Positions 1 through 64,000 of a stretch of DNA of 64,000 nt are shown here, one piece after another. The position numbers were made by a program, and so were the translations under genes. The number at the start of each line of letters is the position of its first letter. The stretch's first letter is position 1. Origin of the DNA: Eledone cirrhosa (Eukaryota); assembly GCA_964016885.1 (NCBI GenBank), contig OZ024741.1, forward strand, positions 250,790,001 to 250,854,000, in the 5' to 3' direction. The notes beneath the pieces were generated by a model, which was not told the origin of the DNA, searched no databases, and saw only the letters and a program-made list of their open reading frames with translations.

Positions 1-739
1 TTGTAAAAAAAATCAGGGGGAGATAATTTGTAAAAAAAAATCAGGGGGAGATAATTTGTAAAAAAAATCAAGGGGAGATAATTTCCAGCCGTCCAAAGAG
101 AGATAATTTCTAGCCGTCCAAGGGGAGATAATTTCCAGCCAAGGGGAGATAATTTCCAGCCGTACAAGGGGAGATAATTTTTAAAAAATCAGGTGGAGAT
201 AATTTGTAAAAACAAAATCAAGGGCAGATAATTTCCAGCCGTCCAAGGGGAGATAATTTCCAGCAGTGCAAGGGGAGATAATTTCCAGCCGTCCAAGGGG
301 AGATAATTTCCCGCCAGCCAAGGGAAGATAATATTTAAAAAAATCAGGCGGAGATAATTTGAAAAAAAAATCAGGGGGAGATAATTTGTAAAAAAATCAG
401 GGGGAGATAATTTGTAAAAAAAAAATCAGGGGGAGATAATTTTTTTAAAAAATCAGGGGGAGATAATTTGTAAAAAAAATCAAGGGGAGATAATTTCCAG
501 CCGTCCAAGGAGAGATAATTTAAAAAAAAATTCAGGCGGAGATAATTTGTAAAAAAAAATCGGGCAGATAATTTGTAAAAAAAATCAGGAGGAGATAATT
601 TGTAAAAAAAATCAAGGGGAGATAATTTCCAGCCGTCCAAGGGAAGATAATTTCCGGCCAAGGGGAGATAATTTCCAGCCGTCCAAGGGGAGATAATTTT
701 TTAAAAAATCAGGTGGAGATAATTTGTAAAAAACATCAG

Positions 740-3700
740 GGGGAGATAATTTGTAAAAACAAAATCAAGGGCAGATAATTTCCAGCTGTCCAAGGGGAGA
801 TAATTTCCAGCCGTGCAAGGGAAGATAATTTCCAGCCGTCCAAGGGGAGATAATTTCCCGCCAGCCAAGGGAAGATAATTTTAAAAAAAATCAGGCGGAG
901 ATTGTAAAAAAATCAGGGGGAGATAATTTTTAAAAAAATCAGGAGATAATTTGTAAAAAAAAATCAGGGGGAGATAATTTGTAAAAAAAATCAGGGGGAG
1001 ATAATTTGTAAAAAAAAATCAGGGGGAGATAATTTGTAAAAAAATCAGGGGTAGATAATTTGTAAAAAAAAATCAGGGGGAGATAATTTGTAAAAAAAAA
1101 TCAGGGGGAGATAATTTGTAAAAAAAATCAAGGGGAGATAATTTGCAGCCGTCCAAGGGGAGATAATTTCCAGCCGTCCAAAGAGAGATAATTTCTAGAC
1201 GTCCAAGGGGAGATAATTTCCAGCCGTCCAAGGGGAGATAATTTCCAGCCGTCCAAGGGGAGATAATTTTTTAAAATATCAGGTGGAGATAATTTGTAAA
1301 AAAATCAGGGGGAGATAATTTGTAAAAACAAAATCAAGGGCAGATAATTTCCAGCCGTCCAAGGGGAGATAATTTCCCGCCAGCCAAGGGAAGATAATTT
1401 TTAAAAAAATCAGACGGATATAATTTGTAGAAAAATCAGGGGGAGATAATTTCCAGCCGTCCAAGGGGAGATAATTTTCAGCCGTGCAAGGAGAGGTAAT
1501 TTCTAGAGGTCCAAGGGGAGATAATTTCCAGCCGTGCAAGGGGAGATAATTTCCAGCCGTCCAAAGAGAGATAATTTCTAGCCGTCCAAGGGGAGATAAT
1601 TTCCAGCCGTGCATGGGGAGATAATTTCCAGCCGTCCAAGGAGAGGTAATTTCTAGCCGTCCAAGGGGAGATAATTTCCAGCCCTCCAAGGGGAGATAAA
1701 TTCCAGCCTCCAAGGGGAGATAATTTCCAGCCAGCCAAGGGGAGATAATTTGTAAAAAAATCAGGGGGAGATAATTTGTAAAAAAAAATCAGGGGGAGAT
1801 AATTTGTAAAAAAAAATCAGGGGGAGATAATTTGTAAAAAAAAATCAGGGGGAGATAATTTGTAAAAAAAATCAAGGAGAGATAATTTTCAGCCGTCCAA
1901 GGGGAGATAATTTTCAGCCGTCCAAGGAGAGGTAATTTCTAGCCGTCCAAGGGGATATAATTTCCAGCCGTCCAATGGGAGATAATTTCCAGCCGTCCAA
2001 GGGGAGATAATTTTAAAAAAAAATCAGGCGGAGATAATTTGTAAAAAATAAATCAGGGGGAGATAATTTGTAAAAAAAAATCAGGGGGAGATAATTTGTA
2101 AAAAAGATCAGGGGGAGATAATTTGTAAAAAAAATCAAGGGTAGATAATTTCCAGCCGTCCAAAGAGAGATAATTTCTAGCCGTCCAAGGGGAGATAATT
2201 TCCAGCCAAGGGGAGATAATTTCCAGCCGTCCAAGGGGAGATAATTTCCAGCCGTGCAAGGGGAGATAATTTCCAGCCGTCCAAGGGGAGATTATTTCCC
2301 GCCAGCCAAGGGAAGATAATATTTAAAAAAATCAGGCGGAGATAATTTGTAAAATAAATCAGGGGGAGATAATTTGTAAAAAAATCAGGGGGAGATAATT
2401 TGTAAAAAAGATCAGGGGGAGATAATTTGTAAAAAAAAATCAGGGGTAGATAATATGTAAAATAAAATCAGGGGGAGATAATTTGTAAAAAAAAAATCAG
2501 GTGGAGATAAATTGTAAAAAAAATCAAGGGGAGATAATTTTCAGCCGTCCAAGGAGGGCTAATTTCTAGCCGTCCAAGGGGAGATAATTTCCAGCCGTCC
2601 AAGGGGAGATAATTTCCAGCCGTCCAAGGGGAGATAATTTTTTTTAAAAAATCAGGCGGAGATAATTTGTAAAAAAAAAATCAGGGGGAGATAATTTGTA
2701 AAAAAAAATCAGGGGGTGATAATTTGTAAAAAAATCAAGGGGAGATAATTTCAAGCCGTCCAAGGGAAGATAATTTCCAGCCTCCAAGGGGCTATAATTT
2801 CCAGAGTCCAAGGGGAGATAATTTCCAGCCAGCGAAGGGGAGATAATTTTTTTAAAAAAATCACTGGGAGATTTGTAAAAAAAATCAGGGGGAGATAATT
2901 TGTAAAAAGAATCAAGGGGAGATAATTTCCAACCGTCCAAAGAGAGATAATTTCTAGCCGTCCAAGGGGAGATAATTTCCAGCCAAGGGGAGATAATTTC
3001 CAGCCGTCCAAGGGGAGATAATTTTTTAAAATATAGGTGGAGATAATTTGTAAAAAAATCAGGGGGAGATAATTTGTAAAAACAAAATCAAGGGCAGATA
3101 ATTTCCAGCCGTCCAAGGGGAGATAATTTCCAGCCGTGCAAGGGGAGATAATTTGTAAAAAAAATCAGGGGGAGATAATTTCCAGCCGTCCAAGGGGAGA
3201 TAATTTTCAGCCGTCCAAGGAGAGGTAATTTCTAGCCGCCCAAGGGAAGATAATTTCCAGCCGTCCAAGGAGAGGTAATTTCTAGCCGTCCAAGGGGAGA
3301 TAATGTCCAGCCGTCCTAGGGGAGATAATTTCCAGCCGTCCAAGGGGAGATAATTTTTAAAAAAATCAGGCGGAGATAATTTGTAAAAAAAAAATCAGGG
3401 GGAGATAATTTGTAAAAAAAAATCAGGGGGAGATAATTTGTAAAAAAAATCAAGGGGAGATAATTTCCCGCCAGCGAAGGGGAGATAATTTTTTTAAAAA
3501 AATCACTGGGAGATTTGTAAAAAAAATCAGGGGGAGATAATTTGTAAAAAAAATCAAGGGGAGATAATTTCCAGCCGTCCAAAGAGAGATAATTTCTAGC
3601 CGTCCAAGGGGAGATAATTTCCAGCCAAGGGGAGATAATTTCCAGCCGTCCAAGGGGAGATAATTTTTTAAAAAATCAGGTGGAGATAATTTGTAAAAAA

Positions 3701-6700
3701 AATCAGGGGATGATAATTTGTAAAAACAAAATCAAGGGCAGATAATTTCCAGCCGTCCAAGGGGAGATAATTTCCAGCAGTGCAAGGGGAGATAATTTCC
3801 AGCCGTCCAAGGGGAGATAATTTCCATCCTTCCAAGGGAAGATAATTTCCAGCCGTCCAAGGGGAGATAATATTTAAAAAAATCAGGCGGAGATAATTTG
3901 TAAAAATATCAGAGGGAGATAATTTGTAAAAAAATCAGGGGGAGATAATTTGTAAAAAAAAAAATCAGGTGGAGATAATTTGTAAAAAAAATCAGTGGGA
4001 GATAATTTGTAAAAAAAAATCAGGGTGAGATAATTTGTAAAAAAATCAGGGGTAGATAATTTGTAAAAAAAAATCAAGGGGAGATAATTTCCAGCCGTCC
4101 AAAGAGAGATGATTTAAAAAAAAAATCAGGCGGAGATAATTTGTAAAAAAAAATCAGGGGTAGATAATTTGTAAAAAAAATCAGGGGGAGATAATTTGTA
4201 AAAAAAATCAAGGGGAGATAATTTCCAGCCGTCCAAGGGAAGATAATTTCCAGCCAAGGGGAGATAATTTCCAGCCGTCCAAGGGGAGATAATTTTTTAA
4301 AAAATCAGGTGGCGATAATTTGTAAAAAAAATCAAGGGGAGATAATTTGTAAAAACAAAATCAAGGGCCGATAATTTCCAGCTGTCCAAGGGGAGATAAT
4401 TTCCAGCCGTGCAAGGGAAGATAACTTCCAGCCGTCCAAGGGGAGATAATTTCCCGCCAGCCAAGGGAAGATAATTTTTAAAAAAATCAGGCGTAGATTG
4501 TAAAAAAATCAGGGGGAGATAATTTGTAAAAAAATCAGGGGGAGATAATTTGTAAAAAAAAATCAGGGGGAGATAATTTGTAAAAGAAATCAGGGGGAGA
4601 TAATTTGTAAAAAAAAATCAGGGGGAGATAATTTGTAAAAAAATCAGGGGTAGATAATTTGTAAAAAAAATCAGGGGGAGATAATTTGTAAAAAAAAAAT
4701 CAGGGGGAGATAATTTGTAAAAAAAATCAAGGGGAGATAATTTGCAGCCGTCCAAGGGGAGATAATTTCCAGCCGTCCAAAGAGAGATAATTTCTAGCCG
4801 TCCAAGGGGAGATAATTTCCAGCCGTCCAAGGGGAGATAATTTCCAGCCGTCCAAGGGGAGATAATTTTTAAAAACATCAGGTGGAGATAATTTGTAAAA
4901 AAATCAGGGGGAGATAATTTGTAAAAACAAAATCAAGGGCAGATAATTTCCAGCCGTCCAAGGGGAGATAATTTCCCGCCAGCCAAGGGAAGATAATTTT
5001 TAAAAAAATCAGGCGGAGATAATTTGAAAAAAAAATCAGGGGGAGATAATTTGTAAAAAAATCAGGGGGAGATAATTTGTAAAAAAAAAATCAGGGGGAG
5101 ATAATTTTTTAACAAAATCAGGGGGAGATAATTTGTAAAAAAAAATCAAGGGGAGATAATTTCCAGCCGTCCAAGGAGAGATAATTTAAAAAAAAATTCA
5201 GGCGGAGATAATTTGTAAAAAAAAATCGGGCAGATAATTTGTAAAAAAAATCAGGAGGAGATAATTTGTAAAAAAAATCAAGGGGAGATAATTTCCAGCC
5301 GTCCAAGGGAAGATAATTTCCGGCCAAGGGGAGATAATTTCCAGCCGTCCAAGGGGAGATAATTTTTTAAAAAATCAGGTGGAGATAATTTGTAAAAAAC
5401 ATCAGGGGGAGATAATTTGTAAAAACAAAATCAAGGGCAGATAATTTCCAGCTGTCCAAGGGGAGATAATTTCCAGCCGTGCAAGGGAAGATAATTTCCA
5501 GCCGTCCAAGGGGAGATAATTTCCCGCCAGCCAAGGGAAGATAATTTTTAAAAAAATCAGGCGGAGATTGTAAAAAAATCAGGGGGAGATAATTTGTAAA
5601 AAAATCAGGAGGAGATAATTTGTAAAAAAAAATCAGGGGGAGATAATTTGTAAAAAAAATCAGGGGGAGATAATTTGTAAAAAAAAATCAGGGGGAGATA
5701 ATTTGTAAAAAAATCAGGGGTAGATAATTTGTAAAAAAAAATCAGGGGGAGATAATTTGTAAAAAAAAATCAGGGGGAGATAATTTGTAAAAAAAATCAA
5801 GGGGAGATAATTTGCAGCCGTCCAAGGGGAGATAATTTCCAGCCGTCCAAAGAGAGATAATTTCTAGACGTCCAAGGGGAGATAATTTCCAGCCGTCCAA
5901 GGGGAGATAATTTCCAGCCGTCCAAGGGGAGATAATTTTTTAAAATATCAGGTGGAGATAATTTGTAAAAAAATCAGGGGGAGATAATTTGTAAAAACAA
6001 AATCAAGGGCAGATAATTTCCAGCCGTCCAAGGGGAGATAATTTCCCGCCAGCCAAGGGAAGATAATTTTTAAAAAAATCAGACGGAGATAATTTGTAGA
6101 AAAATCAGGGGGAGATAATTTCCAGCCGTCCAAGGGGAGATAATTTTCAGCCGTGCAAGGAGAGGTAATTTCTAGAGGTCCAAGGGGAGATAATTTCCAG
6201 CCGTGCAAGGGGAGATAATTTCCAGCCGTCCAAAGAGAGATAATTTCTAGCCGTCCAAGGGGAGATAATTTCCAGCCGTCCAAGGGGAGATAATTTCCAG
6301 CCCTACAAGCAGCTATAATTTCCAGCCGTCCAAAGGGAGATAATTTCCAGCCAGCGAAGGGGAGATAATTTATTTTTAAATTAGGGGGAGATTTGTAAAA
6401 AAAATCAGGGGGAGATAATTTGTAAAAAAAATCAAGGGGAAATAATTTCCAGCCGTCCAAGGGGAGATAATTTCCAGCCGTTCAAGGGGAGATAATTTCC
6501 AGCCGTCCAAGGGGAGATAATTTTTTTAAAAAAATCAGGCGGAGATAATTTGTAAAAAAAAAATCAGGGGGAGATAATTTGTAAAAAAAAATCGGGGAGA
6601 TAATTTGTAAAAAAAAATCAGGGGGAGATAATATGTAAAAAAAATCAAGGGGAGATAATTTCCAGCCGTCCGAGGGAAGATAATTTCCAGCCCTCCAAGG

Positions 6701-9700
6701 GGCTATAATTTCCAGCGTCCAAGGGGAGATAATTTCCAGCCAGCGAAAGGGAGATTATTTTTTTTTAAAAATCACTGGGAGATTTGTAAAAAAAATCAGG
6801 GGGAGATAATTTGTAAAAAAAATCAAGGGGAGATAATTTCCAGCCGTCCAAAGAGAGATAATTTCTAGCCGTCCAAGGGGAGATAATTTCCAGCCGTGCA
6901 AGGGGAGATAATTTCCAGCCGTCCAAGGGGAGATAATTTCCATCCTTCCAAGGGGAGATAATTTCCAGCCGTCCAAGGGGAGATTATTTCCCGCCAGCCA
7001 AGGGAAGATAATATTTAAAAAAATCAGGCGGAGATAATTTGTAAAATAAATCAGGGGGAGATAATTTGTAAAAAAATCAGGGGGAGATAATTTGTAAAAA
7101 AATCAGGGGGAGATAATTTGTAAAAAAAAATCAGGGGTAGATAATATGTAAAATAAGATCAGGGGGAGATAATTTGTAAAAAAAAAATCAGGGGGAGATA
7201 ATTTGTAAAAAAAATCAAGGGGAGATAATTTTCAGCCGTCCAAGGAGAGGTAATTTCTAGCCGTCCAAGGGGAGATAATTTCCAGCCGTCCAAGGGGAGA
7301 TAATTTCCAGCCGTCCAAGGGGAGATAATTTTTTAAAAAAAATCAGGCGGAGATGATTTGTAAAAAAAAAATCAGGGGGAGATAATTTGTAAAAAAAAAT
7401 CAGGGGGAGATAATTTGTAAAAAAAATCAAGGGGAGATAATTTCCAGCCGTCCAAGGGAAGATAATTTCCAGCCTCCAAGGGGCTATAATTTCCAGCGTC
7501 CAAGGGGAGATAATTTCCAGCCAGCGAAGGGGAGATAATTTTTTTAAAAAAATCACTGGGAGATTTGTAAAAAAAATCAGGGGGAGATAATTTGTAAAAA
7601 GAATCAAGGGTAGATAATTTCCAGCCGTCCAAAGAGAGATAATTTCTAGCCGTCCAAGGGGAGATAATTTCCAGCCAAGGGGAGATAATTTCCAGCCGTC
7701 CAAGGGGAGATAATTTTTTTAAATATCAGGTGGAGATAATTTGTAAAAAAAATCAGGGGGAGATAATTTGTAAAAACAAAATCAAGGGCAGATAATTTCC
7801 AGCCGTCCAAGGGGAGATAATTTCCAGCCGTGCAAGGGGAGATAATTTGTAAAAAAAATCAGGGGGAGATAATTTCCAGCCGTCCAAGGGGAGATAATTT
7901 TCAGCCGTCCAAGGAGAGGTAATTTCTAGCCGTCCAAGGGGAGATAATTTCCAGCCGTGCAAGGGGAGATAATTTCCAGCCGTCCAAGGGGAGATAATTT
8001 CCATCCTTCCAAGGGGAGATAATTTCCAGCCGTCCAAGGGGAGATAATTTCCAGCCAGCGAAGGGGAGATAATTTTTTTTTTTAAATCAGGGGTAGATTG
8101 GTAAAAAAAAATCAGGGGGAGATAATTTGTAAAAAAATCAAGGGGAGATAATTTCCAGCCGTCGAAGGAGAGATAATTTATAGCCGTCCAAGGGGAGATA
8201 ATTTCCAGCAAGCCAAGGGAGATAATTTTTTTAAAAAATCAGGCGGAGATGATTTGTAAAAAAAATCAGGTGGAGATAATTTGTTAAAAAAAATCAGGGG
8301 GCGATAATTTCCAGCCGTCCAAGGGGAGATAATTTCCAGCCGTCCAAAGAGAGATAATTTCTAGCCGTCCAAGGGGAGATAATTTCCAGCCAAGGGGAGA
8401 TAATTTCCAGCCGTCCAAGGGGAGATAATTTTTTAAAATATCAGGTGGAGATAATTTGTAAAAAAAATCAGGGGGAGATAATTTGTAAAAACAAAATCAA
8501 GGGCAGATAATTTCCAGCCGTCCAAGGGGAGATAATTTCCATCCTTCCAAGGGGAGATAATTTCCAGCCGTCCAAGGGGAGATAATTTCCATCCAGCCAA
8601 GGGGAGATAATTTTAAAAAAATCAGGCGGAGATAATTTGTAAAAAAAAAAATCAGGGGGAGATAATTTGTAAAAAAAAATCAGGGGGAGATAATTTGTAA
8701 AAAAATCAGGGGTAGATAATTTGTAAAAAAAATCAAGGGGAGATAATTTCCAGCCGTCCCAGGGGAGATAATTTCCAGCCAGCGAAGGGGAGATAATTTT
8801 TTTTTTTAAATCAGGGGTAGATTGGTAAAAAAAAATCAGGGGGAGATAATTTGTAAAAAAATCAAGGGGAGATAATTTCCAGCCGTCGAAGGAGAGATAA
8901 TTTATAGCCGTCCAAGGGGAGATAATTTCCAGCAAGCGAAGGGAGATAATATTTTAAAAAAATCAGGCGGAGATGAATTGTAAAAAAAATCAGGTGGAGA
9001 TAATTTGTTTAAAAAAATCAGGGGGCGATAATTTCCAGCCGTCCAAGGGGAGATAATTTTTTTTTTTAAATCAGGGGAGATAATTTGTAAAAACAAAATC
9101 AAGGGCAGATAATTTCCAGCTGTCCAAGGGGAGATAATTTCCAGCCGTGCAAGGGAAGATAATTTCCAGCCGTCCAAGGGGAGATAATTTCCCGCCAGCC
9201 AAGGGAAGATAATTTTTAAAAAAATCAGGCGGAGATTGTAAAAAAATCAGGGGGAGATAATTTTTAAAAAAATCAGGAGGAGATAATTTGTAAAAAAAAA
9301 TTGGGGGGGAGATAATTTGTAAAAAAAATCAGGGGGAGATAATTTGTAAAAAAAAATCAGGGGGAGATAATTTGTAAAAAAATCAGGGGTAGATAATTTG
9401 TAAAAAAAAATCAGGGGGAGATAATTTGTAAAAAAAAATCAGGGGGAGATAATTTGTAAAAAAAATCAAGGGGAGATAATTTGCAGCCGTCCAAGGGGAG
9501 ATAATTTCCAGCCGTCCAAAGAGAGATAATTTCTAGACGTCCAAGGGGAGATAATTTCCAGCCGTCCAAGGGGAGATAATTTCCAGCCGTCCAAGGGGAG
9601 ATAATTTTTTAAAATATCAGGTGGAGATAATTTGTAAAAAAATCAGGGGGAGATAATTTGTAAAAACAAAATCAAGGGCAGATAATTTCCAGCCGTCCAA

Positions 9701-12700
9701 GGGGAGATAATTTCCCGCCAGCCAAGGGAAGATAATTTTTAAAAAAATCAGACGGATATAATTTGTAGAAAAATCAGGGGGAGATAATTTCCAGCCGTCC
9801 AAGGGGAGATAATTTTCAGCCGTGCAAGGAGAGGTAATTTCTAGAGGTCCAAGGGGAGATAATTTCCAGCCGTGCAAGGGGAGATAATTTCCAGCCGTCC
9901 AAAGAGAGATAATTTCTAGCCGTCCAAGGGGAGATAATTTCCAGCCGTGCATGGGGAGATAATTTCCAGCCGTCCAAGGAGAGGTAATTTCTAGCCGTCC
10001 AAGGGGAGATAATTTCCAGCCCTCCAAGGGGAGATAAATTCCAGCCTCCAAGGGGAGATAATTTCCAGCCAGCCAAGGGGAGATAATTTGTAAAAAAATC
10101 AGGGGGAGATAATTTGTAAAAAAAAATCAGGGGGAGATAATTTGTAAAAAAAAATCAGGGGGAGATAATTTGTAAAAAAAAATCAGGGGGAGATAATTTG
10201 TAAAAAAAATCAAGGAGAGATAATTTTCAGCCGTCCAAGGGGAGATAATTTTCAGCCGTCCAAGGAGAGGTAATTTCTAGCCGTCCAAGGGGATATAATT
10301 TCCAGCCGTCCAATGGGAGATAATTTCCAGCCGTCCAAGGGGAGATAATTTTTAAAAAAAATCAGGCGGAGATAATTTGTAAAAAATAAATCAGGGGGAG
10401 ATAATTTGTAAAAAAAAATCAGGGGGAGATAATTTGTAAAAAAGATCAGGGGGAGATAATTTGTAAAAAATATCAAGGGTAGATAATTTCCAGCCGTCCA
10501 AAGAGAAATAATTTCTAGCCGTCCAAGGGGAGATAATTTCCAGCCGTGCAAGGGGAGATAATTTCCAGCCGTCCAAGGGGAGATTATTTCCCGCCAGCCA
10601 AGGGAAGATAATATTTAAAAAAATCAGGCGGAGATAATTTGTAAAATAAATCAGGGGGAGATAATTTGTAAAAAAATCAGGGGGAGATAATTTGTAAAAA
10701 AGATCAGGGGGAGATAATTTGTAAAAAAAAATCAGGGGTAGATAATATGTAAAATAAAATCAGGGGGAGATAATTTGTAAAAAAAAAATCAGGTGGAGAT
10801 AAATTGTAAAAAAAATCAAGGGGAGATAATTTTCAGCCGTCCAAGGAGGGCTAATTTCTAGCCGTCCAAGGGGAGATAATTTCCAGCCGTCCAAGGGGAG
10901 ATAATTTCCAGCCGTCCAAGGGGAGATAATTTTTTTTAAAAAATCAGGCGGAGATAATTTGTAAAAAAAAAATCAGGGGGAGATAATTTGTAAAAAAAAA
11001 TCAGGGGGAGATAATTTGTAAAAAAATCAAGGGGAGATAATTTCAAGCCGTCCAAGGGAAGATAATTTCCAGCCTCCAAGGGGCTATAATTTCCAGAGTC
11101 CAAGGGGAGATAATTTCCAGCCAGCGAAGGGGAGATAATTTTTTTAAAAAAATCACTGGGAGATTTGTAAAAAAAATCAGGGGGAGATAATTTGTAAAAA
11201 GAATCAAGGGGAGATAATTTCCAACCGTCCAAAGAGAGATAATTTCTAGCCGTCCAAGGGGAGATAATTTCCAGCCAAGGGGAGATAATTTCCAGCCGTC
11301 CAAGGGGAGATAATTTTTTAAAATATAGGTGGAGATAATTTGTAAAAAAATCAGGGGGAGATAATTTGTAAAAATAAAATCAAGGGCAGATAATTTCCAG
11401 CCGTCCAAGGGGAGATAATTTCCAGCCGTGCAAGGGGAGATAATTTGTAAAAAAAATCAGGGGGAGATAATTTCCAGCCGTCCAAGGGAGATAATTTTCA
11501 GCCGTCCAAGGAGAGGTAATTTCTAGCCGCCCAAGGGAAGATAATTTCCAGCCGTCCAAGGAGAGGTAATTTCTAGCCGTCCAAGGGGAGATAATGTCCA
11601 GCCGTCCTAGGGGAGATAATTTCCAGCCGTCCAAGGGGAGATAATTTTTAAAAAAATCAGGCGGAGATAATTTGTAAAAAAAAAATCAGGGGGAGATAAT
11701 TTGTAAAAAAAAATCAGGGGGAGATAATTTGTAAAAAAAATCAAGGGGAGATAATTTCCCGCCAGCGAAGGGGAGATAATTTTTTTAAAAAAATCACTGG
11801 GAGATTTGTAAAAAAAATCAGGGGGAGATAATTTGTAAAAAAAATCAAGGGGAGATAATTTCCAGCCGTCCAAAGAGAGATAATTTCTAGCCGTCCAAGG
11901 GGAGATAATTTCCAGCCAAGGGGAGATAATTTCCAGCCGTCCAAGGGGAGATAATTTTTTAAAAAATCAGGTGGAGATAATTTGTAAAAAAAATCAGGGG
12001 ATGATAATTTGTAAAAACAAAATCAAGGGCAGATAATTTCCAGCCGTCCAAGGGGAGATAATTTCCAGCAGTGCAAGGGGAGATAATTTCCAGCCGTCCA
12101 AGGGGAGATAATTTCCATCCTTCCAAGGGAAGATAATTTCCAGCCGTCCAAGGGGAGATAATATTTAAAAAAATCAGGCGGAGATAATTTGTAAAAAAAA
12201 TCAGAGGGAGATAATTTGTAAAAAAATCAGGGGGAGATAATTTGTAAAAAAAAAAATCAGGTGGAGATAATTTGTAAAAAAAATCAGGGGGAGATAATTT
12301 GTAAAAAAAAATCAGGGTGAGATAATTTGTAAAAAAATCAGGGGTAGATAATTTGTAAAAAAAATCAAGGGGAGATAATTTCCAGCCGTCCAAGGGTAGA
12401 TAATTTCCAGCCAGCGAATGGGAGATAATTTTTTTTTTTAAATCAGGGGTAGATTGGTAAAAAAAAATCAGGGGGAGATAATTTGTAAAAAAATCAAGGG
12501 GAGATAATTTCCAGCCGTCGAAGGAGAGATAATTTATAGCCGTCCAAGGGGAGATAATTTCCAGCAAGCCAAGGGAGATAATATTTTAAAAAAATCAGGG
12601 GGAGATAATTTGTAAAAAAAAATCAGGGGTAGATAATTTGTAAAAAAAAATCAGGGGTAGATAATTTGTAAAAAAAAATCAAGGGGAGATAATTTCCAGC

Positions 12701-15700
12701 CGTCCAAAGAGAGATAATTTAAAAAAAAAATCAGGCGGAGATAATTTGTAAAAAAAAATCAGGGGTAGATAATTTGTAAAAAAAATCAGGGGGAGATAAT
12801 TTGTAAAAAAAATCAAGGGGAGATAATTTCCAGCCGTCCAAGGGAAGATAATTTCCAGCCAAGGGGAGATAATTTCCAGCCGTCCAAGGGGAGATAATTT
12901 TTTAAAAAATCAGGTGGCGATAATTTGTAAAAAAAATCAAGGGGAGATAATTTGTAAAAACAAAATCAAGGGCCGATAATTTCCAGCTGTCCAAGGGGAG
13001 ATAATTTCCAGCCGTGCAAGGGAAGATAACTTCCAGCCGTCCAAGGGGAGATAATTTCCCGCCAGCCAAGGGAAGATAATTTTTAAAAAAATCAGGCGTA
13101 GATTGTAAAAAAATCAGGGGGAGATAATTTGTAAAAAAATCAGGGGGAGATAATTTGTAAAAAAAAATCAGGGGGAGATAATTTGTAAAAGAAATCAGGG
13201 GGAGATAATTTGTAAAAAAAAATCAGGGGGAGATAATTTGTAAAAAAATCAGGGGTAGATAATTTGTAAAAAAAATCAGGGGGAGATAATTTGTAAAAAA
13301 AAAATCAGGGGGAGATAATTTGTAAAAAAAATCAAGGGGAGATAATTTGCAGCCGTCCAAGGGGAGATAATTTCCAGCCGTCCAAAGAGAGATAATTTCT
13401 AGCCGTCCAAGGGGAGATAATTTCCAGCCGTCCAAGGGGAGATAATTTCCAGCCGTCCAAGGGGAGATAATTTTTAAAAACATCAGGTGGAGATAATTTG
13501 TAAAAAAATCAGGGGGAGATAATTTGTAAAAACAAAATCAAGGGCAGATAATTTCCAGCCGTCCAAGGGGAGATAATTTCCCGCCAGCCAAGGGAAGATA
13601 ATTTTTAAAAAAATCAGGCGGAGATAATTTGAAAAAAAAATCAGGGGGAGATAATTTGTAAAAAAATCAGGGGGAGATAATTTGTAAAAAAAAAATCAGG
13701 GGGAGATAATTTTTTAAAAAAATCAGGGGGAGATAATTTGTAAAAAAAAATCAAGGGGAGATAATTTCCAGCCGTCCAAGGAGAGATAATTTAAAAAAAA
13801 ATTCAGGCGGAGATAATTTGTAACAAAAAATCGGGCAGATAATTTGTAAAAAAAATCAGGAGGAGATAATTTGTAAAAAAAATCAAGGGGAGATAATTTC
13901 CAGCCGTCCAAGGGAAGATAATTTCCGGCCAAGGGGAGATAATTTCCAGCCGTCCAAGGGGAGATAATTTTTTAAAAAATCAGGTGGAGATAATTTGTAA
14001 AAAACATCAGGGGGAGATAATTTGTAAAAACAAAATCAAGGGCAGATAATTTCCAGCTGTCCAAGGGGAGATAATTTCCAGCCGTGCAAGGGAAGATAAT
14101 TTCCAGCCGTCCAAGGGGAGATAATTTCCCGCCAGCCAAGGGAAGATAATTTTAAAAAAAATCAGGCGGAGATTGTAAAAAAATCAGGGGGAGATAATTT
14201 GTAAAAAAATCAGGAGGAGATAATTTGTAAAAAAAAATCAGGGGGAGATAATTTGTAAAAAAAATCAGGGGGAGATAATTTGTAAAAAAAAATCAGGGGG
14301 AGATAATTTGTAAAAAAATCAGGGGTAGATAATTTGTAAAAAAAAATCAGGGGGAGATAATTTGTAAAAAAAAATCAGGGGGAGATAATTTGTAAAAAAA
14401 ATCAAGGGGAGATAATTTGCAGCCGTCCAAGGGGAGATAATTTCCAGCCGTCCAAAGAGAGATAATTTCTAGACGTCCAAGGGGAGATAATTTCCAGCCG
14501 TCCAAGGGGAGATAATTTCCAGCCGTCCAAGGGGAGATAATTTTTTAAAATATCAGGTGGAGATAATTTGTAAAAAAATCAGGGGGAGATAATTTGTAAA
14601 AACAAAATCAAGGGCAGATAATTTCCAGCCGTCCAAGGGGAGATAATTTCCCGCCAGCCAAGGGAAGATAATTTTTAAAAAAATCAGACGGAGATAATTT
14701 GTAGAAAAATCAGGGGGAGATAATTTCCAGCCGTCCAAGGGGAGATAATTTTCAGCCGTGCAAGGAGAGGTAATTTCTAGAGGTCCAAGGGGAGATAATT
14801 TCCAGCCGTGCAAGGGGAGATAATTTCCAGCCGTCCAAAGAGAGATAATTTCTAGCCGTCCAAGGGGAGATAATTTCCAGCCGTCCAAGGGGAGATAATT
14901 TCCAGCCCTACAAGCAGCTATAATTTCCAGCCGTCCAAAGGGAGATAATTTCCAGCCAGCGAAGGGGAGATAATTTATTTTTAAATTAGGGGGAGATTTG
15001 TAAAAAAAATCAGGGGGAGATAATTTGTAAAAAAAATCAAGGGGAAATAATTTCCAGCCGTCCAAGGGGAGATAATTTCCAGCCGTTCAAGGGGAGATAA
15101 TTTCCAGCCGTCCAAGGGGAGATAATTTTTTTAAAAAAATCAGGCGGAGATAATTTGTAAAAAAAAAATCAGGGGGCGATAATTTGTAAAAAAAAATCGG
15201 GGAGATAATTTGTAAAAAAAAATCAGGGGGAGATAATATGTAAAAAAAATCAAGGGGAGATAATTTCCAGCCGTCCGAGGGAAGATAATTTCCAGCCCTC
15301 CAAGGGGCTATAATTTCCAGCGTCCAAGGGGAGATAATTTCCAGCCAGCGAAAGGGAGATTATTTTTTTTTAAAAATCACTGGGAGATTTGTAAAAAAAA
15401 TCAGGGGGAGATAATTTGTAAAAAAAATCAAGGGGAGATAATTTCCAGCCGTCCAAAGAGAGATAATTTCTAGCCGTCCAAGGGGAGATAATTTCCAGCC
15501 GTGCAAGGGGAGATAATTTCCAGCCGTCCAAGGGGAGATAATTTCCATCCTTCCAAGGGGAGATAATTTCCAGCCGTCCAAGGGGAGATTATTTCCCGCC
15601 AGCCAAGGGAAGATAATATTTAAAAAAATCAGGCGGAGATAATTTGTAAAATAAATCAGGGGGAGATAATTTGTAAAAAAATCAGGGGGAGATAATTTGT

Positions 15701-16940
15701 AAAAAAATCAGGGGGAGATAATTTGTAAAAAAAAATCAGGGGTAGATAATATGTAAAATAAGATCAGGGGGAGATAATTTGTAAAAAAAAAATCAGGGGG
15801 AGATAATTTGTAAAAAAAATCAAGGGGAGATAATTTTCAGCCGTCCAAGGAGAGGTAATTTCTAGCCGTCCAAGGGGAGATAATTTCCAGCCGTCCAAGG
15901 GGAGATAATTTCCAGCCGTCCAAGGGGAGATAATTTTTTAAAAAAAATCAGGCGGAGATGATTTGTAAAAAAAAAATCAGGGGGAGATAATTTGTAAAAA
16001 AAAATCAGGGGGAGATAATTTGTAAAAAAAATCAAGGGGAGATAATTTCCAGCCGTCCAAGGGAAGATAATTTCCAGCCTCCAAGGGGCTATAATTTCCA
16101 GCGTCCAAGGGGAGATAATTTCCAGCCAGCGAAGGGGAGATAATTTTTTTAAAAAAATCACTGGGAGATTTGTAAAAAAAATCAGGGGGAGATAATTTGT
16201 AAAAAGAATCAAGGGTAGATAATTTCCAGCCGTCCAAAGAGAGATAATTTCTAGCCGTCCAAGGGGAGATAATTTCCAGCCAAGGGGAGATAATTTCCAG
16301 CCGTCCAAGGGGAGATAATTTTTTTAAATATCAGGTGGAGATAATTTGTAAAAAAAATCAGGGGGAGATAATTTGTAAAAACAAAATCAAGGGCAGATAA
16401 TTTCCAGCCGTCCAAGGGGAGATAATTTCCAGCCGTGCAAGGGGAGATAATTTGTAAAAAAAATCAGGGGGAGATAATTTCCAGCCGTCCAAGGGGAGAT
16501 AATTTTCAGCCGTCCAAGGAGAGGTAATTTCTAGCCGTCCAAGGGGAGATAATTTCCAGCCGTGCAAGGGGAGATAATTTCCAGCCGTCCAAGGGGAGAT
16601 AATTTCCATCCTTCCAAGGGGAGATAATTTCCAGCCGTCCAAGGGGAGATAATTTCCAGCCAGCGAAGGGGAGATAATTTTTTTTTTTAAATCAGGGGTA
16701 GATTGGTAAAAAAAAATCAGGGGGAGATAATTTGTAAAAAAATCAAGGGGAGATAATTTCCAGCCGTCGAAGGAGAGATAATTTATAGCCGTCCAAGGGG
16801 AGATAATTTCCAGCAAGCCAAGGGAGATAATTTTTTAAAAAAATCAGGCGGAGATGATTTGTAAAAAAAATCAGGTGGAGATAATTTGTTAAAAAAAATC
16901 AGGGGGCGATAATTTCCAGCCGTCCAAGGGGAGATAATTT
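740..16940 (+). repeat. Near-tandem duplication with 8.3-8.6 kb period: ~740-8335 matches ~9075-16940, separated by a ~740-bp segment
   Basis: ORF-track offsets are 8338 (1279/9617), 8291 (3316/11607) and 8605 (4618/13223, 5948/14553, 7753/16358). Rare variants are shared in the same order. Confidence 0.92.
8336..9090 (+). repeat. Segment closely matching ~25755-26510
   Basis: The translated ORFs at 8468-8935 and 25886-26353 are identical (offset 17418). Both carry the rare variants GTCCCAGGGG and TTTGTTTAAAAAAATC. Confidence 0.82.
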
Positions 16941-19900
16941 TCAGCCGTCCAAGGAGAGGTAATTTCTAGCCGTTCAAGGGGAGATAATTTCCAGCCGTCC
17001 AAGGGGAGATAATTTCCAGCCGTCCAAGGGGAGATAATTTTTTAAAAAAATCAGGCGGAGCTAATTTGTAAAAAAATAATCAGGGGCAGATAATTTGTAA
17101 AAAAAAATCAGGGGGAGATAATTTGTATACAAAATCAAGGGGAGATAATTTCCAGCCGTCCAAGGCGAGATAATTTCTAGCCGTCCAAGGGAAGATAATT
17201 TACAGCTGTCCAAGGAGAGGTAATTTCTAGGCGTCCAAGGGGAGATAATTTCCAGCCGTCCAAGGGGAGATCATTTCCAGCCTGCCAAGGGGAGATAATT
17301 TCCAGGCAGCCAAGGTTAGATATTTGTAAAAAAAAATCAGGGGGAGATAATTAGTAAAAAAAATCAAGGGGAGATAATTTCCAGCCGTCCAAGGGGAGAT
17401 AATTTCCAGCCCTACAAGCAGCTATAATTTCCAGCCGTCCAAAGGGAGATAATTTCCAGCCAGCGAAGGGGAGATAATTTTTTTTTAAATTAGGGGGAGA
17501 TTTGTAAAAAAAATCAGGGGGAGATAATTTGTAAAAATAATCAAGGGGAAATAATTTCCAGCCGTCCAAGGGGAGATAATTTCCAGCCGTCCAAGGGGAG
17601 ATAATTTCCAGCCGTCCAAGGAGAGGTAATTTCTAGCCGTCCAAGGGGAGATAATTTCCAGCCGTCCAAGGGGAGATAATTTCCAGCCGTCCAAGGGGAG
17701 ATAATTTCCAGCCGTTCAAGGGGAGATAATTTCCAGCCGTCCAAGGAGAGGTAATTTCAAGCCGTCCAAGGGGAGATAATTTCCAGCCGTCCAAGGGGAG
17801 ATAAATTCCAGCCTCCAAGGGGAGATAATTTCCAGCCAGCCAAGGGGAGATAATTTGTAAAAAAATCAGGGGGAGATAATTTGTAAAAAAAATCAGGGGG
17901 AGATAATTTGTAAAAAAAAAATCAGGGGAGATAATTTGTAAAAAAAAATCAGGGGGAGATAATTTGTAAAAAAAATCAAGGGGAGATAATTTCCAGCCGT
18001 CCAAGGGGAGGTAATTTTCAGCCGTCCAAGGAGAGGTAATTTCTAGCCGTCCAAGGGGAGATAATTTCCAGCCGTCCAAGAGGAGATAATTTCCAGCCGT
18101 CCAAGGGGAGATAATTTTTTAAAAAAAATCAGGCGGAGATAATTTGTAAAAAAAAAATCAGGGGAGATAATTTGTAAAAAAAAATCGGGGAGATAATTTG
18201 TAAAAAAAAATCAGGGGGAGATAATATGTAAAAAAAATCAAGGGGAGATAATTTCCAGCCGTCCAAGGGAAGATAATTTCCAGCCCTCCAAGGGGCTATA
18301 ATTTCTAGCGTCCAAGGGGAGATAATTTCCAGCCAGCGAAAAGGAGATAATTTTTTTTAAAAAATCACTGGGAGATTTGTAAAAAAAATCAGGGGGAGAT
18401 AATTTGTAAAAAAATCAAGGGGAGATAATTTCCAGCCGTCCAAAGAGAGATAATTTCTAGCCGTCCAAGGGGAGATAATTTCCAGCCAAGGGGAGATAAT
18501 TTCCAGCCGTCCAAGGGGAGATAATTTCCAGCCGTGCAAGGGGAGATAATTTCCAGCCGTCCAAGGGGAGATAATTTCCATCCTTCCAAGGGGAGATAAT
18601 TTCCAGCCGTCCAAGGGGAGATTATTTCCCGCCAGCCAAGGGAAGATAATATTTAAAAAAATCAGGCGGATATAATTTGTAAAATAAATTAGGGGGAGAT
18701 AATTTTAAAAAAATCAGGGGGAGATAATTTGTAAAAAAAATCAAGGGGAGATAATTTCCAGCCAGCGAAGGGGAGATAATTTTTTAAAAAAAATCACTGG
18801 GAGATTTGTAAAACAAATCAGGGGGAGATAATTTGTAAAAAAAATCAAGGGGAGATAATTTCCAGCCGTCCAAAGAGAGATAATTTCTAGCCGTCCAAGG
18901 GGAGATAATTTCCAGCCAAGGGGAGATAATTTCCAGCCGTCCAAGGGGAGATAATTTTTTAAAAAATCAGGTGGAGATAATTTGTAAAAAAAATCAGGGG
19001 AAGATAATTTGTAAAAACAAAATCAAGGGCAGATAATTTCCAGCCGTCCAAGGGGAGATAATTTCCAGCAGTGCAAGGGGAGATAATTTCCAGCCGTCCA
19101 AGGAGAGATAATTTCCATCCTTCCTAGGGGAGATAATTTCCAGCCGTCTAAGGGGAGATAATATTTAAAAAAATCAGGCGGAGATAATTTGTAAAAAAAA
19201 TCAGGGGGAGATAATTTGTAAAAAAAAAATCAGGAGGAGATAATTTGTAAAAAAAATCAGGGGGAGATAATTTGTAAAAAAAAATCAGGGGTAGATAATT
19301 TGTAAAAAAAAATCAGGGGGAGATAATTTGTAAAAAAAAATCAAGGGGAGATAATTTTCAGCCGTCCAAGGGGAGATAATTTTCAGCCGTCCAAGGAGAG
19401 GTAATTTCTAGCCGTCCAAGGGGAGATAATTTCCAGCCGTCCAAGGGGAGATAATTTCCAGCCGTCCAAGGGGAGATAATTTTTAAAAAAAATCAAGCGG
19501 AGATAATTTGTAAAAAAAAAATCAGTGGGAGATAATTTGTAAAAAAAAAATCGGGGGGAGATAATTTGTAAAAAAAATCAAGGGGAGATAATTTCTAGCC
19601 GTCCAAGGGAAGATAATTTCCAGCCCTCCAAGGGAAGATAACTTCCAGCCCTCCAAGGGGCTATAATTTCCAGCGTCCAAGGGGAGATAATTTCCAGCCA
19701 GCGAAGGGGAGATAATTTTTTTTTAAAAATCACTGGGAGATTTGTAAAAAAAATCAGGGGGAGATAATTTGTAAAAAAATCAAGGGGAGATAATTTCCAG
19801 CCGTCCAAAGAGAGATAATTTCTAGCCGTCCAAGGGGAGATAATTTCCAGCCAACGGGAGATAATTTCCAGCCGTCCAAGGAGAGATAATTTTTTAAAAA

Positions 19901-22900
19901 ATCAGGTGGAGATAATTTGTAAAAAAAATCAGGGGAAGATAATTTGTAAAAACAAAATCAAGTGCAGATAATTTCCAGCCGTCCAAGGGGAGATAATTTC
20001 CATCCTTCCAAGGGGAGATAATTTCCAGGCGTCCAAGGGGAGATAATTTCCCGCCAGCCAAGGGAAGATAATATTTAAAAAAATCAGGCGGAGATAATTT
20101 GTAAAAAAAAACGGGGAGATAATTTGTAAAAAAAAATCAGGGGGAGATAATTTGGAAAAAAAAATCAGGCGTAGATAATTTGTAAAAAAAAATCAGGGGT
20201 AGATAATTTGTAAAAAAAAATCAAGGGGAGATAATTTCCAGCCGTCCAAGGGGAGATAATTTTCAGCCATCCAAGGAGAGGTAATTTCTAGCCGTCCAAG
20301 GGGAGATAATTTCCAGCCGTCCAAGGGGAGATAATTTCCAGCCGTCCAAGGGGAGATAATTTTAAAAAAAAATCAGGCGGAGATAATTTGTAAAAAAAAA
20401 ATCAGGGGGAGATAATTTGTAAAAAAAAATCAGGGGTAGATAATTTGTAAAAAAAATCAAGGGGAGATAATTTCCAGCCATCCAAGGGAAGATAATTTCC
20501 AGCCCTCCAAGGAAAGATAACTTCCAGCCCTCCAAGGGGCTATAATTTCCAGCGTCCAAGGGGAGATAATTTCCAGCCAGCGAAGGGGAGATAATTTTTT
20601 TAAAAAAATCACTGGGAGATTTGTAAAAAAAATCAGGGGTAGATAATTTGTAAAAAAAAATCAGGGGGAGATAATTTGTAAAAAAAATCAGGGGGAGATA
20701 ATTTGTAAAAAATCAAGGGGAGATAATTTCCAGCCCTCCAAGGGGAGATAATTTTCAGCCATCCAAGGAGAGGTAATTTCTAGCCGTTCAAGGGGAGATA
20801 ATTTCCAGCCGTCCAAGGGGAGATAATTTCCAGCCGTCCAAGGGGAGATAATTTTTAAAAAAAATCAGGCGGAGCTAATTTGTAAAAAAATAATCAGGGG
20901 CAGATAATTTGTAAAAAAATATCAGGGGGAGATAATTTGTATACAAAATCAAGGGGAGATAATTTCCAGCCGTCCAAGGCGAGATAATTTCCAGCCGTCC
21001 AAGGGGAGATAATTTACAGCTGTCCAAGTAGAGGTAATTTCTAGGCGTCCAAGGGGAGATAATTTCCAGCCGTCCAAGGGGAGATAATTTCCAGCCAGCC
21101 AAGGGGAGATAATTTCCAGCCAGCCAAGGGGAGATATTTGTAAAAAAAATCAGGCAGAGATAATTTGTAAAAAAAAATCAGGGGTAGATAATTTGTAGAA
21201 GACATAAAGGGGAGATAATTTCCAGCCGTCCAAGGGGAGAAAATTTCCATCCAGCCAAGGGGAGATAATTTAAAAAAAAAAATCAGGCGGAGATAATATG
21301 TAAAAAAAAATCAGGGGGAGATAATTAGTATAAAAAATCAAGGGGAGATAATTTCCAGCCGTCCAAGGGGAGATAATTTCCAGCCCTACAAGCAGCTATA
21401 ATTTCCAGCCGTCCAAAGGGAGATAATTTCCAGCCAGGGAAGGGGAGATAATTTTTTTTTAAATTAGGGGGAGATTTGTAAAAAAAATCAGGGGGAGATA
21501 ATTTGTAAAAAAAATCAAGGGGAAATAATTTCCAGCCGTCCAAGGGGAGATAATTTCCAGCCGTCCAAGGGGAGATAATTTCCAGCCGTCCAAGGAGAGG
21601 TAATTTCTAGCCGTCCAAGGGGAGATAATTTCCAGCCGTCCAAGGGGAGATCATTTCCAGCCGTCCAAGGGGAGATAATTTCCAGCCGTTCAAGGGGAGA
21701 TAATTTCCAGCCGTCCAAGGAGAGGTAATTTCTAGCCGTCCAAGGGGAGATAATTTCCAGCCGTCCAAGGGGAGATAAATTCCAGCCTCCAAGGGGAGAT
21801 AATTTCCAGCCAGCCAAGGGGAGATAATTTGTAAAAGAATCAGGGGGAGATAATTTGTAAAAAAAAATCAGGGGGAGATAATTTGTAAAAAAAAAATCAG
21901 GGGGAGATAATTTGTAAAAAAAATCAGGGGGAGATAATTTGTAAAAAAATCAAGGGGAGATATTTTCCAGCCGTCCAAGGGGAGATAATTTTCAGCCGTC
22001 CAAGGAGAAGTAATTTCTAGCCGTCCAAGGGGAGATAATTTCCAGCCGTCCAAGGGGAGATAATTTCCAGCCGTCCAAGGGGAGATAATTTTTTTTTAAA
22101 AATCAGGCGGAGATAATTTGTAAAAAAAAAATCAGGGGGAGATAATTTGTAAAAAAAAATCGGGGAGATAATTTGTAAAAAAAAATCAGGGGGAGATAAT
22201 ATGTAAAAAAATCAAGGGGAGATAATTTCCAGCCGTCCAAGGGAAGATAATTTCCAGCCCTCCAAGGGGCTATAATTTTCAGCGTCCAAGGGGAGATAAT
22301 TTCCAGCCAGCGAAAGGGAGATAATTTTTTTTTAAAAATCACTGGGAGATTTGTAAAAAAAATCAGGGGGAGATAATTTGTAAAAAAAATCAAGGGGAGA
22401 TAATTTCCAGCCGTCCAAAGAGAGATAATTTCTAGCCGTCCAAGGGGAGATAATTTCCAGCCGTGCAAGGGGAGATCATTTCCAGCCGTCCAAGGGGAGA
22501 TAATTTCCATCCTTCCAAGGGGAGATAATTTCCAGCCGTCCAAGGGGAGATTATTTCCAAGGAAAGATAATATTTAAAAAAATCAGGCGGAGATAATTTG
22601 TAAAATAAATCAGGGGGAGATAATTTGTAAAAAAAAAATCAGGGGGAGATAATTTGTAAAAAAGTCAGGGAGATAATTTGTAAAAAAAAATCAGGGGTAG
22701 ATAATATGTAAAATAAAATCAGGGGGAGATAATTTGTAAAAAAAAAATCAGGGGGAGATAATTTGTAAAAAAAATCAAGGGGAGATAATTTTCAGCCGTC
22801 CAAGGAGAGGTAATTTCTAGCCGTCCAAGGGGAGATCATTTCCAGCCGTCCAAGGGGAGATAATTTCCAGCCGTCCAAGGGGAGATCATTTTTAAAAAAA

Positions 22901-25900
22901 AATCAGGCGGAGATAATTTGTAAAAAAAAAATCAGGGGGAGATAATTTGTAAAAAAAAATCAGGGGGAGATAATTTGTAAAAAAAAATCAAGGGGAGATA
23001 ATTTCCAGCCGTCCAAGGGGAGATAATTTCCAGCCAGCGAAGGGGAGATAATTTTTTTAAAAAAATCACTGGTAGATTTGTAAAAAAAATCAGGGGGAGA
23101 TAATTTGTAAAAAGAATCAAGGGGAGATAATTTCCAGCCGTCCAAAGAGAGATAATTTCTAGCCGTCCAAGGGGAGATAATTTCCAGCCAAGGGGAGATA
23201 ATTTCCAGCCGTCCAAGCGGAGATAATTTTTTAAAATATCAGGTGGAGATAATTTGTAAAAAAAATCAGGGGGAGATAATTTGTAAAAGCAAAATCAAGG
23301 GCAGATAATTTCCAGCCGTCCAAGGGGAGATAATTTCCAGCCGTGCAAGGGGAGATAATTTGTAAAAAAAATCAGGGGAAGATAATTTCCAGCCGTCCAA
23401 GGGGAGATAATTCCATCCTTCCAAGGGGAGATAATTTCCAGCCGTCCAAGGGGAGATAATTTCCATCCAGCCAAGGGGAGATAATTTTAAAAAAATCAGG
23501 CGGAGATAATTTGTAAAAAAAAAAATCAGGGGGAGATAATTTGTAAAAAAATCAGGGGTAGATAATTTGTAAAAAAAATCAAGGGGAGATAATTTCCAGC
23601 CGTCCAAGGGGAGATAATTTCCAGCCAGCGAAGGGGAGATAATTTTTTTTTTTAAATCAGGGGTAGATTGGTAAAAAAAATCAGGGGGAGATAATTTGTA
23701 AAAAAATCAAGGGGAGATAATTTCCAGCCGTCGAAGGAGAGATAATTTATAGCCGTCCAAGGGGAGATAATTTCCAGCAAGCCAAGGGAGATAATATTTT
23801 AAAAAAATCAGGCGGAGATGATTTGTAAAAAAAATCAGGGGGCGATAATTTCCAGCCGTCCAAGGGGAGATAATTTTTTTTTTAAATCAGGGGAGATAAT
23901 TTGTAAAAAAAATCAGGGGGAGATAATTTGTGAAAAAAATCAGGGGGAGATAATTTGAAAAAAAAAATCAGGGGGAGCTAATTTGTAAAAAAATATCAGG
24001 GGGAGATAATTTCCAGCCAGCCAAGGGGAGATATTTGTAAAAAAAAATCAGGGAGAGATAATTTGTAAAAAAAAAATCAGGGGTAGATAATTTGTAGAAG
24101 AAATCAAGGGGAGATAATTTCCAGCCGTCCAAGGGGAGATAATTTCCATCCAGCCAAGGGGAGATAATTTTTTTTTTTAAAATCAGGCGGAGATAATTTG
24201 TAAAAAAAAATCAGGGTGAGATACTTAGTAAAAAAAATCAAGGGGAGATAATTTCCAGCCGTCCAAGGGGAGATAATTTCCAGCCCTACAAGCGGCTATA
24301 ATTTCCAGCCGTCCAAAGGAAGATAATTTCCAGCCAGCGAAGGGGAGATAATTTTTTTTTTAATTAGGTGGAGATTTGTAAAAAAAAATCAGGGGGAGAT
24401 AATTTGTAAAAAAAATCAAGGGGAAATAATTTCCAGCCGTCCAAGGGGAGATAATTTCCAGCCGTCCAAGGGCAGATAATTTCCAGCCGTCCAAGGAGAG
24501 GTAATATCTAGCCGTCCAAGGGGAGATAATTTCCAGCCGTCCAAGGGGAGATAATTTCCAGCCGTCCAAGGGGAGATAATTTCCAGCCGTCCAAGGAGAC
24601 ATAATTTCCAGCCGTCCAAGGAGAGGTAATTTCTAGCCGTCCAAGGGGAGATAAATTCCAGCCTCCAAGGGGAGATAATTTCCAGCCAGCCAAGGGGATA
24701 TAATTTGTAAAAAAAATCAGGGGGAGATAATTTGTAAAAAAAAATCAGGGGGAGATAATTTGTAAAAAAAATCAGGGGGAGATAATTTGTAAAAAAAAAT
24801 CAGGGGGAGATAATTTGTAAAAAAATCAAGGGGAGATATTTTCCAGCCGTCCAAGGGGAGATAATTTTCAGCCGTCCAAGGAGAGGTAATTTCTAGCCGT
24901 CCAAGGGGAGATAATTTCCAGCCGTCCAAGGGGAGATAATTTCCAGCCGTCCGAGGGGAGATAATTTTTAAAAAAAATCAGGCGGAGATAATTTGTAAAA
25001 AAAAAATCAGGGGGAGATAATTTGTAAAAAAAAATCGGGGAGATAATTTGTAAAAACAAATCAGGGGGAGATAATATGTAAAAAAATCAAGGGGAGATAA
25101 TTTCCAGCCGTCCAAGGGGAGATTATTTCCAAGGGAAGATAATATTTAAAAAATTCAGGTGGAGATAATTTGTAAAATAAATCAGGGGGAGATAATTTGT
25201 AAAAAAAAAATCAGGGGGAGATAATTTGTAAAAAAGTCAGGGAGATAATTTGTAAAAAAAAATCAGGGGTAGATAATATTTAAAATAAAATCAGGGGGAG
25301 ATAATTTGTAAAAAAAAAAATCAGGGGGAGATAATTTGTAAAAAAAATCAAGGGGAGATAATTTTCAGCCGTCCAAGGAGAGGTAATTTCTAGCCGTCCA
25401 AGGGGAGATCATTTCCAGTCGTCCAAGGGGAGATAATTTCCAGCCGTCCAAGGGGAGATCATTTTTTAAAAAAAATCAGGCGGAGATAATTTGTAAAAAA
25501 AAAATCAGGGGGAGATAATTTGTAAAAAAAAATCAGGGGGAGATAATTTGTAAAAAAAATCAAGGGGAGATAATTTCCAGCCGTCCAAGGGAAGATAATT
25601 TCCAGCCTCCAAGGGGCTATAATTTCCAGCGTCCAAGGGGAGATAATTTCCAGCCAGCGAAGGGGAGATAATTTTTTTTTAAAAATCACTGGTAGATTTG
25701 TAAAAAAAATCAGGGGGAGATAATTTGTAAAAAGAATCAAGGGGAGATAATTTCCAGCCGTCCAAAGAGAGATAATTTCTAGCCGTCCAAGGGGAGATAA
25801 TTTCCAGCCAAGGGGAGATAATTTCCAGCCGTCCAAGGGGAGATAATTTTTTAAAATATCAGGTGGAGATAATTTGTAAAAAAAATCAGGGGGAGATAAT

Positions 25901-26559
25901 TTGTAAAAACAAAATCAAGGGCAGATAATTTCCAGCCGTCCAAGGGGAGATAATTTCCATCCTTCCAAGGGGAGATAATTTCCAGCCGTCCAAGGGGAGA
26001 TAATTTCCATCCAGCCAAGGGGAGATAATTTTAAAAAAATCAGGCGGAGATAATTTGTAAAAAAAAAAATCAGGGGGAGATAATTTGTAAAAAAAAATCA
26101 GGGGGAGATAATTTGTAAAAAAATCAGGGGTAGATAATTTGTAAAAAAAATCAAGGGGAGATAATTTCCAGCCGTCCCAGGGGAGATAATTTCCAGCCAG
26201 CGAAGGGGAGATAATTTTTTTTTTTAAATCAGGGGTAGATTGGTAAAAAAAAATCAGGGGGAGATAATTTGTAAAAAAATCAAGAGGAGATAATTTCCAG
26301 CCGTCGAAGGAGAGATAATTTATAGCCGTCCAAGGGGAGATAATTTCCAGCAAGCCAAGGGAGATAATATTTTAAAAAAATCAGGCGGAGATGATTTGTA
26401 AAAAAAATCAGGTGGAGATAATTTGTTTAAAAAAATCAGGGGGCGATAATTTCCAGCCGTCCAAGGGGAGATAATTTTTTTTTTTAAATCAGGGGAGATA
26501 ATTTGTAAAAAAAATCAGGGGGAGATAATTTGAGAAAAAAATCAGGGGGAGATAATTTG

Positions 26560-29500
26560 AAAAAAAAAATCAGGGGGAGATAATATGTAAAAAAAATCAA
26601 GGGGAGATAATTTCCAGCCGTCCGAGGGAAGATAATTTCCAGCCCTCCAAGGGGCTATAATTTCCAGCGTCCAAGGGGAGATAATTTCCAGCCAGCGAAA
26701 GGGAGATTATTTTTTTTTAAAAATCACTGGGAGATTTGTAAAAAAAATCAGGGGGAGATAATTTGTAAAAAAAATCAAGGGGAGATAATTTCCAGCCGTC
26801 CAAAGAGAGATAATTTCTAGCCGTCCAAGGGGAGATAATTTCCAGCCGTGCAAGGGGAGATAATTTCCAGCCGTCCAAGGGGAGATAATTTCCATCCTTC
26901 CAAGGGGAGATAATTTCCAGCCGTCCAAGGGGAGATTATTTCCCGCCAGCCAAGGGAAGATAATATTTAAAAAAATCAGGCGGAGATAATTTGTAAAATA
27001 AATCAGGGGGAGTTAATTTGTAAAAAAATCAGGGGGAGATAATTTGTAAAAAAATCAGGGGGAGATAATTTGTAAAAAAAAATCAGGGGTAGATAATATG
27101 TAAAATAAAATCAGGGGGAGATAATTTGTAAAAAAAAAAATCAGGGGGAGATAATTTGTAAAAAAAATCAAGGGGAGATAATTTTCAGCCGTCCAAGGAG
27201 AGGTAATTATTAGCCGTCCAAGGGGAGATAATTTCCAGCCGTCCAAGGGGAGATAATTTCCAGCCGTCCAAGGGGAGATAATTTTAAAAAAAAATCAGGC
27301 GGAGATAATTTGTAAAAAAAAATCAGGGGGAGATAATTTGTAAAAAAAAATCAGGGGGAGATAATTTGTAAAAAAAATCAAGGGGAGATAATTTCCAGCC
27401 GTCCAAGGGAAGATAATTTCCAGCCTCCAAGGGGCTATAATTTCCAGCGTCCAAGGGGAGATAATTTCCAGCCAGCGAAGGGGAGATAATTTTTTTAAAA
27501 AAATCACTGGGAGATTTGTAAAAAAAATCAGGGGGAGATAATTTGTAAAAAGAATCAAGGGTAGATAATTTCCAGCCGTCCAAAGAGAGATAATTTCTAG
27601 CCGTCCAAGGGGAGATATTTCCAGCCAAGGGGAGATAATTTCCAGCCGTCCAAGGGGAGATAATTTTTTTAAATATCAGGTGGAGATAATTTGTAAAAAA
27701 AATCAGGGGGAGATAATTTGTAAAAGCAAAATCAAGGGCAAATAATTTCCAGCGGTCCAAGGGGAGATAATTTCCAGCCGTGCAAGGGGAGATAATTTGT
27801 AAAAAAAATCAGGGGGAGATAATTTCCAGCCGTCCAAGGGGAGATAATTTTCAGCCGTCCAAGGAGAGGTAATTTCTAGCCGTCCAAGGGGAGATAATTT
27901 CCAGCCGTGCAAGGGGAGATAATTTCCAGCCGTCCAAGGGGAGATAATTTCCATCCTTCCAAGGGGAGATAATTTCCAGCCGTCCAAGGGGAGATAATTT
28001 CCAGCCAGCGAAGGGGAGATAATTTTTTTTTTTAAATCAGGGGTAGATTGGTAAAAAAAAATCAGGGGGAGATAATTTGTAAAAAAATCAAGGGGAGATA
28101 ATTTCCAGCCGTCGAAGGAGAGATAATTTATAGCCGTCCAAGGGGAGATAATTTCCAGCAAGCCAAGGGAGATAATTTTTTAAAAAAATCAGGCGGAGAT
28201 GATTTGTAAAAAAAATCAGGTGGAGATAATTTGTTAAAAAAAATCAGGGGGCGATAATTTCCAGCCGTCCAAGGGGAGATAATTTTCAGCCGTCCAAGGA
28301 GAGGTAATTTCTAGCCGTTCAAGGGGAGATAATTTCCAGCCGTCCAAGGGGAGATAATTTCCAGCCGTCCAAGGGGAGATAATTTTTAAAAAAAATCAGG
28401 CGGAGCTAATTTGTAAAAAAATAATCAGGGGCAGATAATTTGTAAAAAAAAATCAGGGGGAGATAATTTGTATACAAAATCAAGGGGAGATAATTTCCAG
28501 CCGTCCAAGGCGAGATAATTTCCAGCCGTCCAAGGGAAGATAATTTACAGCTGTCCAAGGAGAGGTAATTTCTAGGCGTCCAAGGGGAGATAATTTCCAG
28601 CCGTCCAAGGGGAGATCATTTCCAGCCTGCCAAGGGGAGATAATTTCCAGGCAGCCAAGGTTAGATATTTGTAAAAAAAAATCAGGGGGAGATAATTAGT
28701 AAAAAAAATCAAGGGGAGATAATTTCCAGCCGTCCAAGGGGAGATAATTTCCAGCCCTACAAGCAGCTATAATTTCCAGCCGTCCAAAGGGAGATAATTT
28801 CCAGCCAGCGAAGGGGAGATAATTTTTTTTTAAATTAGGGGGAGATTTGTAAAAAAAATCAGGGGGAGATAATTTGTAAAAATAATCAAGTGGAAATAAT
28901 TTCCAGCCGTCCAAGGGGAGATAATTTCCAGCCGTCCAAGGGGAGATAATTTTCAGCCGTCCAAGGAGAGGTAATTTCTAGCTGTCCAAGGGGAGATAAT
29001 TTCCAGCCGTCCAAGGGGAGATAATTTTTTAAAAAAAATCAGGCGGAGATAATTTGTAAAAAAAAATCAGGGGAGATAATTTGTAAAAAAAAATCGGGGA
29101 GATAATTTGTAAAAAAAAATCAGGGGGAGATAATATGTAAAAAAAATCAAGGGGAGATAATTTCCAGCCGTCCAAGGGAAGATAATTTCCAGCCCTCCAA
29201 GGGGCTATAATTTCTAGCGTCCAAGGGGAGATAATTTCCAGCCAGCGAAAGGGAGATAATTTTTTTTAAAAAATCACTGGGAGATTTGTAAAAAAAATCA
29301 GGGGGAGATAATTTGTAAAAAAATCAAGGGGAGATAATTTCCAGCCGTCCAAAGAGAGATAATTTCTAGCCGTCCAAGGGGAGATAATTTCCAGCCAAGG
29401 GGAGATAATTTCCAGCCGTCCAAGTGGAGATAATTTCCAGCCGTGCAAGGGGAGATAATTTCCAGCCGTCCAAGGGGAGATAATTTCCATCCTTCCAAGG

Positions 29501-30060
29501 GGAGATAATTTCCAGCCGTCCAAGGGGAGATTATTTCCCGCCAGCCAAGGGAAGATAATATTTAAAAAAATCAGGCGGAGATAATTTGTAAAATAAATTA
29601 GGGGGAGATAATTTGTAAAAAAATCAGGGGGAGATAATTTGTAAAAAAAATCAAGGGGAGATAATTTCCAGCCAGCGAAGGAGAGATAATTTTAAAAAAA
29701 AAATCACTGGGAGATTTGTAAAACAAATCAGGGGGAGATAATTTGTAAAAAAAATCAAGGGGAGATAATTTCCAGCCGTCCAAAGAGAGATAATTTCTAG
29801 CCGTCCAAGGGGAGATAATTTCCAGCCAAGGGGAGATAATTTCCAGCCGTCCAAGGGGAGATAATTTTTTAAAAAATCAGGTGGAGATAATTTGTAAAAG
29901 AAATCAGGGGAAGATAATTTGTAAAAACAAAATCAAGGGCAGATAATTTACAGCCGTCCAAGGGGAGATAATTTCCAGCAGTGCAAGGGGAGATAATTTC
30001 TAGCCGTCCAAGGAGAGATAATTTCCATCCTTCCAAGGGAAGATAATTTCCAGCCGTCCA
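26560..30060 (+). repeat. Copy of ~15210-19150 (offset ~11.35 kb, then ~10.91 kb after a ~436-bp deletion)
   Basis: Offsets are 11347 (15360/26707), 11345 (16358/27703, 17351/28696) and 10909 (18357/29266). Confidence 0.85.
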
Positions 30061-33000
30061 AGGGGAGATAATTTCCCGCCAGCCAAGGGAAGATAATATT
30101 TAAAAAAATCAGGCGGAGATAATTTGTAAAAAAAATCAGGGGGAGATAATTTGTAAAAAAAAAATCAGTGGGAGATAATTTGTAAAAAAAATCAGGGGTA
30201 GATAATTTGTAAAAAAAAATCAGGGGGAGATAATTTGTAAAAAAAAATCAAGGGGAGATAATTTCCAGCCGTCCAAGGGGAGATAATTTTCAGCCGTCCA
30301 AGGAGAGGTAATTTCTAGCCGTCCAAGGGGAGATAATTTCCAGCCGTCCAAGGGGAGATAATTTCCAGCCAGCGAAGGGGAGATAATTTTTTTTTAAAAA
30401 TCACTGGGAGATAATTTTTAAAAAAAGTCAGGCGGAGATAATTTGTAAAAAAAAAATCAGTGGGAGATAATTTGTAAAAAAAAAATCGGGGGGACATAAT
30501 TTGTAAAAAAAATCAAGGGGAGATAATTTCTAGCCGTCCAAGGGAAGATAATTTCCAGCCCTCCAAGGGAAGATAACTTCCAGCCCTCCAAGGGGCTATA
30601 ATTTCCAGCGTCCAAGGGGAGATAATTTCCAGCCAGCGAAGGGGAGATAATTTTTTTTTAAAAATCACTGGGAGATTTGTAAAAAAAATCAGGGGGAGAT
30701 AATTTGTAAAAAAATCAAGGGGAGATAATTTCCAGCCGTACAAGGAGAGGTAATTTCTAGCCGTCCAAGGGGAGATAATTTCCAGCCGTCCAAGGGGAGA
30801 TAATTTCCAGCCGTCCAAGGGGAGATAATTTAAAAAAAAAATCAGGCGGAGATAATTTGTAAAAAAAAAATCAGGGGGAGATAATTTGTAAAAAAAAATC
30901 AGGGGGAGATAATTTGTAAAAAAAATCAAGGGGAGATAATTTCCAGCCGTCCAAGGGAAGATAATTTCCAGCCCTCCAAGGAAAGATAACTTCCAGCCCT
31001 CCAAGGGGCTATAATTTCCAGCGTCCAAGGGGAGATAATTTCCAGCCAGCGAAGGGGAGATTTTTTTAAAAAAATCACTGGGAGATTTTTTAAAAAAATC
31101 AGGGGTAAATAATTTGTAAAAAAAAATCAGGGGGAGATAATTTGTAAAAAAAATCAGGGGGAGATAATTTGTAAAAAATCAAGGGGAGATAATTTCCAGC
31201 CGTCCAAGGGGAGATAATTTTCAGCCATCCAAGGAGAGGTAATTTCTAGCCGTTCAAGGGGAGATAATTTCCAGCCGTCCAAGGGGAGATAATTTCCAGC
31301 CGTCCAAGGGGAGATAATTTTTTAAAAAAATCAGGCGGAGCTAATTTGTAAAAAAATAATCAGGGGCAGATAATTTGTAAAAAAATATCAGGGGGAGATA
31401 ATTTGTATACAAAATCAAGGGGAGATAATTTCCAGCCGTCCAAGGCGAGATAATTTCCAGCCGTCCAAGGGGAGATAATTTACAGCTGTCCAAGTAGAGG
31501 TAATTTCTAGGCGTCCAAGGGGAGATAATTTCCAGCCGTCCAAGAGGAGATAATTTCCAGCCAGCCAAGGGGAGATAATTTCCAGCCAGCCAAGGGGAGA
31601 TATTTGTAAAAAAAATCAGGTGGAGATAATTTGTAAAAAAAAAATCAGGGGTAGATAATTTGTAGAAGACATAAAGGGGAGATAATTTCCAGCCGTCCAA
31701 GGAGAGGTAATTTCTAGCCGTCCAAGGGGAGATAAATTCCAGCCTCCAAGGGGAGATAATTTCCAGGCAGCCAAGGGTATATAATTTGTAAAAAAAATCA
31801 GGTGGAGATAATTTGTAAAAAAAAATCAGGGGGAGATAATTTGTAAAAAAAATCAGGGGGAGATAATTTGTATAAAAAAAACAAGGGGAGATAATTTCCA
31901 GCCGTCCAAGGGGAGATAATTTTCAGCCGTCCAAGGAGAGGTAATTTCTAGCCGTCCAAGGAGAGATAATTTCCAGCCGTCCAAGGGGAGATAATTTCCA
32001 GCCGTCCAAGGGGAGATAATTTTTTTAAAAAAATCAGGCGGAGATAAGTTGTAAAAAAAATCAGGGGGAGATAATTTGTAAAAAAAAATCAGGGGGAGAT
32101 AATTTGTAAAAAAAATCAAGGGGAGATAATTTCCAGCCGTCCAAAGAGAGATAATTTCTAGCCGTCCAAGGGGAGATAATTTCCAGCCAAGGGGAGATAA
32201 TTTCCAGCCGTACAAGGGGAGATAATTTTTAAAAAATCAGGTGGAGATAATTTGTAAAAACAAAATCAAGGGCAGATAATTTCCAGCCGTCCAAGGGGGG
32301 ATAATTTCCAGCAGTGCAAGGGGAGATAATTTCCAGCCGTCCAAGGGGAGATAATTTCCCGCCAGCCAAGGGAAGATAATATTTAAAAAAATCAGGCGGA
32401 GATAATTTGAAAAAAAAATCAGGGGGAGATAATTTGTAAAAAAATCAGGGGGAGATAATTTGTAAAAAAAAAATCAGGGGGAGATAATTTTTTTAAAAAA
32501 TCAGGGGGAGATAATTTGTAAAAAAAATCAAGGGGAGATAATTTCCAGCCGTCCAAGGAGAGATAATTTAAAAAAAAATTCAGGCGGAGATAATTTGTAA
32601 AAAAAAATCGGGCAGATAATTTGTAAAAAAAATCAGGAGGAGATAATTTGTAAAAAAAATCAAGGGGAGATAATTTCCAGCCGTCCAAGGGAAGATAATT
32701 TCCGGCCAAGGGGAGATAATTTCCAGCCGTCCAAGGGGAGATAATTTTTTAAAAAATCAGGTGGAGATAATTTGTAAAAAACATCAGGGGGAGATAATTT
32801 GTAAAAACAAAATCAAGGGCAGATAATTTCCAGCTGTCCAAGGGGAGATAATTTCCAGCCGTGCAAGGGAAGATAATTTCCAGCCGTCCAAGGGGAGATA
32901 ATTTCCCGCCAGCCAAGGGAAGATAATTTTAAAAAAAATCAGGCGGAGATTGTAAAAAAATCAGGGGGAGATAATTTTTAAAAAAATCAGGAGGAGATAA

Positions 33001-36000
33001 TTTGTAAAAAAAAATCAGGGGGAGATAATTTGTAAAAAAAATCAGGGGGAGATAATTTGTAAAAAAAAATCAGGGGGAGATAATTTGTAAAAAAATCAGG
33101 GGTAGATAATTTGTAAAAAAAAATCAGGGGGAGATAATTTGTAAAAAAAAATCAGGGGGAGATAATTTGTAAAAAAAATCAAGGGGAGATAATTTGCAGC
33201 CGTCCAAGGGGAGATAATTTCCAGCCGTCCAAAGAGAGATAATTTCTAGACGTCCAAGGGGAGATAATTTCCAGCCGTCCAAGGGGAGATAATTTCCAGC
33301 CGTCCAAGGGGAGATAATTTTTTAAAATATCAGGTGGAGATAATTTGTAAAAAAATCAGGGGGAGATAATTTGTAAAAACAAAATCAAGGGCAGATAATT
33401 TCCAGCCGTCCAAGGGGAGATAATTTCCCGCCAGCCAAGGGAAGATAATTTTTAAAAAAATCAGACGGATATAATTTGTAGAAAAATCAGGGGGAGATAA
33501 TTTCCAGCCGTCCAAGGGGAGATAATTTTCAGCCGTGCAAGGAGAGGTAATTTCTAGAGGTCCAAGGGGAGATAATTTCCAGCCTTGCAAGGGGAGATAA
33601 TTTCCAGCCGTCCAAAGAGAGATAATTTCTAGCCGTCCAAGGGGAGATAATTTCCAGCCGTGCATGGGGAGATAATTTCCAGCCGTCCAAGGAGAGGTAA
33701 TTTCTAGCCGTCCAAGGGGAGATAATTTCCAGCCCTCCAAGGGGAGATAAATTCCAGCCTCCAAGGGGAGATAATTTCCAGCCAGCCAAGGGGAGATAAT
33801 TTGTAAAAAAATCAGGGGGAGATAATTTGTAAAAAAAAATCAGGGGGAGATAATTTGTAAAAAAAAATCAGGGGGAGATAATTTGTAAAAAAAAATCAGG
33901 GGGAGATAATTTGTAAAAAAAATCAAGGAGAGATAATTTTCAGCCGTCCAAGGGGAGATAATTTTCAGCCGTCCAAGGAGAGGTAATTTCTAGCCGTCCA
34001 AGGGGATATAATTTCCAGCCGTCCAATGGGAGATAATTTCCAGCCGTCCAAGGGGAGATAATTTTAAAAAAAAATCAGGCGGAGATAATTTGTAAAAAAT
34101 AAATCAGGGGGAGATAATTTGTAAAAAAAAATCAGGGGGAGATAATTTGTAAAAAAGATCAGGGGGAGATAATTTGTAAAAAAAATCAAGGGTAGATAAT
34201 TTCCAGCCGTCCAAAGAGAGATAATTTCTAGCCGTCCAAGGGGAGATAATTTCCAGCCAAGGGGAGATAATTTCCAGCCGTCCAAGGGGAGATAATTTCC
34301 AGCCGTGCAAGGGGAGATAATTTCCAGCCGTCCAAGGGGAGATTATTTCCCGCCAGCCAAGGGAAGATAATATTTAAAAAAATCAGGCGGAGATAATTTG
34401 TAAAATAAATCAGGGGGAGATAATTTGTAAAAAAATCAGGGGGAGATAATTTGTAAAAAAGATCAGGGGGAGATAATTTGTAAAAAAAAATCAGGGGTAG
34501 ATAATATGTAAAATAAAATCAGGGGGAGATAATTTGTAAAAAAAAAATCAGGTGGAGATAAATTGTAAAAAAAATCAAGGGGAGATAATTTTCAGCCGTC
34601 CAAGGAGGGCTAATTTCTAGCCGTCCAAGGGGAGATAATTTCCAGCCGTCCAAGGGGAGATAATTTCCAGCCGTCCAAGGGGAGATAATTTTTTTTTAAA
34701 AATCAGGCGGAGATAATTTGTAAAAAAAAAATCAGGGGGAGATAATTTGTAAAAAAAAATCAGGGGGTGATAATTTGTAAAAAAATCAAGGGGAGATAAT
34801 TTCAAGCCGTCCAAGGGAAGATAATTTCCAGCCTCCAAGGGGCTATAATTTCCAGAGTCCAAGGGGAGATAATTTCCAGCCAGCGAAGGGGAGATAATTT
34901 TTTTAAAAAAATCACTGGGAGATTTGTAAAAAAAATCAGGGGGAGATAATTTGTAAAAAGAATCAAGGGGAGATAATTTCCAACCGTCCAAAGAGAGATA
35001 ATTTCTAGCCGTCCAAGGGGAGATAATTTCCAGCCAAGGGGAGATAATTTCCAGCCGTCCAAGGGGAGATAATTTTTTAAAATATAGGTGGAGATAATTT
35101 GTAAAAAAATCAGGGGGAGATAATTTGTAAAAACAAAATCAAGGGCAGATAATTTCCAGCCGTCCAAGGGGAGATAATTTCCAGCCGTGCAAGGGGAGAT
35201 AATTTGTAAAAAAAATCAGGGGGAGATAATTTCCAGCCGTCCAAGGGGAGATAATTTTCAGCCGTCCAAGGAGAGGTAATTTCTAGCCGCCCAAGGGAAG
35301 AAGGGGCTATAATTTCTAGCGTCCAAGGGGAGATAATTTCCAGCCAGCGAAAGGGAGATAATTTTTTTTAAAAAATCACTGGGAGATTTGTAAAAAAAAT
35401 CAGGGGGAGATAATTTGTAAAAAAATCAAGGGGAGATAATTTCCAGCCGTCCAAAGAGAGATAATTTCTAGCCGTCCAAGGGGAGATAATTTCCAGCCAA
35501 GGGGAGATAATTTCCAGCCGTCCAAGTGGAGATAATTTCCAGCCGTGCAAGGGGAGATAATTTCCAGCCGTCCAAGGGGAGATAATTTCCATCCTTCCAA
35601 GGGGAGATAATTTCCAGCCGTCCAAGGGGAGATTATTTCCCGCCAGCCAAGGGAAGATATTATTTAAAAAAATCAGGCGGAGATAATTTGTAAAATAAAT
35701 TAGGGGGAGATAATTTGTAAAAAAATCAGGGGGAGATAATTTGTAAAAAAAATCAAGGGGAGATAATTTCCAGCCAGCGAAGGAGAGATAATTTTAAAAA
35801 AAAAATCACTGGGAGATTTGTAAAACAAATCAGGGGGAGATAATTTGTAAAAAAAATCAAGGGGAGATAATTTCCAGCCGTCCAAAGAGAGATAATTTCT
35901 AGCCGTCCAAGGGGAGATAATTTCCAGCCAAGGGGAGATAATTTCCAGCCGTCCAAGGGGAGATAATTTTTTAAAAAATCAGGTGGAGATAATTTGTAAA

Positions 36001-39000
36001 AGAAATCAGGGGAAGATAATTTGTAAAAACAAAATCAAGGGCAGATAATTTCCAGCCGTCCAAGGGGAGATAATTTCCAGCAGTGCAAGGGGAGATAATT
36101 TCTAGCCGTCCAAGGAGAGATAATTTCCATCCTTCCAAGGGAAGATAATTTCCAGCCGTCCAAGGGGAGATAATTTCCCGCCAGCCAAGGGAAGATAATA
36201 TTTAAAAAAATCAGGCGGAGATAATTTGTAAAAAAAATCAGGGGGAGATAATTTGTAAAAAAAAAATCAGTGGGAGATAATTTGTAAAAAAAATCAGGGG
36301 TAGATAATTTGTAAAAAAAAATCAGGGGGAGATAATTTGTAAAAAAAAATCAAGGGGAGATAATTTCCAGCCGTCCAAGGGGAGATAATTTTCAGCCGTC
36401 CAAGGAGAGGTAATTTCTAGCCGTCCAAGGGGAGATAATTTCCAGCCGTCCAAGGGGAGATAATTTCCAGCCAGCGAAGGGGAGATAATTTTTTTTTAAA
36501 AATCACTGGGAGATAATTTTTAAAAAAAGTCAGGCGGAGATAATTTGTAAAAAAAAAATCAGTGGGAGATAATTTGTAAAAAAAAAATCGGGGGGACATA
36601 ATTTGTAAAAAAAATCAAGGGGAGATAATTTCTAGCCGTCCAAGGGAAGATAATTTCCAGCCCTCCAAGGGAAGATAACTTCCAGCCCTCCAAGGGGCTA
36701 TAATTTCCAGCGTCCAAGGGGAGATAATTTCCAGCCAGCGAAGGGGAGATAATTTTTTTTTAAAAATCACTGGGAGATTTGTAAAAAAAATCAGGGGGAG
36801 ATAATTTGTAAAAAAATCAAGGGGAGGTAATTTCCAGCCGTACAAGGAGAGGTAATTTCTAGCCGTCCAAGGGGAGATAATTTCCAGCCGTCCAAGGGGA
36901 GATAATTTCCAGCCGTCCAAGGGGAGATAATTTAAAAAAAAAATCAGGCGGAGATAATTTGTAAAAAAAAAATCAGGGGGAGATAATTTGTAAAAAAAAA
37001 TCAGGGGGAGATAATTTGTAAAAAAAATCAAGGGGAGATAATTTCCAGCCGTCCAAGGGAAGATAATTTCCAGCCCTCCAAGGAAAGATAACTTCCAGCC
37101 CTCCAAGGGGCTATAATTTCCAGCGTCCAAGGGGAGATAATTTCCAGCCAGCGAAGGGGAGATTTTTTTAAAAAAATCACTGGGAGATTTTTTAAAAAAA
37201 TCAGGGGTAAATAATTTGTAAAAAAAAATCAGGGGGAGATAATTTGTAAAAAAAATCAGGGGGAGATAATTTGTAAAAAATCAAGGGGAGATAATTTCCA
37301 GCCGTCCAAGGGGAGATAATTTTCAGCCATCCAAGGAGAGGTAATTTCTAGCCGTTCAAGGGGAGATAATTTCCAGCCGTCCAAGGGGAGATAATTTCCA
37401 GCCGTCCAAGGGGAGATAATTTTTTAAAAAAATCAGGCGGAGCTAATTTGTAAAAAAATAATCAGGGGCAGATAATTTGTAAAAAAATATCAGGGGGAGA
37501 TAATTTGTATACAAAATCAAGGGGAGATAATTTCCAGCCGTCCAAGGCGAGATAATTTCCAGCCGTCCAAGGGGAGATAATTTACAGCTGTCCAAGTAGA
37601 GGTAATTTCTAGGCGTCCAAGGGGAGATAATTTCCAGCCGTCCAAGAGGAGATAATTTCCAGCCAGCCAAGGGGAGATAATTTCCAGCCAGCCAAGGGGA
37701 GATATTTGTAAAAAAAATCAGGTGGAGATAATTTGTAAAAAAAAAATCAGGGGTAGATAATTTGTAGAAGACATAAAGGGGAGATAATTTCCAGCCGTCC
37801 AAGGAGAGGTAATTTCTAGCCGTCCAAGGGGAGATAAATTCCAGCCTCCAAGGGGAGATAATTTCCAGGCAGCCAAGGGTATATAATTTGTAAAAAAAAT
37901 CAGGTGGAGATAATTTGTAAAAAAAAATCAGGGGGAGATAATTTGTAAAAAAAATCAGGGGGAGATAATTTGTATAAAAAAAACAAGGGGAGATAATTTC
38001 CAGCCGTCCAAGGGGAGATAATTTTCAGCCGTCCAAGGAGAGGTAATTTCTAGCCGTCCAAGGAGAGATAATTTCCAGCCGTCCAAGGGGAGATAATTTC
38101 CAGCCGTCCAAGGGGAGATAATTTTTTTAAAAAAATCAGGCGGAGATAAGTTGTAAAAAAAATCAGGGGGAGATAATTTGTAAAAAAAAATCAGGGGGAG
38201 ATAATTTGTAAAAAAAATCAAGGGGAGATAATTTCCAGCCGTCCAAAGAGAGATAATTTCTAGCCGTCCAAGGGGAGATAATTTCCAGCCAAGGGGAGAT
38301 AATTTCCAGCCGTACAAGGGGAGATAATTTTTAAAAAATCAGGTGGAGATAATTTGTAAAAACAAAATCAAGGGCAGATAATTTCCAGCCGTCCAAGGGG
38401 AGATAATTTCCAGCAGTGCAAGGGGAGATAATTTCCAGCCGTCCAAGGGGAGATAATTTCCCGCCAGCCAAGGGAAGATAATATTTAAAAAAATCAGGCG
38501 GAGATAATTTGAAAAAAAAATCAGGGGGAGATAATTTGTAAAAAAATCAGGGGGAGATAATTTGTAAAAAAAAAATCAGGGGGAGATAATTTTTTTAAAA
38601 AATCAGGGGGAGATAATTTGTAAAAAAAATCAAGGGGAGATAATTTCCAGCCGTCCAAGGAGAGATAATTTAAAAAAAAATTCAGGCGGAGATAATTTGT
38701 AAAAAAAAATCGGGCAGATAATTTGTAAAAAAAATCAGGAGGAGATAATTTGTAAAAAAAATCAAGGGGAGATAATTTCCAGCCGTCCAAGGGAAGATAA
38801 TTTCCGGCCAAGGGGAGATAATTTCCAGCCGTCCAAGGGGAGATAATTTTTTAAAAAATCAGGTGGAGATAATTTGTAAAAAACATCAGGGGGAGATAAT
38901 TTGTAAAAACAAAATCAAGGGCAGATAATTTCCAGCTGTCCAAGGGGAGATAATTTCCAGCCGTGCAAGGGAAGATAATTTCCAGCCGTCCAAGGGGAGA

Positions 39001-42000
39001 TAATTTCCCGCCAGCCAAGGGAAGATAATTTTAAAAAAAATCAGGCGGAGATTGTAAAAAAATCAGGGGGAGATAATTTTTAAAAAAATCAGGAGATAAT
39101 TTGTAAAAAAAAATCAGGGGGAGATAATTTGTAAAAAAAATCAGGGGGAGATAATTTGTAAAAAAAAATCAGGGGGAGATAATTTGTAAAAAAATCAGGG
39201 GTAGATAATTTGTAAAAAAAAATCAGGGGGAGATAATTTGTAAAAAAAAATCAGGGGGAGATAATTTGTAAAAAAAATCAAGGGGAGATAATTTGCAGCC
39301 GTCCAAGGGGAGATAATTTCCAGCCGTCCAAAGAGAGATAATTTCTAGACGTCCAAGGGGAGATAATTTCCAGCCGTCCAAGGGGAGATAATTTCCAGCC
39401 GTCCAAGGGGAGATAATTTTTTAAAATATCAGGTGGAGATAATTTGTAAAAAAATCAGGGGGAGATAATTTGTAAAAACAAAATCAAGGGCAGATAATTT
39501 CCAGCCGTCCAAGGGGAGATAATTTCCCGCCAGCCAAGGGAAGATAATTTTTAAAAAAATCAGACGGATATAATTTGTAGAAAAATCAGGGGGAGATAAT
39601 TTCCAGCCGTCCAAGGGGAGATAATTTTCAGCCGTGCAAGGAGAGGTAATTTCTAGAGGTCCAAGGGGAGATAATTTCCAGCCTTGCAAGGGGAGATAAT
39701 TTCCAGCCGTCCAAAGAGAGATAATTTCTAGCCGTCCAAGGGGAGATAATTTCCAGCCGTGCATGGGGAGATAATTTCCAGCCGTCCAAGGAGAGGTAAT
39801 TTCTAGCCGTCCAAGGGGAGATAATTTCCAGCCCTCCAAGGGGAGATAAATTCCAGCCTCCAAGGGGAGATAATTTCCAGCCAGCCAAGGGGAGATAATT
39901 TGTAAAAAAATCAGGGGGAGATAATTTGTAAAAAAAAATCAGGGGGAGATAATTTGTAAAAAAAAATCAGGGGGAGATAATTTGTAAAAAAAAATCAGGG
40001 GGAGATAATTTGTAAAAAAAATCAAGGAGAGATAATTTTCAGCCGTCCAAGGGGAGATAATTTTCAGCCGTCCAAGGAGAGGTAATTTCTAGCCGTCCAA
40101 GGGGATATAATTTCCAGCCGTCCAATGGGAGATAATTTCCAGCCGTCCAAGGGGAGATAATTTTTAAAAAAAATCAGGCGGAGATAATTTGTAAAAAATA
40201 AATCAGGGGGAGATAATTTGTAAAAAAAAATCAGGGGGAGATAATTTGTAAAAAAGATCAGGGGGAGATAATTTGTAAAAAAAATCAAGGGTAGATAATT
40301 TCCAGCCGTCCAAAGAGAGATAATTTCTAGCCGTCCAAGGGGAGATAATTTCCAGCCAAGGGGAGATAATTTCCAGCCGTCCAAGGGGAGATAATTTCCA
40401 GCCGTGCAAGGGGAGATAATTTCCAGCCGTCCAAGGGGAGATTATTTCCCGCCAGCCAAGGGAAGATAATATTTAAAAAAATCAGGCGGAGATAATTTGT
40501 AAAATAAATCAGGGGGAGATAATTTGTAAAAAAATCAGGGGGAGATAATTTGTAAAAAAGATCAGGGGGAGATAATTTGTAAAAAAAAATCAGGGGTAGA
40601 TAATATGTAAAATAAAATCAGGGGGAGATAATTTGTAAAAAAAAAATCAGGTGGAGATAAATTGTAAAAAAAATCAAGGGGAGATAATTTTCAGCCGTCC
40701 AAGGAGGGCTAATTTCTAGCCGTCCAAGGGGAGATAATTTCCAGCCGTCCAAGGGGAGATAATTTCCAGCCGTCCAAGGGGAGATAATTTTTTTTTAAAA
40801 ATCAGGCGGAGATAATTTGTAAAAAAAAAATCAGGGGGAGATAATTTGTAAAAAAAAATCAGGGGGTGATAATTTGTAAAAAAATCAAGGGGAGATAATT
40901 TCAAGCCGTCCAAGGGAAGATAATTTCCAGCCTCCAAGGGGCTATAATTTCCAGAGTCCAAGGGGAGATAATTTCCAGCCAGCGAAGGGGAGATAATTTT
41001 TTTAAAAAAATCACTGGGAGATTTGTAAAAAAAATCAGGGGGAGATAATTTGTAAAAAGAATCAAGGGGAGATAATTTCCAACCGTCCAAAGAGAGATAA
41101 TTTCTAGCCGTCCAAGGGGAGATAATTTCCAGCCAAGGGGAGATAATTTCCAGCCGTCCAAGGGGAGATAATTTTTTAAAATATAGGTGGAGATAATTTG
41201 TAAAAAAATCAGGGGGAGATAATTTGTAAAAACAAAATCAAGGGCAGATAATTTCCAGCCGTCCAAGGGGAGATAATTTCCAGCCGTGCAAGGGGAGATA
41301 ATTTGTAAAAAAAATCAGGGGGAGATAATTTCCAGCCGTCCAAGGGGAGATAATTTTCAGCCGTCCAAGGAGAGGTAATTTCTAGCCGCCCAAGGGAAGA
41401 AGGGGCTATAATTTCTAGCGTCCAAGGGGAGATAATTTCCAGCCAGCGAAAGGGAGATAATTTTTTTTAAAAAATCACTGGGAGATTTGTAAAAAAAATC
41501 AGGGGGAGATAATTTGTAAAAAAATCAAGGGGAGATAATTTCCAGCCGTCCAAAGAGAGATAATTTCTAGCCGTCCAAGGGGAGATAATTTCCAGCCAAG
41601 GGGAGATAATTTCCAGCCGTCCAAGTGGAGATAATTTCCAGCCGTGCAAGGGGAGATAATTTCCAGCCGTCCAAGGGGAGATAATTTCCATCCTTCCAAG
41701 GGGAGATAATTTCCAGCCGTCCAAGGGGAGATTATTTCCCGCCAGCCAAGGGAAGATATTATTTAAAAAAATCAGGCGGAGATAATTTGTAAAATAAATT
41801 AGGGGGAGATAATTTGTAAAAAAATCAGGGGGAGATAATTTGTAAAAAAAATCAAGGGGAGATAATTTCCAGCCAGCGAAGGAGAGATAATTTTAAAAAA
41901 AAAATCACTGGGAGATTTGTAAAACAAATCAGGGGGAGATAATTTGTAAAAAAAATCAAGGGGAGATAATTTCCAGCCGTCCAAAGAGAGATAATTTCTA

Positions 42001-45000
42001 GCCGTCCAAGGGGAGATAATTTCCAGCCAAGGGGAGATAATTTCCAGCCGTCCAAGGGGAGATAATTTTTTAAAAAATCAGGTGGAGATAATTTGTAAAA
42101 GAAATCAGGGGAAGATAATTTGTAAAAACAAAATCAAGGGCAGATAATTTCCAGCCGTCCAAGGGGAGATAATTTCCAGCAGTGCAAGGGGAGATAATTT
42201 CTAGCCGTCCAAGGAGAGATAATTTCCATCCTTCCAAGGGAAGATAATTTCCAGCCGTCCAAGGGGAGATAATTTCCCGCCAGCCAAGGGAAGATAATAT
42301 TTAAAAAAATCAGGCGGAGATAATTTGTAAAAAAAATCAGGGGGAGATAATTTGTAAAAAAAAAATCAGTGGGAGATAATTTGTAAAAAAAATCAGGGGT
42401 AGATAATTTGTAAAAAAAAATCAGGGGGAGATAATTTGTAAAAAAAAATCAAGGGGAGATAATTTCCAGCCGTCCAAGGGGAGATAATTTTCAGCCGTCC
42501 AAGGAGAGGTAATTTCTAGCCGTCCAAGGGGAGATAATTTCCAGCCGTCCAAGGGGAGATAATTTCCAGCCAGCGAAGGGGAGATAATTTTTTTTTAAAA
42601 ATCACTGGGAGATAATTTTTAAAAAAAGTCAGGCGGAGATAATTTGTAAAAAAAAAATCAGTGGGAGATAATTTGTAAAAAAAAAATCGGGGGGACATAA
42701 TTTGTAAAAAAAATCAAGGGGAGATAATTTCTAGCCGTCCAAGGGAAGATAATTTCCAGCCCTCCAAGGGAAGATAACTTCCAGCCCTCCAAGGGGCTAT
42801 AATTTCCAGCGTCCAAGGGGAGATAATTTCCAGCCAGCGAAGGGGAGATAATTTTTTTTTAAAAATCACTGGGAGATTTGTAAAAAAAATCAGGGGGAGA
42901 TAATTTGTAAAAAAATCAAGGGGAGATAATTTCCAGCCGTACAAGGAGAGGTAATTTCTAGCCGTCCAAGGGGAGATAATTTCCAGCCGTCCAAGGGGAG
43001 ATAATTTCCAGCCGTCCAAGGGGAGATAATTTAAAAAAAAAATCAGGCGGAGATAATTTGTAAAAAAAAAATCAGGGGGAGATAATTTGTAAAAAAAAAT
43101 CAGGGGGAGATAATTTGTAAAAAAAATCAAGGGGAGATAATTTCCAGCCGTCCAAGGGAAGATAATTTCCAGCCCTCCAAGGAAAGATAACTTCCAGCCC
43201 TCCAAGGGGCTATAATTTCCAGCGTCCAAGGGGAGATAATTTCCAGCCAGCGAAGGGGAGATTTTTTTAAAAAAATCACTGGGAGATTTTTTAAAAAAAT
43301 CAGGGGTAAATAATTTGTAAAAAAAAATCAGGGGGAGATAATTTGTAAAAAAAATCAGGGGGAGATAATTTGTAAAAAATCAAGGGGAGATAATTTCCAG
43401 CCGTCCAAGGGGAGATAATTTTCAGCCATCCAAGGAGAGGTAATTTCTAGCCGTTCAAGGGGAGATAATTTCCAGCCGTCCAAGGGGAGATAATTTCCAG
43501 CCGTCCAAGGGGAGATAATTTTTTAAAAAAATCAGGCGGAGCTAATTTGTAAAAAAATAATCAGGGGCAGATAATTTGTAAAAAAATATCAGGGGGAGAT
43601 AATTTGTATACAAAATCAAGGGGAGATAATTTCCAGCCGTCCAAGGCGAGATAATTTCCAGCCGTCCAAGGGGAGATAATTTACAGCTGTCCAAGTAGAG
43701 GTAATTTCTAGGCGTCCAAGGGGAGATAATTTCCAGCCGTCCAAGAGGAGATAATTTCCAGCCAGCCAAGGGGAGATAATTTCCAGCCAGCCAAGGGGAG
43801 ATATTTGTAAAAAAAATCAGGTGGAGATAATTTGTAAAAAAAAAATCAGGGGTAGATAATTTGTAGAAGACATAAAGGGGAGATAATTTCCAGCCGTCCA
43901 AGGAGAGGTAATTTCTAGCCGTCCAAGGGGAGATAAATTCCAGCCTCCAAGGGGAGATAATTTCCAGGCAGCCAAGGGTATATAATTTGTAAAAAAAATC
44001 AGGTGGAGATAATTTGTAAAAAAAAATCAGGGGGAGATAATTTGTAAAAAAAATCAGGGGGAGATAATTTGTATAAAAAAAACAAGGGGAGATAATTTCC
44101 AGCCGTCCAAGGGGAGATAATTTTCAGCCGTCCAAGGAGAGGTAATTTCTAGCCGTCCAAGGAGAGATAATTTCCAGCCGTCCAAGGGGAGATAATTTCC
44201 AGCCGTCCAAGGGGAGATAATTTTTTTAAAAAAATCAGGCGGAGATAAGTTGTAAAAAAAATCAGGGGGAGATAATTTGTAAAAAAAAATCAGGGGGAGA
44301 TAATTTGTAAAAAAAATCAAGGGGAGATAATTTCCAGCCGTCCAAAGAGAGATAATTTCTAGCCGTCCAAGGGGAGATAATTTCCAGCCAAGGGGAGATA
44401 ATTTCCAGCCGTACAAGGGGAGATAATTTTTAAAAAATCAGGTGGAGATAATTTGTAAAAACAAAATCAAGGGCAGATAATTTCCAGCCGTCCAAGGGGA
44501 GATAATTTCCAGCAGTGCAAGGGGAGATAATTTCCAGCCGTCCAAGGGGAGATAATTTCCCGCCAGCCAAGGGAAGATAATATTTAAAAAAATCAGGCGG
44601 AGATAATTTGAAAAAAAAATCAGGGGGAGATAATTTGTAAAAAAATCAGGGGGAGATAATTTGTAAAAAAAAAATCAGGGGGAGATAATTTTTTTAAAAA
44701 ATCAGGGGGAGATAATTTGTAAAAAAAATCAAGGGGAGATAATTTCCAGCCGTCCAAGGAGAGATAATTTAAAAAAAAATTCAGGCGGAGATAATTTGTA
44801 AAAAAAAATCGGGCAGATAATTTGTAAAAAAAATCAGGAGGAGATAATTTGTAAAAAAAATCAAGGGGAGATAATTTCCAGCCGTCCAAGGGAAGATAAT
44901 TTCCGGCCAAGGGGAGATAATTTCCAGCCGTCCAAGGGGAGATAATTTTTTAAAAAATCAGGTGGAGATAATTTGTAAAAAACATCAGGGGGAGATAATT

Positions 45001-47498
45001 TGTAAAAACAAAATCAAGGGCAGATAATTTCCAGCTGTCCAAGGGGAGATAATTTCCAGCCGTGCAAGGGAAGATAATTTCCAGCCGTCCAAGGGGAGAT
45101 AATTTCCCGCCAGCCAAGGGAAGATAATTTTAAAAAAAATCAGGCGGAGATTGTAAAAAAATCAGGGGGAGATAATTTTTAAAAAAATCAGGAGATAATT
45201 TGTAAAAAAAAATCAGGGGGAGATAATTTGTAAAAAAAATCAGGGGGAGATAATTTGTAAAAAAAAATCAGGGGGAGATAATTTGTAAAAAAATCAGGGG
45301 TAGATAATTTGTAAAAAAAAATCAGGGGGAGATAATTTGTAAAAAAAAATCAGGGGGAGATAATTTGTAAAAAAAATCAAGGGGAGATAATTTGCAGCCG
45401 TCCAAGGGGAGATAATTTCCAGCCGTCCAAAGAGAGATAATTTCTAGACGTCCAAGGGGAGATAATTTCCAGCCGTCCAAGGGGAGATAATTTCCAGCCG
45501 TCCAAGGGGAGATAATTTTTTAAAATATCAGGTGGAGATAATTTGTAAAAAAATCAGGGGGAGATAATTTGTAAAAACAAAATCAAGGGCAGATAATTTC
45601 CAGCCGTCCAAGGGGAGATAATTTCCCGCCAGCCAAGGGAAGATAATTTTTAAAAAAATCAGACGGATATAATTTGTAGAAAAATCAGGGGGAGATAATT
45701 TCCAGCCGTCCAAGGGGAGATAATTTTCAGCCGTGCAAGGAGAGGTAATTTCTAGAGGTCCAAGGGGAGATAATTTCCAGCCGTGCAAGGGGAGATAATT
45801 TCCAGCCGTCCAAAGAGAGATAATTTCTAGCCGTCCAAGGGGAGATAATTTCCAGCCGTGCATGGGGAGATAATTTCCAGCCGTCCAAGGAGAGGTAATT
45901 TCTAGCCGTCCAAGGGGAGATAATTTCCAGCCCTCCAAGGGGAGATAAATTCCAGCCTCCAAGGGGAGATAATTTCCAGCCAGCCAAGGGGAGATAATTT
46001 GTAAAAAAATCAGGGGGAGATAATTTGTAAAAAAAAATCAGGGGGAGATAATTTGTAAAAAAAAATCAGGGGGAGATAATTTGTAAAAAAAAATCAGGGG
46101 GAGATAATTTGTAAAAAAAATCAAGGAGAGATAATTTTCAGCCGTCCAAGGGGAGATAATTTTCAGCCGTCCAAGGAGAGGTAATTTCTAGCCGTCCAAG
46201 GGGATATAATTTCCAGCCGTCCAATGGGAGATAATTTCCAGCCGTCCAAGGGGAGATAATTTTAAAAAAAAATCAGGCGGAGATAATTTGTAAAAAATAA
46301 ATCAGGGGGAGATAATTTGTAAAAAAAAATCAGGGGGAGATAATTTGTAAAAAAGATCAGGGGGAGATAATTTGTAAAAAAAATCAAGGGTAGATAATTT
46401 CCAGCCGTCCAAAGAGAGATAATTTCTAGCCGTCCAAGGGGAGATAATTTCCAGCCAAGGGGAGATAATTTCCAGCCGTCCAAGGGGAGATAATTTCCAG
46501 CCGTGCAAGGGGAGATAATTTCCAGCCGTCCAAGGGGAGATTATTTCCCGCCAGCCAAGGGAAGATAATATTTAAAAAAATCAGGCGGAGATAATTTGTA
46601 AAATAAATCAGGGGGAGATAATTTGTAAAAAAATCAGGGGGAGATAATTTGTAAAAAAGATCAGGGGGAGATAATTTGTAAAAAAAAATCAGGGGTAGAT
46701 AATATGTAAAATAAAATCAGGGGGAGATAATTTGTAAAAAAAAAATCAGGTGGAGATAAATTGTAAAAAAAATCAAGGGGAGATAATTTTCAGCCGTCCA
46801 AGGAGGGCTAATTTCTAGCCGTCCAAGGGGAGATAATTTCCAGCCGTCCAAGGGGAGATAATTTCCAGCCGTCCAAGGGGAGATAATTTTTTTTAAAAAA
46901 TCAGGCGGAGATAATTTGTAAAAAAAAAATCAGGGGGAGATAATTTGTAAAAAAAAATCAGGGGGTGATAATTTGTAAAAAAATCAAGGGGAGATAATTT
47001 CAAGCCGTCCAAGGGAAGATAATTTCCAGCCTCCAAGGGGCTATAATTTCCAGAGTCCAAGGGGAGATAATTTCCAGCCAGCGAAGGGGAGATAATTTTT
47101 TTAAAAAAATCACTGGGAGATTTGTAAAAAAAATCAGGGGGAGATAATTTGTAAAAAGAATCAAGGGGAGATAATTTCCAACCGTCCAAAGAGAGATAAT
47201 TTCTAGCCGTCCAAGGGGAGATAATTTCCAGCCAAGGGGAGATAATTTCCAGCCGTCCAAGGGGAGATAATTTTTTAAAATATAGGTGGAGATAATTTGT
47301 AAAAAAATCAGGGGGAGATAATTTGTAAAAACAAAATCAAGGGCAGATAATTTCCAGCCGTCCAAGGGGAGATAATTTCCAGCCGTGCAAGGGGAGATAA
47401 TTTGTAAAAAAAATCAGGGGGAGATAATTTCCAGCCGTCCAAGGGGAGATAATTTTCAGCCGTCCAAGGAGAGGTAATTTCTAGCCGCCCAAGGGAAG
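29199..47498 (+). repeat. Three near-identical tandem copies of a ~6.1-kb higher-order repeat (29199-35300, 35301-41399, 41400-47498)
   Basis: Matching ORF-track entries recur at offsets 6102 and 6099 (29266/35368/41467; 30513/36615/42714; 32419/38521/44620). The junction GCCGCCCAAGGGAAG|AAGGGGCTATAATTTCTAG is seen at 35301 and 41400. Confidence 0.96.
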
Positions 47499-50400
47499 AT
47501 AATTTCCAGCCGTCCAAGGAGAGGTAATTTCTAGCCGTCCAAGGGGAGATAATGTCCAGCCGTCCTAGGGGAGATAATTTCCAGCCGTCCAAGGGGAGAT
47601 AATTTTTAAAAAAATCAGGCGGAGATAATTTGTAAAAAAAAAATCAGGGGGAGATAATTTGTAAAAAAAAATCAGGGGGAGATAATTTGTAAAAAAAATC
47701 AAGGGGAGATAATTTCCCGCCAGCGAAGGGGAGATAATTTTTTTAAAAAAATCACTGGGAGATTTGTAAAAAAAATCAGGGGGAGATAATTTGTAAAAAA
47801 AATCAAGGGGAGATAATTTCCAGCCGTCCAAAGAGAGATAATTTCTAGCCGTCCAAGGGGAGATAATTTCCAGCCAAGGGGAGATAATTTCCAGCCGTCC
47901 AAGGGGAGATAATTTTTTAAAAAATTAGGTGGAGATAATTTGTAAAAAAAATCAGGGGATGATAATTTGTAAAAACAAAATCAAGGGCAGATAATTTCCA
48001 GCCGTCCAAGGGGAGATAATTTCCAGCAGTGCAAGGGGAGATAATTTCCAGCCGTCCAAGGGGAGATAATTTCCATCCTTCCAAGGGAAGATAATTTCCA
48101 GCCGTCCAAGGGGAGATAATATTTAAAAAAATCAGGCGGAGATAATTTGTAAAAAAAATCAGAGGGAGATAATTTGTAAAAAAATCAGGGGGAGATAATT
48201 TGTAAAAAAAAAAATCAGGTGGAGATAATTTGTAAAAAAAATCAGGGGGAGATAATTTGTAAAAAAAAATCAGGGTGAGATAATTTGTAAAAAAATCAGG
48301 GGTAGATAATTTGTAAAAAAAATCAAGGGGAGATAATTTCCAGCCGTCCAAGGGTAGATAATTTCCAGCCAGCGAATGGGAGATAATTTTTTTTTTTAAA
48401 TCAGGGGTAGATTGGTAAAAAAAAATCAGGGGGAGATAATTTGTAAAAAAATCAAGGGGAGATAATTTCCAGCCGTCGAAGGAGAGATAATTTATAGCCG
48501 TCCAAGGGGAGATAATTTCCAGCAAGCCAAGGGAGATAATATTTTAAAAAAATCAGGGGGAGATAATTTGTAAAAAAAAATCAGGGGTAGATAATTTGTA
48601 AAAAAAAATCAGGGGTAGATAATTTGTAAAAAAAAATCAAGGGGAGATAATTTCCAGCCGTCCAAAGAGAGATAATTTAAAAAAAAAATCAGGCGGAGAT
48701 AATTTGTAAAAAAAAATCAGGGGTAGATAATTTGTAAAAAAAATCAGGGGGAGATAATTTGTAAAAAAAATCAAGGGGAGATAATTTCCAGCCGTCCAAG
48801 GGAAGATAATTTCCAGCCAAGGGGAGATAATTTCCAGCCGTCCAAGGGGAGATAATTTTTTAAAAAATCAGGTGGCGATAATTTGTAAAAAAAATCAAGG
48901 GGAGATAATTTGTAAAAACAAAATCAAGGGCCGATAATTTCCAGCTGTCCAAGGGGAGATAATTTCCAGCCGTGCAAGGGAAGATAACTTCCAGCCGTCC
49001 AAGGGGAGATAATTTCCCGCCAGCCAAGGGAAGATAATTTTTAAAAAAATCAGGCGTAGATTGTAAAAAAATCAGGGGGAGATAATTTGTAAAAAAATCA
49101 GGGGGAGATAATTTGTAAAAAAAAATCAGGGGGAGATAATTTGTAAAAGAAATCAGGGGGAGATAATTTGTAAAAAAAAATCAGGGGGAGATAATTTGTA
49201 AAAAAATCAGGGGTAGATAATTTGTAAAAAAAATCAGGGGGAGATAATTTGTAAAAAAAAAATCAGGGGGAGATAATTTGTAAAAAAAATCAAGGGGAGA
49301 TAATTTGCAGCCGTCCAAGGGGAGATAATTTCCAGCCGTCCAAAGAGAGATAATTTCTAGCCGTCCAAGGGGAGATAATTTCCAGCCGTCCAAGGGGAGA
49401 TAATTTCCAGCCGTCCAAGGGGAGATAATTTTTAAAAATATCAGGTGGAGATAATTTGTAAAAAAATCAGGGGGAGATAATTTGTAAAAACAAAATCAAG
49501 GGCAGATAATTTCCAGCCGTCCAAGGGGAGATAATTTCCCGCCAGCCAAGGGAAGATAATTTTTAAAAAAATCAGGCGGAGATAATTTGAAAAAAAAATC
49601 AGGGGGAGATAATTTGTAAAAAAATCAGGGGGAGATAATTTGTAAAAAAAAAATCAGGGGGAGATAATTTTTTAAAAAAATCAGGGGGAGATAATTTGTA
49701 AAAAAAAATCAAGGGGAGATAATTTCCAGCCGTCCAAGGAGAGATAATTTAAAAAAAAATTCAGGCGGAGATAATTTGTAAAAAAAAATCGGGCAGATAA
49801 TTTGTAAAAAAAATCAGGAGGAGATAATTTGTAAAAAAAATCAAGGGGAGATAATTTCCAGCCGTCCAAGGGAAGATAATTTCCGGCCAAGGGGAGATAA
49901 TTTCCAGCCGTCCAAGGGGAGATAATTTTTTAAAAAATCAGGTGGAGATAATTTGTAAAAAACATCAGGGGGAGATAATTTGTAAAAACAAAATCAAGGG
50001 CAGATAATTTCCAGCTGTCCAAGGGGAGATAATTTCCAGCCGTGCAAGGGAAGATAATTTCCAGCCGTCCAAGGGGAGATAATTTCTCGCCAGCCAAGGG
50101 AAGATAATTTTTAAAAAAATCAGGCGGAGATTGTAAAAAAATCAGGGGGAGATAATTTGTAAAAAAATCAGGAGGAGATAATTTGTAAAAAAAAATCAGG
50201 GGGAGATAATTTGTAAAAAAAATCAGGGGGAGATAATTTGTAAAAAAATATCAGGGGGAGATAATTTGTAAAAAAATCAGGGGTAGATAATTTGTAAAAA
50301 AAAATCAGGGGGAGATAATTTGTAAAAAAAAATCAGGGGGAGATAATTTGTAAAAAAAATCAAGGGGAGATAATTTGCAGCCGTCGAAGGGGAGATAATT

Positions 50401-50840
50401 TCCAGCCGTCCAAAGAGAGATAATTTCTAGACGTCCAAGGGGAGATAATTTCCAGCCGTCCAAGGGGAGATAATTTCCAGCCGTCCAAGGGGAGATAATT
50501 TTTTAAAATATCAGGTGGAGATAATTTGTAAAAAAATCAGGGGGAGATAATTTGTAAAAACAAAATCAAGGGCAGATAATTTCCAGCCGTCCAAGGGGAG
50601 ATAATTTCCCGCCAGCCAAGGGAAGATAATTTTTAAAAAAATCAGACGGAGATAATTTGTAGAAAAATCAGGGGGAGATAATTTCCAGCCGTCCAAGGGG
50701 AGATAATTTTCAGCCGTGCAAGGAGAGGTAATTTCTAGAGGTCCAAGGGGAGATAATTTCCAGCCGTGCAAGGGGAGATAATTTCCAGCCGTCCAAAGAG
50801 AGATAATTTCTAGCCGTCCAAGGGGAGATAATTTCCAGCC
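44250..50840 (+). repeat. Long-range copy of window positions 1-~6277
   Basis: Offsets are 44249 (371/44620, 1279/45528, 3450/47699) and then 44563 after a 314-bp indel (4618/49181, 5948/50511). Similarity ends where 6281ff has CCCTACAAGC and 50841 has GTGCATGGGG. Confidence 0.9.
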
Positions 50841-52040
50841 GTGCATGGGGAGATAATTTCCAGCCGTCCAAGGAGAGGTAATTTCTAGCCGTCCAAGGGG
50901 AGATAATTTCCAGCCCTCCAAGGGGAGATAAATTCCAGCCTCCAAGGGGAGATAATTTCCAGCCAGCCAAGGGGAGATAATTTGTAAAAAAATCAGGGGG
51001 AGATAATTTGTAAAAAAAAATCAGGGGGAGATAATTTGTAAAAAAAAATCAGGGGGAGATAATTTGTAAAAAAAAATCAGGGGGAGATAATTTGTAAAAA
51101 AAATCAAGGAGAGATAATTTTCAGCCGTCCAAGGGGAGATAATTTTCAGCCGTCCAAGGAGAGGTAATTTCTAGCCGTCCAAGGGGATATAATTTCCAGC
51201 CGTCCAATGGGAGATAATTTCCAGCCGTCCAAGGGGAGATAATTTTTAAAAAAAATCAGGCGGAGATAATTTGTAAAAAATAAATCAGGGGGAGATAATT
51301 TGTAAAAAAAAATCAGGGGGAAATAATTTGTAAAAAAGATCAGGGGGAGATAATTTGTAAAAAAAAATCAAGGGTAGATAATTTCCAGCCGTCCAAAGAG
51401 AGATAATTTCTAGCCGTCCAAGGGGAGATAATTTCCAGCCAAGGGGAGATAATTTCCAGCCGTCCAAGGGGAGATAATTTCCAGCCGTGCAAGGGGAGAT
51501 AATTTCCACCGTCCAAGGGGAGATTATTTCCCGCCAGCCAAGGGAAGATAATATTTAAAAAAATCAGGCGGAGATAATTTGTAAAATAAATCAGGGGGAG
51601 ATAATTTGTAAAAAAATCAGGGGGAGATAATTTGTAAAAAAGATCAGGGGGAGATAATTTGTAAAAAAAAATCAGGGGTAGATAATATGTAAAATAAAAT
51701 CAGTGGGAGATAATTTGTAAAAAAAAAATCAGGGGGAGATAATTTGTAAAAAAAATCAAGGGGAGATAATTTTCAGCCGTCCAAGGGGAGATAATTTCCA
51801 GCCGTCCAAGGGGAGATAATTTCCAGCCGTCCAAGGGGAGATAATTTTTTTTAAAAAATCAGGCGGAGATAATTTGTAAAAAAAAAATCAGGGGGAGATA
51901 ATTTGTAAAAAAAAATCAGGGGGAGATAATTTGTAAAAAAATCAAGGGGAGATAATTTCAAGCCGTCCAAGGGAAGATAATTTCCAGCCTCCAAGGGGCT
52001 ATAATTTCCAGAGTCCAAGGGGAGATAATTTCCAGCCAAG
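49530..52040 (+). repeat. Partial repeat of ~44550-47060 (period ~4983 bp); the equivalent period at the window start is 4669 bp
   Basis: Offsets are 4983 (45528/50511, 45727/50710) and 4669 (1279/5948). The difference equals the 314-bp indel. Confidence 0.82.
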
Positions 52041-55000
52041 GGGAGATAATTTCCAGCCGTCCAAGGGGAGATAATTTTTTAAAATATAGGTGGAGATAAT
52101 TTGTAAAAAAATCAGGGGGAGATAATTTGTAAAAACAAAATCAAGGGCAGATAATTTCCAGCCGTCCAAGGGGAGATAATTTCCAGCCGTGCAAGGGGAG
52201 ATAATTTCCAGCCGTCCAAGGGGAGATAATTTCCATCCTTCCAAGGGGAGATAATTTCCAGCCGTCCAAGGGGAGATTATTTCCCGCCAGCCAAGGGAAG
52301 ATAATATTTAAAAAAATCAGGCGGAGATAATTTGTAAAATAAATCAGGGGGAGATAATTTGTAAAAAAATCAGGGGGAGATAATTTGTAAAAAAGATCAG
52401 GGGGAGATAATTTGTAAAAAAAAATCAGGGGTAGATAATATGTAAAATAAAATCAGTGGGAGATAATTTGTAAAAAAAAAAATCAGGGGGAGATAATTTG
52501 TAAAAAAAATCAAGGGGAGATAATTTTCAGCCGTCCAAGGGGAGATAATTTCCAGCCGTCCAAGGGGAGATAATTTTTTAAAAAAAATCAGGCGGAGATA
52601 ATTTGTAAAAAAAAAATCAGGGGGAGATAATTTGTAAAAAAATCAAGGGGAGATAATTTCCAGCCGTCCAAGGGAAGATAATTTCCAGCCTCCAAGGGGC
52701 TATAATTTCCAGCCTCCAAGGGGAGATAATTTCCAGCCAGCGAAGGGGTGATAATTTTTTTTTAAAAATCACTGGGAGATTTGTAAAAAAAATCAGGGGG
52801 AGATAATTTGTAAAAAGAATCAAGGGGAGATAATTTCCAACCGTCCAAAGAGAGATAATTTCTAGCCGTCCAAGGGGAGATAATTTCCAGCCAAGGGGAG
52901 ATAATTTCCAGCCGTCCAAGGGGAGATAATTTTTTAAAATATAGGTGGAGATAATTTGTAAAAAAATCAGGGGGAGATAATTTGTAAAAACAAAATCAAG
53001 GGCAGATAATTTCCAGCCGTCCAAGGGGAGATAATTTCCAGCCGTGCAAGGGGAGATAATTTGTAAAAAAAATCAGGGGGAGATAATTTCCAGCCGTCCA
53101 AGGGGAGATAATTTTCAGCCGTCCAAGGAGAGGTAATTTCTAGCCGCCCAAGGGAAGATAATTTCCAGCCGTCCAAGGAGAGGTAATGTCCAGCCGTCCT
53201 AGGGGAGATAATTTCCAGCCGTCCAAGGGGAGATAATTTGTAAAAAAAAAAAATCAGGGGGAGATAATTTGTAAAAAAAAATCAGGGGGAGATAATTTGT
53301 AAAAAAAATCAAGGGGAGATAATTTCCCGCCAGCGAAGGGGAGATAATTTTTTTAAAAAAATCACTGGGAGATTTGTAAAAAAAATCAGGGGGAGATAAT
53401 TTGTAAAAAAAATCAAGGGGAGATAATTTCCAGCCGTCCAAAGAGAGATAATTTCTAGCCGTCCAAGGGGAGATAATTTCCAGCCAAGGGGAGATAATTT
53501 CCAGCCGTCCAAGGGGAGATAATTTTTTAAAAAATCAGGTGGAGATAATTTGTAAAAAAAATCAGGGGATGATAATTTGTAAAAACAAAATCAAGGGCAG
53601 ATAATTTCCAGCCGTCCAAGGGGAGATAATTTCCAGCAGTGCAAGGGGAGATAATTTCCAGCCGTCCAAGGGGAGATAATTTCCATCCTTCCAAGGGAAG
53701 ATAATTTCCAGCCGTCCAAGGGGAGATAATATTTAAAAAAATCAGGCGGAGATAATTTGTAAAAAAAATCAGAGGGAGATAATTTGTAAAAAAATCAGGG
53801 GGAGATAATTTGTAAAAAAAAAAATCAGGTGGAGATAATTTGTAAAAAAAATCAGGGGGAGATAATTTTTAAAAAAAATCAGGGTGAGATAATTTGTAAA
53901 AAAATCAGGGGTAGATAATTTGTAAAAAAAATCAAGGGGAGATAATTTCCAGCCGTCCAAGGGTAGATAATTTCCAGCCAGCGAATGGGAGATAATTTTT
54001 TTTTTTAAATCAGGGGTAGATTGGTAAAAAAAAATCAGGGGGAGATAATTTGTAAAAAAATCAAGGGGAGATAATTTCCAGCCGTCGAAGGAGAGATAAT
54101 TTATAGCCGTCCAAGGGGAGATAATTTCCAGCAAGCCAAGGGAGATAATATTTTAAAAAAATCAGGCGGAGATGATTTGTAAAAAAAATCAGGTGGAGAT
54201 AATTTGTTAAAAAAAATCAGGGGGCGATAATTTCCAGCCGTCCAAGGGGAGATAATTTTTTTTTTTAAATCAGGGGAGATAATTTGTAAAAAAAATCAGG
54301 GGGAGATAATTTGTAAAAAAAAATCAGGGGGAGCTAATTTGTATAAAAATATCAGGGGGAGATAATTTCCAGCCAGCCAAGGGGAGATAATTTCCAGCCA
54401 GCCAAGGGGAGATATTTGTAAAAAAAAATCAGGGAGAGGTAATTTGTAAAAAAAAAATCAGGGGTAGATAATTTGTAGAAGAAATCAAGGGGAGATAATT
54501 TCCAGCCGTCCAAGGGGAGATAATTTCCATCCTTCCAAGGGGAGATAATTTCCAGCCGTCCAAGGGGAGATAATTTCCCGCCAGCCAAGGTAAGATAATA
54601 TTTAAAAAAATCAGGCGGAGATAATTTGAAAAAAAAATCAGGGGGAGATAATTTGTAAAAAAATTACGGGGAGATAATTTGTAAAAAAAAAATCAGGGGG
54701 AGATAATTTGTAAAAAAAATCAGGGGGAGATAATTTGTAAAAAAAAATCAGGGGTAGATAATTTGTAAAAAAAAATCAGGGGTAGATAATTTGTAAAAAA
54801 AAATCAAGGGGAGATAATTTCCAGCCGTCCAAAGAGAGATAATTTAAAAAAAAAATCAGGCGGAGATAATTTGTAAAAAAAAATCAGGGGTAGATAATTT
54901 GTAAAAAAAATCAGGGGGAGATAATTTGTAAAAAAAATCAAGGGGAGATAATTTCCAGCCGTCCAAGGGAAGATAATTTCCAGCCAAGGGGAGATAATTT

Positions 55001-56527
55001 CCAGCCGTCCAAGGGGAGATAATTTTTTTAAAAATCAGGTGGCGATAATTTGTAAAAAAAATCAGGGGGAGATAATTTGTAAAAACAAAATCAAGGGCCG
55101 ATAATTTCCAGCTGTCCAAGGGGAGATAATTTCCAGCCGTGCAAGGGAAGATAACTTCCAGCCGTCCAAGGGGAGATAATTACCCGCCAGCCAAGGGAAG
55201 ATAATTTTTAAAAAAATCAGGCGTAGATTGTAAAAAAATCAGGGGGAGATAATTTGTAAAAAAATCAGGGGGAGATAATTTGTAAAAAAAAATCAGGGGG
55301 AGATAATTTGTAAAAGAAATCAGGGGGAGATAATTTGTAAAAAAAAATCAGGGGGAGATAATTTGTAAAAAAATCAGGGGTAGATAATTTGTAAAAAAAA
55401 TCAGGGGGAGATAATTTGTAAAAAAAAAATCAGGGGGAGATAATTTGTAAAAAAAATCAAGGGGAGATAATTTGCAGCCGTCCAAGGGGAGATAATTTCC
55501 AGCCGTCCAAAGAGAGATAATTTCTAGCCGTCCAAGGGGAGATAATTTCCAGCCGTCCAAGGGGAGATAATTTCCAGCCGTCCAAGGGGAGATAATTTTT
55601 AAAAATATCAGGTGGAGATAATTTGTAAAAAAATCAGGGGGAGATAATTTGTAAAAAAAATCAAGGGGAGATAATTTGCAGCCGTCCAAGGGGAGATAAT
55701 TTCCAGCCGTCCAAAGAGAGATAATTTCTAGCCGTCCAAGGGGAGATAATTTCCAGCCGTCCAAGGGCAGATAATTTCCAGCCGTCCAAGGGGAGATAAT
55801 TTCCCGCCAGCCAAGGGAAGATAATTTTTAAAAAAATCAGACGGAGATAATTTGTAGAAAAATCAGGGGGAGATAATTTCCAGCCGTCCAAGGGGAGATA
55901 ATTTTCAGCCGTGCAAGGAGAGGTAATTTCTAGCCGTCCAAGGGGAGATAATTTTCAGCCGTCCAAGGAGAGGTAATTTCTAGCCGTCCAAGGGGAGATA
56001 ATTTCCAGCCGTCCAAGGGGAGATAATTTCCAGCTGTCCAAGGGGAGATAATTTTTAAAAAAATCAGGCGGAGATAATTTGTAAAAAAAAAATCAGGGGG
56101 AGATAATTTGTAAAAAAAATCAGGGGGAGATAATTTGTAAAAAAATCAAGGGGAGATAATTTCCAGCCGTCCAAGTGAAGATAATTTCCAGCCCTCCAAG
56201 GGAAGATAACTTCCAGCCCTCCAAGGGGCTATAATTTCCAGCGTCCAAGGGGAGATAATTTCCAGCCAGCGAAGGGGAGATAATTTTTTTAAAAAAATCA
56301 CTGGGAGATTTGTAAAAAAAATCAGGGGGAGATAATTTGTAAAAAAAATCAAGGGGAGATAATTTCCAGCCGTCCAAAGAGAGATAATTTCTAGCCGTCC
56401 AAGGGGAGATAATTTCCAGCCAAGGGGAGATAATTTCCAGCCGTACAAGGGGAGATAATTTTTAAAAGAATCAGGTGGAGATTATTTGTAAAAAACATCA
56501 GGGGGAGATAATTTGTAAAAACAAAAT

Positions 56528-57178
56528 CAAGGGCAGATAATTTCCAGCCGTCCAAGGGGAGATAATTTCCAGCAGTGCAAGGGGAGATAATTTCCAGCCG
56601 TCCAAGGGGAGATAATTTCCATCCTTCCAAGGGGAGATAATTTCCAGGCGTCCAAGGGGAGATAATTTCCAGCCGTCCAAGGGGAGATAATTTCCATCCT
56701 TCCAAGGGGAGATAATTTCCAGCCGTCCAAGGGGAGATAATTTCCAGCAGTGCAAGGGGAGATAATTTCCAGCCGTCCAAGGGGAGATAATTTCCATCCT
56801 TCCAAGGGGAGATAATTTCCAGCCGTCCAAGGGGAGATAATTTCCATCCTTCCAAGGGGAGATAATTTCCAGCCGTCCAAGGGGAGATAATTTCCAGCAG
56901 TGCAAGGGGAGATAATTTCCAGCCGTCCAAGGGGAGATAATTTCCATCCTTCCAAGGGGAGATAATTTCCAGCCGTCCAAGGGGAGATAATTTCCAGCAG
57001 TGCAAGGGGAGATAATTTCCAGCCGTCCAAGGGGAGATAATTTCCATCCTTCCAAGGGGAGATAATTTCCAGCCGTCCAAGGGGAGATAATTTTCAGCCG
57101 TCCAAGGAGAGGTAATTTCTAGCCGTCCAAGGGGAGATAATTTCTAACCGTCCAAGGGGAGATAATTTCCAGCCGTCC
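56528..57178 (+). repeat. Pure type-A sub-array: 26 x 25-bp monomers with 50/100-bp sub-periodicity
   Basis: Consensus CCAGCCGTCC alternates with CCAGCAGTGC and CCATCCTTCC tails. No A-tract monomer occurs for 650 bp. Confidence 0.93.
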
Positions 57179-59599
57179 AAGGGGAGATAATTTTAAAAAA
57201 AAATCAGGCGGAGCTAATTTGTAAAAAAAAAATCAGGGGCAGATAATTTGTAAGAAGAAATCAGGGGGAGATAATTTGTATACAAAATCAAGGGGAGATA
57301 ATTTCCAGCCGTCCAAGGGGAGATAATTTCCAGCCGTCCAAGGGGAGATAATTTCCAGCCAGCCAAGGGGAGATAATTTCCAGCCAGCCAAGGGGAGATA
57401 TTTGTAAAAAAAATCAGGGGCAGATAATTTGTAAAAAAAAAATCAGGGGTAGATAATTTGTAGAAGACATCAAGGGGAGATAATTTCCAGCCGTCCAAGG
57501 GGAGAAAATTTCCATCCAGCCAAGGGGAGATAATTTTTTAAAAAAAATCAGGCGGAGATAATTTGTAAAAAAAAATCAGGGGGAGATAATTAGTAAAAAA
57601 AATCAAGGGGAGATAATTTCCAGCCGTCCAAGGGGAGATAATTTCCAGCCCTACAAGCAGCTATAATTTCCAGCCGTCCAAAGGGAGATAATTTCCAGCC
57701 GTCCAAGGGGAGATAATTTCCAGCCGTCCAAGGGGAGATAAATTCCAGCCTCCAAGGGGAGATAATTTCCAGCCAGCCAAGGGGAGATAATTTGTAAAAA
57801 AATCAGGGGGAGATAATTTGTAAAAAAAAATCAGGGGGAGATAATTTGTAAAAAAAAATCAGTTGGAGATAATTTGTAAAAAAAAATCAGGGGGAGATAA
57901 TTTGTAAAAAAAATCAAGGGGAGATAATTTTCAGCCGTCCAAGGGGAGATAATTTTCAGCCGTCCAAGGAGAGGTAATTTCTAGCCGTCCAAGGGGATAT
58001 AATTTCCAGCCGTCCAAGGGGAGATAATTTCCAGCCGTCCAAGGGGAGATAATTTTTAAAAAAAATCAGGCGGAGATAATTTGTAAAAAAAAAATCAGGG
58101 GGAGATAATTTGTAAAAAAAAATCAGGGGGAGATAATTTGTAAAAAAAATCAAGGGGAGATAATTTCCAGCCGTCCAAGGGAAGATAATTTCCAGCCCTC
58201 CAAGGGAAGATAACTTCCAGCCCTCCAAGGGGCTATAATTTCCAGCGTCCAAGGGGAGATAATTTCCAGCCAGCGAAGGGGAGATAATTTTTAAAAAAAA
58301 TCACTGGGAGATTTGTAAAAAAAATCAGAGGGTGATAATTTGTAAAAAAAATCAAGGGGAGATAATTTCCAGCCGTCCAAAGAGAGATAATTTCTAGCCG
58401 TCCAAGGGGAGATAATTTCCAGCCAAGGGGAAATAATTTCCAGCCGTCCAAGGGGAGATAATTTCCAGCCGTGCAAGGGGAGATAATTTCCAGCCGTCCA
58501 AGGGGAGATAATTTCCATCCTTCCAAGGGGAGATAATTTCCAGCCGTCCAAGGGGAGATTATTTCCCGCCAGCCAAGGGAAGATAATATTTAAAAAAATC
58601 AGGCGGAGATAATTTGTAAAATAAATCAGGTGGAGATAATTTGTAAAAAAATCAGGGGGAGATAATTTGTAAAAAAGATCAGGGGGAGATAATTTGTAAA
58701 AAAAAATCAGGGGTAGATAATATGTAAAATAAAATCAGTGGGAGATAATTTGTAAAAAAAAAAATCAGGGGGAGATAATTTGTAAAAAAAATCAAGGGGA
58801 GATAATTTTCAGCCGTCCAAGGGGAGATAATTTCCAGCCGTCCAAGGGGAGATAATTTTTTAAAAAAAATCAGGCGGAGATAATTTGTAAAAAAAAAATC
58901 AGGGGGAGATAATTTGTAAAAAAATCAAGGGGAGATAATTTCCAGCCGTCCAAGGGAAGATAATTTCCAGCCTCCAAGGGGCTATAATTTCCAGCCTCCA
59001 AGGGGAGATAATTTCCAGCCAGCGAAGGGGTGATAATTTTTTTTAAAAAATCACTGGGATATTTGTAAAAAAAATCAGGGGGAGATAATTTGTAAAAAGA
59101 ATCAAGGAGAGATAATTTCCAGCCGTCCAAAGAGAGATAATTTCTAGCCGTCCAAGGGGAGATAATTTCCAGCCGTCCAAGGGGAGATAATTTTTTAAAA
59201 TATAGGTGGAGATAATTTGTAAAAAAAATCAGGGGGAGATAATTTGTAAAAACAAAATCAAGGGCAGATAATTTCCAGCCGTCCAAGGGGAGATAATTTC
59301 CAGCCGTGCAAGGGGAGATAATTTGTAAAAAAAATCAGGGGGAGATAATTTCCAGCCGTCCAAGGGGAGATAATTTTCAGCCGTCCAAGGAGAGGTAATT
59401 TCTAGCCGTCCAAGGGAAGATAATTTCCAGCCGTCCAAGGAGAGGTAATTTCTAGCCGTCCAAGGGGAGATAATGTCCAGCCGTCCTAGGGGAGATAATT
59501 TCCAGCCGTCCAAGGGGAGATAATTTTTAAAAAAATCAGGCGGAGATAATTTGTAAAAAAAAATCAGGGGGAGATAATTTGTAAAAAAAATCAAGGGGA

Positions 59600-62500
59600 G
59601 ATAATTTCCAGCCAGCGAAGGGGAGATAATTTTTTTTTAAAAATCACTGGGAGATTTGTAAAAAAAATCAGGGGGAGATAATTTGTAAAAAGAATCAAGG
59701 GTAGATAATTTCCAGCCGTCCAAAGAGAGATAATTTCTAGCCGTCCAAGGGGAGATAATTTCCAGCCAAGGGGAGATAATTTCCAGCCGTCCAAGGGGAG
59801 ATAATTTTTTTAAATATCAGGTGGAGATAATTTGTAAAAAAAATCAGGGGGAGATAATTTGTAAAAGCAAAATCAAGGGCAGATAATTTCCAGCCGTCCA
59901 AGGGGAGATAATTTCCAGCCGTGCAAGGGGAGATAATTTGTAAAAAAAATCAGGGGGAGATAATTTCCAGCCGTCCAAGGGGAGATAATTTTCAGCCGTC
60001 CAAGGAGAGGTAATTTCTAGCCGTCCAAGGGGAGATAATTTCCAGCCGTGCAAGGGGAGATAATTTCCAGCCGTCCAAGGGGAGATAATTTCCATCCTTC
60101 CAAGGGGAGATAATTTCCAGCCGTCCAAGGGGAGATAATTTCCAGCCAGCGAAGGGGAGATAATTTTTTTTTTTAAATCAGGGGTAGATTGGTAAAAAAA
60201 AATCAGGGGGAGATAATTTGTAAAAAAATCAAGGGGAGATAATTTCCAGCCGTCGAAGGAGAGATAATTTATAGCCGTCCAAGGGGAGATAATTTCCAGC
60301 AAGCCAAGGGAGATAATTTTTTAAAAAAATCAGGCGTAGATGATTTGTAAAAAAAATCAGGTGGAGATAATTTGTTAAAAAAAATCAGGGGGCGATAATT
60401 TCCAGCCGTCCAAGGCGAGATAATTTTCAGCCGTCCAAGGAGAGGTAATTTCTAGCCGTTCAAGGGGAGATAATTTCCAGCCGTCCAAGGGGAGATAATT
60501 TCCAGCCGTCCAAGGGGAGATAATTTTTAAAAAAAACCAGGCGGAGCTAATTTGTAAAAAAATAATCAGGGGCAGATAATTTGTAAAAAAAAATCAGGGG
60601 GAGATAATTTGTATACAAAATCAAGGGGAGATAATTTCCAGCCGTCCAAGGCGAGATAATTTCCAGCCGTCCAAGGGAAGATAATTTACAGCTGTCCAAG
60701 GAGAGGTAATTTCTAGGCGTCCAAGGGGAGATAATTTCCAGCCGTCCAAGGGGAGATCATTTCCAGCCTGCCAAGGGGAGATAATTTCCAGGCAGCCAAG
60801 GTTAGATATTTGTAAAAAAAAATCAGGGGGAGATAATTAGTAAAAAAAATCAAGGGGAGATAATTTCCAGCCGTCCAAGGGGAGATAATTTCCAGCCCTA
60901 CAAGCAGCTATAATTTCCAGCCGTCCAAAGGGAGATAATTTCCAGCCAGCGAAGGGGAGATAATTTTTTTTTAAATTAGGGGGAGATTTGTAAAAAAAAT
61001 CAGGGGGAGATAATTTGTAAAAATAATCAAGGGGAAATAATTTCCAGCCGTCCAAGGGGAGATAATTTCCAGCCGTCCAAGGGGAGATAATTTCCAGCCG
61101 TCCAAGGAGAGGTAATTTCTAGCCGTCCAAGGGGAGATAATTTCCAGCCGTCCAAGGGGAGATAATTTCCAGCCGTCCAAGGGGAGATAATTTCCAGCCG
61201 TTCAAGGGGAGATAATTTCCAGCCGTCCAAGGAGAGGTAATTTCAAGCCGTCCAAGGGGAGATAATTTCCAGCCGTCCAAGGGGAGATAAATTCCAGCCT
61301 CCAAGGGGAGATAATTTCCAGCCAGCCAAGGGGAGATAATTTGTAAAAAAATCAGGGGGAGATAATTTGTAAAAAAAATCAGGGGGAGATAATTTGTAAA
61401 AAAAAAATCAGGGGGAGATAATTTGTAAAAAAAATCAAGGGGAGATAATTTCCAGCCGTCCAAAGGGAGATAATTTTCAGCCGTCCAAGGAGAGGTAATT
61501 TCTAGCCGTCCAAGGGGAGATAATTTCCAGCCGTCCAAGGGGAGATAATTTCCAGCCGTCCAAGGGGAGATAATTTTTTAAAAAAAATCAGGCGGAGATA
61601 ATTTGTAAAAAAAAAATCAGGGGAGATAATTTGTAAAAAAAAATCGGGGAGATAATTTGTAAAAAAAAATCAGGGGGAGATAATATGTAAAAAAAATCAA
61701 GGGGAGATAATTTCCAGCCGTCCAAGGGAAGATAATTTCCAGCCCTCCAAGGGGCTATAATTTTTAGCGTCCAAGTGGAGATAATTTCCAGCCAGCGAAA
61801 GGGAGATAATTTTTTTAAAAAAATCACTGGGAGATTTGTAAAAAAAATCAGGGGGAGATAATTTGTAAAAAAATCAAGGGGAGATAATTTCCAGCCGTCC
61901 AAAGAGAGATAATTTCTAGCCGTCCAAGGGGAGATAATTTCCAGCCAAGGGGAGATAATTTCCAGCCGTCCAAGGGGAGATAATTTCCAGCCGTGCAAGG
62001 GGAGATAATTTCCAGCCGTCCAAGGGGAGATTATTTCCCGCCAGCCAAGGGAAGATAATATTTAAAAAAATCAGGCGGAGATAATTTGTAAAATAAATTA
62101 GGGGGAGATAATTTGTAAAAAAATCAGGGGGAGTTAATTTGTAAAAAAAATCAAGGGGAGATAATTTCCAGCCAGCGAAGGGGAGATAATTTTTAAAAAA
62201 AAATCACTGGGAGATTTGTAAAACAAATCAGGGGGAGATAATTTGTAAAAAAAATCAAGGGGAGATAATTTCCAGCCGTCCAAAGAGAGATAATTTCTAG
62301 CCGTCCAAGGGGAGATAATTTCCAGCCAAGGGGAGATAATTTCCAGCCGTCCAAGGGGAGATAATTTTTTAAAAAATCAGGTGGAGATAATTTGTAAAAA
62401 AAATCAGGGGAAGATAATTTGTAAAAACAAAATCAAGGGCAGATAATTTCCAGCCGTCCAAGGGGAGATAATCTCCAGCAGTGCAAGGGGAGATAATTTC

Positions 62501-64000
62501 CAGCCGTCCAAGGAGAGATAATTTCCATCCTTCCAAGGGGAGATAATTTCCAGCCGTCCAAGGGGAGATAATTTCCCGCCAGCCAAGGGAAGATAATATT
62601 TAAAAAAATCAGGGGGAGATAATTTGTAAAAAAAAAATCAGGGGGAGATAATTTGTAAAAAAAATCAGGGGGAGATAATTTGTAAAAAAAAAATCAGGGG
62701 GAGATAATTTGTAAAAAAAATCAGGGGGAGATAATTTGTAAAAAAAAATCAGGGGTAGATAATTTGTAAAAAAAAATCAGGGGGAGATAATTTGTAAAAA
62801 AAAATCAAGGGGAGATAATTTCCAGCCGTCCAAGGGGAGATAATTTTCAGCCGTCCAAGGAGAGGTAATTTCTAGCCGTCCAAGGGGAGATAATTTCCAG
62901 CCGTCCAAGGGGAGATAATTTCCAGCCGTCCAAGGGGAGATAATTTAAAAAAAAAATCAGGCGGAGATAATTTGTAAAAAAAAAATCAGTGGGAGATAAT
63001 TTGTAAAAAAAAAATCGGGGGGAGATAATTTGTAAAAAAAATCAAGGGGAGATAATTTCTAGCCGTCCAAGGGAAGATAATTTCCAGCCCTCCAAGGGAA
63101 GATAACTTCCAGCCTTCCAAGGGGCTATAATTTCCAGCGTCCAAGGGGAGATAATTTCCAGCCAGCGAAGGGGAGATAATTTTTTTAAAAAAATCACTGG
63201 GAGATTTGTAAAAAAAATCAGGGGGAGATAATTTGTAAAAAAATCAAGGGGAGATAATTTCCAGCCGTCCAAAGAGAGATAATTTCTAGCCGTCCAAGGG
63301 GAGATAATTTCCAGCCAACGGGAGATAATTTCCAGCCGTCCAAGGAGAGATAATTTTTTAAAAAATCAGGTGGAGATAATTTGTAAAAAAAATCAGGGGA
63401 AGATAATTTGTAAAAACAAAATCAAGTGCAGATAATTTCCAGCCGTCCAAGGGGAGATAATTTCCATCCTTCCAAGGGGAGATAATTTCCAGGCGTCCAA
63501 GGGGAGATAATTTCCCGCCAGCCAAGGGAAGATAATATTTAAAAAAATCAGGCGGAGATAATTTGTAAAAAAAAACGGGGAGATAATTTGGAAAAAAAAA
63601 TCAGGCGTAGATAATTTGTAAAAAAAAATCAGGGGTAGATAATTTGTAAAAAAAAATCAGGGGGAGATAATTTGTAAAAAAAAATCAAGGGGAGATAATT
63701 TCCAGCCGTCCAAGGGGAGATAATTTTCAGCCGTCCAAGGAGAGGTAATTTCTAGCCGTCCAAGGGGAGATAATTTCCAGCCGTCCAAGGGGAGATAATT
63801 TCCAGCCGTCCAAGGGGAGATAATTTAAAAAAAAAATCAGGCGGAGATAATTTGTAAAAAAAAAATCAGGGGGAGATAATTTGTAAAAAAAAATCAGGGG
63901 GAGATAATTTGTAAAAAAATCAAGGGGAGATAATTTCCAGCCGTCCAAGGGAAGATAATTTCCAGCCCTCCAAGGAAAGATAACTTCCAGCCCTCCAAGG
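59600..64000 (+). repeat. Long-range copy of ~16100-20540
   Basis: Offsets are 43486 (16358/59844, 17351/60837, 17633/61119) and 43464 (19578/63042). Shared rare variants include CCAACGGGAG, AAGTGCAGAT and AAAACGGGGAG. Confidence 0.88.

What the first reader, a model, noticed from the sequence alone, without database searches (positions are those of the whole stretch)
1..64000. Two-state satellite with a directional grammar: A-run -> T/A transition monomer -> marked B monomer -> B-run -> A-run
Seen: monomers are not randomly mixed. The head usually predicts the tail: CAAGGGGAGATAATTT is followed by CCAGCCGTC, and CAGGGGGAGATAATTT by GT(A)nT. Most exits from an A-run go through a dedicated monomer, CAAGGG(G/A)AGATAA(T)n(A)nT. 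The next B monomer then carries a diagnostic head, CAGGCGGAG, CAGGTGGAG or CACTGGGAG (e.g. 165-205, 319-360, 684-725, 2835-2880). B-to-A transitions are direct. Inference: these rules survive across HOR copies of very different ages. They reflect either descent from one ancestral A-n/B-m unit reshuffled by in-register recombination, or selection on block structure. I do not recognise this family and it may be undescribed.
Basis: partly seen in the sequence, partly recalled or inferred. Interest (0 to 1): 0.72.

Follow-up and report, generated by a model that had tools for sequence, protein, structure and literature searches.

The report
Two-block satellite with inherited monomer order
The ordered pattern of two short repeat types in this array is real, but it is likely just the inherited outline of one ancestral two-block unit copied many times; the repeat fills an estimated 15-17 million bases, mostly near the middle of the four largest chromosomes of what is likely an octopus.

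Summary
The order is real: of 2,472 monomers, 249 of 293 exits from A-runs pass through the T/A monomer, 225 of 255 of those are followed by a marked B head, and direct A-to-B steps number 0 against 292 in shuffles. The same order holds in 46 loci elsewhere in the genome. It is most likely passive. The transition tail and the marked head are one 16-19-base spacer, a B spacer with private changes. Unrelated variants inside runs are linked just as tightly, and linkage fades beyond 60 bases. Exceptions look like crossovers in the 13-base shared core, and their share varies by array. A neutral, homology-dependent duplication/deletion simulation keeps the order. I found no sign of selection on cycle length. 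The family (about 15-17 Mb; host inferred to be an octopod) sits mid-chromosome on the four giant chromosomes and on C21. My searches found no paper describing it; Dfam and Repbase could not be checked. A centromeric or fusion-site role is open. Three look-ups found no earlier scan note of this repeat on other DNA.

The parts
1..64000 (+). Satellite array of A monomers (25 bases, GC tail) and B monomers (26-29 bases, A-tract tail) sharing a 13-base core; part of a stretch whose ends lie at G000:C2:250,702,411 and about 250,860,580 (the part left of the window was only sampled)
181..196 (+). A-to-B junction spacer (J tail plus marked head, CAGGTGG family): one physical spacer, a B spacer with the first G replaced by T and a marked head
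335..351 (+). A-to-B junction spacer, CAGGCGG family
700..716 (+). A-to-B junction spacer, CAGGTGG family
2850..2868 (+). A-to-B junction spacer, CACTGGG family (next core carries a 3-base deletion)
3555..3732 (+). Modal cycle A-A-A-A-J-M-B, 178 bases, CAGGTGG family, with position-specific variants inside the A-run
7428..7604 (+). Modal cycle A-A-A-A-J-M-B, 177 bases, CACTGGG family
3139..3190 (+). Rule exception A-x-y-A (one plain B spacer inside an A-run); 12 copies in the window share one flanking context, likely one event
1736..1761 (+). Rule exception A-x-B: A head joined to a B tail, junction pair missing (likely crossover in the 13-base core)
29199..47498 (+). Three tandem copies of a 6.1-kb higher-order repeat (6,102, 6,099, 6,099 bases; 4-5 mismatches between copies)
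4039..8335 (+). 4.3-kb block repeated about 8.6 kb downstream with 6 mismatches
56528..57177 (+). Longest A-run of the window, 26 monomers

Best explanation
The array is a two-block satellite whose monomer order was likely inherited from one ancestral unit (an A-run followed by a B-run) and is likely preserved passively because copying and deletion events probably need more matching sequence than the 13 bases that A and B monomers share. Cut at the core, the array has four spacers: P (A to A), Q (A to B), R (B to B) and S (B to A), read as P-run, Q, R-run, S (shown). Q is an R spacer with private changes, T for the first G and a marked head (shown); these likely arose in the ancestral unit (inferred). 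Inner monomers have near-identical neighbours, so runs can grow and shrink; boundary spacers have none, so they stay single and keep their marks (inferred, reproduced in simulation). Rare crossovers in the 13-base core remove the junction pair and give the exceptions (inferred). Larger duplications then built nested higher-order repeats up to 6.1 kb (shown) and copies spread between chromosomes (inferred from 91-97% identity).
For: 2,202 of 2,470 spacer steps fit the four-spacer cycle. The J-to-marked-head link (D' 0.96, 14 bases apart) is matched by links unrelated to the A-to-B switch, e.g. D' 1.00 at 12 bases and 0.87 at 12 bases; no feature keeps D' of 0.8 or more beyond 60 bases. Whole cycles are inherited as families with fixed variants at inner A positions, and the four largest junction families each occur on C1, C2, C3, C4 and C21. 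After A-x the next monomer is plain B in 92 of 137 cases and marked in 5, as expected if the junction pair is deleted rather than reverted. The join that needs a crossover in 2 shared bases (GC tail to B head) is 0 in all 10 groups by exact motif (2 of 975 in the window by a looser motif). Simulation without selection, 8 replicates per setting: without mutation x/y vanish at a required match of 14 bases and J-to-M locks at 16; at 6-9 the order decays. Mixed match lengths give medians near the observed values (A-to-J 0.85, B-to-A 0.87-0.90 vs 0.87, 0.86; 16 replicates). Rule strength differs by array: J-to-M 42 of 75 on C1; x exits 22 of 79 on C3 and 23 of 85 at C2 248.5-250.2 Mb. A sister satellite on C1 puts runs of a nearly identical monomer against a different fixed 229-336-base block, again with marked first and last monomers.
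Against: The simulation shows sufficiency only. The match length is not identifiable: 9 bases with 1,500 events gave medians 0.86/0.11/0.77, also near the data. The mixed-length runs gave too few x exits (medians 0-0.02 vs 0.09) and too little B-run spread (medians 0.3-0.8 vs 1.63). Replicates drifted widely, while real arrays keep mean A-runs of 3.9-4.8 on all chromosomes; this needs recent exchange between arrays or some constraint. The 177-178-base cycle is modal in several junction families. The single origin of the junction is inferred; the CACTGGG head could be a separate derivation from the plain B head.
Confidence: 0.8

Rival explanations
1. Selection keeps a nucleosome-sized cycle: the GC-richer A-run wraps a (centromeric) nucleosome and the A-tract B-run forms the linker, so junctions and cycle length are constrained.
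For: The modal cycle is 177-178 bases: 142 of 526 canonical cycles, modal in the CAGGTGG (47 of 113), CACTGGG (38 of 76) and TAGGGGG (17 of 17) families. Arrays are megabase-sized and mid-chromosome. Most satellite units are of nucleosomal length or 5-10 bases (PMC8122249 abstract).
Against: Cycle lengths run from about 40 to 760 bases, SD about 100. A-run and B-run lengths are positively, not negatively, correlated (rho 0.29, 644 de-duplicated cycles); fewer cycles fall in 150-240 bases (0.44) than after permutation (0.48+-0.013). The two CAGGCGG families have medians of 235 and 319 bases. Junction marks differ between families and exceptions have been amplified.
Confidence: 0.1
2. The junction marks are produced again and again by a local mutational process at A-to-B boundaries (slippage of T and A tracts, CpG decay), not inherited once.
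For: T-run and A-run lengths in Q vary widely. Marked heads are several and not all one step apart. CAGGCGG to CAGGTGG is a CpG transition (sequence).
Against: Each junction type travels with its own upstream and downstream variants. New-looking boundaries (x exits) carry no marks.
Confidence: 0.07
3. The pattern is an assembly or decomposition artefact.
For: Satellite assemblies can collapse or mis-orient; 200-base N gaps border the arrays on C1 and C2.
Against: Raw exact-motif counts without classification show the same links in 10 groups. The 6.1-kb copies differ by 4-5 substitutions and no homopolymer indels. The order recurs on five chromosome-scale contigs and two small ones.
Confidence: 0.02

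Closest known systems
Human Y minisatellite MSY1 (PMC2599865; 12 passages read)
   Same: 25-base unit; variant repeats arranged in blocks with junctions; mutation mostly changes block length by 1-3 units while the modular order persists (145 of 159 alleles of one lineage keep it); explained by sister-chromatid misalignment.
   Different: MSY1 is one locus of about 77 units with one pass through three blocks, base-substitution variants only and invariant unit length. Here the block cycle is itself repeated over megabases, monomers differ in a whole 9-12-base tail, lengths vary, and boundaries carry private marks.
Higher-order repeat satellites such as human alpha satellite, and the Smith, Stephan and Rice turnover models (PMC8122249 section 4.2; bioRxiv 10.1101/731471, 12 passages)
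   Same: Diverged monomers (A monomers average 1.58 differences from the modal 25-mer) nested in near-identical multi-kilobase copies; arrays shared between chromosomes; order kept by homology-guided, out-of-register copying.
   Different: The monomer is 25-28 bases, not about 171; two monomer classes come in variable-length runs. No centromere protein data exist here.
Bovine satellite 1.706 'patchwork' and human satellite I (both recalled; one search listed 4 papers that mention the terms, none read)
   Same: As recalled: a long-range repeat built of blocks of two related short units (1.706); alternating A and B short units (satellite I).
   Different: As recalled, block lengths there are largely fixed; no sequence relation was tested.

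Membership tests
Complex satellite DNA with higher-order repeats | Head-to-tail monomers in arrays of 100 kb to megabases | tested here: met
   Window fully tandem; samples positive across C2 245.6-248.28 and 248.5-250.5 Mb and C3 163.0-165.65 and 165.9-167.7 Mb
Complex satellite DNA with higher-order repeats | Higher-order copies more alike than neighbouring monomers | tested here: met
   6.1-kb copies differ at 4-5 bases; A monomers differ at 1.58 of 25 from the modal unit
Complex satellite DNA with higher-order repeats | Non-coding, no structured-RNA unit | tested here: met
   No Rfam match at E<=0.01 in window 1-8000 (8,000 of 64,000 bases given); longest stop-free stretches 69 aa (+) and 250 aa (-), repeat-derived
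Centromeric satellite | CENP-A occupancy | not testable with these tools
   No chromatin data
Centromeric satellite | One array on every chromosome | tested here: inconclusive
   Two rare-variant listings (22 of 22; first 100 of 135) hit C1-C4, C21, C123, C1499 and none of C5-C20 or C22-C122; small contigs could belong to other chromosomes
Centromeric satellite | Nucleosome-length unit | tested here: inconclusive
   Mode 177-178 bases in 142 of 526 cycles, but broad and not compensated
Modular minisatellite (MSY1 type) | Variant units in blocks with a persistent order | tested here: met
Modular minisatellite (MSY1 type) | Single kilobase-sized locus with invariant unit length | tested here: not met
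   Megabase arrays on several chromosomes; core-to-core distances mostly 21-30 bases
Chromosome-fusion scar | Interstitial telomeric array and mirror polarity at the site | tested here: inconclusive
   Telomeric array at C2 251.17-251.205 Mb; none in the sparse samples on C1, C3, C4, C21; minus-then-plus polarity on C2 and C3, but scaffold orientation is unverified and C3 has a further minus block at 169.0 Mb
Chromosome-fusion scar | Synteny break against unfused relatives | not testable with these tools
   No relatives held for this genome
rDNA-spacer-derived satellite | Monomer present as a subrepeat in the rDNA intergenic spacer | tested here: not met
   No core or A-monomer match in two 18S-to-18S intervals, C12 and C25; the 11 scored 18S copies (of 2,314 candidates) lie elsewhere

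The most novel reading that the evidence does not exclude
This is the centromeric or centric-fusion satellite of the four giant octopod chromosomes: a 178-base, nucleosome-sized unit built from seven short sub-repeats (GC block plus A-tract block) that is loosening by internal slippage. It would be the first centromere-associated DNA identified in a cephalopod as far as my searches reach, and its boundary marks would record where rare short-homology crossovers happen in a megabase array.
Probability: 0.2. Interest if true: 0.6.

Novelty: new member of a known kind. Interest (0 to 1): 0.3.

Why it matters
The order of monomers needs no new mechanism: block structure kept by homology-guided copying is known from MSY1 and higher-order satellites. 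What the array offers is a clean natural read-out. Because A and B share only 13 bases, each crossover in that core leaves a visible mark, so the share of short-homology events in satellite turnover can be counted. The family is large, apparently undescribed, and sits mid-chromosome on the four giant chromosomes. That makes it a ready probe for cephalopod centromeres and chromosome fusions, on which my searches found no paper.

Tried and rejected
Nucleosome-length selection: no compensation between run lengths. Purifying selection against the GC-tail/B-head join: the single A-to-G change that would also make it occurs once in 2,674 monomers, in line with other rare changes such as 1-2 contexts at several other A positions. 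Array start as a mobile-element end: the left end begins at a marked head, but the flanking repeat joins through a run of A shared by both; the right end joins a 7-base satellite through 3 shared bases. rDNA-spacer origin: no match. Ribozyme or RNA unit: no Rfam match. Metagenome scan for the A monomer: 0 matches. First simulation (seed with one B, 25 kb, 3 replicates) was noisy and was superseded. Locus L035 includes non-satellite flank that adds a few spurious classes to the C1 row; L035 and L011 were left out of the group means. Paper searches: motifs (0 papers); octopus plus satellite DNA, centromere, tandem repeat (13 papers, 11 listed, none on cephalopod satellites by title or abstract start); searches likewise; two cephalopod genome papers had 0 occurrences of centromer or satellite in the main text. 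Searches were seen as listings only. Supplements were not read; repeat libraries there could hold this consensus.
Full report
1. What is there. The window is one uninterrupted tandem array on the + strand. Anchoring on the 9-base core gave 2,472 monomers with no gap over 36 bases. Each monomer is a 7-base head, the core and a tail. Classes: A (A head, GC tail) 1,253; B (B head, A-tract tail) 576; M (marked head, B tail) 260; J (A head, T/A tail) 255; y (B head, GC tail) 42; x (A head, B tail) 39; others 47.

2. 249 of 293 exits from A-runs go through J, 225 of 255 J are followed by M, and 244 of 294 entries into A-runs come from B. In 1,000 shuffles J-to-M averaged 26.8 and A-to-B 291.7, against 225 and 0 observed. 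The four quoted examples are present. A shuffle is a weak null because much of the window is recently duplicated: three 6.1-kb copies at 29,199-47,498 differ by 4-5 bases, and two 4-kb blocks by 3-6 bases. After dropping repeated 8-monomer contexts the rates are unchanged (144 of 163; 130 of 148). Outside the window, in 46 loci with 8,385 monomers, 673 of 877 exits use J, 561 of 682 J are followed by M, and 653 of 882 entries come from B.

3. The grammar re-read. Cut at the core, the array has four spacers: P (1,278), R (592), S (264) and Q (234), with 103 others; 2,202 of 2,470 steps fit P-run, Q, R-run, S. Q is the J tail plus the marked head, one piece of 16-19 bases (e.g. 181-196, 335-351). 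It reads as an R spacer whose first G is T and whose G-run is interrupted; loss of the G joins the T and A tracts, which then vary in length. So 'J then M' is linkage of two marks 14 bases apart. S is an equally dedicated junction, and one S family has its own marks (D' 1.00, 115 copies). Direction itself is automatic for any repeated two-block unit.

4. Are junctions special? Among 38 common variants in 8,792 pooled monomers, the J-to-C mark has D' 0.96, beside 1.00, 0.87 and 0.78 for pairs 10-12 bases apart that do not involve the A-to-B switch. Some pairs keep D' of 0.8 or more up to 60 bases; none beyond. Cycles fall into families with fixed variants at inner A positions, and the four largest junction families each occur on C1, C2, C3, C4 and C21. 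The class-level grammar is therefore the coarsest level of a nested history.

5. Exceptions. After A-x comes plain B in 92 of 137 pooled cases, y in 25, M in only 5. Reversion of J would leave M in place, so x mostly marks loss of the J-M pair through the 13 bases that A and B share (inference). In the window the 27 x exits reduce to a handful of contexts; one context accounts for 12 copies. The join needing a crossover in 2 bases is absent by exact motif in all 10 groups; the point change that would mimic it occurs once in 2,674 monomers, as rare as several other changes. Rule strength drifts between arrays: J-to-M is 42 of 75 on C1, and x exits are 22 of 79 on C3.

6. Simulation. A natural cycle (window 30,716-30,926) was repeated to 60 kb and put through 6,000 duplications or deletions that need an exact match of h bases, without selection. 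Without mutation (8 replicates each) x and y vanish at h=14, J-to-M reaches 1.00 at h=16, and h=6-9 erodes the order (J-to-M 0.20-0.63). With mutation and mixed h (16 replicates) medians were A-to-J 0.85-0.97 and B-to-A 0.87-0.93 at 6,000 events, against 0.87 and 0.86 observed. Limits: h=9 with 1,500 events also came close (0.86, 0.11, 0.77), so no threshold can be read off; mixed runs under-produced x exits and B-run spread; replicates varied widely.

7. Selection. The commonest cycle is A4-J-M-B, 177-178 bases: 142 of 526 canonical cycles, modal in four junction families but not in the CAGGCGG families (medians 235 and 319). Lengths span about 40-760 bases. A-run and B-run lengths correlate positively (rho 0.29, 644 de-duplicated cycles), and 0.44 of cycles lie in 150-240 bases against 0.48+-0.013 after permutation. 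I read the 178-base mode as a likely ancestral unit, not a maintained one, but cannot exclude chromatin constraint.

8. Genome setting. The window is G000:C2:250,790,001-250,854,000 in a 3.0-Gb genome. Exact motifs occur 17,708 and 74,679 times, scaling to 16.8 and 15.2 Mb, about 0.5% of the genome. Arrays: C1 251.19-252.1 of 443 Mb; C2 245.6-248.28 (minus) and 248.5-251.1 (plus, with interruptions) of 416 Mb; C3 162.7-165.65 (minus), 165.87-167.7 (plus) and 169.0 (minus) of 379 Mb; C4 205.46-206.42 of 379 Mb with further patches at 140.1 and 247.4; C21 17.55-17.72 of 35.4 Mb; and small contigs C123 and C1499. These limits come from spaced samples. Two rare-variant listings (22 of 22; first 100 of 135) hit none of C5-C20 or C22-C122. 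A telomeric array lies at C2 251.17-251.205 Mb; none was seen in the samples at the other sites. N gaps border the arrays on C1 and C2, so orientation is not secure. Three octopods have 2n=60 (PMC5646656, abstract start in listing); that the four giant chromosomes are fusions is my inference and was not tested.

9. Host. The mitochondrial COX1 reads with the invertebrate code (AGA as serine, AAA as lysine), in the order ND2, COX1, COX2, ATP6. 18S matches span 2.86-3.25 kb. That these fit an octopod is recalled knowledge; earlier scan notes on this genome say the same, unchecked beyond this.

10. A sister satellite. On C1 at 251.77-252.21 Mb, interleaved with the A/B array, runs of about 4-45 copies of a monomer one base from A alternate with a fixed AT-rich block of 229-336 bases and no B monomers; first and last monomers of the runs carry recurrent variants. 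The same architecture with another partner is what descent from a two-block unit predicts. Neither monomer is in two rDNA spacers.

11. Comparison. It works like MSY1, where 25-base variants sit in blocks whose lengths change while the order persists (PMC2599865, 12 passages), scaled up into a higher-order satellite as in the turnover models reviewed in PMC8122249 (12 passages and section 4.2) and in bioRxiv 10.1101/731471 (12 passages). It meets the tests for a complex higher-order satellite and fails those for a minisatellite locus and an rDNA-spacer derivative; centromere membership is untested. Bovine 1.706 and human satellite I are recalled analogues only. No paper held the motifs, and searches turned up nothing on cephalopod satellites or centromeres; the library lacks most subscription papers, supplements were not read, and Dfam and Repbase were unavailable.

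12. Verdict. A real and striking pattern with an ordinary cause (confidence 0.8), in a large and apparently undescribed satellite family. New member of a known kind; interest 0.3, rising to 0.6 if it proves to be the centromeric or fusion-site DNA of these chromosomes (probability 0.2).

Noticed in passing
L116, L123-L125, L128 (G000:C1:251.77-252.21 Mb, minus strand): Sister satellite: runs of about 4-45 A-like monomers (one base from A) alternate with a fixed 229-336-base AT-rich block; 209 exact copies of a block motif genome-wide, the first 100 listed all on C1; interleaved with the A/B array.
   Followed up: partly
L005, L119, L120 (G000:C2:251.17-251.205 Mb): Interstitial array of degenerate telomeric hexamers about 0.3 Mb from the window, mid-chromosome.
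   Followed up: partly
L002:6580-10000, L003, L060; L042, L083, L085-L088 (C2 250.86-250.9 and 251.14 Mb; C4 139.5-143 Mb): A 7-base satellite directly joined to the array's right end through 3 shared bases; found in all six other samples taken between 139.5 and 143 Mb on C4, around a patch of the A/B array.
   Followed up: no
L009, L010 (G000:C2:255 and 260 Mb): A 16-base satellite in opposite orientations at two samples 5 Mb apart; another candidate for centromeric DNA.
   Followed up: no
L011:2250-2480 and L057 (C2 250,702,250 plus; 248,283,167 minus): The same flank-to-array junction occurs in inverted orientation 2.4 Mb away at 98% identity; the flank belongs to an AT-rich unit repeated about every 6.1 kb on C2 and C4.
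   Followed up: partly
G000:C2 248.28-248.5 Mb and C3 165.65-165.87 Mb: On both chromosomes a minus-strand block and a plus-strand block of the satellite face away from an island of other sequence about 0.2 Mb long.
   Followed up: partly
window 1-64000: 2,139 WGATAR (GATA-type) words, nearly one per monomer; could act as a binding sink if the chromatin is open. Motif name recalled; untested.
   Followed up: no
G000:C2 345.1, 206.2, 163.8, 115.2 Mb (L022): Nuclear copies of mitochondrial COX1 on C2, some with stops.
   Followed up: no
L127 (G000:C1:252.26 Mb): GC-rich (0.47-0.61) non-repetitive stretch beside the array, possibly a retroelement; not examined.
   Followed up: no
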